From Malacoraja senta (lineage: Eukaryota): a stretch of 64,000 nucleotides of DNA. Below are positions 1 through 64,000 of this stretch, piece after piece. The translations under genes and the position numbers were made by a program. The stretch's first letter is position 1. The number at the start of each line of letters is the position of its first letter. The stretch is from positions 5,272,001-5,336,000 of the forward strand of contig CM075994.1 in assembly GCA_038087875.1 (NCBI GenBank), in the 5' to 3' direction. The notes under the pieces are model-generated. The model ran no database searches and was not told where the DNA came from. It worked only from the letters and a program-made list of their open reading frames with translations.

Positions 1-597
1 AAGAGCAGGGAGGTTCTAATGCAGTTGTACAGGGTCTTGGTGAGACCACACCTGGAGTATTGCGTACAGTTTTGGTCTCATAATCTGTGGAAAGTCATTC
101 TTGCCATAGAGAGAGTACAGAGAAGATTCAGCAGACTGATTCCTGGGATTGCAGGATTTTCATATGAGGAAAGACTGGATACACTCGGCTTGTAGACGTT
201 GGAAATTAGAAGACTGAGGGGGGACTTATAGAAACTTACAAAATTCTTAAGGGGTTGGACAGGCTAGATGCAGGAAGATTATTCCCGATGTTGGGGAAGT
301 CCAGAACTAGGGGTCACAGTTTAAGGACAAGAGGGAAGACTTTTAGGACCTAGATGAGGAAATCATTTTTTACACAGAGTGGTGAATCTGTGGAATTCTC
401 TGCCACAGAATGTAGTTGAGGCCAATTCATTGGCTATATTTAAGTTAGATGTGGCCCTTGTGGCTAAATGGATCAGGGGGTATGGAGAGCAGGCAGGGAT
501 GGGATACTGAGTTGGATGATCAGCAATGATCATATCAAATGGCTGTGCAGGCTCGTAGGGCCGAATGGCCTACTCCTGCACCTATTTTCTATGTCTA
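1..597 (+). mobile_element. CR1 LINE (family A) 3' fragment, degenerate, inserted into the L1 RT region; runs off the left edge
   Basis: Near-identical to 5570-6184 (LYRVLVRPHLEYCVQFWS...RVVNLWNSLP); ends in a TTTCTATG-type tail; L1 ORF2 sequence resumes immediately after. Confidence 0.92.
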
Positions 598-846
598 TAA
601 ATGTGTTTTACTTATTCTATGATTCTTATAATCCCAAATAAAGCTTGTGACAATGGAATCGATTTTATGTGGGAAAAAATCGGAAATATATCGGAATTAA
701 TTGAAATAGATACAGTAGTTGCGGTAAGCAGATCATTTTATAGCATTAATTCTACCAAGCATTGAAGTGGGAAGTGTTTTCCAGTACTAAATATTCTTGT
801 GTAATTAATCAGTAAAGGTGGACAATTTAGTTTAAATAAAGAGGTA

Positions 847-1108
847 TAATAATAATAATAATAGATTTTATTTATATAGCGCTTTGCAGGACTCAATGTC
901 GCTTTACAATTGAGAGTCAGGAATAAACAAAACAAAATAGAGCAGTAAGACAGAGGGGAGGGGAACATGGGACTAAGGGTATGCAGAGGTGAAGAGATGG
1001 GTCTTGAGGCGGGACTGGAAGATGGTGAGGGACTCAGAATTTTGGACCGGTTGTGGGAGGGAATTCCAGAGCCTGGGAGCTGCCCTGGAGAAGGCTCTGC
1101 CTCCAAAA
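847..1108 (-). mobile_element. L2 LINE 3' end inserted in L1 ORF2
   Basis: Minus-strand FGGRAFSRAAPRLWNSLP...FQSRLKTHLF (L2 C-terminus); 3' UTR ends AGCGCTATATAAATAAA plus (TAT)n; the L1 reading KYLGIDVTKTY|TSLFKLN is split across it. Confidence 0.9.
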
Positions 1109-4100
1109 TATATGTCTTAGTTACGTCGATTCCTAAATATTTAAGTTTATCTTGAACTATTTTAAGGGGATTATTGTAATGTATGTAAATTGAATTTTGT
1201 TATTGGCATTATTTCGCTTTTATTCCAGTTAATTCTATATCCTGAAAACTGGCCAAATTGAGTTATTAGATTTAATAGATTTGGAATACTAGTTTCTAGC
1301 TTTGTAATATATATTAGTACAAACAATATATTAGTACATCATCTGCATATAAATAAATTGTATTCCTTGTGTCTCTAGTGTTGTACCCGTGTATTCCTGG
1401 ATGGGTTCTAACGGTTTCTGCTAATGGTTCAATTGCAAGAGCAAATAATAGTGGGGATAGTGAACATCCTTGTCTGCAACCTCTAGAAAGATTAAATTTA
1501 GCTGATAACATTTGGTTTGTTAATATTATAGCTATTGGGTTAGAGTATAACAATTTAACCCATGCACAGTACTTCTCTCCCAGTTGAAGTTTTTCCATCA
1601 CCGAAAATAAATATGACCATTCTACATGGTCAAATGCTTTTTCAGCATCTAACGAAATAATTGCTAGATCTGCATTAGGAATTCTATTTGAGTATATAAT
1701 ATTGAATAGTTTCCCAGATTATAAAATGAGTAACGTTTTGGAATTAAACCTGTTTGGTCGGGGTGTATAAATTAGTTCATCACTAAGCTCAATCTATGAG
1801 ATAGGATTTTAGTTAATATTTTCTGATCAGTATCTATGAGAGCTATTGTTCTATATGAACCTGGGTCTTCATGATCCTTATCCGTTTTTGGTATAAGTAT
1901 GATTGTAGATCTATTTAGAGTTTCTGGGAGTTTCTGTTGAGTGTAAGCGTATTTGTAAAGTGTCTGTAGGCGTGGAGCAATCAGATCATATATGTTTTAA
2001 TAAAATTCAAAGCTTAGACCATCAGGACCTCCGGCCTTTACGTTTTTATAAATATCTAATTGACTATTCGATGTATCTTACCGTAATTCAGCATCTAGTG
2101 ATTCTCTCTATTTCTGATCTAAACCCGTAAGATTACATTTCTGTAGAAATGTTTCCATTCCTGCTGATTGTTCTGTCGTTTTAGATGAGTCCAGTTTTTG
2201 ATATTTAGTAAAATCTATCATTATTATCTTTAGGCAGTGTTAATGTTTCTCCCGTGTCTGATCTAATTTTGTAAATAGTATTTTCCCCATCCAGTTTTCA
2301 AAGTTGACGTGATTTTTGTGGTTTATCACCAAATTTAAAATGTATTTGTTTTGTTTGTTGATAACGTTTTATAACTGTTCTGAGTATATCTTGTTTAACT
2401 TATATTTCAGTACTGCAATATTATTCTGTTTTACCATAGATGGTGCTGTTGCATTTTCTATATCTAATTGCCTTATTTCCATTTCCAATGTCTGTTGTTT
2501 GGCCCTATTATCTTTGTAAGAAATGATTGAGAAGAGATTACTGCTCCTCGCACAAATGCTTTAAATGTTTCCCAAGGAAGGGAGGCAGAGATTCCAGGGC
2601 TATCATTAGCCTAAAAAAACATATTAATCTGTTTTACGAGGTATTCATTAAATAGCTTTTCTTTTAAGATTTGTGTGTTAAGTCTCCATTGTGACTGCGT
2701 CTCGGACATTCCGTTTAGTTTAATCATAAATGTTAGTGGAGCATGGTCCGAGATTGTAATATTATGATATTGCGAATTATACGTAAATGGGATAAGTTTA
2801 GAGTCTACTAAGAAATAGTCTATCCTTGAGTAATTTTATGCACTGGTCAATAAAATGAATATGCTCGACCGGATGGGTTTTCAATTCTCCAAACATCCTT
2901 AATGTTGGCAGTATTAATATATGAGTTTAGAAATTCACTTGACTGAGATTTTAATTTTCTTTGAATTGATGATGTATCCAAATAAGCATCCAGTGTACAA
3001 TTTAAGTCTCCACCGATAATTAAGTTATGTTGTGTGCATTCCGGGATAATGTTGAGTATTCTTTTAATAAACAGGGGGCTATCAAAATTTGGTCCATACA
3101 CATTAAGGAGAGACACTTTTTTGAGTATAACCCCCCTACTAATACAATATATCTGCCTTCGATATCTTCTATCGTTGAAATATGTTTAAAGGGTATACCT
3201 TTACGAATTAATATTGCAACACCTCTAGATTTATGTGAAAATGAAGATTGATACGCTTTAGCAATCCATTTTGCTTTCAATCTATGTTGTGCTTCCTTTT
3301 TAAGATGTGTTTGCTGGAGAAATAATATATCTGCTTTAAGTGATTTTAAATGAGCTAATACTTTACCTCTCTTGATTGGTTAATTAATTCCCATAACATT
3401 CCAGCTACAACATTTAATTCCTTCACCCCCAATTTTCCTATAAACGTCTTGCATCTTGTGATTAGAGTGGTCTATGTTAGAGCAGATGGCTCAGCACACT
3501 AAACCCTACCATATACCCGAACATCAGGTAGATGAATTTTAGATCTCGTCGGTTTTCCATCAGGACATATGTCCCTAAATAAAAAAATATATAATTCCAT
3601 TCCAAATACAAAATATAATATAATATATAGATAGAAAAAGTAAAAAAAATGTTGCCTTAGTAACGTGTAAAGAGTGGAAAAAGAAGAAAACTACAACTAT
3701 GTTTAATGCAGTTAGTGATAGCCACCCTAATGTGGCTAAGCATCTAAGTACTTCTGTAGCTTTTGGTTAAAACAAAATATTACTAGCTCCGTACTTTCCT
3801 TAAAAGAAAAGTATCAATTTCAATGAAAACAATTAATGGGGGGGGGAGGGAAACAATAGTTATATTCCATTATTGAAATAATTATTAATCTCCAATTGAA
3901 ATGTTAGTCTCGTATAGCAAAAAAAGAAAACAAATTGTCAAAGAATAATCAAATTCAAAAGAATCAGAGAGAAAACTCACTAAATTTTTATTAATAAATT
4001 ACCTGAATCACACTTTACTTATATTTTATACTTTTAGTTAATTCTGAGTTGATCCAGTTAACAATAATTAGTATTAATTAGTATTCATGATTAGCATTAG

Positions 4101-5358
4101 TTGTTAGAAATTAGTACTAAAATGTAAATATTATATATCAGTAGCAAGATAATTGCCCAATTGTTATTGCAGATTTTGGGCAGTCCTTAAGCATAATAAT
4201 TTAAAGTTCCATTTTTTCTCTCTGGGGTAACAATATCCGATGTCTTCAGGTGAGTGTTGGGTGTTGAATATTATTCAATCTTCGGTCTTATTCTCGATGC
4301 TCTGGGCGAATTCAAGTGCCTCTGTGTGTTGATGAAGAAATGTTCCTTCTGCTCGTAGGTTACTCTTAATGTAGCGGGGTATAACAGTCCATATCTCAAT
4401 GTTTTTATATTCTTAAGTATTCTTCTTGTTTCTGTAAACAGCGCTCTCTTCTTGGCGACTTCCACAGGATAATCTCTAAATATACTGATCTTATCTCATT
4501 CAAATACGAGATTTCTGCTTTGAACAATTGTCTTCATCATATCATCCAAAACATGGTCATATTGCACCTTCACTATCAGTTGTCTGGGGGGGGGGGGGTG
4601 GGCGCCCTCCCTCGGACGACGTCTCGATACTCTGTGCGCTCAGGCAAGTAATGGTGCTTGATCAAAATTCAAGACTTTTTTCAGTAGATCTGTAGCAAAT
4701 TCACGGGGTCTCGATACCCCTTTCTGCCTTCTTGGACGCCCATGATTCTTAAATTCTGGCGTCTCTGTCGTACATCGAAGTCAATACATGTTTCGATTAT
4801 TTGATGCAATAATTTTGATAGGCGTTTAGTCTCGGCAATATGTTTTTTTGTTATTTCGGTGCTTGTCTCAGCAATTTCCTCTAATTCCTTTACAACCTCG
4901 TGGTGTTGATTTAGTGGCTGGAGGATAGGCTCCAACTTAGAATCAAATCTAGATTCCATCGAGTTCAGTTTATCATTTACTTCTTCAATACTTTGATTCA
5001 AATTTTCTTCCATGTTTAACTTCCAGTCTTCCAGATCATCAAGTACAGAAGCTGTAACCTCTTATTTAATTTGTTCTTTAATCTCATCTTTAAAAGGTTT
5101 CAGCTCTTCCTTGAAGTTCTGTTTAAGATTTTTTAATTATTTCATTATATTAGAGATTTCCTGTGCAAGGAAGATTCTTAATTCTTCCACTTCTGTCTTT
5201 TTCTTCTTTGAGATATCTTCTTGGGATGCTGTTAAAAATGAGGCCGAGGCTTCAGTTGGGCCTACCTCTTTAGCCCTGCCGGTTTTTCTCGTATTGGGAG
5301 GGGGAGTAGGTTGTGCAGACATACTACCGGTGTCGAGCGCCTGATGACGTCACGAAAT

Positions 5359-6183
5359 AAATGTGGATAAATGTGAGGTTATCCATTTTGGTGGCAAAAA
5401 CAGGAAAGCAGACTATTATCTAAATGGTGGCCGACTAGGAAAAGGGGAGATGCAGGGAGACCTGGGTGTCATGGTACACCAGTCATTGAAAGTAGGCATA
5501 CAGGTGCAGCAGGCAGTGAAGAAAGCGAATGGTATGTTAGCTTTCATAGCAAAAGGATTTGAGTATAGGAGCAGGGAGGTTCTACTGCAGTTGTACAGGG
5601 TCTTGGTGAGACCACACCTGGAGTATTGCGTACAGTTTTGGTCTCCAAATCTGAGGAAGGACATTATTGCCATAGAGGGAGTGCAGAGAAGGTTCACCAG
5701 ACTGATTCCTGGGATGTCAGGACTGTCTTATGAAGAAAGACTGGATAGACTTGGTTTATACTCTCTAGAATTTAGGAGATTGAGAGGGGATCTTATAGAA
5801 ACTTACAAAATTCTTAAGGGGTTGGACAGGCTAGATGCAGGAAGATTGCTCCCGATGTTGGGGAAGTCCAGGACAAGGGGTCACAGCTTAAGGATAAGGG
5901 GGAAATCCTTTAAAACCGAGATGAGAAGAACTTTTTTCACACAGAGAGTGGTGAATCTCTGGAACTCTCTGTCACAGATGGTAGTCGAGGCCAGTTCATT
6001 GGCTATATTTAAGAGGGAGTTAGATGTGGCCCTTGTGGCTAAAGGGATCAGAGGGTATGGAGAGAAGGCAGGTACGGGGTACTGAGTTGGATGACCAGCC
6101 ATGATCATATTGAATGGCGGTGCAGGCTCGAAGGGCCGAATGGCCTACACCTGCACCTAATTTCTATGTTTCTATGTTTCTAT
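5359..6183 (+). mobile_element. Young 5'-truncated CR1 (family A) inserted into the L1 5' UTR
   Basis: Uninterrupted 240-aa RT C-terminal ORF 5363-6085; (TTTCTATG)x3 tail; GAAAT on both flanks (probable TSD). Confidence 0.95.
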
Positions 6184-6311
6184 GAAATTGATGCAAACAT
6201 TCGGTGCCGTTTTCTGCAGGTAGGTCCCGTCTTTTCCACCCGTTTTCAGCGGGTTTTTTTCACGGAGCTAGTCGGCGCGAGTCTCTCCTACTCCATAGCG
6301 CCACCGGAAGT

Positions 6312-6520
6312 AGGCAAGGCAACTTTAATTGGGCAAGACAACTTTAATTGGGCAAGGCAACTTTAATTAGGCAACGCAGCTTTAGCATTTCCAAACCAAA
6401 GGCAACACAGCTTCAGCATTTCCAAACTATATTTTCAAACCACATTAAGGGCACTGACAGGTCAGTAAAACCAGTCACAGTTTAGTAGAAATGTCTTCAA
6501 TGTTATTCACAGTGTTATTT
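6312..6520 (-). repeat. Remnant of the same Helitron-associated module seen at 10541-10885, with a 19-bp minisatellite
   Basis: GGCAAGGCAACTTTAATTG x3 from 6313; TATTTTCAAACCACATTAAGGGCACT matches the reverse complement of about 10850-10882. Confidence 0.65.
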
Positions 6521-6784
6521 TACTGGATACTGCAGTGTTCGCAGCGGACGTACTTGGGTACATGTGCGGCTTGTTGAACCACCACAGCATGCGCATGGGT
6601 GGGAGTATTCAATGCGCATGGAGGAAATCGCTACTTCATTTTTCATACCTCATAACAGCTATATAAATGACATCGTCATCTCTTTCGTCTATTGATTTTT
6701 CAACTGCCTAATAAGGAGAAATGCGAAATTTCATGACCAGTCGGCTTGAGCATTCATGATTATCGAAAATATTACCTCGTATTA

Positions 6785-7643
6785 GATTTTTGATTTAATT
6801 TGATTCAACTTTATTTTCATTGTCTTCGAGTAAGAGGCAACGAACTGCTATTTCCCATACAGTCATACGAATTAAAAACAAAAACACAGAAAACGATATC
6901 CACAGCACAAACAACCCCACAGCGGCACCAACGTTCCCCACTGTGAGGGAAGGCACCAAAGTCCAGTCAACCTCCTCGTTGAAGTTCCCCGATGCTTACC
7001 TATGGTTGTGTCCTCCCGAGCCCCCCGCAGTCGCCGCTATGGCGGCCCGATGTTCAGACCCTCTCGCCGGGAAGGATGGAATCCCGACGTCGAAAAAAAA
7101 AACATCCTCAGCGGCCTCGAACTCTGAATCGGCCACCTCCCACAGGGGTCCGCTGCTCCCGAAGTCCACAGGCCGAGCTGGGCGGACATTCAACGCTGGC
7201 GGCCCTCGGCAAAGTGTCGCAGGACTCCGCGATGTTTTTCAGCGACGCCCGCTCTGGGAACTCCGCAAACCACAGCTCCGCGAAATCGATCCAGCTGGCC
7301 GAACACTCCGGAGCATCAAACGGCGATACCAGGTGAGGTATCGCCCGCTCCGCGATATATCCAGCGCTGCGCCTCCGCTGCTGAAGCTCTGGTCCGATCT
7401 CCGGCAGGAAAGTCCGCGCCAATCCAGTTGGTTGGCCGCGAGGAACGGGGCGAGGGAGCGACTCGGATAATAGTCGCAAGCTCGCCAGGAAGTGACTGAA
7501 AAACGGTTTCCCATTTACCCTACCCCCCCCCCCATAAAATACTACAAAAATCTCCAATAAAATACTTTAAACAATTAAACCAAAAAAATATTAAAAGACA
7601 ATCAGACTGTAGGTTGAGGCAGCCATCAACAGCACTACCGGAT
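6785..7643 (-). mobile_element. GC-rich non-autonomous retroposon (about 0.85 kb) with Rex-like 3' tail
   Basis: Same layout as 34045-34904: T-rich tract, G-run, CpG-rich core, GTGCCTTCC.. block, AATAAAG plus short tandem tail; ORFs have no recognisable motif. Confidence 0.6.
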
Positions 7644-7772
7644 GTATGTTACCATTCTTTTCGCTGCAAATGTATTTACCGTTCGGATTCTCTTTCAATA
7701 TACATGTCGAAATTCACGTCAAATGGTGCGTTCTCTCTAGCAGGAAATCCTTTACTCCATCTTCGATATTAC

Positions 7773-7796
7773 TCAAAATGTTCAAATTTTCCAGGG
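7773..7796 (-). CDS. Micro-exon candidate, 24 nt (xLENLNIL); may instead read on to a stop at 7714 as the last coding exon (xLENLNILSNIEDGVKDFLLERTHHLT*)
   Basis: Acceptor gcatttttcag; donor TGA|gtaata at 7772, alternative donor ACG|gtaaat at 7679. Confidence 0.35.
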
Positions 7797-8834
7797 CTGA
7801 AAAATGCTTTAAGACAATTGTTTAGCTCCTCAACTAATCATTGTTGATCTTGACGATTAACGTTGGTCTTTTAGCAAAATCTGGACGATGCAGATGGGCG
7901 CACGGGTCACTTGTTACTGTCCGTATTGCCTTGGAATTATTGGTGCCGTCAAACAAACAGCACGCTGTTAATGCCATGCGCGTGTTACTCTAATATGAAA
8001 GCATTACTTCACTCCTGGTGGTGTTACTGAATATACGTATTGGCAGGACATATCTGTATGTTATGCATCCTTCTCAGATCAGGACGTGGAGGATTTCCAC
8101 CCTCTGTTCAAAATCCATTGTCTGAAATATTAACATCATCGACAATGCTGCAATGTGTTGCATCAATAAACAGCACTATTTTATATTTTGTATACGTAAT
8201 TCAGACCACCGAGTCATCGGTAACTCAAAAGCAATCCAACAAGTCAACTCATTTTTCTGTAACCAATTTTATCAGGCATGTTTATGAGCATAAAACCTCA
8301 CCCCATGCATTTTCGGATCAGACAAATTCGGCACGAGGCAGTAGCCTACTAAGTTATCCATTGGCAGCTCTGTGGGAGGACACTAGAAAATGGTGTGTAA
8401 ATCATACTTTCACAGAGCTAACGTGAAACATCTGTAAATCAGCATGGGAAGTGAGATCGAAATCTGTTTTGATGTCGTCGTGCGGCTGGGAGACAGGACG
8501 CGCCGCGCCGAACAAAGGAAGCCGCGGCGTGGGTGAAACGCTATAGGGCGGGGGAGACCAAATGAGAGTCTGGTGCGGGATACTTTGTAACTTTGTTACC
8601 GCCCTTTAACTTGGGCATGCAAAACAAAGAATATAACTGTGACATGTCACAGTAAAGATTAATTCATTCATTCGTTGATGTTTTACGTTCAAATGCTACC
8701 TTCCTTAATAAATCGGGATAGCAGTGGTTAATTTGAAATAATCAGACTCGCAAACCTTTCAACTTTGCAAATGAGAATTTACATATACTGATTATTGCCG
8801 CAAATATATATTCAAACCATCTCATATGCCACCG

Positions 8835-9300
8835 GCTTCGAAGAGGGTGCGGAAGAGGTTTACTCATGAGATTGTCTCGAACAGACTTAGATTATATTAT
8901 CTACAGGATAGGTTGGCCAAACGTGGATTGTTTTCTCTGAACTGTCAGAGGTCGAGGGGAGGCCAGACCGAAGCATCTAGAATTATGAGAGTTTAGCGAG
9001 AGTAGTAATCTGAATTATTTCCCTAAGGTGGACATGTCAAAGGCTAGAAGGCAATACTTTAGTGAGAAGAGGCACATACAAAGACGTTGGGTGAGGCAAG
9101 GTTATTAAACAGAGAGTAACGGGTGGCTGGAATGCGCTGCCAAGTGGTGTTGGAGGGAGATGCGATGGTACGTTTACGAAGGTTTTAGAAATGGGCATGG
9201 ATATACATGGATTCGAGGGATATTGATCGACCTGCATTAAGAATAGATATGTTTAACTTGGCATGATGCTTCCAACGGAACATGTGTTTCATGGCTCCAT
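8835..9300 (+). mobile_element. Old degenerate CR1 3' fragment
   Basis: Residual CR1 motifs (GAAGAGGGTGCGGAAGAGGTTTAC, GGCTAGAAGGCA, TGGAATGCGCTGCC). Confidence 0.7.
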
Positions 9301-9457
9301 GCTCGGAATAAAACAATGTCAAAATGCAAAATGCATGAATGCAATTCTGACAACATTTTACGCTCGAATATTTTAACAATAAGATTAAATATGAATATTC
9401 CATCAGATTCATAGTTTGGTTATATTTACATTGTGAACATAGTAAATTTATAATTAC

Positions 9458-9493
9458 GTGATGCTTTTAGGTCATCTTTACAGGTGGCCAATT
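9458..9493 (-). CDS. Micro-exon candidate, 36 nt, phase 1-1 (xLATCKDDLKAS)
   Basis: Acceptor tattcgttttgcag, donor CAC|gtaatt; open in phase 1. Confidence 0.55.
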
Positions 9494-10884
9494 CTGCAAA
9501 ACGAATATGGTAACATATCGTGAAATCATGCGCACCCCTTTGGTAAGCCGTTATGTTGTCCAGTACTAGAAATTCGAGGTTCCAGTTCGCCTTGAGGTAC
9601 AAAACGGAACTTCAAATGCTGGAAACTCATACAAAAGACAGACAATGCGGGAACATTCAGCAGGTCGAGCAGCTTCTGTGACAATGAGAGAAATGACGCT
9701 TCAGAAAGCTTCAGAATGAAAATCCTTCATCTGAAGTTGAAATTTAGAAAGCCATTGAAGAATGGGTAGGTGTGGAATGGATAGAATAAACTGAACGATT
9801 CCATTAGTTACGAATCAGTTTCGTTTAATGCGTCAAGCTAGTGAGAGAATAAGAACGGTACGTTGTAAAACTGTGAATTGCACATTGGAGCTAATGAAAG
9901 ATAAAGCAAAAGGAGAAGCAATCTCAGGAGAAAAGAAATACGAATTAATAATTCAAATGATCTCCGAGAAGCAGACCAATTCCGATGAATGTAAAAACAG
10001 AGAAGGAGGGTTGCCAATTGTTGCATTTGCTATGGAGACCTGATCTCCGTGGACGAGAAATGGGTGTGTTCCTCACGTTTGCAAAATGTGTCATCAACAC
10101 AAAGTAGGCGACATGTGGATCATCGTGGGTTTAGAATAGCCAATTTAGGTGAAAGACAAGTGAAAACACAATAACCATTAGATTATTTGCGAAACTGCCT
10201 CCGCAGACCCCACTGCTTTCACAGGCAGAAATGCTTGCAAGAGAGCGACACGATCAACACTTATTTATCCATTAGATAGAACGTGCGTCATAACAACCGA
10301 TTCATTAATCCTGTCCTATTAATTCACTGTATATTTCGCCAGGGGTGCTATACGTTAAAACCAAATTATTTATTCTCACTGCACAATTTCCTAGCGAGCG
10401 AATATACTTGATATCCTCAGAAACCATTTGGAATTAGACACGGAGAGCCCAATATATTTCAGTTGCCATGTCATGAGGACATTGGTCTGACAGGTTTGTA
10501 GGAAGGAACTGCGGATGCTGATTTAACCCGAAGGTATACATCTATATTACTGAAAGTAAGAGTATGGTCGCTGTTGACTCACTGCGCTGTGATTTCCGAG
10601 AAAATGCCGCCACTTACGTCCGTCATTTTTGGCCACCTCGCTCACAGCCCCCCCCCCTCCGCAGGACTGTACCGGAGTGGTTTTCCCATCGATGAAAATT
10701 GAGAGAGTTATTAATGTTCTCTCTGCTGCCCCTGCTGGTGGGAAGAGGGAGGGATTATAAAAACCGGAAGTGATGTTTTATGGAGGAAGCGAGAGTGTCA
10801 CGTCCCTCTGAGCCCTTAATAACACTGAACACATGTTTACTCAACTGTAAGTGCCCTTAATGTGGTTTTGAAATGAAAATATGG

Positions 10885-11585
10885 TTGGTTTGAAGTAAAA
10901 GGGCACTGCAAATGGTTGTTTGGGGGGTTTTGGGTTGAGGTTAAAAGGCACTGCGAAAGGGTGTTTGTGGGTTTTGGGTTGAAGTAAAAAGGTACTGCAA
11001 AGGGTCCTTTGGGGGTTTGGGGATGAAGTAAAAAGGCACTGCAAAGGGTTGTTTGGGGGTTTTGGGTTGAATTAAATAGGCACTGAAACGGGTTGTTTGG
11101 GGGGGTTTAGAGTTGAAGTTAAAAAGGTACTGCAAAAGGTTGTTTGGGGGGTTGGGTTGAAGTAACAAGGCACTGCAAAGGGTTGTTTGGTTTTTTTGGG
11201 TTGAAGTAAAAAGGCACTGCAAAGGGTTGTTTGGGGGTTTGGGGTTGAAGTAAAAAGGCACTGCAAAGGGTTGTTTGGGGGGTTTGGGTTGAAGTAAAAA
11301 GGCACTGCAAAGGGTTGTTTGGGGGTCTTTGGTTGAAGTAAAAAAAGGCACTGCAAAGGGTTGGTTGGGGGTTTTGGGTTGGTGAAAAGGCACCGCAAAG
11401 GGTTGTTTGGGGGTTTTGGGTTGAAGTGAAAATGCACTGCAAATGATTGTTTGGGGGGTTTGGGTTGAAGGAATAAGCCACTGCAAATGGTTGTTTGGGG
11501 GTTTTGGGTTGAAGTAAAAAGGCACTGCAAATTGCAGTTTGGCGGATTTGGGTTGAAGTATAAGGCACTACAAATGGTTGTTTGT
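10885..11585. repeat. 44-bp minisatellite, about 16 copies
   Basis: Unit TTGGGTTGAAGTAAAAAGGCACTGCAAAGGGTTGTTTGGGGGTT. Confidence 0.95.
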
Positions 11586-11964
11586 CTAAACTTGACAACT
11601 TCCTGTTCGCACTATTTAGATTTTAGATAAAACGCTACCACTTACGACTGTGATTTTTGGGCATCTTACTGAGTCCCCCTCCGCTCAACAGGTGCAGAGC
11701 ATTCTTCCCATCAACGAAAAATAAAAGTGTTATAAGTGATTAAAAAATATTAAGAATCTCTCTCCTGTCAATAACGCCATGAAGGCCACACCTTATCCGG
11801 TGGGAGTGGAGATTATAAAACCCGGAAGTGTGTGTGTGGGTCAGTCTCTGCATGATGTGAGAGGGAGAGGTCACGACTCTGTCTGAGCTGTGAATCATCT
11901 AAACACATTGAATGTCTACTGAACTATGGGTGTGGTGTTTCGTGTTGTTTTATGGTGGTTTTGT

Positions 11965-12470
11965 GGTGGTTTCACCCTGCTTGAAATGGTATGAAACTGC
12001 ATATGAATGTGGTGGCCTTGCACCCTGCATGAAATGGTATGAAACTGCATTAAAATGTGGTGTCGTTGCACCTTGCATGAAATGGTATGAAACTACATTT
12101 GGATTTGGTGGCCTTGCACCCTCCTTGAAATGGTATGAAGCTGCACTTGAATTTGGTGGCCTTGCACCCTGTTTGAAGTTTTATGAAACTGCACTTGAAT
12201 TTGGTGGCATTGCACCCTGCTTGAAGTGGTTGGAAACTGCACTAGAATTCGGTGGCCTTGCACCCTGCTTGAAGTGGTAGGAAACTGAACCTGAATTTGG
12301 TGGCCTTGCATCCTGCTTGAAGTGGTATGAGACTGCACATGAATTTTGAGGCCTTGCACCCTGCCGGAAGAGGTAAGAGCCTGCACTTGAATTTGATGGC
12401 CTTGCACCCTGCTTGAAATGGTAGGAAAATGGAATTGAATTTGGTGGCCTTGCACTCTGCTTGAAATGGA
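11965..12470. repeat. 48-bp minisatellite, about 10 copies
   Basis: Unit GGTGGCCTTGCACCCTGCTTGAAATGGTATGAAACTGCACTTGAATTT. Confidence 0.95.
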
Positions 12471-12920
12471 ATTTAAAGGAATAGCCGTGAGTCAACTGAC
12501 AGCCCACCAGCTGTGAGTGAGCTGCCTGCACATCAGGCTTAAGGGACTGAGCTACCACCCCAAGAATCCATTAGGCCCACAATGTCCATACTAGCCCTCT
12601 GCAGACCAGCAGTCCCTGCAGCCCAAAACACCGATACCAGCGCTCCAGACCCCCCCCCCCCCCACCACCCCCACCGGCCACCAAAATTCAAATTGGTGGA
12701 GAGGTGGAATATTGCGTCGGGGGACCAGCCCTCCCGTATGAACATGGGACCAAACGGTTCCCACTTAGTCTAGTAAAATACTGCATTTACACCAGCATTT
12801 TGTGTTCGACCTTATATGCTTTCTAATTTTCTTCCAACATTCAATAGGATGCAATGAAAATAAAAATGTTCATAACGTAGATTAGTTGTGAAAGTCAGTT
12901 GGAATCATTTGCGCTGTTAC

Positions 12921-12956
12921 CTGAAGTTAGATCTTGTGCTTTGTTTGCATCACATT
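12921..12956 (-). CDS. Micro-exon candidate, 36 nt, phase 1-1 (xCDANKAQDLTS)
   Basis: Acceptor cgttttgtttgtgcag, donor CAG|gtaaca; phases 0 and 2 contain stops. Confidence 0.62.
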
Positions 12957-13029
12957 CTGCACAAACAAAACGTAAGACATTAATTTCGTTCAAAAATATA
13001 GTGTGACATCACAGTGTGCAGTTGCATTA

Positions 13030-13440
13030 CAGGAAGATTGAAGATCTGCACAGTATTAACGGAATGCTATCTGGGTTAGAGCGTATTAAGTGTAAGAGTT
13101 AATAAACGTGGATTAATTCCTCCAGAACACCAGTGCCTGAAAGGCGATGTATATACAATTAGGAGTTGCATTGATAGAGGGCGTGGTCAGAACCATATTC
13201 TCAGTAGTAAATGTCAAGGGCTCGAGGATATAGCATTAATGTGGGAGGGACAAATTGTAATCGAAATGTGCGGACAAGTAGTGTTACACAAGAATTAACG
13301 GATGACTGTAGCGTGATGACGGAGAAGTGCTGGGGGCAGATACGATAATGCCATTTAAAAGGCTTTTGCATAGGTACATGTGCACAGAGAGAATGGACCA
13401 GCTGCGGACGGAATAGATCCGTTTATGGATTGGAAAGTTG
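13030..13440 (+). mobile_element. Old degenerate CR1 3' fragment
   Basis: Residual CR1 C-terminal motifs. Confidence 0.6.
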
Positions 13441-14225
13441 TGGTCTGGTGCTCGTCAGAGGACTCATCGCCAACGTATAGTTACAAGTAGGTTTCCGCGA
13501 CCTGACCGTATGCCTCAGCACAGTGGATGTCAATGAGCCAAATCTATCATATTATATTGTATGCGGATTTCCTGGGAATATTGCGAATAGTGGTACACGA
13601 TGGGAGGAGGTGAGATTTGAATGGGAAGCGGAGTGGAGAAGTAGAGCATGTCAGGATCGCGGTGGCAGTTGGAGACGAAACAGGTTCAGGCAAGGTACAG
13701 GTGGGTATCCGAGATGAGTGTTGGTGTTGCAAACGCCAGCTGTATTCCAGCGCAAGCCAACCTCTGTCCTGTACGCAGAATGTGAAATCAAAGGCATTTT
13801 GAAGAACACAGGGTGGGTTAGTGTCTTGGGAATGCGGAACGCCTGTCATTATATTGGCTATTTGTCCCAATATCTCTTATGACATCTGCGTCGTTTGAAT
13901 GAATCAGTAATGCAGCTAACACGGTGATAAGGCTATTTATGAAACACATTCAATAGTATCAAATCATGGGGACATCAAAACAAGTTAGAAGCTCGGTATA
14001 TCATCAAGAAAAACAAAAATCCGCTGAAAATCTAAGGCGTTGCTCTTTCCTTCAATCTCCAAGAGGCATTCAAACTGATGTTAAACTTAAAACGTTCATA
14101 TGATAATAAATGAATTGTATTTTGGGAGATACAGTGACTGGTATGTTTTTTTTTGTCGTGTATGGAATGTCAAGTCTGGCCATGAATCCATATGGATTGT
14201 AAGACATTTGCATATTAAGAGTCAC

Positions 14226-14261
14226 TCTGATGTGTTGTTGGACTGCCTTGCTTAGCATAAC
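14226..14261 (-). CDS. Micro-exon candidate, 36 nt, phase 1-1 (xYAKQGSPTTHQ)
   Basis: Acceptor ttatgtgatatctag, donor AGA|gtgact (weaker). Confidence 0.35.
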
Positions 14262-14700
14262 CTAGATATCACATAAGCATCTAATTCCCGCACATTCATT
14301 AAATGGTTACACAAGCTTACGAGCGGAAGAAGCCTCCCACTGCTTTTTCATTGTGACATACTCCATTCAAATGCTACGGGTTAATATCAGATGTATAGAT
14401 TCATGGAGTAATTGAGTGACACCGTGTGCACAAGCACTTCGTCCTAACTTGCCCATATGGGAGCATGGAAGCAATACTTCCTCTCGGAATTTTGTGTCTA
14501 TTTAGATGGTAACCGATTCGAGGAACTGATTTCTTTGTCATAGCCATGAACACTAAACATTCGGATTAGTGCTGAATTGCACTACGGCGAGGAGGTGACA
14601 TTTTAGCACTATAACGCAACACATAAAAGAAAAGGGTGGGGAATCAAACGAGATTCTCTGAACATTTTAATTTGTGAAAATTACAAAAACATGTGCCTAC

Positions 14701-14727
14701 CCTTTTCTAACTTTTCCATATCATCCT
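14701..14727 (-). CDS. Micro-exon candidate, 27 nt, phase 1-1 (xDDMEKLEK)
   Basis: Acceptor tatcttgtgctttgcag, donor AGG|gtaggc; only phase 1 open; resembles 25705-25731. Confidence 0.62.
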
Positions 14728-15263
14728 CTGCAAAGCACAAGATACACAATTTCTCGTTAAATTTCCTGTGAACAAGTTAACGAAATATGATGTGTTAATT
14801 AACACGTCATTACTGAGTGTGAAAGTCTGTCCAGCCACACAGCCCAATAGAGCAACCTCATTCACCTACATGTTGAAATATTTGCGCAGCGTTTATTATT
14901 TATATATTTTCTTGATATTTTTATTTGATATCTATAATTAAATGCGATAATTCTGTAGTCCTATTTAACTTGTTGGATATTTGCTGTAACAACGTTTTGC
15001 AAATGTCTCCGAATACCAGATGTCAAAATGACACAATATAAATTACCTTTCACTAGAGGAGCAAAAATCCAAGCAAGTAACAATCCCCCATTTAAGAGCA
15101 ATTCTCAGAGGTTATGAGCAGCATAGAAAAGAAGGCAAAATATTGCGCTGCATTCATACTAACTTCAAATGAGCTTTTGGTGAAATGGAGATAGAGGATT
15201 GTATGAAGAATAAGGAAAGTAATTGGAAGGCACAAAATTAATCATCTTGGCATGTGGCTAGAT

Positions 15264-15570
15264 GGGGTCACAGCTTAAGGATAAGGGGGAAATCCTTTAA
15301 AACCGAGATGAGAAGAACTTTTCTCACACAGAGAGTGGTGAATCTCTGGAACTCTCTGCCACAGAGGGTAGTCGAGGCCAGTTCATTGGCTATATTTAAG
15401 AGGGAGTTAGATGTGGCCCTTGTGGCTAAAGGGATCAGAGGGTATGGAGAGAAGGCAGCTACGGGATACTGAGTTGGATGATCAGCCATGATCATATTGA
15501 ATGGCGGTGCAGGCTCGAAGGGCCGAATGGCCTACTCCTGCACCTAATTTCTATGTTTCTATGTTTCTAT
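15264..15570 (+). mobile_element. Young CR1 (family A) 3' end
   Basis: Near-identical to 5877-6183; (TTTCTATG)n tail. Confidence 0.93.
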
Positions 15571-15769
15571 AAAGGTCTAGTTACTTTTCTACCCAGTCAT
15601 TATTGATGACAATTTCCTATATGTACTCTGTAATAATTGTACCTTAGTTTATGTATGCTAAGGGCCGGGAAACATTAACATAAACGAATTACCGACTGAT
15701 TTACGAACGACTGAGTATTTTTTTGTAGATGACGAATGATATTGTTGAAGGTAGGGGAAATATTATAAA

Positions 15770-16925
15770 TTGTAATGCTGGCTAAAGAGGACTGCAATGG
15801 GTCGAGGACGATATATGTTCTGGCTTAACGACCAATGGATTCCCGCAAGGATTTGTGCTGGGATCTCTGTTGTTTGTGACATAAATTAATGATATGGACA
15901 GAAATGTAGATGAGTTGGTAAGTTTCCCAATGTCAACAAAGCTGAAGGAATCGAAAACTTTCAGGACAGCTGTCAGAAGATACAGCGAAGTATCCATGAG
16001 CTGCACAAACCGGCAGATAAACTGTTAATGGGGTTTAACCCGAGCAAGTGTAAGGTGCTACACTTTGGAGGCTGAATTTTTGATGACAGTATGCAGTTAA
16101 TGACAAGATTCTTTACAGCAATGTCCCAGAACGGGAGGCCATGTTCATACCTAACTCAGGGTGGCAGCACAAGCAGATAGGATGGCAGGAAAGGCGTATG
16201 TTATGCTTGCCTTCATTGCTGGAGGCATTGACTCTAAGTGTCAGGAGTCATTATATACCTCTACGGGACTTTGGTGATGTTTCATTTCGAAGAATGCGTG
16301 CAATTCTGGTCGCCCCTTTACAGGAAGGTCCAACACTAGAAGGCGTAGCCACAGGGAGGAGAGGGACAACGTTTAAGGGCGATGAGTGGGCTAGTTTGTT
16401 TTTACACAGAGTAGTAGGGTCCTGGAATTCATAGCTACTTGTGGTGGTTGAGGCTTTTCGTGAAGTACATGGGAGTGCAGGGTATGAAAGGATATGCAAC
16501 ATGTACAGGCAGATGAGATCAGTTTAACGTGGCATCATGTGCGGCAAAATCAGTGTAGGGCAAAGAATCGCCACTGTGCTGTATGTTCTATGTTCTAAAT
16601 TGTGTGTTGCGAATATGACACGTGTAATATACGCAGTTTGTGTAGTTTGCTAACACTGTCATATTTGCTAAATATTTCAAATGTTGGCCCATATTAATTA
16701 CATATTAATGTTATATTGATAAGGTGTCATGCAACAACCTCAAAAGTTTCTAATAATAAAGGGATCCGTGGATATTTTCAAAGCAGAGAAACACATTATT
16801 GATTAAAGCGGGTGCCAACGGTTATGGGGAGAAGACAGGAAAATTGGATTAGGAGGCAGAGATTAGCCATGATTGAATGGCGGAGTAGACTCGATCGGCC
16901 GGATGGCCCAATCATAACTTGTGAC
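15770..16925 (+). mobile_element. Old degenerate CR1 RT / 3' fragments
   Basis: Traces of GFPQGFVLG, KCKVLHFG, RVVGSWNS and CR1-type tails. Confidence 0.7.
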
Positions 16926-17260
16926 CTTGCAACTTTGGATCAGATGGATACACATGTCGTCATCAAGGTGACAGCACAGTGAAATATTTCGCATCACAAC
17001 CTAAGTTACACCGTTTTGGCTGATCAACGCCACACGCCAATAATAAAGATCCACTCCGCAAGATACTCTCCAAAATAAAGCACGTTACAAGTGTGTCCCT
17101 ATTATATCGAGATTTCAAATGCCAGAATTAGGAATCTCGCAATTCACGTATCTACTTTGAATGATTGGTCGCTGGGCGACGATTGGCCTTAAGTAACAGC
17201 GGAACGTACGAATTAGTAATTCAAAATGTTTCAGAGCATCTCTCATGATCCAAATAATAC

Positions 17261-17296
17261 CTGTTTCGATATACACGTCCAGCAGTGTTTGCAGTG
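17261..17296 (-). CDS. Micro-exon candidate, 36 nt, phase 1-1 (xLQTLLDVYIET)
   Basis: Acceptor tcttcatttttttcag, donor CAG|gtatta. Confidence 0.55.
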
Positions 17297-19586
17297 CTGA
17301 AAAAAATGAAGATCGGCATACTTTTAGTTGGCACTGCCACCGAAACGCATAATGCAAAACAACAAACAAAAAAAAACAAATGATATGACATGTGCGAATG
17401 ATATGATGCAGGTGGTGATGCTCCCACCTACCGCTCTCTCATAATTCACGTTGTAAGGTGTTATGAGAGCACCCGGGCACTTCAAAATGCTGCATGCCAT
17501 CTATTTGCGAGATGATGATGTGATGGTAAAAATGTATGTGCTGTGGAGTACGTGGAATGCCATTAATGAAAACGGCATGGGTGCTTTGATTTTTGAGTGT
17601 ATTGTCGGAGTTGCATAATTTCAAGTACATGGTAATACCCCATCACACATTAGACTTTCGGGTCAAGAACGATGGAAAGGTTGCAACGTTCCAGAAAGTG
17701 TATCATTGAACACAGGATGAATTTCATCTGCTCTAGTAATCCATAATTTGTGGTTTTCCTAGTTCTTTATAGCGAGTGTTGGAAACGCAATATTTATGAT
17801 AGGTTTGAACGATCGTGACACCAGAGAACACCAAAGAAAATTGGGCAGTTTATTTGTTCTTGTTCAACATGGTTCTCCTCCAGCATTGCAAGGTAAGGGG
17901 CGATTTGTCAGTGCCAACGAAGACTGAATTCATTCATCCCATTTTGATGATTTGCAAGAATGGTGCCTGCCATTTGGGATAAATTAATCGATAAGATTCC
18001 GCAAATTATTTTATTGATGGCGGCTGACAAAGGAAAAGATAATCGCACTTGTCATTCGTCTCTTCACATGCTAATGTTTGCAAACCATGCACTTATGATT
18101 CCTGGGCGTATCCCTCTAAACGTTCGTCACTCACGACTGACCCCGTCCCCATCCCCACCTACACACCTTTGTGCAACCACCATTTGATCACAACAAGTAC
18201 CTTGACAATCTTGAGAGCTTGATAAATTCAATTTTATCGCTAGCACCAATTCAAGCGAATTCCATGTAAAATCAATGTTGGGTGCTATGCTCACAGTTTA
18301 AAAACAGAAATCCTCATCAACATTTTGTCTGATGAATCTTAACAACTGCATTAATATCCCCGTTCCCTTACGCCCTTGTGTTCTAGTGCATTCTGAGAGA
18401 AGTTGCGTAAACATTTACGCAAACCAAACGCCAGCCTCATCTTGTACACATTTGCCATGGCCAATTTGTATCTACGACGTAATTGGTCATATATCATATC
18501 TTAACTATATACTTTTAAAACTCTCTGGCTGTCGTCCGTCTGTACGTCTGTACGTCTGTACGTCTGTACGTCTGTACGTCCAACGTTCTGCTTGACTTGT
18601 CCCGCCTTTGATACCGCCCCGCGCCCGCGCGGCGCGCGGAAACGCCGATATTTTTTACCGTTTCTAAAGAGGTTACGTTTATCTTTACGAATAGACGATC
18701 ATGATTAAATTTGGTCGAGTTTACGTACGCTTTTTAAAATAAAATACCTCCCCCCCCCCCAAACCAAATATTTCAAAATGTTTAAAAAAACAGCTCAGCC
18801 GTAGAATGTTAGTAAAGATTCCGTTGTGTGATGTCACAATGCACAATGGTCACAGATGTCCAATCGAAATGGACCAATTTACATATGCCTGTGCAGCAGC
18901 AACAGCACCAGCCCCTCCCCCCCACCCCGCAGCCTGCGTCGAAGGGCGTCGTCACGTGTGTGGCAATAGAGTAAGAGGATTGGGGTTGATAGGGATTGGG
19001 TAACAGATGGACTGTCCCTACCCCTCCTACTTCAACACTCCCTCCCCACTATCGCCTCTCTCTCCTCTCCCCCTCCCTCTCCTCCCACCCCCTCCCACCC
19101 CCCTTCACCACCCCTATTCACCCCCATCTCCCACCCACCCCCTTCACCTCTCTCTTGCTCCACTCCCTGCTACACCTCTGCCCCTCACTCCCCACTGTTC
19201 CCACCTCTCTCCCTCCCCCTCCCTCTCTCCCTCTCTTCCCCCTACTCCTCTCCCCTTCCCCTCATCCCCTCCCCCCTCTCCCCCCTTCCTGCCCTCCCGC
19301 TCTCCTCCCACTCCAAACTCTCCTCCCCATCCCTCTCACACACCCTGATCTCCTCTCCCTCCCCAATCTCTCCCCTTTCCTCTTCCCCCTCTCCCCTCCC
19401 TCCCCCTGTCCTCTTCTCTCCCCACCCCGTCTCCCTCTCCCCTCTTCTCTCCCCCCTCCCCCGAGTGTGTTTGGGGTGGTTAGTGTGAGTTTGGGGGGTG
19501 GTTAGTGTGAGTGTGATGCCGCAGCCCACCCATCCCCTCCCGCAAACGCGCGTTGGGTAAACAGCCCGCCAACAGTCTCTCTGTCT

Positions 19587-19801
19587 TTAAGACGGAACTG
19601 CAGATGCTGGAAAATCGAAGGTACACAAAAAAAAATGTATATCATCAGCGGGTGCAGCAGCATCTATGGATCGAAGGAAATAGGCAACGTTTCGGTAGAA
19701 AACCAGTCTGAGGATGGGCTTCGGCCCAAAGCGTTGCCTATTTCCTTCGCTCAATGGATGCTGCTGCACCCGCTGTGTTTCTCAAGCTTTTATTTGTGTA
19801 C
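19587..19801. mobile_element. Penelope-derived fold-back (inverted pLTR) insert
   Basis: Palindromic arms (GTACACAAA...CAGCGGGTGCAGCAGCATC / GATGCTGCTGCACCCGCTG...TTTGTGTAC); 14-bp TSD CAGTCTCTCTGTCT at 19573-19586 and 19802-19815. Confidence 0.8.
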
Positions 19802-21134
19802 CAGTCTCTCTGTCTCTCCCTCTCTCTCTCTCTCTCTCTGCCCTTCTCTCTTCACAGCCCGCAGCTCAACTCATGAACACCCGCTCAAACCCGCCCCCCT
19901 TCACCTATCTCCCACATCCTCTCCTTCCTCTCTCCACACCCTCCCCTCTCTCCCCCTTCCTCTCCCTCCTTCCTCTCTCCCCCTTCCTCTCCCCCCTTCT
20001 TCTCCACCTTCCTCCTCCCCCTCTTCAATTTTTTTTAATTCTAACATTAAATTTTCTCTCTCTGCCCCCCCCCTCTTGTCGCAGCTGAGAGCTGAAGGCT
20101 ATTCGTCAATGGATAGGGTGGAGATGGGATAAAAGAAGCAAATTAAAAGGGTTGTGATGAGTGTGTGTGTTTGTGGGTGCCAGATTCCCACCCCGCAACC
20201 GTGCTTTGGAGGAAAGGGGGTGGTTAGTGTGACTCAGCGGGTGCAGCAGCATCTTTGGATCGAAGGAAATAGGCAATGTTTCATAACTGAATGTTTCATA
20301 ACCCGCTGAATTTCACCACCTTTTTTGGGTGTACCAGTCTCTCTCTCTCTGCCCTTCTCTCTTCACAGCCCGCAGCTTAACTCATGAACACCAGCTCAAA
20401 ACACCCCCCTTCAACTATCTCCAAAATCCTCTCCTTACTCTCTCCACACCCTCCTCTCTATCCCCCTTCCTCGCATCCCTTCCTCTCTCCCCCTTCCTCT
20501 CCCCCCTTCCTCTCCACCCTCCTCCCTCCCCCTCTTCAATTTTTTTTAATTCTAACATTAAATTTTCACTCTCTGCCCCCCCCTCTAGACGCACCTGAGA
20601 GGTGAGGGCTATTCGTCAGTGGATAGGGTGGAGATGGGATAAAAGAAGCAAATTAAAAAATTAAGATAATATCAAGGGTTGTTATGAGTGTGTGTGTTCG
20701 TGGGTGACAGATTCCCACCCCGCAACCGTGCTTTGGAGCACAGGGGGTGGTTACGACACAGCACCCCCCCCCCCACCCGCAAACGCACGTTCGGTGTCCA
20801 GACCCAACGGGTCTGCACTTGGTCTAGTAACTATTAAAACTCTCGTTGGTTTGTTGGTTTGTAACGGGTTCTATTTCGCGATAATTCTTTTATTTACTCC
20901 TCCACCCTTTGCCGTAACGGAGATATTTTTACATATTCCTGTGGAGTTTTTCCTCCTCCCCGCTTTTTTAAAAGTAAAAAACATCAAAATATTCTAAAAT
21001 CATGCTGCTGCATGAGTCACAAGGCCATCTTACAGATGTCCAATCATAATGGATTGCATTTACATATGATATGACGGGTGTGGGAGATTGGAACCTTCAC
21101 ATGGTCAAATAAGAGCAAATAGAGCAAGTTGTCC

Positions 21135-23140
21135 TAACCCCCTTCCTATCTACCCCTTCCCTCTCCCACCTCTTCCATCTTCACCCCTTCACTCCCCCTC
21201 CCCCCTCCACCTCTACCCATCCACTCCCCATTCCCCTCCACCTCTACCCCTCCTACCCTCCCCTCCTCTCCACCCTCCCCTCTCCTGCATCCCATCCTCT
21301 TCGCTCCCCCTTCCACCTCCCCTCCTCTTCTCTCCCGCGTCCAACTCTCCCTCTTCTCTCTCCCTGCCCTCTCCTCACCCCCTCACTTGCCCACCTCCTC
21401 TCTCCTCACTCTCCCCTCTACACTCTCTCCCCTCTACTCTCTTTCCCCTCTACTCTCTCTCCCGTCTACACTATTTATCTCTCCCTTCTACTCTCTCTCT
21501 TCCCTCTCTCTCTCTCTTCCCTCCCTCCCTCCCTCCCTTCCACCCCGTCCTTTCCACCTTTGCCCCTTTCTCTCTCCCCCCTTCTATCTCCCCACTTCTC
21601 TCCCCCCTTCTCACCCCCTTCCCACCCCCGCTCCTTTCTCACCCTCCTCTCTCTCTCCCTCCTCTCTCACCCCCTCTTCTCTCTCCCCCTCCACTCTCTC
21701 CTTCTCCTCTCCCCCTCCAATCTCTCACTACTCCCGTCTCCCCCTCCAACACCCCTGTCTCCTCTCTCCTCTCTACCTCCCCCTCCCCCACTCTACCCCC
21801 TCCCCTCTAACCCCCTCCCCTCTAACCCCTCCACTCCCACACCTTCCACCTATTATTCTCCTCCCCATCTCCTCCCTCCCCTCTCGTTCACCCCTCTCCA
21901 CCATCCACTACCCCCCTCCACATCTACCCCTCTTCTTCTCTCCCCCTGCACCGCTACCCCTCCACCTATCCCCCAAATCCCCTCCTCCACTTCACTTCCC
22001 TCCAACTCTCCCCCCTCCCCTCTACTCCCCTCCTCCTCACACCCACTCCTCTCCCCCCTCTACTCTCTCTCTCCCCCCTCTCTCTCTCTCCCTCTAATGT
22101 TTCTTTCTCCCCTCTAATCTCTCTCTCCCCTCTAATCTCTCGCTCCCCTTCTCTCTCTCCCCCCTTATCTCTCTCCCCCTTCTCCATCTCCCGGTTCTCG
22201 CCCCCTCTTTCACTCGCCCTCCTCTCTCACCCCACTCCACTCTCTCCTTCTCCTCCCTCTCCCCTTCCAATCTCTCTTCAGCTCTCCTCTCTCCATCTAT
22301 TCTCCCCCATCTCCCCTCCACCATCCCCTCCCCTCCACACACTCTCTCCTTCGCCCTCTCCTCAAGCACCCCACTCATCTTCCCTCCACCCATTCCCCTC
22401 TCTTCTCCCCTCCACTTCCCCTCCCCCACCTTTCTCTACCCCCGCACCCTCCCCTCTCTCCCCCTCCCCCTCTAGTAACCCCCTACCCCCCCTACCCCTG
22501 TCTCCCCTTCACCCTACCCGCTCTCCTCCCCTCCCTGATCCTCAACCCCTCTCTCTCCCTACCCCCTCCCCCTTCCCTACACACTCCTCCGCTACCCACT
22601 CTCTCTCCCCCCTCTCCCCCTCTCCTCTCTCTTCCCCATCTCTCCGCCTTCCATATTTTCCTCTCCCCTGTCCTCACCCCTCTCTCCCCACCCCTCCCTC
22701 ATCACCCCTCTCCTCACCCCTCTCTCCTCACCCCTCTCCCCATCTCCTCCCTTTCTCCCTCCTCCACTCCCTCCCCACTTACTCCCTCCCCCTCTCCCCA
22801 TCCTTCTCTCTCACCCCTCCCCCGACCCATCCCCACCTCCCTCCCCACTTTCTCCCTCTCCCACTCCCCGACCCAACTCTCCCCCTTCCCCTCTCCCTTC
22901 CCCCTATCACTCTCCCCTTCCCCATCCCCCGCTCTCTCCCTTCCCCCCATCACCCCTTCCCCCCCTCCCCTCCCCCTCTCTCCTCCTCTCCTCGCCCCCT
23001 CTCTCCTCACCCTTTCCCCCCCTCACAATATCCCCCTCTCCTCACCCCTCTCCCCATCTCCTCCCCCTCCTCCCTCCCCTCTGCCCTATCCCCATCTCCT
23101 CCTCCTTCCTCTCTCCCCGTCCTCCTTCCTCCCTCCTCCT
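21135..23140 (+). repeat. About 2-kb polypyrimidine (C/T) low-complexity tract; a shorter one lies at 19015-19465
   Basis: Almost all C/T on the + strand; explains the Pro/Ser/Leu and Gly/Glu/Arg pseudo-ORFs. Confidence 0.95.
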
Positions 23141-24014
23141 TGTACGTGTGTATATGTTTATATGTGTTTGTGTGTATATTGGTTGTCTTTACGTTTTCGC
23201 AAAAACACTACGCGGCAACGATCACATTTTTACATATTCCGATTGACATTTTTTTTCCCGACGACGCCGAGAACACCTTCACACATGACTGAATAAAAGT
23301 CTAAAAAAGTTCTAAATACTTTGAAATTTAATGCTACAACTGATGACGTCACAATGGCTCGGCTATCAGTGATCAGCCACAATGAAGATTTCATCCTATG
23401 TTTTACACGTTATTCGCGATTAAAGCTTTAAAAATGCCAAACTTTCACAGGGTTTTACATATTCTGATTCACATTTTCCAGTCGAGGTCGAGATCACCCT
23501 CACTGAACATGTTATGTTATATTTCTCGATTAAATACTGATTAAAGTTTTTAAAAATCAAAATACTTTGAGTTTCAAAACGACCATCTTCAACTGAAGCA
23601 AAAATGATTCGACTCGCAGGGGGAGGGTGATTTGCAATTACAACACGCAGGGCAAGTGCAATTGCATTTTTTTCTAAGAGCACTGCTAAGGGAGGCAGGG
23701 GAGTGCTGGAATCCTACGTTCGGGAACGGTTTGAGTTGGAGGATCAGACCTCCCGTGGGGGTTACGGGTAGGAAATTGGTGCGTTGGGGAGCAAACCCAT
23801 CGGGTCTGCACTTGGTCTAGTTTCATTTAATGATGCACTTGTTGCTTGGCAATAAAACTGCGCACATTTCAAATGCACTCGTGTTTTTATACTCCGATTT
23901 CAAATTCATTTTAATGATTGTATGATTCCGTTTTAAGTTCGTTTCATAATGCTTATTGTTCAGGTAATACACCAGGTATGCTCTGCATTTCGTATACATT
24001 TAGGGAATGAGTTA

Positions 24015-25460
24015 TGTGATGTAACTAAAGTGAAGGGGCAAATGTGATGTTATTAAAGTGAAGGGCGAGATGTGATGTATATGACATTTAACATGTAATG
24101 TAATATGTAATGTAAATGCCAGTTCCCCTTGAGGCCAAAGGCAGAAGCTGGCGAATTTACCCGTGCTTCGTGACTGAGGTCAAGCGACCTTCTTGAAGTT
24201 TCAGTTGATTATAGATTAAACTAATCCTACAAGATGTCGGACGTGTATCATTGTGCTAGTCACCACAAGTCTAAAGGACGACTTTGCATGGTGTTAGAGT
24301 AAAACAATTGGAGAAACTCAATCCACCCGGCCATTCTCCAGGCAAGAAGAAGCATGAGAGACTGTGAGCTGAAAAATAAGAACAAGAAAAAGAAATGTCG
24401 GAACGGGAAGCAAGAGGGCAAGGAAAACACGTGGGGCAATAAGTGTCACGCAAGAGCGCAGCTGGAAACTAGAAACCTAACCAGCAGGACATCGACGGTG
24501 TCAACTTAATTGGAACGTTTTCCAGGACTGTGCAGCCGCCTCCGACTTAGGGTGAGTTCCACGGCCGTGTAGCTCACGGGCAGTCTCTGTAGCCGCCACC
24601 GACGTCGGGTAAGGGCCTAGTACCGTGTAGCCCACGGACAGGTCCCGCGACTGCCACCGAAGACGGCCAAGTCTCCAGCCGGCCGGGAGCAGCCGTGTTC
24701 GAGAGATTCAAGGAGCCTTGCGGAGCGCGCAGCACGGCCCGAGCAACAGTTTAAAGACACTGGGGGTCAAATGCAGAGAAGGTAAGAAGCCAAGAAGTAC
24801 AGATAATTTGCCGAAAATTCTAATGCAAAGAAGTAAAATTCAAGAAGTGAAGAAGTAAAAGTTAAGAAGCCAAGAGTTATTATGCAAGAAATTGAATGAA
24901 CGAATATAGTTTGTATTAACCATTTAGTATTCACTGTCTAAGTTGTTTTTGAAGGCGAAGTCCGCCTCCTGAATGCAACAAGTCTACGAGACCAGGCGGA
25001 GAGTAAGTTCAGGATAGAGACGTCTAGTCCAGGTTAGAGTCCTGTAGCCCAGAATAGAGACCTGTAGCCCAGGATAAAGACATATAGCCGTGGATAGACC
25101 CCTGTGTAGCCGTGGATAGACCCCTGTGCAGCCGTGGATGGACCCCTATGTAGCCGTGGATAGGCTACCTGTAGCCAGACGCCCAGATGTGAGAAACTTA
25201 GACAGAGGAGCCAGTCTCCCAGAGGTTAGAAACCTGGACAGTGGAGCCAGTCTCCCAGAAGCAAGAAATAGCCTCCCAGAAGGGGCAATTCCCCAGAAGA
25301 CACGATGCGCCGAGATGCAGCGAGAGGCAGGAGCCAGTCTCCAGTCGCAACAACGGGCAACGAGACATTGCCCCTTATTTAACTTGAACCATGTACCGTG
25401 CGAATATAATCCCATCAACACAAAATGTGTTTTCTTCGAAACTATGATTATTTAAAATAT
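24015..25460 (+). mobile_element. Truncated or non-autonomous LTR element: LTR about 24071-24288, tRNA-Leu-like PBS, repeat-rich non-coding interior
   Basis: TGTGATG...TTGCA followed directly by TGGTGTTAGAGT; preceded by purine tract AAAGTGAAGGGCGAGA; ATTAAA inside; no 3' LTR seen. Confidence 0.55.
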
Positions 25461-25704
25461 AGGTTAATGCGTGAAGGGAGTACTAAGGAGCACCCGGTGT
25501 GGGAGAGGAGGGAGAACTAATGATGTCCCGTTGTGGGGTAGAGGGGCGGGAGAACAGAGGATGAATTGGCGCCCGCATACTTTTTAACTTTTTGAACACC
25601 ATTAATGTCCTAATTATTGCGTACCTTGTACGTGCACCAAATAATTTCACCGTGACTTGTCACATGTGACCATTACATATTCAATGAATTAATCAATCGT
25701 TTAC

Positions 25705-25731
25705 CATTTTCTGTTCTTCGCAACTTGTCCT
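25705..25731 (-). CDS. Micro-exon candidate, 27 nt, phase 1-1 (xDKLRRTEN)
   Basis: Acceptor gcatttaacttatag, donor ATG|gtaaac; similar to 14701-14727. Confidence 0.6.
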
Positions 25732-25864
25732 CTATAAGTTAAATGCATTATTATACGGAACACACGAACAATATCACGCATTTAGATCTATAGTTCCATA
25801 ATTTCGTATGATAAATGTTTTGTTTTACCAACAAATCTACAAAATACACCTTTGTCCACTTTAC

Positions 25865-25891
25865 CAGAATCATCCAATGATCGCATGGTAT
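25865..25891 (-). CDS. Micro-exon candidate, 27 nt, phase 1-1 (xTMRSLDDS)
   Basis: Acceptor tttatcccctacccataag, donor CTG|gtaaag. Confidence 0.5.
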
Positions 25892-26734
25892 CTTATGGGT
25901 AGGGGATAAACGTTTGAGAAAGGTAGATGAGATATTAACTGTATTGCGCTTTCTTTGATGACTAATGAATGTCTCCTATACCGGCAAACTTTGTGAGACC
26001 GAAGATCGATGGTGGCTTGAGGGCAGGCGGAGGAAATATGCGAAATAATCTACTTGGGGAGAAACAATATGTAACGATGTTTAATGGGCACGATTTACAA
26101 TAATTTTGCATTCTAATAATGTCTTGTTTCCTATCATTTAAAAGTGTGTCGCTGGTCCGATAATACCGAACGTTATATGTGACTTACGGAGATAAGTTAA
26201 GACAACACATTCAGCCCTTTTCAATGTCTTGAATTGAGTCACACGATTACTATCATAACTATCCGTGCACTAGATTCAACATTAAATCATCTAGAGTATT
26301 TAGCATTTGCATTGTAAATTGAATTTGTTTTTGTTGTCTAATATTTCTGCAATTTTATTTCTGGAAATAATCTATCCCTACTTTCATCTTAGGTTAGTTT
26401 AAATAACAGTAATTCTATAAATCGCCATACGCATATAATATATCATGTAACGAGAGAATCCCTAAAAAGAACGGAAAATATAACTTTTATAAAACCCGCG
26501 ACTATCTCTAATTCCAAGATACTATTTAGATTATTGAAAATACATGTGGTCTTCGCACTATCTGAGCAATGCTAGAATTGATATCGAGGGAACACAGCAA
26601 TGCGAGAATTGATATCGAGGGAAGTTCGTGTTTCGAATGTTTTCCAAATAATTGCGACCTTGTGAACAAATAAATTGTTTATACATCAAAACATTCTAAA
26701 ATAGTTTCCACATAAATATTTGCAAACTGTTTAC

Positions 26735-26761
26735 CTGTGGATATGTTCGACCATTCCGATT
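26735..26761 (-). CDS. Micro-exon candidate, 27 nt, phase 1-1 (xSEWSNIST)
   Basis: Acceptor cacgtttccttgtag, donor CAG|gtaaac. Confidence 0.62.
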
Positions 26762-27434
26762 CTACAAGGAAACGTGGCTATTTCGTTTTTAAAGGAAATG
26801 TTTGTTAAATAATCCAAAACAATGATAATGTTGTGAGGAATCGGTTAAAGTTATAGCGCGGTAACAGGCCCTTTGGCCTAGCTTGCACATGCCGAGCAAC
26901 ATGCCCAACTACACTAGACCCACCTGCCTGTGTTTAACGCATATCCCTGTAAACCTAACTTAACCATGTACTTGTCCAAATGTATTTTACATCGTTCGTG
27001 TTAGTATGGATAAAATAGTTCATTTCTTAATTCTGGTGAAATATGAAAATATTACCGACGAAAGTAACTTTTTGTGTCACACTTGATAAAGTTATCGTCG
27101 GAACCACGATATACTAGACTAAAAAGATACGCTCTATATATATTAAAGATGGTTTTGGTCGATTTAGAGGAAATCTCTGCTCTCCTTCGTCTTTTGTATT
27201 TCTTAATATCGTTCCGCGGTCTCAAGTGGAAAATTCACGTTACTAACATGAATTATCCTTTGCAATGTTTAAATCAATTTAGCTTCATTAAAAACAAATC
27301 GGAGAAAGTTACTTTTGACTGCCACTCAGAGTTGAATAAAGTCCTGCCCGATATTCGCTGTTCAAGTGAAACCAATATTATAGTTTTCGCTGGACGTCTG
27401 CTGTATAATATTCAGGTGATATCTGAGACACTGC

Positions 27435-27929
27435 AACATCTAACGGGTACCCGTAAAAGGGACCACATCACCCCGATTCTGGACTCTCTCCAGTGGCTCC
27501 CAGTACAGTACAGAATCAACTTCAAGCACCTCTTATACGTATATAAAGCCCTTAACGGGCTTGCCCCGCTCTATGTGGGGCTACTGACTATCCCGCGGTC
27601 TAGGTTTAAGCTCAGGGTTGACAGTGCTTTTGCGATTGCAACACCTAGACTGTAAAAGAGCATCCCTCTAATCAGAAACGCCCCTTCCATCGACTTAGTG
27701 AAGTCGAGACTATAAACCCATGTCTATGCCCTAGCGTTTTTGAGCCCCCCTGAGGGGCGTTTTAAACAGTTTTAAACAGTTTTAAAACGGTTGTTGTATA
27801 TATTGCTATTGTGTGTGTACCATTGTATGTAGCACATTAATATATGCACTAATGTAAAGCACTTTGGTCAACGTGAGTTGTTTGCAAATGTGCTATACAA
27901 ATAAAATTGAGGCCTGACTGACGGACTGA
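27435..27929 (+). mobile_element. L2 LINE 3' fragment
   Basis: LTGTRKRDHITPILDSLQWLPVQYRINFK...YKALNGLAP; tail TGTAAAGCACTTTGG...GCTATACAAATAAA. Confidence 0.9.
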
Positions 27930-27938
27930 ACATCTTAC

Positions 27939-27965
27939 CAGAACGTCGTAAAATTGCTTCCGCAT
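27939..27965 (-). CDS. Micro-exon candidate, 27 nt, phase 1-1 (xAEAILRRS)
   Basis: Acceptor actcatccattcacag, donor CTG|gtaaga. Confidence 0.62.
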
Positions 27966-28397
27966 CTGTGAATGGATGAGTTAATAATGAGTATGTTCTT
28001 GAACGACGGAGAAGAATAGAAACATTTTCGGAAGGGTGAGCAAATACGCAGAGGAGGATATGGGTTCAAGGGCAAATGTTAAACAGGTAGACGAACAAAA
28101 GTTGTGGTCATGATTATGTCCAGAGCTTTTGGTGCACGCAGCGTTTCATAGTGATGTAGTCGGTAATCAAACTGTACCTCCAAATGTCACAATGCTCTTA
28201 CATCAACATCGATGTGTTTATGGCAGCCAAGTAATTTTATTCTGCATGCTGTAACTCGGACGTTACTCACGTGTGTCTGGGGACATGCAATAATTGCACG
28301 GACCAGTCTTAGGTCAGTGTAGAATGAATAATAACGGGTAACGGAAATGAAAAGACGGCGGGTGTGTCTGTGGTTAGGAAGACGACGTCCCACGTAC

Positions 28398-28412
28398 CTT
28401 CTTCCGGAGTCG
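28398..28412 (-). CDS. Micro-exon candidate, 15 nt, phase 1-1 (xTPEE)
   Basis: Acceptor gactttactttgcag, donor AAG|gtacgt. Confidence 0.55.
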
Positions 28413-28759
28413 CTGCAAAGTAAAGTCCAAACCAGCGCATAAATGAATTATCCGACACGTGCGTTACAGCAGTGAGGTCCGAAGTTCATACAGCTTAAGG
28501 ATGCTGGAATATCATTTTTCAGCTGATTGCGGGTTATTTTGTGATGACAGAGGTAACAGCAGTCGAATGTGACCACTTAAATCTCCAGCACATCCTGCAC
28601 TGGGCGGTAAATAAAAGCAACCAAGGAAGGTACCAGCAAGATCCTTGATATAGTAGAGATGCAAAAGGTGTTCAATGTTGGTAAACTTAATATAGTGTAC
28701 CGGTTAAACGCAAAAGGCAATGGCTAACAAAGGAAGTGGAGTGAGTCATTGCTGCACAC

Positions 28760-28900
28760 AAAAAAAACAGTCTGAAGAAGGGTCTCGTCCATAAACGTCA
28801 TCCATTCCATCTATCCAGAGATGCTGCCTGTCCCGCTGAATTACTCCAGCTTTTTGCGCCTATCTTCGGTTTAAATCAGCATCGGCAGTTCCTTCCATCA
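28760..28900 (+). mobile_element. Penelope-type pLTR fragment; similar pieces at about 9600-9750, 29820-30065, 30170-30365, 46100-46270, 62130-62325, 63860-64000
   Basis: CTGAAGAAGGGTCTCG..AAACGTCA..GATGCTGCCTGTCCCGCTGA..CAGCATCGGCAGTTCCTTCC, similar to the end of the Penelope copy at 40160-40258. Confidence 0.7.
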
Positions 28901-30851
28901 CAGAACAGCAGTTAACCTTTCTGGGTTTGTTGAAGATATATCACAGCAAACTTAGTCCCATATGGCATACACAGGACAGCATGTTCCGCGTTTTGCAGCA
29001 TACTTTACCGCATTAATAGCCCAAAGGAAACTGTTGTTCAAAAACAATATTCGCCATGGATTTTTAAACAGTTTGGTCACGAGATTTCATAGGAACTTGA
29101 GGGGCGCCTTTTTTTATATAGAAGAGCGTGGGTATATAGAACGATCTTCCACGGAAGATAGTTGGGGCAGGTAATTAATAAACTTTTCAATGATATTTAC
29201 GACATGCACATAGGTAGAAAATATATTGAGGGATAGGGGACAAATCCGGCAGTTGGGACCAGTGTAGTTGAGTCATTTGTGGTCATGGGCCAGTTGTGCC
29301 GGAGTCTGTACGGTGACTCTATGACTGATTTGAGGATGTAGTTTCCCAATGCGGGAGAAATTGGTGGCCAAGTGCTTCTGAGCAACATAACTTTGGGATA
29401 TTAGATAAGATGCACACCAAAAAGAATCAGCAAGCTGGCACAATAACAAACAAAATTGCGCAAAGACGATATTGACGCACATATTAGAGGAGAATAAAGT
29501 AGCATGGGGGGGGGGGACATTATGTATTTGGGACTTCACCTCGAACAAGGCGCAAATGGTGTGAGGAAACACTGCAAACCAAACTGCGGACAAATCCGCC
29601 TGCTCTTGCAAGACGTTCATAGGGGTTGTTGAGCATAAATGTTTCGACTGTAATAAAGCTTGCCATGATTGATTGACCTGCCTGTGTGCTCTCTAGTTGC
29701 ACCTCCAAATAATCGCGGTCAGAATTATAATGAATTAAAAGTGACTGCCGCTGCTGGTTTATACCAACGATCGACCCAACAAGGTGGAACACTGCATTAT
29801 CTCAGAGGGTCAGACACCACCTCAGGAGAAAATGGATAGTGACGTTTCTTGTTTCCCTCTTGCGATCTCACTGTCCTTAACCAACAATTCGCCTATCGGA
29901 CCTACCTTGCCTGATGTCATATCTGGCCGGCCTTAATTTGTCATTGTCTTTTCCTGCTACCTGTTTCTCCACCTCTAATCATTCTGAACAATGGTCTCGA
30001 CCCGAAACGCTACCTATTCATCTCCTGATTTACCTACTTGGCGACTGCAGCATTTTGTGTCCATTTGCGGACAAAGATTATGAATCGTTACAGAATTATT
30101 GCACTGGCTTTCATCGAGGGACCTGTACCCGCTTGTAACATAAATTCGCATTACGATATGTTTAGTTAGCGTAGAAAGGAAATGTGGATGCTGGTTTACA
30201 TCGATGATAGACAGAACATGCTGGAGTAACTCAGCGGAACATGCAGAATCTCTAGATAGAAGGAATGGGGGATGTTTCGGGTCGAGTCTGAAGAAGGGTG
30301 ACCCATTCCTTCTCTCCAGAGATGCTGCTTATCCCTTTGAGTTACTTCAGCATCTTGTGTCTATTATAGATTTAGATGTTCAGAAGACGTTATTCCCGCT
30401 TCAAGCAACGGCTTAAGCAGAGGGACAGAAACAAAATGACTCAAAAACCACCGATAATCCAATCTGTCATAGTATATTATTTCAACAAGAGGTCCGTGAT
30501 CAGCAGTTAGCAAGAGCACATAATGAAGAGTCCAAAGCTTAATCAAATGCTGAACAAATCCCTGGAGAACCGTAACCGTTAACTCGCCACTGTCAAGCGA
30601 TCGAGACTGCAGTTTGGTATCCTGTTTAATTGTGTCAGTGTGTCGTGATGAGGTGGAGCATAAGCATTTGCGAGATTTAAAAAACCGTCTGTCAGCGTGC
30701 ATATTTGTAGTTGATATTTTGCTATCGAACAAAACGAACAGTAGGAAGTGACACAGAAACTTTGAAACAATTACCACGTTATAAAAACACTGCTTAATCA
30801 ATAATGGATGGAACATTTCAACTACCATTTCAACCAGAAACGAAATATTAT

Positions 30852-31163
30852 TTTAGATTTTAGAGATACAGCGTGGATAGACTCAATTCAGCCCACCGAA
30901 TCCATGGCGACCAGCGATCACCCGTGCACTAACATTACCTTACACACGAGGTGCATTTTATTTACAAAGTGAACGAAGCAAATTCACCTGAATAAAACTG
31001 TGCATCTTTGGTGTGTGCATGCAAAACGGAGAAGCCTGAGGAAACCCACGCGGTCCCAGGGAAAAGGGAGAACATTAGTAGAAACATCACCCGAAGTTAG
31101 GATCGAACCCGGGTGGCTAGAACTGTGAGGCAGTAACTCTACCGCTATGCCAGTGTGCCGCCT
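30852..31163 (-). mobile_element. tRNA-derived V-SINE (HE1-like)
   Basis: A/B-box head (GGCGGCACACTGGCATAGCGGTAGAG...GGGTTCGATCC), V-domain CGCGTGGGTTTCCTC, CR1-like tail. Confidence 0.8.
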
Positions 31164-31186
31164 TAATCCAACATGTAATCGCATAC

Positions 31187-31207
31187 CCCTTTTTAGTCTT
31201 CTTGGTA
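31187..31207 (-). CDS. Micro-exon candidate, 21 nt, phase 1-1 (xPRRLKR)
   Basis: Very strong acceptor tttatgtttctcctttgcag, donor GGG|gtatgc. Confidence 0.62.
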
Positions 31208-31394
31208 CTGCAAAGGAGAAACATAAAGTTTGAGTTAAAATTTATGTGAGTCATATAAACTATTTGAAATATATACAAACATTCGCACGTCTTGAGATGA
31301 TACCACCGTTTCACCGAGTACCCAAAACAAAATTATCATGTTCATGTGCTGTCTCCTATTATTAAGTAAATAGTGCAAACATTATGAATAGACG

Positions 31395-31660
31395 TTCTTT
31401 AGGGAACGAAATGGGAAGAAATGTCTTTATTCTGAGGGTGGTGAATCAGTGGAATTATGTGCCAGAAAAGGCTGTGGAGGCCAAGTCAGTTGATATATTT
31501 TCTGCACAGATAGATAGATTCTTGTTTAGTACATGTGTTGGAGGTTATGGGGAGAAGGCAGGAGAATGGGGTTCGGAGGGAGAGATAGCTGAGCCATGAT
31601 TGAATGACGGTAGGCTTGATGGGCGGAATGCCCTAATTCTACTCCTTTCGCTTATGACAT
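31395..31660 (+). mobile_element. CR1 3' fragment
   Basis: RVVNQWNYVPEKAVEA...GYGEKAGEW. Confidence 0.8.
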
Positions 31661-32259
31661 GCCCTTAAGATTAAACAGTTGACAATCGATTGTATACAAT
31701 AGGGACGGGATGATCCGCCTATCATCCTCATATATCCTTTCATTCTAACCGTTCAGTTGATAGGATCGTCGAGGAAAGAGATGATTTATCAGAAGCATCG
31801 ACATAGGAAAAATGCCAATTGAGTATAAAGTTGGCTTTACTCCTTGGAGGAAATTCATCATCAACTCAATTTGACCCGTTTAGAGATATGCGTTTGAACT
31901 GGTTCACCACACGTGAGTTTCAATACATTACAATACAGAAGCCATAAATGGCAGACAAAATAAGATGATAAAAAACTATATAGTGTAGATGCGTCAACAT
32001 ATCTGAGTCCTAATCATAACCACAGCAAACTGTATTTTCACATAATATCTTACTTCGGAGTCAGTTCGACCCCGATATATCCGCCTGCACCATGGGATTC
32101 TTGTTCAGTGTTAAGATGGACAGGTTCAAGGTAGCTTTCCTCATGGGATGCCCTGACTAATCGCCATAAACAGCAACACTGGATAAGCAAATCAACCAGA
32201 TGCATCGAAGCACTTCGCATCTTAATTCTCAGTATTATGGACAACAACTCTAAGCTAAT

Positions 32260-33310
32260 CATTCAGGATCATCCTGCGAGACCGCCGTCGGGCAGAGTTA
32301 TAGTTGTGGGGGATTCCATTGACCGGGGTGCGGACTGGAGGTTATGTGGCGGAAGGCCAGTCTCGAGGAAGGTCTGTTGCTTCCCTGATACCGGGGATCA
32401 ATATATCACGAACCGAATTCAGAACATCATCGAGAGGTAAGGTGCACAGCCGGCGGTAGTTATGCACGGAGGCACAACCGACATAAGAAAGAGGAGGAAG
32501 GAGGTATGCCACGCCAGTTAAGAGAGTTAAGAAGACTGAAAAGCAGGACTTCCAGGGATGTTATCCCTGGATTGCTTCCAGTACATCGTGCTAGTGAGGG
32601 CAGGAACGGTGAGGTAGGGAATTTGAATGTGTGGCAGGGGGCTGGTGCAGAGAGAATGGGTTTAGCTTTATAGACCTCTGGGGTCTCGTCTGGGATAGTG
32701 GTGACCTGTCCAAAAGGGTCATATTACATAACTGGAGGGGGACCAATGTCCTGGCAGACAGGTTTGCTAGGGATACACGTATGGGTTTAAACTAAATAGT
32801 GGGGCGGAGCGATTGACAAATTGGGAGCATAAAGATGCAGTTAAAGGGGAAACTCACGATGAATGGGAAGGAAAGTTCGAGAAGGGATAAGAGAGTACGG
32901 TCAATGCCAATAGGTAAAGGAGTGAGAAGGCGAATACCGGTCAAAGTGTTGTATATGAATGCGTGAATTATAAGAAATAAAATGGACGAGCTCAGTTAGA
33001 CATTGGCAAGGATGATGTTGTTGGAAATAAAGAGACGTATCAAGAGTGCCAATGATGGGAACTGAATATTCAAGGGTATATATCCTATCGAAAAGACAGG
33101 CAGATGAGCTAGGCGACGGGGTGGGGTGAAATTCAGTCCCTTGCAAGGGGTGCAATCAAAACAGGAGATGTGTAGTCAATATGGATAGATCTAAGGAATC
33201 TAAGACCCAAATGCGACATCCACAGGCCCACAAACAGTTGCCTGGATATAGGGTGCTTGTTCAATCAAGAGTTCAAATTGGCATGTCGTAAAGTTAATGC
33301 TACGATTGTT
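32260..33310 (+). mobile_element. Decayed CR1 ORF1 (SGNH esterase) and start of the ORF2 endonuclease
   Basis: VIVVGDSI...RKVCCFP, VVMHGGTTD, KCCI.MR...NKMDEL. Confidence 0.8.
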
Positions 33311-33781
33311 ACAAGCAGGGGCGCCGGGGAGATGGCAACCCTGCCGGCAATCTGTTTATCTTTTCACTCTTTCGTCCAAATAAGATGTTTTATATTTGTT
33401 TCCGAATGCTTTAATCTAAAAAAACTGAAAATTTCATTCAGTTCTCTTAATTTTTAAGAAAGTTATGGGCTTTTGACTGTCCTCGATCACAACTTTTGTG
33501 TTAATTCAATGGAAAAGCAATAAGGAACAATATGCTAATTTCCGAGTATGAAAATGGCCATCACTTTTTAATACTTAAGATATGAGTGAATTCTGTGTCA
33601 AATTAAAGTTATTTTTATGCTCTATCTGATGGGATAAATTACAGACTTGATTTTTAAAATCTCAAAATGTTGTAACATTCCTACTAAAATCCCACCTGCA
33701 CACATTCCATGCCATAAAAAAGCAGCAGCAGGACCGCGAGCCCTTTAGTCCAATTTTAAACACTCAATTTCCAATTCGTAC

Positions 33782-33808
33782 TTCCTCAGGAGATCACTTG
33801 AGGGTTCA
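33782..33808 (-). pseudogene. 27-nt micro-exon paralog with an in-frame TGA in phase 1 (xNPQVIS*G)
   Basis: Acceptor atgcaccctctag; donor flank AA|gtacgaattggaaattg nearly identical to that of 35015-35041. Confidence 0.4.
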
Positions 33809-34044
33809 CTAGAGGGTGCATTTATTTGCTACGTCTTTCTTTGTTGGAGTGTTGGCCTCTGGGAAATAGCACGTGTATTATACTGCCAGAGTTCAATCAA
33901 TACAATAAATTCAATAAATACACATTTACTCCCTATGACAAATTTGAGAGGAGTTACAGGTTGGTTCTGTGGATACCAAATATATCATCACCTTCTCGTG
34001 GATTTCATTGAATAAGCTGGCGTTGACTTGAATCCCGGTCGGTT

Positions 34045-34904
34045 GGTGCGCTGCAAGCCGGCAGCCCTGTCAGCAGCGTGTTAGTGTTTTCAATTTTTTT
34101 TGTTTTTTTAGCGTGTTTTAATGTATGTTTTTAATGTTTCTTTGTGCGTCTTATGTGTGGGGTGGTGTGGGGGTGTAAGTGGGAACCCGCTTCGGTCGCC
34201 TCCTCCACGGAGAGGCGAATTTTTTCCATGTCGTCTCCCCCGTGGCCTAACATCGAGAATCGAGCGGTCTTTCCCGGAGACGTGCGGACTTTCGTCGCGG
34301 AGCGGGCGAGCCCTCGCTGGGGCTCTCCGGAGGGGAGCGCTCCGTTTCACTGGCCCGCGGCAGCCTGAAGCTGGCGCGGCGTCCGCAGCCTGGGAATCCC
34401 TCGTTGGGGAATTGGGAGAAGAAGAAGTTCCATCGGCCGGCCCGCGGCCTACTTCTACCGCGGGCGCGCCGGCGACTTACCATCAGGAGTGGGGTCCCTC
34501 GCAGGAGAGCCCTGGAGGGGAGCTTCGACCGCCGGCCCTGCGGTCTGCGGTGCTTCTAGCTGCGGCGCGGCGGGAACTTTATATCTGCGACCGCCGGACT
34601 GCGGCCTACACCAACCTGAAGCCGCTGTCTCCGGTGGGGGAGGCACTGTTTCAGGACATACCTTGACTTTCACTCATCTGGATGCACGCAGCGGCGGCTG
34701 CGGAGGGTTGAGGTCACGACCACGGGGGAAAATGGAGGAGGAATGGCCAAATGTTGTGCCTTCCACCACAATGATGAATGCATTGGTGGATGTTTGTGTT
34801 AAATTGTGTTTGTGTATTGTGTGTTCTTTTTTATTGTACCGCTTTGCTGGCAAATTCATTTCACTTGCACTGATGTGAATAATAAAATCGATTGATGTTG
34901 ATTG
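34045..34904 (+). mobile_element. GC-rich non-autonomous retroposon with Rex-like 3' tail
   Basis: Layout as 6785-7643; ends AATAAAATCGATTGATGTTGATTG. Confidence 0.6.
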
Positions 34905-35014
34905 CTGTTGCTGTTGTTGTCTACTCGTTTGCCGGATTCGCACTGATTATTGAAATTCAAGTAAGCTTGGTTCTTGGTCGATGTAGCATGGGTTAAACAA
35001 TTTCCCATTCGTAC

Positions 35015-35041
35015 TTGCATTGATCCACTCTGGCGGAATCT
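35015..35041 (-). CDS. Micro-exon candidate, 27 nt, phase 1-1 (xIPPEWINA)
   Basis: Acceptor gcctggtttccaatag, donor CAA|gtacga; IPxE shared with 46630-46659. Confidence 0.55.
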
Positions 35042-35714
35042 CTATTGGAAACCAGGCAATACGCAATTTGGGAGAGGGCTTTGCATGGAAAGGTAACTAT
35101 AGTCAAGTCATCCTCACAAATTACCTTAAGTATAGCATTGACACTAATGATATCCAGGTCAGTTAGATGTTCATGTTCAGGATCCAGTTTCATGCATTGG
35201 CTTTATTAGTAAATATAAATTTTAGAGGGAGAGAATACTCCAAGTCCAATGTCATTATATTATTGATAATTGTTGGACAACTTATTTTGTCGATTTTCAA
35301 CAAAGAAGAACTGCAAACGTTCGCTTCGGTCCCATAATCAATTAAAAAGCTACATAAGAAAAGACCCAGGCACTCAACTGGAGAACACCAGGGCTAGTTT
35401 CATGAAAATGGATTGAAGATCCAATAATTAATTAACAACAATAGGAAGATATCCTTGCCTTTAAAACTCCACCAACAGCGCTCTATGTATCCAAAAATCA
35501 AGCCCATTCATAAATATGGCGCAGTCTATTCACGTCCATTCACAAATTGGCGAAAAGAGTGTGAAAGGAAACAACAGGGAAGGTCCAACAAAAGACCGAT
35601 ATCAACGGCACGCACCCTTCGTCTGACATACGATTGATTTCGTTTTGTGCAATAACTTAGTACAATAATTCAACTGAATGTCTTGCTCAGGAATATAGAG
35701 TCAGATCTGAAAAC

Positions 35715-36030
35715 TGTTTTAGTTTTGAGATACAACGCGGAAAGTGGCCATTGTGGCACACCGAGACCGCGCCGACCAGCGATTCCCGCTCATTAACACC
35801 ATCCTATCCCCACTAGGGTCATTTTGTAACATTTAGAAAGCCAATTAACCTACACACCTGTACATCTTTGGGGTGTGCGAGGAAACCGGAGATCTCGGAG
35901 GAATTCCATGCAGGCCACGGGGAGAAAGTACATACTCCGTAACAGACAGCACCCGTAGTCACGATCGAATCCGGGTCTCCGGCGCTGCATTCCATGTCAG
36001 GCAGCAAATCTGCAGCTGCGCCACCTTGCT
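35715..36030 (-). mobile_element. tRNA-derived V-SINE (HE1-like)
   Basis: tRNA head, V-domain GTTTGTACTTTCTCCCCGTGG...TCCGGTTTCCTCGCACACCCCAAAGA, CR1-like tail. Confidence 0.85.
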
Positions 36031-36315
36031 GCCACTGCCAAGCCGTGAGCATGAAATGCATAGGCCAAATTAAAAACCAAACACGTTTGGAAATTAGTTT
36101 TTTTTATGGAATGCTATTCCAGCGTGATGATTGTCCTACGAATGCCGCGGAATATTTTAAAGTAGTCTTTCCCCATAATGATATCTTGTCACGTTATACG
36201 ATTTTGAATTGAACGTTATAATCAATTATTTTGACCAATGCATTAAGCATTTCGCATCTTACTTATCAGAACAATGTTAACAAGTTGTCCAAAATATGGA
36301 TGCACTGTTACTTAC

Positions 36316-36342
36316 TTAAAACGTTGAATAGTCTCTGAAAAT
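36316..36342 (-). CDS. Micro-exon candidate, 27 nt, phase 1-1 (xFQRLFNVL)
   Basis: Acceptor tttaattatttttcag, donor TAA|gtaagt. Confidence 0.55.
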   Translation of the reverse strand: MFRDYSTF

Positions 36343-38436
36343 CTGAAAAATAATTAAACCGATTTTAAGTTTCCAAAACAAACTGTAAACATGTTATCCT
36401 TACTGTGACACAGAAGGAGGTTAATAACCATAAGGAGCCCAGGCCGCTTCCCATCACAGCCATTCCACCTGTCTCTCCCCCTTTTCATGATGTCTTGCAC
36501 CGATGCAGGTCATTCACCTCGCAAGCACATTCCCTTGCCAGTGATTTATTTGCTCCTTTCCCAGCACCACGGACTCATATACAGTTTTTGTCGGAATTAA
36601 CTGCAGATGCTGGTTTACACCAAGCATATACACACAATGCAGGAGTAATTCAGCGGAACAGGCAACATCTCTGCTGAGAAGGAATGGGTGACGTTTCGTG
36701 TCGGAAAAATCGTCTCGAACCGTAACGTTTTGGCGGATATAAGAACGGCAACCAAGTTTTATGAACTTATTTATTTCAGAAACAACTCCTTGATTTACAG
36801 GTCCTCACAAACACCAGGTCCTCACAAACACGTCTGACCACAACGGTGGTCAGCACACAACTGCGGCGCTAGAGCGAAACCGCGTGAAAAGAGCAGCCCC
36901 TCCCGTTTCACGTGACCGCGGCTTCCGAACGGCGGGTTCTATACCTGCGTGCGCCAGCAGCCGCCGCTACACGCCCCCCCCGCAGAATCCGCAGTACGGA
37001 AACGCACGGATAACCGGACGGTTCGACCGGAACGCGTAGTCCGAGGTCGCGGGAGGAGCGTAACAGTAGGGGCCGGCAAAACAGAACCGGAGGGGCGCGA
37101 CAAACGTGAACGAGGGACACGCGTAACGGAGGGTGCCGGTGAAACATAACCGGGGGTAACAGGTGCAGAGGGCTGCAAAACGGCCTGTGGACGCCTTCTA
37201 CGCCGAGGAGTGGCCACCGCCACCGGGCTATCCTCTTCACCGTAGGCTGGCTTAAGGCGGCTGACGGAGACGAACTCCTCCCTGCCACCCATGTCCAAAG
37301 TGACGTCGAGGTACCAGTCCTCAGCACCCTGCACGGACGTTCGTACACCGGCTGTAGCGGTAAGCGGTGAGCATCCCTACGAAGGAAAACATAAGCACAA
37401 TCCCGTAACATAGTAGGCACATGCACCGCGGACGACCCGTGTCGGGAAGTGGGAACCGGGACCAACACGCCCGCTCGCTAGCGAACGTCAGCTAGCACCG
37501 CCGAAGCCGGGACCTCCTGATCACGGGTGGCGGGGGGTAAAAATCCCAGGTACCCGCAAAGCCGAGCCATAAACCAGCTCGGCCGAGGAGGCGTTGAGGT
37601 ATTCCTAAGGCCTAGTTCTGATGCCTAGGAGAACCCAGGGCAACTGGTCAACCCAATCGGGGCCGGTGAGGCGGGCCTTCAACGCCGACGAGGTGTCTAT
37701 GGAAACCTCAACTAAACATTTCGACTCCGGATGATACGCAATGGTCTGGTGCAGCTTCGCGCCGTACAGCTGCGCTATACCACACCACATGGAGGACGTG
37801 AACTGGGTCCCACGGTCGGTAGTAATGTCTGAAGGGACCGCGAAACGAGCGATCCACTAGGACACAATGGCCCGTGCTCAAGCCTCAGCGGAGGTATCAG
37901 TTAACGGTATCGCCTCCGCCCACCAGCTGAACCTATCTACGATAGTTAGCAAGTGAGTAGAACCACGCAAACGCGCAAGGGATCCACCAGGTCGACATGG
38001 ATGTGCAGGAACCTGCCGTCTGGAACAGCGAAATCCTGCATAGGCTGACGCACATGCCTCTGCACCTTGGAAGTCTAGCAGGCGATACAAGAGCGGGCCC
38101 ATGCTGCGACTTGCTTTCGTAACCCGTGCCAGACGAACTTGGCCGCGACCAGGGCAGAGGTGGTGCGAATGGACGGGTGAGCCTGGTTGTGGGTGGTGTC
38201 GAAAATGTGACGACTCCAGGCAATCGGGACAACAGGGCGTGCTATCCCCGTCGAGACATCGCAAAGGACCCGCACGTCGGCGGCGCCGCAGGGCACCTCA
38301 GCCAATTTAAGGCCAGATTCAGCATTGCGGTAATCGCCCTGCCGGACTCAGCCCGTTGGGCTGCGGCCAGCTCCGCGTAATCCACACCTAGGCTTAAAGC
38401 GGAAACCTCAGGGGTTGCCGGACGGGACAGCGCGTC

Positions 38437-40258
38437 CTTACAGAAAGCAGGGTGGGAAGGAGTCCTTTCAGGAAGCAGGGTGGGATGAAGAGGAGTCTAG
38501 ATAGCCATGGGAGTCAGTGGGTTTATTGTGGATGTCGGTCAGAAGTCTATCACCTGCGATGGAGATAGTGAAGTCAAGCAATGGTAGGGAAGTGTCGGAA
38601 ATGGTCCAGGTATATTTGAGTGCCGGATGGAAGTTAGTGGTTAAGTGGATGAAGTCAGTCAGTTGCGTGTGGGTGCAGGAGGTAGCCACAAAGCAATCGT
38701 CGATGTAGCGGAGGTAGAGGTCTGGGATGCGGCCATGGTACGCCTCGAACAAGGATTGTCGCCGTAGCCGACAAAGAGGCAGGCATAGCTGGGGCCAATG
38801 CGCGTGCCCATAGCTACGCCTTGTATTTGGAAGGAATGGGAGGAGTCAAACGAGAAGTTATTCAGGGTAAGGACCAACTGCGCTAGGCGGAGGAGAGTAT
38901 CAGTGCACGGGTATAGGTTGATTCTCGGGTCGAGGAAGAACCGGAGGGTTTTGAGTAAATCCTGGTGGGGGATGGAGGTGTAGAGCGACTGGACGTCTAT
39001 GGTGAAGATGAGGGGATGGGGGCCTAGAGAATAGAATTCCCGCAGACGAAGGAGAGTGTCTGAGGTACACAAAAATGCTGGAGAAACTCAGCGGGTGCAG
39101 CAGCATATATCGCGCGAAGGAAATAGGCAACGTTTCGGGCCGAAACCCTTTAGAAGGGTTGCCTATTTCCTTCGCTCCATAGATGCTGCTGCACCCGTTG
39201 AGTTTCTCCAGCATTTTTGTGTACCTTCCATTTTCCAACATCTGCACTTCCTTCTTTAACAACAGAGTGTCTGAGGTGTCTTGAATATAGGTAGGGAGGG
39301 ATGTAAGCAGGGGGTATAGGATGGAGTCAAGATATGTGGAAATAAGTTCGGTAGGCCACGAACAGGCAGAGACAATGGGTCTAGCGGGACAGTCAGGTTT
39401 GTTTATTTTTGTGGAGAAGGTAAATCGGACCGTGCGGGGCTGGGGAACGATGAGGTTGGAGGCTCGGGGGGGGGGGGTAGTGAGCCGGTGTGGATGAAGT
39501 CAGTGATAGTGCTAGAGATAGTGGCCTGGTGCACGTCTTTGGGGTCATGGTCCAGGGGTAATTAGGAGGAGGTGTCCGAATGGTGGCGCGTGGCCTCAGC
39601 TTTGTAGATATCGACGGGCCAGACTACCACGGCACCTCGTGTCGGTGGATTTGATAACACAGTCTGGGTTGTTGCGGAGTGAGTCGATGGCTGTACGTTC
39701 AGTGGGGGAGAGTTTGGAGTGAGACAGGGGAGTGGAGAAGTTGAGGCGGTGGATGTCCCGCCGGCAGTTTTGGATAAAAAGGTCCAAAGTCGGAGGGCCA
39801 CGAGGGGGGGGGGTCAACGAAGACGGGAAAAGGGATCATCAATAGGGGGCGAGGACTCCTTCCCATGTAAGAACGCTGTGAGCTGATCTCGCTGTGGCTC
39901 AGCACTTCAACACCCCCTCCGATTCCGAATCCGACCGCTCTGTCCTGGGCCTCCTCCATGGCCAGAGTTAGCACCAACGGAAATTGGAGGAGCAGCATCT
40001 CATATTCCGCTTGGGAAGTCTGCACCCTAGAGGCATCAACATTGAATTCTCCAATTTCCGGTGGCCCTTGCTGTCTCCTCCCCTTTTCAGCTCTCGCTCA
40101 GACCTCGGGCTCTTCATTTTTCCTTTCTTCTCCCCGCCCACCCCCCCCCCCCCACCATACACCAGACTGAAGAAGGTTTTCGGCACCAAACGTTGCCTAT
40201 TTCCCACGCTCCATAGATACTGGTGCACCCGCTGAGTTTCTATTGCACTTTTGTCCAC
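38437..40258. mobile_element. Penelope-like element with internal inversion: RT on minus (38437-39873), GIY-YIG C-terminus plus pLTR on plus (39874-40258)
   Basis: DVQSLYTSIP, GVAMGTRIG, YLRYIDDCF, KPTDSHGYL on minus; VAQHFN...RKLEEQHLIFRLGSLHPRGINIEF on plus. Confidence 0.9.
39067..39263. mobile_element. Penelope-derived fold-back insert within the Penelope RT
   Basis: Near-perfect palindrome; 14-bp TSD AGAGTGTCTGAGGT at 39053-39066 and 39264-39277. Confidence 0.85.
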
Positions 40259-41751
40259 CATACATTCTTATCCATTCGAAAAGGCCGAAAGGGGTGATGG
40301 TGGCCGTCCTAGGGACGTCTTCGGGATGGACCGTAATCTGATTATACCCGCGGACGAGCTGGACCTTCGAGAAGAAGTTTGGGCCCTCCAAATATGCAGA
40401 GAAATCTTGGATGTTCGGGATTGGGTACCGATATGCCGTGGTTATGGCGTTCAGACGCCTGTAATCACCACAAGGTCTCCAGCCCCCGGACGCTTTGGGC
40501 ACTATGTGCAGCGGGGAAGCCCAAAGGCTATCCGACAGCCGGACAATCCCCATGTCCTCCATAAACTGGAACTCGTCCCATGCGATGCGCAGTTTATCGG
40601 GCGGGTGGCGGCGCGCGCGGGCGTGAACCGGTGGGCCCTCGGTGGGAATGGGATGGACCACGCCATGACAGGGCCCGAACCGGGGCGTGAGCAACACTGG
40701 GAATTCAGTGACAAGTGCTGCGAAAAGTTGCTGGATCTCAGCTACCTCGTCGAGTTGCGGTTGGGGCGTGGACGGGTTGCGCGGCTTGGCAGGGCACAGT
40801 TCCGACACTGCAACCATGATCCCGCCTCGCACATCGACCAACAGGGAGAACGGGCGCTATAAAACTGCCCACAATCTCGGAGTGGCGACGTCAGCAACGG
40901 TGACCTTCCACCTATACGGTAGGAGTCGAAATTTAAGTCCAGGATCCGCGTACCGTAAGTGCGAATATCTCTCCCGTTGACGGCCGAGAGGACGGGTCCT
41001 ACCTTACCGACGCGGGTATCTCGGGCGGTCGGTAGCAGGATGCTGGCTATGGCACCGGAGTCGACCAGGAAACGGTAGCCGGAGTTGCTATAACGGACGT
41101 AGATGCGTTCGTTTGTGCCGTTCGCGTTCGCCTCTATGGGCGATCGGCCGAGGCATTTCCCTGAAATGAATAGGGGCTTCGGCATCTTCGGGCTTCGGTA
41201 CCGTAGCGGAGATGGTCGTAGCACCAACGTCGTAGGCTGCACACCTCCGGCAGCGCCGATGTTCTTTCAGCGCTGATCTAGACTTGCTCTTCCTCCCGAT
41301 GTCGTCTCGGTTGCACCCGTGCCGTGACGGGGGAGCGGCTGAAGGCACAATTGTCCTACCGTCTGTGAGCCCACAGCTCGTGTGCTCTCTATGCGAGCTG
41401 CTGGGAATCGCTGAAAACAGCCCCGACGAGCATCAGGCGAACTTCGTCGGGCATCTGCTCTGGGAACGCCTGTTCGAAGAGCAGACATGGGCGGTGCCCG
41501 TCCATCAGGGCTAGCATCTTAGCCATGATGGTGGATGACCGCCGGTCGCCGACACTGTCCATATGCAGGATCTTCGCCGCTCTGTCTCTACGGCTGAGAC
41601 CGAAGGTGTGCAGCAGGAGGACCTTCAAACCTTCGTACTTAGCGATCGTCGGTGGGTCTGTGATGTAAGGCATCAGCCTCGAGGCACAGTCCTGTGGCAG
41701 AGCTCCTACCACATGAAAGTACTTCGTGTCGTCTGCAATGTTGCGGTGCAG

Positions 41752-42818
41752 GTGGAGGCCGGTGACTAGTGGGGTGCCTCAGGGTTCTGGGTTGGGTCCA
41801 CTGTTGTTTGTCATGTACATCAATGATCTGGATGATGGTGTGGAAATTGGATTAGTAAGTATGCAGATGATACTAAGATAAGTGGTGTTGTGGATAATGA
41901 AGAAGCTTTTCAAAGTCTACAGAGAGATTTAGGCCACTTGGAAGAGAGGGCTGAAAGATGGCAGATGGAATTTAATGCTGACAAATCTGAGGTGCTACAT
42001 CTCGGCAGGACAAATCAAAACAGGACGTACATGGTAAATGGTAGCGAATTGAGGAATGCAGTTGAACAGAGGTATCTAGGAATAACTGTGCATGGTTCCC
42101 TGAAGGTGGAATCTCATGTAGATATGGTGGTAAAGAAAGATTTTGGTGTGCTGGCCTTATAAATCAGAGCATTGAATATAGAAGTTGGGATGTAATGTTC
42201 AAATTGTACAAGGCATTGGTGAGGCCAATTCTGGAGTATGGAGTACAATTTTGGTCGCCTAATTATAGGAAGGATGTCAACAAAATAGAGAGAGTACAGA
42301 GGAGATTTACTAGATTGTTGCCTGGGTTTCAGCAACTAAGTTACAGAGAAAGGTTGAACAAGTTAGGTCTTTATACTTTGGAGCGCAGAAGGTTAAGAGG
42401 GGACTTGATAGATGTCTTTAAAATTATGAGCGGGTTAGACAGAGTGGACGTGGATAAGCATTTCCTTTTGAGAGTAGGGAAGATTCAAACAAGGGGACAT
42501 GACTTGAGAATTAAGGGACAGAAGTTTAGGGGTAACATTAGGGGGGAAGTTCTTTACTCAGAGAGTGGTAGCTGTGTGGAATGAGCTTCCAGTGGAAGTG
42601 GTGGAGGCAAGTTCGATGTTATCCTTTAAAAATAGATTGAATGGGTATATGGACGGGAAAGGAATGGAGGGTTATGATCTGAGTGCAGGTAGATGGGACT
42701 AGGGGGAAGTAAATTAAAAAACAAATAATAATAATTAAAAAAAATGTGTTCGGCACGGACTTGAAGGGCCGAGATGGCCTGTTTCCGTGCTGTTATGGTT
42801 ATATGGTTATATGGTTAT
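41752..42818 (+). mobile_element. 5'-truncated CR1 (family B) inserted in Gypsy gag
   Basis: [27 protein letters not shown]; (TATGGTTA)n tail; gag sequence continues on both sides. Confidence 0.92.
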
Positions 42819-43674
42819 AATTATGCCTCAAAGTGGGCGAACCGCAACTGAGGTTGTTCCGGCCAAAACGAAGGTAATTTGAAGCCCTGTGAGCCCTGCC
42901 TCGTGTCGGCAGATTCTGAGGGATCGTAATCTTCCTGCATGATCTTCTTTGTCTAACGTCGGCTAGACAGGTCGGGGTCACCAATATGGCTGATGTAAGA
43001 ACGGCAACCAAGTTTTTATTAACTTTTTAATTTCAGAAACAACTCCTTGATTTACAGGTCCTCACAAACACGTCTGAGAACAACGGTGGTCAGCACACAA
43101 CTGCGGTGCGAAAGCGAAACCGCGCGAAAAGAGCAGCCCCTCCCGAATCACGTGCCGCGGCTTCCGAACGCCTGGTTCGATACCTGCGTGCGCCACCAGG
43201 CGCCGCTAGAACGTCACCAATATCGTCTCACCAGAATGCTGCCTGTTTCGCTGAGTTACTTTAGCATTTTGTGTATATCATTTACAATCAACCTGTCTCT
43301 CGGATGTGTGATGAATCGAGAGTAACCGCTAGAAACATAAGCAGTCACGTGGAGAGGGTGAAAGATCGACAAAACTGCAATTCCCATGGCCAAACCTGAA
43401 ACCGGGTTCCCCTCCGACGCACCACCATTAGTGGATATTTGTCGATTAGTTCATCAGTCGTTTGCAAATTACCATACATAACTGCCACTTTCCCACTCAC
43501 AATGCTACACAATATTGTTTGTTATTTCCTATTCCCACATAAAATTCTCCTCCATCTCCCTGAAGGGAAGCATTTATTTCGCCTCAGGCTGTGCATGTTC
43601 GAATTGGAAATTGCCTCCCTCCCCATTTTTTTTATCTTTCAGTTCACAGTTGAAATATTTCCTTCCATGTTCGA

Positions 43675-44294
43675 ATGAGATTTACTAGAATGTTGCCTGG
43701 GTTTCAGCAACTAAGTTACAGAGAAAGGTTGAACAAGTTAGGTCTTTATTCTTTGGAGCGCAGAAGGTTAAGAGGGGACTTGATAGAGGTCTTTAAAATT
43801 ATGAGCGGGTTAGACAGAGTGGACGTGGATAAGATTTTCCCATTGAGAGTAGGGAAGATTCAAACAAGGGGACATGACTTGAGAATTAAGGGACAGAAGT
43901 TTAGGGGGAACATTAGGGGGAACTTGAAGGTACACAAAAATGCTGGAGAAACTCAGCGGGTGCAGCAGCATCTATGGAGCGAAGGAAATAGGTAACGTTT
44001 CGGGCCGAAACTATTTCCTTCGCTCCATAGATGCTGCTGCACCCGCTGAGTTTCTCCAGCATTTTTGTGTACCTTCGATTTTCCAGCATCTGCAGTTCCT
44101 TCTTTAAAATTAGGGGGAACTTCTTTACTCAGAGAGTGGTAGCTGTGTGGAATGAGCTTCCAGTGGAAGTGGTGGAGGCAGGTTCGATGTTATCCTTTAA
44201 AAATAGATTGGATGGGTATATGGACGGGAAAGGAATGGAGGGTTATGGTCTGAGTGCAGGTAGATAGGACTAGGGGGAAGTATTTTATTTTTAA

Positions 44295-44335
<41 letters not shown>

Positions 44336-44416
44336 AATGTTCGGCACGGACTTGAAGGGCCGAGATGGCCTGTTTCCGTGCTGTTATGGTTATATGGTTA
44401 TATGGTTATATGGTTA
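43675..44416 (+). mobile_element. CR1 (family B) 3' fragment carrying a Penelope fold-back insert (43926-44108)
   Basis: RFTRMLPGFQQLSYRERL; (TATGGTTA)x4 tail; insert flanked by 14-bp TSD ATTAGGGGGAACTT (43912-43925, 44109-44122). Confidence 0.92.
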
Positions 44417-44786
44417 ATGTGAAAATGCTAGAATTCGATTTCCCTCGACTGGAGAGCTCACATATGTAGTTCACACGATACTTTAAGATGTTCAAATAAT
44501 CTCCCACAGAAATAATAAAACGCATGATTAATTTTGAAAACTCGATTATTTTTCTAAATGCAACACTATCCGCTCGCGTGTTTTTACCATCTTCGGTTAT
44601 TCATTGATCATGAGCAAATTAACATGTTTCATGGTGTACAAAGTGCAAAGGCGGCTCATTCTCTGAAGAGAAAATTGCATTGTAGCCAAAGTACTTTATT
44701 TGGTGATCGTTCAAGCTGTTAACGGAACGACATTGTACGGCGAATTTTGTTTAGTTGGCACATACACTAAAATATAATCAATATAC

Positions 44787-44822
44787 CTGATTGGCCGCCA
44801 ACAGATTTCTTTTCTCTTGGAA
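44787..44822 (-). CDS. Micro-exon candidate, 36 nt, phase 1-1 (xPREKKSVGGQS)
   Basis: Acceptor tgttttaacattacag, donor CAG|gtatat. Confidence 0.55.
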
Positions 44823-45362
44823 CTGTAATGTTAAAACACGTGATAAGGCTTCAGAGTCAATGCCACCTGTCGATCACATAGACATTTTGAAACAGGCAAT
44901 GCCGAAGTATAAAATACCGTTTAATTGCTAAAGATTGTATCTTCGGAATCGACGTTAAACATCGAGGAAATGAATTTACAGATCTACAATTCGTCACTGC
45001 ATTTGATAATTAACACAATGTGATTTCAGAGCCTGCGATGTGAAATCCTAGAAATATATATCTTCTGGAATTAAAAAAGTCCCACATTGCTTTAGATTGT
45101 ATCTGTTTTTTTGCTTGTGCTGAATATTCTGTGCAAAATCCCAGTAGTTAACTCGCACAGAATACCACCTGTATCTTTTATTCAAAGAATATATGAAATG
45201 TGCTAAATGATATCGCCTATTCAGTTATTTTGCGACTTTCCTTGAAATAAACCTAGCCACACATATCCCTTTCAAATCAGAACTTCAGAGCTATCATCTT
45301 CTGTGCGGTATTTGAAAAGGTATTCCTAATATTTGACAGGCCATGGTAATTTCCCGTATAGG

Positions 45363-45394
<32 letters not shown>

Positions 45395-46629
45395 CGATGC
45401 CATTTCGTTCAGTCTTATCGTTGAATTCCAAGGGTGCCACCTTCAATATAGAGTCATTGTGTGATAGAGCGTGGAAAATAACATTTCGGCCCAACCTACC
45501 CGCTGAGTCACCATACCTCATCGCTACTAATCTCTCCCTGCCTGCGTTTGGCCCATATACTTCCAAACCTATGCTACCCGTGTAAGTCTCCACGTGTATT
45601 TTAACACACGATAAAGCAATTGCGTGAAGACTTCATAATGTTCTGGCGCTGAACGTTAGGGCTTACCCTGACAACCTCGTGATTTTTTACACACCTTACA
45701 TTTGCCTTTCCCGACTTATCTTAACTTCAATGCATACATTATTGTATTCTCTGAGATGATCAATATGATATAAGTTATACGTTGTTACCTCGTGTGCTCA
45801 TTTTAACGACGGTATTCCTTTCTCCTTTCCAATCTTCAACTTGACTTGATTTCGTGTTTCGGCCAATCGGTGGTCCAATATATTTATCCTCATCCATAAT
45901 AGATCTTGCAATACAGAAAAATACGATATGGTTATATTTTATATATTTATATCTTGTAAAACTCTTCTTAAACTAGTCATAGCATTGACATTTTTATCTT
46001 ATAATTACGAGCACTTGATTAGATAAGAGCTGACGTTCCTGCAAGCATTGTCATAGTTATTTTATGATGACTGTGGTACCTTTAATAAGCGGTCACAATT
46101 TATTGCTAACATCGAAATTAAAACCGGAGACCTGGGGGGTTGCAGACTCTAGAATACTGATCGACAATTGAAAGGGTGGAAGAACTCCGCGGCTTAGGCA
46201 GCATCTGTGGAAGAGTCAAAATTAAAAGCAGACGCATCTGCGATGGGAAATGGACGTTCGACCTTCTGGTTGTGACCTTCGTTAGGCTAACGAGGGGACC
46301 CGTATTGAAGCGACGTATGTCCATTCCCGTCCGCAGTTGGATTGATCCAGCACATTTTTTATACATGAATATTCCAGCTTCTGCAGCCTCTTGTTCCTGC
46401 AGGAACGCAAGTAAGCCACACGGACCAACGGGCATTTCCTGCCATTTATGTTACAGATCAACTGCGAATTTCCGGTCACGTATGAGGCCCTTTAATCCTC
46501 TCCTTATCACGAATCTAAAACAATAAAATATTCTCTTTCCACCTCGTTCTAAATAAGGAAATTTGGATCATTTACAGATTTCCTAATGGCGGAGGACGTG
46601 ATTGCCTTATCTATGAAATAAAGATGTAC

Positions 46630-46659
46630 GCTTATTTACGAACAGTTCGGACGGTATTT
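46630..46659 (-). CDS. Micro-exon candidate, 30 nt, phase 1-1 (xIPSELFVNK)
   Basis: Very strong acceptor ttctgttttattttgttccag, donor AGC|gtacat (weaker). Confidence 0.5.
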
Positions 46660-46837
46660 CTGGAACAAAATAAAACAGAATATACTCAGTGTGACACGGC
46701 ATACAAAGAAGAGAAAAAACGGTATAGGTCTTAAGTGCAATGTCCAAAATCATTCATCAGCTCTGGGAAGCAGGGAGTAAAATATCTTTAACCCAGTGAA
46801 AGGTTGTTGGAAGAAATGACCAGGTTTCCGACCTCAC

Positions 46838-46870
46838 CAGCCACTCCACGCCTTATAATATGTTTGCTTA
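46838..46870 (-). CDS. Micro-exon candidate, 33 nt, phase 1-1 (xSKHIIRRGVA)
   Basis: Donor CTG|gtgagg is strong; acceptor catcgtgtacggtag is weak. Confidence 0.3.
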
Positions 46871-47742
46871 CTACCGTACACGATGCAACACGTCCTTTTA
46901 CTTATTTTACGATCCCACGACCCAGGGACCTAAACAGGTTTTGCAGGTGAAAGTGATCCATTCGCACGTATTTCGATCAAATGTACTGTATTCGAAATTC
47001 TCAGTATGGTATCTTATTACCTTATTAGAAAATGTAGCCAATACATTACAAAATGTAGCCAAGAATGTTGTAAAAACAAGCCTGAAGACTTTGTGTCTCA
47101 ATGCAAGGAGCATTCGTAATAATGTGGATGAGTTGAATGTGCAGATAGTTATTAATGATTATGATATAGTTGGGATCACGGAGACATGGCTACAGGGTGA
47201 CCAAGGCTAGGAGGTGAACATCCAGGGATATTCAATATTCAGGAGGGATAGACAGAAAGGAATAAGGAGGTGGGGTAGCGTTGCTGGTTAGAGAGGAGAT
47301 TAACGCAATAGAAAGGAAGGACATTAGCTTGGAGGATGTAGAATCGATATGGGTAGAGCTGCGAAACACTAAGTGGCAGAAAACGCTAGTGGGAGTTGTG
47401 TACAGGCCACCTAACAGTAGCAGAGGAGTTGGGGATGGCATCAAACAGGAAATTAGAAATGCGTGCAACAAAGGTAATACAGTTATAATGGGTGACTTCA
47501 ATCTACATATAGACTGGGTGAATCAAATTGGCAGGGGTGCTGAGGAAGAGGAATTCTTGGAATGTATGCGGGATAGTTTTCTAAACCAACATGTAGAGGA
47601 ACCAACGAGAGAACAGGCTATTCTACACTGGGTATTGAGTAATGAGGAAGGGTTAGTTAGCAGTCGTGTTGTGCGTGGCCCCTTGGGCAAGAGTGACCAT
47701 AATATGGTTGAGTTCTTCATTAGGATGGAGAGTGACATAATT

Positions 47743-49163
47743 ATGAATGAATGAATGAATGAATACTTTATTGTCATTATAACATGTAAACATGTACAAC
47801 GAAATTAGAAATGCCAACCAGTCAGTGCACCCTTCACACATTTTCTAAGAGCAAAAGTCTAAGATAAACAACTAAAATAAATAACATGAAAAAAAAACAT
47901 TATTCTGTCGATTTCACAGTCCGTTTGGTGTGTAGCACACCTGCATTCATTTGGCGGCTACATTAAGTGTAGTTATTGCTGTGGGATAAAAACTGTTTTT
48001 GAGTCTGTTTGTCCTTGTCCTCATTGATCTGTACCGTCTGCCTGACGGCAGCAGTTCAAACAGGGAGTGACCGGGTGGAAAATGTCCTTTATGATCTTCT
48101 GGGATTTTTTGAGACAGTGGGAACCGTGTAGGTCCTCCAAGGTGAGGAGAGGGCAGCCGATAATTTTCTGGGCGTTGTCAATAGCCCTCTGGAGCACTTT
48201 CCTCTGAGCCGCATTGAAGCTGGTGTACCACACGCATACACAGTATGTTAAGATGCTCTCTATTGAACACCGATAAAAGGATAGCACCAGTCTCTGGGTG
48301 ATTTTGTTCTTCCTGAGCACCCTCAGGAAGTACAGTCTCTGCTGGACCTTTTCAGCAGCGCAGAGGTGTTCACGCTCCAAGTCAGGTCCTCCTCAATGTG
48401 GATTCCCAGCAAGCGGAAATCCGCCACCCTCTCCACACAGTCCCCATCGATGATTAGTGGTGTAATGTCCGTTTTCTTCTTTCTGTAGTCTATTATGACC
48501 TCCTTGGTCTTTGAGGTGTTGAGGAGCATGTTATTTTCTCCACACCACCCTGTCAGCAGCTCCACCTCATCCCTGTAGGCGTACTCATCCCTCCCAGAGA
48601 TGAGCCCCACCACCGTGGTGTCATCCGCGAATATGACAATGGTGTTACTGTGGTGGGCGGGGGTGCAGTCATATGCGTAGATGGTGTAAAGCAGGGGGCT
48701 CAGCACGCAGCCCTGTGGAGAGCCGGTACTTGAGGCTGAGGGCCGTAGATGTGTGATGGCCCACTCTAACTCTCTGACTGCGTCCCGACAGGAAGCTCTT
48801 TATCCACATGCAGGTGGAGTGTGGAAGTCCCAGGTCCCCCAGTTTGTCCACCTGTTTGTGGGGAAGGATGGTGCTAAAAGCAGAGCTGTAGTCCACAAAG
48901 AGCATCCGCACGTAGCTCCCCCGCTGCTACAGATGTGACAGTGCAGCATGGAGGTCTGTGGCTACAGCATCCTCTGTGGATCTATTCGCTCTATACGCAA
49001 ACTGGTGGGGGTCAAAGCTTCGGGGCAGGAGTGATGTGATGTGACCCCGGACCAGTTTTTCAAAGCACTTCATCACCACTGGTGTGAGTGCGACTGGCCG
49101 GTAGTCGTTGAGACTGGAAATGTGGGTTTTTTGGGCAAGGGGACTATGGTGGAGGACTTCAGA
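47743..49163 (-). mobile_element. Rex1/Rex-Babar LINE, 5'-truncated, nested in CR1
   Basis: RMLFVDYSSAF, LSPLLYTIY, IFADDTTVVGLIS, QQRLYFLRVLRK, FYRCSIESILTYC; ACAATAAAG plus (ATTC)n tail. Confidence 0.93.
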
Positions 49164-49594
49164 CCCAAGGGTTTTGAACTTAAAGAAATGTAATTTTTGA
49201 GGGTATGAGACGTGAATTGGCCAAGATAGACTGGCAATTGATTCTTAAAGGGTTGACGGTGGATAGGCAATGGAAGGCATTTAAAGGCTGCATGGATGAA
49301 CTACAACAATTGTTCATCCCAGTTTGGCAAAAGAATAAATCAGGGGAGGTAGTGCATCCGTGGATAACAAGGGAAATCAGGGATAGTATCAAAACAAAAG
49401 ATGAAGCATACAAATTAGCCAGAAAAAGCAGCCTACCAGAGGACTGGGAGAAATTCAGAGTCCAGCAGAGGAGGACAAAGGGCTTAATTAGGAAAGGGAA
49501 ATAGATTATGAATGAAAACTGGCACTGAACATAAAAACTGACTGCTAAAGTTTTGTATAGATATGTGAGAAAAAGATTAGTTAAAACAAATGTA

Positions 49595-52150
49595 ACCATA
49601 TAACCATATAACCATATAACCATAACAGCACGGAAACAGGCCATCTCGGCCCTTCAAGTCCGTGCCGAACATTTTTAAATTTTTTTTTTTTTTTTTAATT
49701 AAAAATAAATACTTCCCCCTAGTCCCATCTACCTGCACTCAGACCATAACCCTCCATTCCTTTCTCGTCCATATACCATCCAATCTATTTTTAAAGGATA
49801 ACATCGAACCTGCGTCCACCACTTCCACTGGAAGCTCATTCCACACAGCTACCACTCTCTGAGTAAAGAAGTTCCCCCTAATGTTCCCCCTAATCTTCTG
49901 TCCCTTAATTCTCAAGTCATGTCCCCTTGTTTGAATGTTCCCTACTCTCAATGGGAAAAGCTTATCCACGTCCACTCTGTCTAACCCGCTCATAATTTTA
50001 AAGACCACTATCGTCCCCTCTTAACCTTCTGCGCTCCAAAGAATAAAGACCTAACTTGTTCAACCTTTCTCTGTAACTTAGTTGCTGAAACCCAGGCAAC
50101 ATTCTAGTAAATCTCCTCTGTACTCTCCCTATTTTGTTGACATCCTTCCTATAATTAGGCGACCAAAATTGTACTCCATACTCCAGAATTGGCCTCACCA
50201 ATGCCTTGTACAATTTTAACATTACATCCGAACTTCTATATTCAATGCTCTGATTTATAAAGGCCAGCACACCAAAAGCTTTCTTTACCACCCTATCTAC
50301 ATGAGATTGCACCTTCAGGGAACTATGCACAGTTATTCCTAGATCCCTCTGTTCAACTGCATTCCTCAATTCGCTACCATTTACCGTGTACGTCCTATTT
50401 TGATTTGTCCTGCCGAGATGTAGCACCTCACATTTGTCAGCATTAAACTCCATCTGTCATCTTTCAGCCCACTCTTCCAAATGGCCTAAATCTCTCTGTA
50501 GACTTTGAAAATCTACTTCATTATCCACAACACCACCTATCTCAGTATCATCTGCATACTTACTAATCCAATTTTCCACACCTTCATACAAATCATTGAG
50601 GTACATGACAAATAACAGTGGACCCAACACAGACCCTGAGGCACCCCACAAGTCACCGGCCTCCAACCTGACAAACAGCCATCCACCATTACTCTCTGGC
50701 ATCTCCCATTCAGCCACTGTTGAATCCATCTTGCTACTCCACCATTAATACCAAACAATTGAATCTTCTTAACCAACCTTCCATGAGGAACCTTGTCAAA
50801 GGCCTTACTGAAGTCCATATAGACAACATCCACTGCTTTACCCTCATCAATTTCCCTAGTAACCTCTTCGAATAATTCAAGAAGATTAGTCAAGCATGAA
50901 CTTCCAGGCACAAATCCATGTTGACTGTTCCTAATCAGACCGTGCTTATCCAGATGCTTATATAAATTATCTTTAAGTATCCTTTCCATTAATTTGCCCA
51001 CCACTGACGTCAAACTAACAGGTCTATAATTGCTAGGTTTACTCTTCGAACCCTTTTTAAACAACGGAACAACATGCGCAGTACGCCAATCCTCCGGCAC
51101 TATTCCCGTTTCTAATGACATTTGAAATATTTCTGTCATACCCCTGCTATTTCTACACTAACTTCGCTCAATGTCCCAGGGAATATCCTGTCAGGACCTG
51201 GAGACTTATCCGTTTTCATATTTTTCAAAAGTGTCCGCACCTCCTCTTCTTTGAATCTCACAGTTTCCATTGCTACTCTGCTCGTTTCCCTTACCTCACA
51301 TAATTGCATATCCTTCTCCTTCGTGAATACCGAAGAAAAGAAATTGTTCAATGTCTCCCCCATCTCTTTTGGCTCTGCAGATAGCTGGCCACTCTGACTC
51401 TCTAATGGACGATTTTATTCCTTGTTATCCTTTTGCTATTAATATAGCTGTAGAAACCCTTTGGATTTACTTTCACCTTACTTGCCAAAGCAACCTCATA
51501 TCTTCTTTTAGCTTTTCTAATTTCTTTCTTAATATTCTTTTTACATTCTTTATACTCCTCAAGCACCTCATTTACTCCATGCTGCCTATAATTATTGTAG
51601 ATCTCTCTCTTCTTCCGAACCAAGTGTCCAATTTCCCTTGAAAACCATGGCTCTTTCCATTTTTTACTATATCCTATCAACCGAACAGGGACATAAAGAT
51701 TCTGTACTCTTAAAATTTCACCCTTAAATGTCCTCCATTTTTCTTATACATCCTTCCCATAAAACAACATATCCCAATTCACTCCTTTTAAATCCTTTCG
51801 CATCTCCTCAAAGTTAGCCTTTCTCCAAACAAAAATCTCAACCCTAGGTCCAGTTCTGACCCTCTCCATAATTATATTGAAACTAATGGTATTGTGATCA
51901 CTGGACCCGAAGTGCTCCCCGACGCATACCTCCGCCACCTGCCCTGTCTCATTTCCTAACAGGAGGTCCAGCACTGCCCCTTCTCTAGTAGGTACCTCTA
52001 TGTATTGCTGCAAAAAACTATCTTGCACACATTTTACAAATCCAAACTATCCAGCCCTTTTACAGAATGTGTTTCCCAGTCTATGTGTGGAAAATTGAAA
52101 TCTCCCACAATCACTACCTTGTGCTTACTACTAATATCTGCTATCTCCTT
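49595..52150 (-). mobile_element. CR1 (family B), 5'-truncated in the endonuclease, nested antisense in CR1 family A
   Basis: VGDFNFP, NYRPVSLTS, YMDFSKAFDKVPH, SKYADDT; (TATGGTTA)n tail; TSD AAATGTA (49588-49594, 52163-52169). Confidence 0.95.
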
Positions 52151-54084
52151 GTAGGTCCTTGTAAATGTAGGTCCCTTGCAGTCAGAAACAGGTGAATTGA
52201 TCATGGGGAACAAGGACATGGCAGACCAATTGAATAACTACTTTGGTTCTGTCTTCACTTTGGAAGCCATAAATAATCTGCCGGAAATAGCAGGAGACCG
52301 GGGGTCAAATGAGATAGAGGAACTGAGTGAAATACAGGTTAGCCTGGAAGTGGTGTTAGGTAAATTGAATGGATTAAAGACCGATAAATCCACAGGGCCA
52401 GATAGGCTGCATCCCAGAGGACTTAAGGAAGTAGCCCCAGAAATAGTGGATGCATTAGTGATAATTTTTCAAAACTCTTTAGATTATGGAGTAGTTCCTG
52501 AAGAATGGAGGGTAGCTAAAGTAACCCCACTTTTTAAAAAGGGAGGGAGAGAGAAAACGGGGAATTACAGACCAGTTATTCTAACATCGGTAGTGGGGAA
52601 ACTGCTAGCGTCAGTTGTTAAAGATGGGATAGCAGCACATTTGGAAAGTGGTAAAATCATTGGACAAAGTCAGCATGAATTTATGAAAGGTAAATCATGT
52701 CTGACGAATCTTATATCATTTTTCGAGGATGTAACTAGTAGAGTCGATAAGGGAGAACCAGTGGATGTGTTATATCTGGACTTTCAGAAGGCTTTCTAAA
52801 AGGTCCCACATAAGAGATTAGCATACAAACTTAAAGCACACGATATTGGGGGTTCAGTATTGATGTGGATAGTGAATTGTCTGGCAGACAGGAATCAAAG
52901 AGTAGGAGTAAACGGGTCTTTTCAGAATGGCAGGCAGTGACTAGTGGGGTACCGCAAGGCTCAGTACTGGCACCCCAGCTATTTACAATATATTAATGAT
53001 TATACGAGGGAATTGAATGCAACATCTCCAAGTTTGCGGATGACACGGAGCTGGGGGGGGGGGTGTTAGCTGTGAGGAGGATGCTAGGATGCTGCAAGGT
53101 GACTTGGATGGGCTGGGTGAGTGGGAAAATGCATGGCAGATGCAGTATAATGTGGTTAAATGTGAGGTTATCCACTTTTGTGGCAAAAACAGGAAAGTAG
53201 ACTATTATCAGAATGGTGCCCGATTAGGAAAAAGGGAGATGCAACGAGTCCTGGGTGTAATGGTACACCAGTCATTGAAAGTAGGCATGCAGGTGCAGCA
53301 GGCAGTGAAGAAAGCGAATGGTATGTTAGCATTCATAGCAAAACGATTTGAATATAGGAGCAGGGAGGTTCTACTACAGTTGTACAGGGTCTTGGTGAGA
53401 CCACACCTGGAGTATTGCGTACAGTTTTGGTCTCCTAATGTGAGGAAATACATTCTTGCCATAGAGGGAGTACAGAGAAGGTTCACCAGACTGATTCCAG
53501 GGATGTCAGGACTTGCCTGTGAAGAAAGACTGGATAGACTTGGCTTGTACTCTCTAGAATTTAGAAGATTGAGGGGGATCTTATAGAAACGTACACAATT
53601 CTTAAGGGGTTGGACAGGCTAGATGCAGGAAGATTGTTCCCGATGTTGGGGAATCCAGAATAAGAGGACACATTTTAAGGATAAGGGGGAATTTCTTTAG
53701 GACCGAGATGAGAAAAACTTTTTTCACACAGAGAGTGGTGAATCTCCGGAACTCTGTGCCACAGAAGGTAGTTGAGGCCAGTTCATTGGCTATATTTAAG
53801 AGGGAGTTAAATGTGGCCCTTTTGGCTAAACGTATCAGGGGGTATGGAGAGAAGGCAGGTAGAGGATACTGAGTTGGATGATCAGCCATGATCATATTGA
53901 ATGGCGGTGCAGGCTCGAAGGGCCGATTGGTCTACTCCTGCACATATTTTCTATGTTTCTATGTTTCTATACGGCGACAGAGCCGTCGGGCTAACGTGAA
54001 TGTAAATTGTAAACGTTTGAGTTGCGTACATCGTATCTTGCATTGTGCCAAACTGAAAAAAGTAACACTGGCAAGGTTACTCAC

Positions 54085-54108
54085 TGCTTTCCGCTTTCAG
54101 TCTAATTT
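54085..54108 (-). CDS. Micro-exon candidate, 24 nt, phase 1-1 (xIRLKAES)
   Basis: Donor GCA|gtgagt; acceptor tatttgtgtaagcag; only phase 1 open. Confidence 0.45.
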
Positions 54109-55843
54109 CTGCTTACACAAATATGTTCCTTCCGATACATTTATATCGTACCGGTTAACGTGCCGCCTTATCAATGTCTTCTGAAAGTCTCGTAGACTAC
54201 ATGTCCTCTCCAGTTGACTTTGCCATTAGACTTGATAATCTGATCTGTTCCTGGCCTCGTCACGTCTTCCGAGACACTTCATGCGAACCATTTATTGCCC
54301 GATTTTCCAAAAATGTATCGTAATCCTTATTACGTAACTCTCTTTATCTGCACGCCGCAACTACTCGGAGAGCAACATTTCTGAGATTCACGAGCATATG
54401 CGAAGAAATGTTTTTGCGCAAAGAAAACTCATTTGAAATGAATAAAATTCAATTCCCCTCCAGAACCAAATTCGCTGCAACTGAATTATTCATCACTAAC
54501 CGTGATCTAAAATTTAAACTATCCAGTTCTCTATTGTTCAACGACGATAAAAAAGTTATCCAACTATTTGGCGATTAAAATTCCCTTCATATTCTTTATC
54601 TGGTATTCATTCTGTCTGGATAAGAAAGGTTCTACCTAGGCCAAACATATTTATTTTCTATCCCGTTTACCTTCACTCCAGAGTATGATTTGTCCTTTTA
54701 GTCACCTAACATTTAAAACTGCCTTTACAATTTCAAATTAATCTCGCTCAATTTTCTTCAGAAGAAGCGTTGACGCTGCTTGCTGGTCCGTTTGATGTTT
54801 TGCAAATGTCTTGTTCCAAAAAATATGCGTTGTCGCCTTAACTGGTTGAAACATTATTATTTATCATTTCACATTATGCAAAATATCATGTTCGTTTCAC
54901 TTTCGTTTCCCATGTCTCTGAAAAACTCGCTTCCAGTTAAATGTATTTATATTCGTTCATTACTTCATTTTTTTGCTACTGTTATCCTAATTTTATTTCC
55001 ATTATGGAAAAAAATGCACACGTTGGGATTCGGAAATAAAATGAAAAAAATTGAGTAACAATCTGAAGGTCAGTCAGCGGCTGTGGAAAGGAAGCAAAGA
55101 TAACATTCCCCGTCGAAGGCTCTTCCTCTTCCACCTGAAATAGTAATTTTTGTCCATGTTTTTGTTGATCGTGTATATTCATCACCGCTGCCACAAGAAC
55201 ACCAACTCTTCCGCAGTGTACTAATTCCACATAATTTTGCGGACACATATGATAGATTGTGCATCTCTTCCCTTTTCGTTGATCACACAATAAACAGCTC
55301 ATAAAACCTATCTCGTATTTTTCCCACTTTCCTTCTTGCATTTCCCCCATAGTGTGCGTGTTAATAAAGGACGTGCTCTTTTATATATTTTTTGAATTAT
55401 TTGTGGAGAAGTGTTTGCTTTCTCCTGCAATACCGGGTAACCTGCGGCAGAGGGCTCACCTGTCCCGCTCATTGTTCTCGGTTCGGTTGCTCGCCAGAAC
55501 AGTCGAGAACTTCACCGTTTGGGTTCAATATGTTTTCGCTTTTTCGATATCGTTAACGTGTGGTGAACGTTCAACATATCTGTTATTTTGATGATCCCGT
55601 GGAAAATTAAATATTAACCTATAGCTAAACAAAACATTCCTGTCATTTGGGTTTAATCACACATGGTCAATGCAGCTCCTGATGAAGAAGAATCCATTCT
55701 CTTGTTGAATGGATTGTATATTTGAAAAAACCCTCAATTAGTACGATGTAGTAAATTTCAAAAACATTCACTATCCCGATATTTATTCCAGAATTTTCCA
55801 TTTATATTTGAGCATCAAATTACTTCATTCTCAATGCTATACC

Positions 55844-58800
55844 TGTAATGATTCGAGTCAAACACATATCAAGATACAACATGTGTTTATTATATCTACT
55901 TACAGTATCGGTCTGCAGGACATTACATTTCCTAGCAGCTACTCATACTGAATGGCGTAAGCAAGTTCTTTGTAATATTATCGCATATTAGGCGTAGCAA
56001 CTAATTACAAGCACTACAATTGGTTAGTAGGAAATAACCAATCTACATACATCCTTTTAGAAACAAAAATAAAGCATCGATACGTGGGAACATGTTGGCT
56101 AAGCATTAAAGGAAGCAGAATGTTAATAACTCATATGGAGACGTTTAGATAGTTACACAAAATCACCGTATCTAATGGGTGGCCTTCTAACCCGTCCGGC
56201 ACATGTGCGGCACGAATCCGCTTCACCTCTTTTCCCCGGAGACGTTACCGGGGAGGGAACTGGGGATGTGACCGGGGACCCGTCGTGGCGGAGTGGTTGT
56301 GAAATAGGCGACCTAGGCGCGAATGCGGCGGGGTGGCCGCGGTGGAAACGGTCTGTGATAGTGGAGCAGCAGGACCAGTAGTGTGAGCGTAAACAAACCG
56401 CGAAACATCGGGATGTAGAGTCGCAGGACGCGTTTAATTCTCTGGACTGATATGTTGCGGTTGCTCCATTCGCTTTAACCAGGTAGGAGCGCGGTTCTTT
56501 GTCATGGCCGTGGATGTGATCCAAACGGCCATAGCCCTTGTTGGTCTGGAGGCGAAGCACCTATCCACTGGTGAGAGGTTTAAATGGCTTACTTGGTTTG
56601 TCGAAAAAACGTTTTTGTGTAACGCGTTGGAATTGCAGTTGTTAATGGACCGCAGACGGAGAACAAACTTGCGGCTGCAAAAGCCGCTGGGACACAGGCA
56701 GGGGAGGACGGGTTTGCCGAGACATCAGTCGCTACGCTGGGGAATCCAGCATGGAATCCTTTGTAATGGTCCTTAATAGAGCAGATCTAGGTAGACGTCA
56801 GATTTGGCAAGATATGAACTGTCCATTAGTTGTTTTACGCGTCGGTCGGCTCGTTCGGCATTTCTGTTGGACCGTGGAAACTCAGGGCTGCTGGTAATAT
56901 GTCGAAAGCCGTTTTGCAAAGTTTTTGAATAGCTGGCTGGCGAACTGACTGCCGTTGTCGGACGGAAGACGTGCATGGCTGCCGTGCACGGAGAAATGCC
57001 GCTGCAAATTCTCGATAACCGCTTCAGATGCAATGGTTTACAGAGGATCGATGTCAAACTAGTCCGAAAAGGAGTCGACAGGAACCTGGTAGTGTTGGCC
57101 ATGCCATTCGAATATATTGGTGGATAATGTGGACCACGGTAGAGAGGGAATCGTTTGCGGCAGAAGGGGCTGCTTCTGCTGATGTGGCGTCAGGCTTTTG
57201 CAGACGGCGCAGACTTCAGTTTTGTCACGTAGGTACTTGGTCATACCAGGCCAGTAAAACAAGGTTTGCGCCCGTTGTAAGGTTGCCTCCACGCCGGGGT
57301 GGCCCCTGTGGACGGCTTCGAAGTACCGGAGGTCAGCTGGGCAAACTGCCTTATGGCCCTTGAATATAATCCGTACTGTAACACCAGTTCGTCGCGAACC
57401 AGGAAGTATGGGCGGATTGCGAGCGAGGTGTTGTGTTGTTTATCCGGCCAGCCGCGGCGGATGACTGCGGACGGCAATTGGAAAGTCTCGTCAGCAGCCG
57501 TGTGCTCTGCCACGCTGCTTAAACAATCAGTAGGAACATACGACACCTTCACTACTGTGAACTGATCCTGTTCAGTGAGTTGTTGTTCGCTGGTTGTACG
57601 TGGGGCCCTTGATAGCGTGTCAGCTGTGTGCATGTCCTTGCCTTTTATATAGACAATGTTGAAATCAATCCGCTGCAGCTGCGTCATCATTGTAGGCGTA
57701 CCGGAGCAGCGATAATAGGTTTAATCAGATTAGTCGTCTGTTTCTATAGTCACAGACTTTCCAAAATAAAATGTTTGAATTTTGTGCAGTAGAAAACCAC
57801 TGTGAACAATTATTTTTCATTGTGGGCGTAACGTTATTCAGTGCCGGTTAGTGTGCGAGAGGTGTAAGAAACAGGCTTGCAGTCGCCATCGGTAGTGGTC
57901 TGCAGGCAAGCAGCGCCAAGTCCGCACTAGGACGCATCGCAGGTGAGCGTTACTGGTAACTCCAAAGCAAAGTAGGCGAGAGCAGGTGCGCTAGCCGGCT
58001 ACAACTTGAGGATGTCGACAGCTATTTGGTGCTGCGGATACCAGGACCATGCAGCGCCTTTGTGCGTCATTTCCCGCAGGGTGGGTAGATATGTCGCTGA
58101 GGTTGGGAATACATTTCGCAAGGCAGTTGACCATTCCAAGGAACCTTTGTAGACTCGCAACGTCAGTAGGAAGCGGCATCTCGTTGATAGCTGCAGTTTT
58201 TTGATGGGTCTGGTCTGACACTATAACTTCTGAAAACGGGTCCGACATAGGTAACTTCCGGGGTCTCGAAACTTGCACAACAGGGGATTTAGTGTGAGCT
58301 CAATTTCTTTGGCACTGTGCAGTATTTTCTTCAGATTGGCATCATGTTCAACCGAATCGCGCCCGTAGACGAGAATGTGATCAACAATAATGGTGCATGT
58401 ATACTCAGCAAACAATTTTTCCATCGTGCGCTGGAAAAGTTCGCTGTCAGAGTTGATGCCAAAGGGCATTCTCAGCAATTTGTAGCGGCCGAAGGGGGGT
58501 GCCGAACGTAGTAAGATTGGACGAGTCTGGGTCCAGTGGAATCTGCCAGAACGAGCTTTTGGCATCCAGAACGGAGAACACCAATGCCTTGCCTATTTGA
58601 GTATAAACGTCCTCTACTGTTCGCATAGGGTAGTGCGGGCGTTTGATAGCAGTGTTGAGATCTCTGGGGTTTATGCAGATACGGATTTCCTCCTTGTTTT
58701 TTTTCCGTTACGACCAACGTGGCGGAAACCCAGTCGGACGGGTCAGTAACTTCAGCAATAACACCCATGGAGAAAATCAGCTTGAGGTCATTGTGTGCCC

Positions 58801-60512
58801 TGTCACGCATGGCATGCAGAACAATATGTGGTGCTCGAACCACATGAGTGACGTTGGGATCAACGACAATGTGGTACTTGAGGGGCAACTTGCCAAGCTC
58901 GTTGTTAAACATTTCTCTGCATTGGGAGATTATTTGCTGAGTGGAGCCCTCAGCGAGAACGAGTTGATGGACAACGCAGCCAAAGTATACCAGGCCTAGA
59001 TCGTGGCATGCATTGATACCGAGCAGAGTCTCAGAATACCCCTTGTCGATATAAAACTTTAGGGTATGTGGCTGCGAGTCTATGGTGTATTTTAAATTAG
59101 TCTGTCCAAGATGGTGCAGAACATTTCCCCCGTAGACTCGAAGTGTGGCCAAGGCCTTTTCAATAGATTCAGCATTACGATTTTTTTAGAACTCTGATAA
59201 AAGATGACGTTGCATTTCGCGCCAATATCAACCTTAGCAATCACAGGCCCGTTATTCACAAGCATGGTTACCTCAGTGTCAAGTTGCTCGTTAGAGGAAG
59301 GGAGGAGAGAGCGGATGGCTGAACTGCTAATGCTACTTTCAGAAAGCTGAGCGGAGGATGGCAAGCCAGGCTCTTTTTACTCCTTATCAGCAAGCTCATG
59401 TTGTAACAGGTGCCAGCACGCCTTTGAAGGGAATTGAGTCGCACGGGAAAGGCAACATCTTGCAAAGTGGATTGATTTCTTGCAGAAATTACAGGTTTTA
59501 CCATAACCAATACAGTAGTATGGAACCGTAGCATGAAAATAGTTTAAATTAGGACAACGAGCAGCAGGCCTTCTCTGCTGCCAGGCCGGTGAAGGCTGGG
59601 AACGGCTGTTACGAGAGGAGGTGTCTGTAAGATTGACACTATATTGCGAACGCTGACCAGAGGTCACAGACTTAGTGTGAGAAAATGTTATCTCAGCAAT
59701 CCGACAGGCGTGCTCGGCTTGGTTAAGGATCAGGTCAGTGGTACGGAGCAGTTCATCCCTTAACTTGTTATTAAGCTTAACTCCAACAATCTTGTCACGG
59801 ATGTTCATCGGACAAATCACGAAATTGGTAGAGTGTAGCCATGTGTTTAAATCGCTGATAAAACATTCTATCGGTTCATCAATCTGTTGCATACGAGCAT
59901 AAAACTTAATACGTTCGATAATTTAGTTCGAGGGAAGGTCACACAACAGTCTGAACTTTGCAAGTAGGACGGAAGGGTCATCAATCGTCTCTACAGGCTC
60001 TAGGATCTGACCATTCGCATTTAAAACAACAGGCACTAATATGAAACTGTCGGCACATTTCATTGCCTCTGGGCCAGCTAGGTTGAGTAATACAGAAGCA
60101 CGCACATCAGGAGGATCGTTGCGATGAACGATGCGAACATAGTGAGTATAGTCACGCTCGAAAAGACGCCAGCGTTCAGCAAAGTCAGAGTCAAAGATCA
60201 GAGGACTAGGACGGCGAGACGAGTTTGCCATGAGAGAAATAATGGCACATAAACAAAATTTAAAAAAACGATAAACGTGAAGGAGTAGGTAACACTCACT
60301 CTCTCACACAAGGTAATAAGTCGAGTCAAACACATATCAAGATACAACACATGTTTCTTAACCTACTTACATCATCGGTCTGCAGGATACTACAGTTCCT
60401 AACAGCTACTCATAATGAATTGCGTAGGCAAGCTCTTGGTACCATGAATCGCATATGAGGGCGAGCTACTTACAAGCACTACAATCGGCTTGTGGGAAAT
60501 AATTAATCGACT
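55844..60512 (-). mobile_element. Gypsy LTR retrotransposon (Mag-like), old and heavily frameshifted
   Basis: Diverged LTRs 55844-56047 and 60312-60512; 5-bp TSD ATACC/GTACC; gag MANSSRRP..WRLF and zinc-knuckle remnants (CNFCKKSIHFARCC); protease KVDIGAKCN; RT RMPFGI, IVDHILVYG; ADTLSR; integrase FYWPGM, TSSPEFPRSN. Confidence 0.92.
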
Positions 60513-61051
60513 GTACCTTCAGACGTCTGCAATGTGAGTGTGAAATCAGACACGCAGAGAACATGGGCAAATGTTTTTTTAGCATACAATATGCTATTTC
60601 TGCACAAACCGTGATTATTTTAAGAGCATATATTTCTAAACACGTTTTGTTATGTTTGATCCTCCATGGGTAGTAGACAGCTTTGTAAGTACGATCATTT
60701 CCATCCAATTTACCCACAGAAACAGAAAATGGTGAATCGGGATGCATTTTTAATGGAAAGCAAACCTTATGTATATTTATCCACTTCATATCACTTTACG
60801 ATTTATCGAAAATGTCTGTCGAATGTGCAGCTTTTGATGCCCACGACAGAGTCAGTGAAATATCAGGTAAGAATAGAATGTTGAACAGCAATATAACGCA
60901 CAGGCACGCGATAATTATCAAGACACTTCACATAATATGTTATTATATAAAATGTGAGGGTATGGTCAGTTAAGTATATTTTTGGGGTTTTAGAAACCCC
61001 GATCAATAATGTCAGTCTTAAAATATAAAAGCACGCTATTGTCGAACTGAC

Positions 61052-61178
61052 CTTGTCGTCCTAAGTCTCTACAAGTTAACGTGGTTGGGTCAAAGCCGTC
61101 TGAGGAACAGGCCGGGATAATACAAAGTGCAGTGCCAATTTCAAATATACATACAATGTTCTTCTGGCTCTTAAACAT
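61052..61178 (-). CDS. Putative first coding exon (exon 61183-61052): signal-peptide-like MFKSQKNIVCIFEIGTALCIIPACSS then DGFDPTTLTCRDLGRQ, ending in phase 1
   Basis: Acceptor attcttatgcttccattag, donor AAG|gtcagt; only one frame open; basic N-region, hydrophobic core, small residues before a plausible cleavage site. Confidence 0.55.
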
Positions 61179-61753
61179 AAGATCTAATGGAAGCATAAGA
61201 ATACGGATTGCTTTCATTGTGAGGAAAAAAAACCCTCTCTGAATGCCAATATAATGGCCTGTGTCATGAAGAGATTAGTAGACGTTGTTTTGCAAGCAGT
61301 AAATATATTTTTCCGAAAGGAAGTTTTTCTTTACAGAAATAAAGATGACACTCATGGCCAGAATGATTGTGTCATCAATGTTCTTATCTCTAAACTGCTC
61401 AGACAGATACATTTTGACATTGTTTTCCAATGTTTGTACTTTTGCAATTTTGATGTGACAAAAATAGATAATTACAAATAAAGCACTCACAAAATTGTGG
61501 CCACGTGTGTCGTATTTATTGTTCAATCATTTCTGCCGGGAAGGAGGGGGGGGGTGGGTAGATAATGTGTAATATCCCCTTCCTTCATACTCCATTTAAT
61601 GAACATTATGTCTAATTTTAAAATGAAAAAATATCTATGATGATGACTTGAACTGCCTCGCAAATAAGGTCAAACTATAGGGAATACACAGATTTACAAT
61701 TCCCCCCATCCTCCAGATATCTAAATTATGTTGTTAAGAATCTATTCATCGAT

Positions 61754-62076
61754 GGGCGGCACTGTGGCGCATATGTAGAGTTGCATCCTTGCAGCGTTTA
61801 AAGCGCCAATGAGCCGATTTTTATCACGACTACAGGTGCTATCTGTACATAATTTGTTCATTCTCCCCGTGACTGCGTGGGTTTTCACCGAGATCTCAGT
61901 TCTCCTTCCACACTCCAAGCACGTAGAGATTTGCACGTTAATTGGCTTTGTGTAGGTGTACATTGTCCATAGTTTTTGTAGAGTTGTGTTAGTCTGCGGG
62001 GTTCGATGGTCCGTGCGGTGTCTGTGGGCCGAATGGCCTGTTTCTGCGATGCATCTTAAATTCAACTAAAGTAAAA
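61754..62076 (+). mobile_element. tRNA-derived V-SINE (HE1-like)
   Basis: GGGCGGCACTGTGGCGCA head; TTCTCCCCGTGACTGCGTGGGTTTTC V-domain; GGGCCGAATGGCCTGTTTC tail shared with CR1 family B. Confidence 0.85.
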
Positions 62077-62230
62077 TGTGGATTTACAACAAAGTAATGT
62101 AATTGTCTTGGAATAAATTGCACATGGTAGTTTAAATCGAATTTAGTCACAAAATACTGGAGTAGCTCAACGGGACAGGCAGCATCTCTGGAGATAAGGA
62201 ATGGGTGACGTTTAGGTTCGAGACCCTTCA

Positions 62231-62263
62231 GTCTGAAGAAGTGTCTCGATTCGAAACGTCACC
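62231..62263 (+). ncRNA. Minimal hammerhead-ribozyme-like motif in a Penelope pLTR (degenerate)
   Basis: CTGAAGA-A-[GTGTCTCGATTC]-GAAA-CG-TC; core boxes intact, stem II mismatched relative to the family consensus GGGTCTCGACCC. Confidence 0.5.
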
Positions 62264-63398
62264 CATTCATTCTCTCAATGTATGTTGCCTGTCCCACCGA
62301 GTTACTACAGCATTTTGTGTCTACGTTTAATTTAATTGTCTTCTGGATTTATAAACAGAGCAAAATTCATTTATATTTCAAAATTTCTTCCTCATTAGTT
62401 TAACGGTTAAAATATTATAGCTGACAGACAGAAGACCCATACGCGAGATGCCTTGCTGTTTCAACATATAAGTAATCACCTTCGTCATTGTTAGATAATT
62501 TCATTTTACCAGATTGAATATCGTGTTCATTTCAGCTCGATCGATGGAGTGACATTATATTGGATATCGAATAAACTTAATTGCTAAAATATGTACTAAT
62601 ATGTGCTTGGAGTCTGGAAGGAGAATCGTGAAGGGGATAAAGGGAACAAATAAAATATCGACGTCTTTACCCGTTGTCCGAATTAAATAGAAATGTTGAA
62701 TTGTTGTGGTTGCTGAATGTTATTGTCACATAATGTGTCCATTGGCTTCCATTAATTATTTTACCCGAAATCTCTACAGTCCTTTGTACCTAGTGGCACT
62801 TCGATAAACCGAAAAGTTTGTCAAATCAGTGCTTTGCCATTTCCCAAGTTCATCCATTATAATTGACATTTATTAATCGTCCAGTGGTTGCCAACTTATT
62901 ATTGGAAGGAATCAAACGATTAAATTAATTAATGTCGAATTAATGTGATTGAATAAACAGTTTATTTTATGCAAACGTAAAATTATATATATATGACGTA
63001 AACCCTAATGTTTCCAACGATATTATGTTTTTGTTCTCCAAATATCAAGCTTCACGATTATTGCATTCTTAACATACAAGCTTCCATCTGAGTATTTTAC
63101 GGAATGCCGCAAGATCTGATGCAGTGGGGTCAATTCGCGCATTTAACAGCTTGGAAAGTTAAGTCGAGATGTCAACTGAAGTACGCCATTTAATTGCAAT
63201 AGAAACGTCACAGTTGATGAACAGTTTCATTTGGGTCTAACTTCAAACATAAATTAATTCAAGAGCACCTATTGTGTCCAAGTTCATCACCTCGTTCTAA
63301 TTTGATCAAGAGGACTTTTGCTGGTTCCTATTGGAAGCTGTCACCCTTCTAAAAGGTATTTGTAATCCCGCCATGTATTAGAGAGAAATGTCACTCAC

Positions 63399-63444
63399 CT
63401 CTGGGTGAAATCTTTTTAAGACTGACTTGCGGTGAGCACTCAGT
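63399..63444 (-). other. 46-nt exon candidate, probably 5' UTR (or a phase 0-1 coding exon TECSPQVSLKKISPR)
   Basis: Strong acceptor tgttttcttgtttgcag and consensus donor GAG|gtgagt; contains no ATG. Confidence 0.6.
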
Positions 63445-64000
63445 CTGCAAACAAGAAAACACAATATTTGTCAACTAACATTTTTATCGCTGTCATTGCA
63501 AATTAAGCTAACAATGCGATAAGCTTGGCATTGGAGCAGCCTCCGCGTTCTTTGGCGCTCAGCCAAATGATAAGCAAGTTTGAGAATAACAATCGTGACG
63601 ATAACTAGCTACACTGTTAGCGGGAAAGGCTGATTTGGACGTTATGCTTCGCGCCAAAAGGAAACGAAGTGATGTGATCTGACAGTATGTTTACATATTC
63701 TGAACGCCGACATCAGTAAAACCAATAGACTTAGATGCCTGGTGCTAATGCAACACGTTTTATTAATGAGCCCAGCCGATAGGAATCGCAACTGAATTGC
63801 AAACAGGCATTCCAAAAATAAAACAAATGCACAAAGTAATAGAGTAATTCACTGGGTCAGACAACATACATCGAGAACAGGGAGAGGTGACATTTCCGTT
63901 CGAGACCCCTCTTCAGACGGATTCTGGTTCAGCTTAAAGAAGGTTTCGGACCCGAGACGTCACATAAATTTGTTCTCCAGAGATGCTGCCTGAACACTAA

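What the first reader, a model, noticed from the sequence alone, without database searches (positions are those of the whole stretch)
7773..63444. Hidden minus-strand micro-exon gene: about 20 symmetric phase-1 exons of mostly 27 and 36 nt spread over 56 kb
Seen: AG...GT-bounded segments in the unique DNA. Eight are exactly 27 nt (14701, 25705, 25865, 26735, 27939, 33782, 35015, 36316), five are 36 nt (9458, 12921, 14226, 17261, 44787), and others are 15, 21, 24, 24, 30 and 33 nt. All are on the minus strand and multiples of 3. All but one are open in phase 1, and several (12921, 14701, 54085) are open only in phase 1. Joined in order without 33782 they read with no stop: MFKSQKNIVCIFEIGTALCIIPACSSDGFDPTTLTCRDLGRQ-EIRLKAES-ISKHIIRRGVA-EIPSELFVNK-LPREKKSVGGQS-DFQRLFNVL-KIPPEWINA-IPRRLKR-ATPEE-DAEAILRRS-ESEWSNIST-DTMRSLDDS-EDKLRRTEN-ALQTLLDVYIET-EDDMEKLEK-GYAKQGSPTTHQ-KCDANKAQDLTS-ELATCKDDLKAS-PLENLNIL. 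Known: signal peptide plus many symmetric micro-exons is the layout of schistosome micro-exon genes; vertebrate genes with runs of tiny phase-1 exons include triadin, tropoelastin and butyrophilin/BG. I recognise none of these in the peptide (no Gly-X-Y, Ig or B30.2). Inference: an unannotated, fast-evolving secreted protein that could be varied by in-frame exon skipping. ORF scans cannot see it. Exons were picked by eye, so some are probably false and others missed.
Basis: partly seen in the sequence, partly recalled or inferred. Interest (0 to 1): 0.92.

Follow-up and report, generated by a model that had tools for sequence, protein, structure and literature searches.

The report
Giant gene built from micro-exons
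This stretch of an animal genome hides what is very probably a real gene whose protein is stitched together from many tiny 27- and 36-base exons scattered over more than 140,000 bases, but it is not the secreted protein first proposed, and whether it is expressed and what it does remain unknown.

Summary
Partly confirmed. The AG...GT segments exist as listed, but by-eye picking proves little: chance gives about 90 in-frame open candidates per strand. Two paralogous loci supplied the test. Window-ascertained minus-strand candidates that are multiples of 9 nt and open in phase 1 are retained 15 of 15, against 44 of 128 for all others. Fourteen of 16 supported exons are multiples of 9 nt. The peptides share a register-specific acidic/hydrophobic/basic pattern.

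The 'signal-peptide exon 1' fails: its ATG, open frame and GT donor are window-specific. A different start exon (45789-45897) is intact in all three copies and has no signal sequence. Exons 33782, 35015, 14226 and 7773 are probably false; 54085 and 46838 lie upstream of the start codon.

The array runs at least 100 kb beyond the window, and a second cluster lies about 90 kb upstream. There are no RNA data and no homologues; function is unknown. Best reading: a fast-evolving, three-copy family encoding a charged helical repeat protein. Earlier scan notes describe similar gene layouts in other genomes, none on look-alike DNA.

The parts
45789..45897 (-). Probable first coding exon: ATG at 45897, 36 codons plus 1 base (ends in phase 1), donor GAG|gtaaca, usable acceptor 7 nt upstream of the ATG; peptide begins MDEDKY, no signal sequence
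   Evidence: ATG, acceptor, donor, 109-nt length and open frame intact in window, paralogue and third copy; exon vs flank divergence 7.3 vs 15.7%, 12.8 vs 24.6%, 11.9 vs 21.6%
44787..44822 (-). 36-nt phase-1 micro-exon
   Evidence: 0 of 36 differences from the paralogue, splice sites kept
36316..36342 (-). 27-nt phase-1 micro-exon
   Evidence: AG/GT and frame kept in the paralogue, 4 differences
31187..31207 (-). 21-nt phase-1 micro-exon (21 + 15 with the next exon = 36)
   Evidence: acceptor score 7.2; 1 difference; peptide unchanged in the paralogue
28398..28412 (-). 15-nt phase-1 micro-exon
   Evidence: identical in the paralogue; splice sites kept and in frame in the third copy
27939..27965 (-). 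27-nt phase-1 micro-exon
   Evidence: the 8 full codons unchanged in the paralogue (2 base differences, one in the split first codon); in frame with splice sites in the third copy
26735..26761 (-). 27-nt phase-1 micro-exon
   Evidence: splice sites and frame kept in all three copies
25865..25891 (-). 27-nt phase-1 micro-exon, the weakest of the supported set
   Evidence: open only in phase 1; kept in the paralogue with 5 differences; weak acceptor (taag); 1-nt deletion in the third copy
25705..25731 (-). 27-nt phase-1 micro-exon
   Evidence: AG/GT kept in all three copies; 1 difference from the third copy although the upstream flank has diverged
17261..17296 (-). 36-nt phase-1 micro-exon
   Evidence: 1 synonymous difference from the paralogue, splice sites kept
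14701..14727 (-). 27-nt phase-1 micro-exon, open only in phase 1
   Evidence: identical in the paralogue
12921..12956 (-). 36-nt phase-1 micro-exon, open only in phase 1
   Evidence: 3 synonymous and 1 non-synonymous differences from the paralogue; 2-nt insertion in the third copy
9458..9493 (-). 36-nt phase-1 micro-exon, open only in phase 1; same module type as the exon at -52577
   Evidence: 2 synonymous and 2 conservative changes in the paralogue
46630..46659 (-). Uncertain: conserved 30-nt segment upstream of the start codon (possible 5'UTR exon)
   Evidence: 1 of 30 differences, acceptor score 7.5, weak donor -5.0
63399..63444 (-). Uncertain: 46-nt non-coding segment with strong splice sites (possible 5'UTR exon)
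   Evidence: acceptor 7.8 and donor 7.7; both sites kept in the paralogue; 9 of 46 bases differ
61052..61183 (-).
   Evidence: ATG, open frame and GT donor are window-specific; paralogue and outgroup copy share the non-functional states
54085..54108 (-).
   Evidence: 6 of 24 bases differ from the paralogue; acceptor score -3.8
46838..46870 (-).
   Evidence: 1-nt deletion in the paralogue; acceptor score -2.6
35015..35041 (-).
   Evidence: 15-nt deletion removes the donor in the paralogue; shares a 19-nt local repeat with 33782
33782..33808 (-).
   Evidence: scores -6.5 and -0.5; both splice sites absent in the paralogue
14226..14261 (-).
   Evidence: scores -1.7 and -1.5; both splice sites absent in the paralogue
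7773..7796 (-).
   Evidence: donor score -4.8; both splice sites absent in the paralogue

Best explanation
The window holds the 5' third of a very long, transposon-bloated protein-coding gene on the minus strand ('gene B'). Translation most likely starts at the ATG at window 45897, in a 109-nt exon that ends in phase 1. It continues through a chain of phase-1-symmetric micro-exons: 12 supported in the window and at least 4 more supported, plus about 9 candidates, down to -99.6 kb. The 3' end was not reached. Almost every exon is one structural module of 9 or 12 residues. The first residue is acidic and split across the intron (last base G, then A). The 12-residue module is hydrophobic at positions 2, 5 and 9 and basic at position 6; the 9-residue module is hydrophobic at position 4. 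One 12-mer plus one 9-mer makes 21 residues, that is three heptads. I infer that the product is a soluble, highly charged, amphipathic alpha-helical (coiled-coil-like) rod with no signal peptide or membrane segment. The gene belongs to a family of three collinear copies: the window, contig C4876, and C18 about 430-500 kb away in inverted orientation. The third copy carries frameshifts. A further cluster of the same modules lies about 90 kb upstream. Because every module exon is frame-symmetric, exons can be gained, lost or skipped without breaking the frame, so length variation is mechanistically easy. Shown: exon integrity, frame, module pattern and family structure. Inferred: helical rod. 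Untested: expression, splicing variants, function.
For: (1) Strand asymmetry when both paralogues must pass the splice thresholds: in the window, 11 in-frame phase-1-open candidates on the minus strand (10 independent) against 1 on the plus strand; over 264 kb, 43 against 7 candidates and 16 against 1 in-frame and phase-1-open. (2) Non-circular retention test: candidates chosen on the window copy only (minus strand, multiple of 9 nt, open in phase 1) keep AG, GT and exact length in the paralogue in 15 of 15 cases, against 44 of 128 for all others, Fisher p = 5e-7; the same class on the plus strand scores 0 of 5. Twelve of the 15 are module exons. (3) Neutral expectation from the same alignment (0.143 substitutions and 0.011 indel events per nt): keeping all 50 splice nucleotides and the ATG with no indel in 460 exonic nt has p about 1.7e-6, or 1.5e-3 if only one lineage drifted. 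(4) 14 of 16 supported exons are multiples of 9 nt, p = 1.2e-5 given multiples of 3. (5) Exons differ at 9.3% of positions against a 14.3% background (p = 0.001). In phase 1, pS = 0.144 (equal to the intron rate), pN = 0.081, pN/pS = 0.56, against 1.51 and 1.47 in the two control phases. A conservation peak covers the exons and the first 10 intron bases. (6) Register-specific residue pattern: p <= 2e-4 (36-nt class) and 0.004 (27-nt class) against within-peptide shuffles; a profile from the paralogue-supported exons predicts the flank candidates, p = 2e-4 and 0.007. (7) The start exon is intact in all three copies, half as diverged as its flanks, and ends in the phase the array needs. (8) Joined in a script, both the window and the paralogue give 186 codons from ATG with 0 stops and 158 of 186 identical residues.
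Against: No RNA evidence of any kind could be obtained. Constraint on the peptide is weak: 12.5 synonymous against 25.5 non-synonymous changes is not by itself significantly different from neutral (about 8 synonymous expected). For the six exons with an outgroup, lineage-specific change in exons equals that in nearby introns (window 5.1 vs 5.3%, paralogue 5.7 vs 4.8%). The start exon has pN/pS of 0.43 to 1.05. The third copy has frameshifts in 2 of 6 compared micro-exons. No homologue was found for any contiguous piece. The 3' end, promoter and UTRs are unknown. The splice matrices are approximate values recalled by me. I picked the flank candidates (set B) from score lists, a few of them on charged composition, though not on residue positions. 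The 3.5-residue periodicity is only marginal (0.51 against a shuffle 95th percentile of 0.46).
Confidence: 0.7

Rival explanations
1. One reading: a secreted, schistosome-MEG-like protein that starts with a signal-peptide exon at 61052-61183 and ends near 7773.
For: The 132-nt segment is open, starts with ATG followed by a partly hydrophobic stretch, and has a good donor in the window (score 4.3). A 46-nt segment with strong splice sites lies just upstream.
Against: The third copy is the outgroup (12.6% against 21.3% and 20.6% over 2447 sites). It and the paralogue both lack the ATG, both carry the extra base that closes the frame, and both have GA at the donor, so these features arose only in the window lineage. 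That block shows no constraint in the window lineage (24 window-specific against 17 paralogue-specific changes). Two of the next three exons of the model (54085, 46838) fail the paralogue test. A conserved ATG exon lies downstream at 45789-45897.
Confidence: 0.06
2. A decaying relic: the array was once a gene, but all copies are now unexpressed pseudogenes whose exons survive only because the duplications are recent.
For: Peptide-level constraint is weak; the third copy has frameshifts; no homologue or annotation was found.
Against: 15 of 15 retention of splice sites and length, against 34% for other candidates. The probability of an intact frame and intact splice sites is about 1.5e-3 even if only one lineage drifted. 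Both younger copies keep a 186-codon open frame from ATG. The start exon is half as diverged as its flanks in all three comparisons.
Confidence: 0.12
3. The cytoplasmic tail of a BG/butyrophilin-type receptor: the micro-exons follow signal, Ig-V and transmembrane exons that lie outside the region examined.
For: The architecture resembles the chicken BG tail of 13-36 exons of 21 or 24 nt encoding heptads (PMC4046983, passages read). It is a multigene family on a small contig rich in B30.2/SPRY exons. The hydrophobic spacing is compatible with heptads.
Against: A conserved ATG exon without a hydrophobic segment directly precedes the array, and read from its acceptor in phase 1 it hits a stop, so it cannot be an internal coding exon (sequence; my reading). 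No V-set, Ig, PRY or SPRY match appeared in any of the minus-strand ORFs scanned in the 264 kb (300, out of 477 of at least 70 aa) or in 134 plus-strand ORFs of at least 105 aa. Exon sizes are 27 and 36 nt, not 21 or 24. The nearest scored SPRY exons are 0.6-0.8 Mb away on the wrong strand.
Confidence: 0.04
4. Conserved exons of a long non-coding RNA, or splicing decoy/recursive sites, with no protein product.
For: Nucleotide conservation in the start exon is not clearly biased towards synonymous sites; peptide constraint is weak.
Against: Non-coding exons have no reason to be multiples of 9 nt (14 of 16), to stay open in one phase only, to keep their length exactly, or to show a register-specific residue pattern and pS > pN in only that phase.
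Confidence: 0.05
5. Chance AG...GT pairs picked by eye; there is no gene.
For: At loose thresholds chance gives about 90 in-frame open candidates per strand, and the plus strand has more than the minus strand (103 against 91). Bare AG...GT pairs conserved in both copies are equally common on the two strands.
Against: All the strand-specific, length, retention and pattern tests listed under the best explanation.
Confidence: 0.03

Closest known systems
Chicken BG genes (butyrophilin family): cytoplasmic tail of 13-36 exons of 21 or 24 nt encoding heptad repeats (PMC4046983, passages read)
   Same: A long run of tiny frame-symmetric exons with split codons, each encoding one unit of a charged helical repeat. 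A multigene family with copy-to-copy differences. Located on a small chromosome or contig rich in B30.2 genes.
   Different: Module sizes are 9 and 12 residues (27 and 36 nt), not 7 or 8. Introns are kilobases to tens of kilobases and full of transposons. There are no signal, Ig-V or TM exons; a soluble-type ATG exon directly precedes the array. No sequence similarity was tested.
Schistosome micro-exon genes (MEGs): short symmetric exons of 3-81 bp separated by long introns, encoding secreted proteins (abstract of PMC10526429 in the listing)
   Same: Most of the known coding sequence lies in symmetric micro-exons separated by much longer introns. Fast-evolving multigene family. Missed by ORF-based annotation.
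   Different: No signal peptide. The host genome looks vertebrate-type, judging by its transposons (inference). Introns are far longer than the 5 kb quoted for MEGs. The product is a regular charged repeat. Alternative splicing is untested.
Non-fibrillar and transmembrane collagen genes (my recollection, not checked in a call): exons of 27, 36, 45 and 54 nt that begin with a split glycine codon
   Same: Exon lengths are multiples of 9 nt, introns are phase 1 with G as the last exon base, and the genes are very long.
   Different: No Gly-X-Y: 5 glycines in 186 residues. The split first codon encodes Asp or Glu, not Gly.
Triadin luminal domain and the titin PEVK region (my recollection, not checked in a call): charged repeats encoded by runs of small symmetric exons
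   Same: Charged, low-complexity repeat modules, one per small exon; exon skipping varies the length.
   Different: Different module lengths and composition; no membrane anchor here; no homology tested.

Membership tests
Schistosome micro-exon genes (MEG) | Most of the coding sequence lies in short frame-symmetric exons separated by much longer introns | tested here: met
   16 supported exons of 15-36 nt, all multiples of 3 and phase 1, following a 109-nt start exon; introns about 0.1 to more than 30 kb
Schistosome micro-exon genes (MEG) | N-terminal signal peptide; secreted product | tested here: not met
Schistosome micro-exon genes (MEG) | Protein variants produced by alternative splicing of the micro-exons | not testable with these tools
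   No RNA run was available
Schistosome micro-exon genes (MEG) | Sequence relationship to a described MEG family | not tested
   Only contiguous pieces could be searched, and none found relatives
Avian BG / butyrophilin family | Signal exon, Ig-V exon and TM exon upstream of the small-exon tail | tested here: not met
   No V-set, Ig or hydrophobic exon on the minus strand in the 264 kb; the ATG exon directly precedes the array. The genome-wide V-set search was uninformative: no C18 hit among the 150 scored of 1517 candidates
Avian BG / butyrophilin family | Tail exons of 21 (24) nt, one heptad each | tested here: not met
   Supported exon sizes are 27 (8 exons), 36 (5), and 18, 21 and 15 (1 each); hydrophobic positions 2, 5, 9 and 4 are compatible with heptads only across a 36 + 27 pair
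Avian BG / butyrophilin family | Multigene family in a B30.2-rich region | tested here: met
   Three collinear copies; many SPRY exons on C18
Collagens with exons in multiples of 9 nt and phase-1 introns | Exon length a multiple of 9 nt with a split first codon | tested here: met
   14 of 16 supported exons
Collagens with exons in multiples of 9 nt and phase-1 introns | Gly-X-Y triplet repeats | tested here: not met
   5 Gly in 186 residues; the first residue of the modules is Asp or Glu

The most novel reading that the evidence does not exclude
A lineage-specific family of giant genes whose entire coding sequence, apart from the start exon, is an array of 9- and 12-codon micro-exons (length rule: multiples of 9 nt). 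It encodes a soluble, heptad-compatible charged rod, and selection acts mainly on splice signals, exon length and residue register and only weakly on exact sequence. Exon number and usage would then be the evolving trait, as in avian BG tails, but in a protein without any receptor domain and at an intron scale (exons about 0.4% of the locus) not described for such arrays.
Probability: 0.3. Interest if true: 0.72.

Novelty: new variant of a known kind. Interest (0 to 1): 0.6.

Why it matters
If it is expressed, this is an extreme gene design for a vertebrate-type genome: at least 17, and probably more than 30, coding exons of 15-36 nt (plus a 109-nt start exon) spread over at least 146 kb of transposon-rich DNA, with exon length quantised in units of 9 nt. 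Standard gene finders and ORF scans cannot see such genes, so whole families may be missing from annotations.

It also gives a clean case in which selection preserves splice signals, exon length and residue register while the sequence itself drifts. That makes it directly testable how modular repeat proteins grow and shrink by exon gain, loss or skipping. Its position on a small contig rich in B30.2 genes, and the three-copy family structure, suggest (but do not show) an immune or reproductive role.

Tried and rejected
RNA evidence: the look-up of sequencing runs (kind rna, window 25401-35400) listed no RNA holder, only two runs of unknown kind that hold 71% and 39% of the words of a mostly intronic stretch. 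I take these to be DNA.

Protein homology on contiguous pieces:
- phmmer of the 36-aa start exon against 1.84 billion representatives: 1 hit, a 414-aa repeat protein that matches only through a recurring short motif. I judged it spurious.
- ESM Atlas: nothing informative.
- The joined peptide was not handed to any search tool, so homology of the whole product is untested.

Pfam: 30 window ORFs, 300 minus-strand ORFs out of 477 of at least 70 aa in the 264 kb (for two of the three frames only ORFs of at least 90 aa were sent, and 27 of those were left out) and 134 plus-strand ORFs of at least 105 aa. All gave only transposon domains, plus one weak BTB match (E = 5.8e-5) that has no relative among solved structures.

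Other searches:
- Rfam over the 264 kb: no family.
- Genome-wide SPRY and V-set searches: none of the 150 scored hits in each lies near the locus on the right strand, but only 150 of 696 and 150 of 1517 candidates were scored.
- The upstream cluster shares only dispersed repeats with the main array, so it is not a recent tandem copy.
- Exon-to-exon DNA similarity: nothing beyond 10-12-nt words, except the 33782/35015 local repeat.
- Literature: three searches for this layout found no gene with 27/36-nt phase-1 coiled-coil exons; the fourth was for the MEG definition only.
- Earlier scan notes: nothing on this genome, and no look-alike by sequence.

A first version of my candidate scan used thresholds that were too strict and found almost nothing. 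Bare AG...GT conservation without splice scoring shows no strand difference.

Full report
WHAT WAS CLAIMED AND WHAT IS IN THE SEQUENCE.

It joined them into a protein that begins with a signal peptide at 61052-61183. All segments given with coordinates are where stated, with AG before and GT after them. I located the others at 54085, 46838, 46630, 31187, 28398 and 7773.

I scored the sites with simple acceptor and donor weight matrices whose values I recalled, so they are approximate. On that scale 8 of 13 acceptors and 9 of 13 donors fall in the top 10% of all AG or GT sites in the window.

IS IT MORE THAN CHANCE, ON THE WINDOW ALONE?

Only weakly. At thresholds loose enough to admit nearly all claimed exons, the minus strand has 91 in-frame phase-1-open candidates of 9-60 nt. 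The plus strand has 103, and twenty block-wise dinucleotide shuffles give 89 +/- 13.

For the 27/36-nt class, the counts for minus strand, plus strand and shuffles are 10, 6 and 5.0 +/- 1.8 at medium thresholds, 7, 2 and 2.9 +/- 1.8 at stricter ones, and 3, 0 and 0.2 +/- 0.4 at strict ones. A chain of 20 open segments could therefore be assembled by eye from noise. Independent evidence was needed.

PARALOGUES PROVIDE THAT EVIDENCE.

The window is G000:C18:5272001-5336000 in a 1.94-Gb assembly. The whole locus, introns included, is collinear with contig C4876. In a 45.6-kb chain of alignments the two differ by 14.3% substitutions and 0.011 indel events per base.

A third, more diverged copy lies on C18 at about 5.74-5.78 Mb in inverted orientation. 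Over 2447 three-way aligned sites the distances are 12.6% (window to paralogue), 21.3% (window to third) and 20.6% (paralogue to third). The third copy is therefore the outgroup.

RESULTS, EXON BY EXON.

In the third copy all 6 exons I could compare keep AG and GT. Four stay in frame (28398, 27939, 26735, 25705). Two carry frameshifting indels (25865 and 12921), so that copy is probably decaying.

- 33782 and 14226 lose both splice sites.
- 35015 loses its donor in a 15-nt deletion, and it shares a local repeat with 33782.
- 7773 loses both splice sites.
- 46838 has a 1-nt deletion.
- 54085 differs at 6 of 24 bases.

(a) Requiring both copies to pass the same splice thresholds leaves 11 in-frame phase-1-open candidates on the minus strand of the window (10 independent) and 1 on the plus strand. 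Over 264 kb (C18:5172001-5436000) the counts are 43 against 7 candidates, and 16 against 1 in-frame and phase-1-open.

(b) In a test with no circularity, I chose candidates from the window copy alone: minus strand, thresholds -0.5 and 0, length a multiple of 9, open in phase 1. All 15 of 15 keep AG, GT and exact length in the paralogue. All other candidates do so in 44 of 128 cases (Fisher p = 5e-7), and the same class on the plus strand does so in 0 of 5. Twelve of the 15 are module exons. Three (109602, 80745, -12471) look like bystanders in repeat-derived DNA.

(c) Using the neutral rates measured in the same alignment, I asked how likely it is that 12 such exons plus the start exon keep all 50 splice nucleotides and the ATG and suffer no indel. 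The probability is about 1.7e-6. It is still 1.5e-3 if only the paralogue lineage drifted. Leaving out the start exon, which I found through its conservation, my hand calculation from the same rates gives about 1e-5 and 4e-3.

(d) Of the 16 supported exons (12 in the window, 4 downstream), 14 are multiples of 9 nt, p = 1.2e-5 given multiples of 3. The two exceptions, 21 and 15 nt, are neighbours and add up to 36.

(e) The exons differ from the paralogue at 42 of 450 positions (9.3%), against a 14.3% background (p = 0.001). There is a conservation peak over the exons and the first 10 intron bases (7-9%), against 13-17% beyond 60 nt.

(f) Read in phase 1, the synonymous rate (0.144) equals the intron rate and the non-synonymous rate is 0.081, giving pN/pS = 0.56. 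The same bases read in phases 0 and 2 give 1.51 and 1.47.

RESULTS AGAINST STRONG PROTEIN-LEVEL CONSTRAINT.

The split of 12.5 synonymous to 25.5 non-synonymous changes is not significant on its own; about 8 synonymous changes would be expected under neutrality.

For the six exons with an outgroup, lineage-specific change in exons equals that in neighbouring introns: window 8 of 158 against 109 of 2040, paralogue 9 of 158 against 97 of 2040.

Selection is therefore visible mainly on splice signals, exon length and frame, and only weakly on the exact residues.

THE 'SIGNAL-PEPTIDE EXON' IS NOT ANCESTRAL.

At 61052-61183 the paralogue and the outgroup copy agree with each other against the window at each critical feature:
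- The start codon reads AGG and GGG where the window has ATG.
- Both carry one extra base that closes the frame shortly afterwards.
- Both read GA where the window has the GT donor.

By parsimony these three features arose in the window lineage. That block also shows no slowdown in the window lineage: 24 window-specific changes against 17 paralogue-specific ones. It is a chance ORF, or at most a young, possibly untranslated, exon.

A BETTER START.

I scanned for ATG-initiated frames that end in phase 1 at a donor. Among 126 candidates between 44.8 and 112 kb, exactly one outside transposon sequence is intact in both copies: 45789-45897. Its peptide begins MDEDKY.

Its ATG, an acceptor 7 nt upstream, the GAG|GTAA donor, the 109-nt length and the open frame are present in the window, at C4876:26847-26954 and at C18:5750673-5750780. 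These are the only three copies in the genome. The exon is about half as diverged as its 100-nt flanks in all three comparisons: 7.3 vs 15.7%, 12.8 vs 24.6% and 11.9 vs 21.6%. Its pN/pS is 0.43 to 1.05.

It ends in phase 1 about 1 kb upstream of exon 44787, which is the phase the array requires. Read from its acceptor in phase 1 it runs into a stop (my reading of the sequence), so it cannot be an internal coding exon.

Joined inside a script, the start exon plus the 16 supported micro-exons give 186 codons from ATG without a stop in both the window and the paralogue, with 158 of 186 residues identical. The product is 43% charged (24% Asp+Glu, 19% Lys+Arg). Its maximum 19-residue hydropathy is -0.04, so it has no signal or membrane segment.

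They are 5'UTR exons or false; I cannot tell which.

THE ARRAY IS FAR LARGER THAN THE WINDOW.

Paralogue-supported phase-1 micro-exons continue downstream, at these window coordinates:

| Window coordinate | Size | Locus coordinates |
|---|---|---|
| -43718 | 27 nt | L025:6282-6308 |
| -46323 | 18 nt | L025:3677-3694 |
| -52577 | 36 nt | L026:7423-7458 |
| -53616 | 27 nt | L026:6384-6410 |

My fetched part of C4876 ends there. On single-sequence evidence, strong candidates of the same kind run on to -99.6 kb. A dense cluster of them also lies at +151 to +162 kb (L019, L020).

Candidates that are multiples of 9 nt and open in phase 1 number 38 on the minus strand against 16 on the plus strand, and 21 against 6 at stricter thresholds. 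Among in-frame open candidates, 39 of 141 on the minus strand are at least half K/E/D/R/Q, against 8 of 107 on the plus strand.

The upstream cluster shares only dispersed repeats with the main array. Because the start exon cannot be internal, the cluster probably belongs to a separate upstream gene of the same module type. Gene B therefore spans at least 146 kb (45.9 kb to -99.6 kb), and its end was not reached.

THE MODULES.

In the 36-nt class (14 peptides) position 1 is acidic in 71%, positions 2, 5 and 9 are hydrophobic in 79, 79 and 71%, and position 6 is basic in 79%. In the 27-nt class (15 peptides) position 1 is acidic in 93% and position 4 is hydrophobic in 80%.

Against shuffles within each peptide this pattern has p <= 2e-4 for the 36-nt class and p = 0.004 for the 27-nt class. 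A profile made only from the paralogue-supported exons predicts the register of the flank candidates, with p = 2e-4 and 0.007. I picked the flank candidates from score lists, a few of them on composition but none on residue position.

Spacings of 3 and 4 between hydrophobic positions, and 12 + 9 = 21 residues (three heptads), fit an amphipathic helix or coiled coil. However, the global 3.5-residue periodicity is only marginal (0.51 against a shuffle 95th percentile of 0.46). The helical-rod reading is an inference.

SURROUNDINGS.

Both strands of the 264 kb carry only transposon ORFs (LINE reverse transcriptase and endonuclease, esterase-type ORF1, Gypsy-type polyprotein, Tc1-type transposase), plus one weak BTB-like ORF. 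There is no Rfam family.

Contig C18 is rich in B30.2/SPRY exons. None of the 150 scored hits (of 696 candidates) is close to the locus on the right strand. The V-set search was uninformative.

COMPARISON WITH KNOWN SYSTEMS.

The closest functional analogue is the cytoplasmic tail of chicken BG genes: 13-36 exons of 21 or 24 nt, each one heptad, in a rapidly changing multigene family (PMC4046983, passages read). This locus is not a BG member. It has no signal, Ig-V or TM exons, and its exon sizes differ.

It shares the micro-exon layout of schistosome MEGs (abstract of PMC10526429 in the listing), but it fails their defining signal peptide.

It obeys the multiple-of-9, phase-1 exon rule of non-fibrillar collagens (my recollection), but it has no Gly-X-Y.

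Three literature searches for this layout found no gene with 27/36-nt phase-1 coiled-coil exons. No search of a contiguous piece found a relative. These negatives are weak: the pieces are short, and the joined product could not be searched.

VERDICT.

The locus is best filed as a new variant of the known 'repeat protein built from symmetric micro-exons' design. Its function, its expression and its full extent remain open.

Earlier notes of this scan describe micro-exon genes in other genomes, none on this genome and none alike in sequence. They did not influence my reading.

Noticed in passing
L019:7539 to L020:6502 (window coordinates +151,539 to +160,502), minus strand: A dense second cluster of 27/36-nt phase-1 candidates with the same residue register (about 9 in 11 kb, introns about 0.5-1.5 kb), separated from the main array by about 90 kb of transposons. 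Probably the 3' part of another gene of the same module family.
   Followed up: partly
G000:C18 at 4.56, 6.53-6.55, 9.8-10.8 and 11.63 Mb, and many small contigs: Very large expansion of B30.2/SPRY exons: 696 first-look candidates, 150 scored, all above the Pfam cut-off, 28 of them on C18. The contig looks like an immune-type gene-family chromosome.
   Followed up: no
window 19204-23118: About 4 kb of C/T-rich low-complexity DNA (GC skew -0.6) made of many imperfect short tandem repeats, inside the intron between exons 25705 and 17261. It is largely absent from the paralogue alignment.
   Followed up: no
window 10885-11584 and 11973-12469: Two intronic minisatellites: 44-nt unit x 16 copies and 48-nt unit x 10 copies, each with 84% matches.
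   Followed up: no
window coordinates +74.2 to +76.5 kb and +80.4 to +82.6 kb (L012, L013); also -35.3 to -32.6 kb and -42.7 to -40.0 kb (L024, L025): Local tandem duplications in C18: each pair matches one and the same stretch of C4876, so the duplications happened after the window and paralogue copies split.
   Followed up: no
L018:255-677, minus strand (window about +134.3 kb): 141-aa ORF with a weak BTB/POZ match (E = 5.8e-5) and no relative among solved structures. It may be a neighbouring gene fragment or a pseudogene.
   Followed up: partly
window 33782-33808 and 35015-35041: These two rejected 'exons' share a 19-nt stretch across their donor ends, so they are copies of a local repeat and not independent exons.
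   Followed up: yes
window 63399-63444, minus strand: A 46-nt segment with very strong acceptor and donor (7.8 and 7.7), both kept in the paralogue, although 9 of its 46 bases differ. Not a multiple of 3. Possibly a 5'UTR exon of the gene.
   Followed up: partly
L011:3304-5943 (-), L019:2350-5493 (+), L021:3049-5616 (+): Long, nearly intact transposon ORFs: an 880-aa LINE reverse-transcriptase ORF and Gypsy-type polyprotein ORFs of 1048 aa and 319 + 536 aa. This suggests recent transposon activity inside the introns of this locus.
   Followed up: no

Follow-up and report, generated by a model that had tools for sequence, protein, structure and literature searches.

The minus strand at the right end of the window (the whole stretch of 64,000 nt that was analysed) would, on the reading we favour, carry the untranslated leader and the cleaved signal peptide of a secreted precursor encoded by micro-exons, with its promoter beyond 64000. 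We give this reading, which is drawn from the DNA alone, a probability of about 0.55; the odds of all readings are a weighing of the tests and were not computed. In the proposed model, transcription would start to the right of 64000, a first exon outside the window would splice to 63444, 63399 would splice to 61183, and the ribosome would start at 61178. Signal peptidase would then cut before Asp27, ten phase-1 micro-exons would supply the next ~96 residues, and a furin-type convertase would remove the basic pro-segment (residues 27–70) at R-x-K-R. The chain so released would be acidic, probably helical, with two Cys, and would run past 9458.

The layout of the leader is ordinary for genes of secreted proteins and will not surprise a specialist, and the micro-exon gene downstream of it is the more interesting object. 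The practical value of the reading is that it gives the probable 5′ terminus and the probable secretory fate of an elasmobranch gene made of exons of 15–36 nt, with at least one paralog. Exons of this size are of the kind missed by gene finders.

The 46-nt exon and the region upstream

The candidate 5′ features are in the following positions of the window:

63399..63444, minus strand: exon of 46 nt (E1), AG...GT flanks, without ATG, likely 5′ untranslated
61184..63398, minus strand: E1–E2 intron (long form), 2215 nt, with SINE-like pieces
61052..61183, minus strand: long form of the second exon (E2), 132 nt, made of 5 nt, the ATG, 42 codons and a phase-1 donor
61176..61178, minus strand: candidate start codon in a weak context (C at −3, T at +4)
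61101..61178, minus strand: predicted signal peptide, codons 1–26 by a crude rule, with cleavage before Asp27
61052..61099, minus strand: short form of E2, 48 nt, phase 1-1, acceptor AG at 61101–61100, which drops the ATG and the signal

Splice sites were scored with approximate matrices; a third matrix was derived from 11 of the gene's acceptors. The control sequence was the 32,228 bp of non-repeat DNA, delimited by eye and taken on both strands. Judged by these scores, E1 is almost certainly a real exon, because its acceptor ranks second of 3464 AG sites and its donor second of 3606 GT sites (non-repeat DNA, both strands, approximate matrices). A branch-like motif stands at 63474, 30 nt ahead of the acceptor. 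The first-pass annotation had described 63444–63399 as an exon with textbook splice sites and no ATG, and its coordinates are confirmed. The absence of an ATG is uninformative in itself, as 40% of random 46-mers are without one. That annotation had missed that no stop interrupts E1 in the reading frame of E2 (E1, if coding, would begin in phase 0 and end in phase 1). It had also named transcripts whose frame runs on upstream into a known gene as evidence against its reading; the frame was examined at the DNA level, and E1 does read stop-free into E2. Stretches of 51 nt are free of stops by chance in 42% of cases, and the openness of E1–E2 is compatible with coding and non-coding alike.

The strong E1 acceptor implies an exon further upstream. 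No good donor was found in 63445–64000 (the best scores 1.1, against 7.4), nor any TATA match upstream of E1 within the window. The CpG observed/expected ratio upstream of E1 ranks 50th of 304 windows, and, since depletion is absent throughout the window, CpG content gives no clue to the place of the promoter. The earlier proposal that the promoter lies beyond the right edge is consistent with this lack of a good donor, a TATA box or a CpG peak, and it follows only if the E1 acceptor is used. On the favoured reading, E1 is likely an internal 5′-untranslated exon.

Contigs of two runs of one study, possibly from the source sample, behave as genomic DNA. Those of both runs match the window with 0–3 differences and contain no exon joints; being genomic, they are silent on expression. 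Three further pieces, with ~85–89% identity overall, are paralogous to the E1 region:

63392..63604: paralogous contig, ~88% identical, with 26 differences and 2 gaps, the latter both within the acceptor tract
63726–63851: further paralog piece, with 19 differences
63138–63260: another paralogous contig, with 13 differences

Over E2, no paralog contig was found among the contigs listed from the same DNA runs. Eighteen of the 26 differences are listed; three of these fall in E1, and all three are non-synonymous in the E2 frame. Their density (3 in 23 nt, a tiny number) matches that of the upstream intron (15 in 130 nt). The comparison leans slightly towards a non-coding E1, because its listed changes all alter residues at an intron-like density. 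Since this region has a paralog, the gene is probably one of a small family.

The 132-nt exon and its signal-like peptide

The coding part of E2 comprises 127 nt, that is, 42 codons and one nucleotide, which gives the phase-1 donor. This donor ranks 41st of 3606, and the acceptor at 61183 only 98th of 3464, with a branch-like motif ahead of it at ~61223. Everything reported before for 61183–61052 was found again: the ATG at the sixth base, K-x-x-K, a hydrophobic stretch with one Glu, and A-C-S-S before D. The n-region is basic (K3-x-x-K6, net +2). The h-region covers residues 8–24, with a core of 14–17 residues and a mean Kyte-Doolittle value of 2.2–2.4 over 11–17 residues, and has Glu13 inside it. 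In the c-region, Pro22 (−5), Cys24 (−3) and Ser26 (−1) form P-A-C-S-S, followed by D27, so that a helix breaker and small residues are both present.

The control frames for this peptide were the 165 stop-free, ATG-started frames of 42 codons found at 1337 ATGs, and the signal rule was a crude one, set post hoc. Seventeen of the 165 are as hydrophobic as the E2 peptide, six pass hydrophobicity, basic n-region and (−3, −1) site, and one passes when a Pro/Gly breaker is also demanded. When the residues of the E2 peptide were shuffled, 64 of 5000 shuffles passed all of the h, n and c rules. By these counts, the signal-likeness of the predicted peptide is modestly above chance. The ATG is at the third codon position of the E1–E2 frame, which counts for the leader model. 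Further 5′, the genomic frame stays open for 32 codons ahead of the ATG (61184–61274) and contains in-frame ATGs at 61196 and 61217, in what is presumed to be intron.

The predicted micro-exon chain and its product

Ten micro-exons are predicted downstream of E2, all on the minus strand:

44787..44822, minus strand: 36 nt, phase 1-1, weak acceptor, picked by eye
36316..36342, minus strand: 27 nt
31187..31207, minus strand: 21 nt, R-x-K-R convertase-type motif (model residues 67–70)
28398..28412, minus strand: 15 nt
27939..27965, minus strand: 27 nt
26735..26761, minus strand: 27 nt, one N-glycosylation sequon
17261..17296, minus strand: 36 nt
14701..14727, minus strand: 27 nt
12921..12956, minus strand: 36 nt, one Cys
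9458..9493, minus strand: 36 nt, one Cys, weak donor, first picked by eye

The two strands were compared for short exon candidates with the thresholds fixed in an earlier exon scan. In non-repeat DNA, the length is a multiple of three in 13 of the 16 minus-strand candidates versus 4 of the 13 on the plus strand; over the whole window, the counts are 17 of 27 and 14 of 44, respectively (Fisher p = 0.014). Of the 13 minus-strand candidates whose length is a multiple of three, six contain stops in phase 0, one in phase 1 and four in phase 2. These counts support the phase of the micro-exons, with which the phase-1 donor of E2 agrees, as the first-pass annotation had stated. Joined together, E1, E2 and the ten micro-exons give 155 codons without a stop, while the other frames have 7 and 11; the result is partly circular, the exons having been partly chosen for openness and two of the ten first picked by eye.

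Counted from the ATG, the model protein is 138 residues long: the signal (1–26), a basic part (27–70, net +5) and an acidic segment of 68 residues (net −12) that includes Cys116 and Cys131. The R-x-K/R-R motif arises in 877 of 10000 shuffles. Helical periodicity in the last 54 residues falls short of significance (666 of 5000 shuffles reach it), as does that of heptads. Because shuffling yields the motif and the periodicity this often, convertase processing and helicity are to be taken as predictions. The micro-exons are symmetric in phase 1, so any of them could be skipped in frame. A search with 17 exon-plus-flank queries found no duplicated exon units within the window.

The gene probably continues past 9458; no stop or terminal exon was identified for it in the window. 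A 68-nt candidate at 8369–8302 (sites ranking 30th of 3464 and 38th of 3606, with an open frame that enters in phase 1 and leaves in phase 0) may follow the chain as its next exon. Three more symmetric candidates open in phase 1 pass the exon scan outside the model, at 34697–34662, 31035–30988 and 24368–24327. The first of these was rejected for its GC-rich, repeat-like context. Also rejected was 60526–60517, a 10-nt AG...GT exon-like piece just before an LTR, which shifts the frame and has a stop in phase 1, and is either chance or a dead micro-exon. The other two symmetric candidates were left out as well, together with 28751–28701, 8369–8302 and 7796–7773.

A second acceptor within E2 and alternative readings

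An in-frame acceptor at 61099, overlooked in the first-pass annotation, falls in the codon of Asp27, that is, at the predicted cleavage site. Its score versus that of 61183 is 3.8 vs 1.6 in the exon-scan model, 2.4 vs 2.9 in the second approximate matrix, and 1.64 vs −0.85 in the 11-acceptor matrix, where 78 and 194, respectively, of the 1557 background AGs score at least as high. The short acceptor is thus ahead of the long one in two of the three scoring models. The long acceptor and 10 of the gene's 11 other acceptors have a branch-like motif ahead of them, against a background of 708 in 1557, and none occurs within 48 nt of 61099. Between the two acceptors, 84 nt keep the phase and contain no stop, for which the chance is about 1/3 × 0.25. 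Because hydrophobic codons are rich in pyrimidines, a signal sequence can be expected to end in a cryptic acceptor; conversely, a tract of pyrimidines translates into hydrophobic residues. By its scores, the acceptor within E2 is equally good and could leave the signal out.

These scores bear on an alternative that we consider unlikely but worth keeping in view, in which E1 (phase 0 to 1) would join the 48-nt exon, both being internal and coding, the ATG and the “signal” being intron (a polypyrimidine tract that translates as hydrophobic), and the true start, together with its own signal or anchor, lying to the right of 64000. It would account for the open, in-frame E1, for the higher score of 61099 in two models, and for the weak start context and the Glu in the hydrophobic core, and 48 nt suits the size class of the micro-exons (15–36 nt). 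TNF genes have a 46-nt exon of phase 0-1 followed by a 48-nt exon of phase 1-1, and E1 with the short E2 resembles this layout, for which a literature search gave no confirmation. However, the short acceptor lacks a branch-like motif within 48 nt, the in-phase open frame, the ATG and the tripartite signal would all have to arise by chance, and the listed changes of E1 in the paralog are all non-synonymous.

The leader model is weighed as follows. For it stand the n/h/c-like peptide, the in-phase 84 nt, the branch-like motif, the paralog changes in E1 (tiny number), the lack of an upstream donor, the intact joined frame and the excess of phase-1 introns in signal-peptide genes. Against it stand the open, in-frame E1, the short acceptor that is stronger in two models, the weak start context and the Glu in the h-region; in addition, two non-coding exons are needed before the start, the intron lies 16 codons past the predicted cleavage, and the short acceptor sits where a post-signal exon would normally begin.

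A broader reading, which we regard as quite improbable, is that the locus belongs to a vertebrate family of rays and skates resembling the micro-exon genes (MEGs) of schistosomes, with paralogs that share a leader, phase-1 micro-exons used in combination, and the acceptor at the signal-peptidase site switching secretion. The form without this signal would then start upstream, with the open 46-nt exon contributing to its N-terminus. If both acceptors were used and the micro-exons skipped combinatorially, the gene would be a vertebrate counterpart of the schistosome MEGs with a splice-controlled secretion switch.

The first-pass annotation had called the product secreted or signal-anchored. Secretion is the likeliest reading of the DNA, and the anchor is disfavoured. 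In C-type-lectin-like or TNF-like layouts, a signal-anchor is followed by an extracellular stalk. Here, a coding E1 joined to the long E2 would turn the hydrophobic segment into a signal-anchor of type II, preceded by a cytoplasmic tail, and the micro-exons would encode an extracellular stalk that includes a shedding site. The unbroken E1–E2 frame, the basic residues ahead of the hydrophobic segment, the phase 1-1 of the 132-nt exon and the R-x-K-R downstream are all as this would predict. But the segment makes a poor membrane helix: insertion sums are +1.7 for the best 15 residues and +3.5 for the best 19 (position-independent scale), with Glu and Pro inside, so that the peptide contains no segment of ~19–21 residues favourable for insertion, and this reading leaves the ATG and the c-region of peptidase type to coincidence. 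We hold the anchor to be improbable.

Much the same standing is given to a pseudogene reading: the locus would have arisen as a copy of a paralogous micro-exon gene, be in decay, and yield no protein. A paralog exists, the core contains Glu, the start context is weak, the 10-nt piece at 60526–60517 has its phase-1 stop, and the introns have received many transposon insertions; still, no stop breaks the 155 joined codons, the splice sites are mostly strong, and introns filled with transposons are ordinary. Least probable of all is that E1 is the true first exon, its promoter at ~63450–63850 within the window and its “acceptor” a pyrimidine-rich initiator region: the paralog contig is collinear upstream of E1 (63445–63604, 63726–63851), where CCAAT-, GATA- and E2F-like words occur, but a piece of intron is equally similar in the paralog, so that similarity need not be regulatory, and the E1 acceptor with rank 2 of 3464 and its branch-like motif at −30, the missing TATA match and the CpG rank of 50 in 304 windows all argue against it.

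Homology searches and comparison with known systems

The E2 peptide found no candidate in a word-index search of proteins of 77–2000 aa, no family in Pfam, and no usable named match in the Atlas (best score 0.79). Its sole phmmer match, among 1.84 billion representatives, was repeat-inflated and gave no alignment by BLASTP; the sole metagenome locus (33% identity) was a chance match to the opposite strand of a 500-aa ORF in bacterial-looking DNA. Rfam returned nothing for 60450–64000. A control search with the intronic reverse-transcriptase frame named ray and shark proteins, with no skate name among the best 120 of 3502 matches; because of this, the blank E2 searches are no proof of novelty. 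No description of this gene was found in the open-licence literature. Shark complement factor I reportedly has short exons between the leader and a FIMAC domain, followed by FIMAC, SRCR, LDLa and protease domains, and no exon of these domains was noticed in the 55 kb downstream of E2. A tail of the butyrophilin/TSBP1 type was set aside, since no basic stop-transfer cluster follows the hydrophobic segment.

Phase-1 introns are over-represented in signal-peptide genes, with a peak in animals at about codon 20 (Tordai and Patthy, and Vibranovski et al., as reviewed in passages of PMC1626468). The predicted leader resembles the ordinary secretory leader of those passages in its signal-like N-terminus closed by a phase-1 intron and in the phase-1 symmetry of the exons downstream. 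It is unlike that leader in that the intron interrupts codon 43, which lies 16 codons beyond the predicted cleavage, an in-frame acceptor lies at the cleavage site, and two non-coding exons would precede the start (PMC1626468).

In the part of the gene within the window, coding is, at the DNA level, mostly in very small symmetric exons, namely the ten predicted ones of 15–36 nt. The schistosome MEGs, as the relevant passages of PMC4350168 describe them, likewise have a signal peptide followed by coding mostly in tiny symmetric exons, with products predicted to be secreted or anchored, and alternative splicing is their defining mechanism. Here, the host is a vertebrate (elasmobranch) and the exons of 15–36 nt are spread across 54 kb, so that the likeness to what those passages describe is in layout only (PMC4350168). 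Membership of the schistosome family was rejected: the best named relatives of the reverse-transcriptase frame are from rays and a shark, and the searches above found no homologue of the E2 peptide. The KQY/KHI cassette effectors of the pea aphid, as described in PMC7495047, share, again in layout only, a long gene with a short predicted secreted product, a signal cassette, miniature exons and paralogs; they are from an unrelated lineage, and their expression and secretion have been shown in the aphid.

Closer in lineage is the Bgp (osteocalcin) gene of the catshark, which according to passages of PMC8006282 has 13 exons, the elasmobranch pro-region having grown by the addition of small exons. 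The two have in common an elasmobranch secreted precursor (here predicted), small exons and a furin-type site; unlike Bgp as described there, the exons of the window contain no ExxxExC Gla motif and no repeats of one another. Bgp and Mgp were therefore rejected, as inspection by eye of the window exons (Cys116, Cys131) showed no ExxxExC and no likeness to the supplement-6 alignment of that source. The SCPP genes of elasmobranchs and bony fish also combine a signal peptide, short exons and an acidic mature region, and they are excluded by phase: in the passages of PMC9122587, the first coding introns of scpp genes are in phase 0, whereas phase 1 is found here throughout. Spp2 (cystatin-type) gave no match to passages of PMC13188829, and the TNF family none to passages of PMC6001812. 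Neither the N-terminal anchor exon nor the C-terminal TNF homology domain of the TNF superfamily lies within the window.

Repeats and composition of the locus

Repeats make up about half of the window. The reverse-transcriptase frame in the intron (Pfam RVT_1) has as its best named relatives, among the matches listed, proteins of Hypanus (72%), Narcine (68–70%) and a catshark (65%), which makes a batoid the likely host, and the SINEs of the window have a look that we take to be skate-like. CpG is scarcely depleted, at an observed/expected ratio of 0.72–1.10 across eight non-repeat blocks and 0.72 overall (non-repeat DNA, whole window); near-undepleted CpG is unusual in vertebrate bulk DNA.

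Within the intron after E2, 55845–60511 is an LTR-retrotransposon-like element with terminal repeats at 55845–56046 and 60313–60511 (82% identical over 203 nt), an integrase zinc-binding match and broken frames. A second LTR-like element at 36750–43200 has ends that match by eye, a weak RVT_1 match, and nested LINE/SINE insertions. Minisatellites occur in an intronic repeat element at 10885–11584 (44 nt, 15.9 copies) and 11973–12469 (48 nt, 10.4 copies), and 19000–23140 is ~4 kb of intronic low-complexity DNA, extremely rich in C/T on the plus strand.
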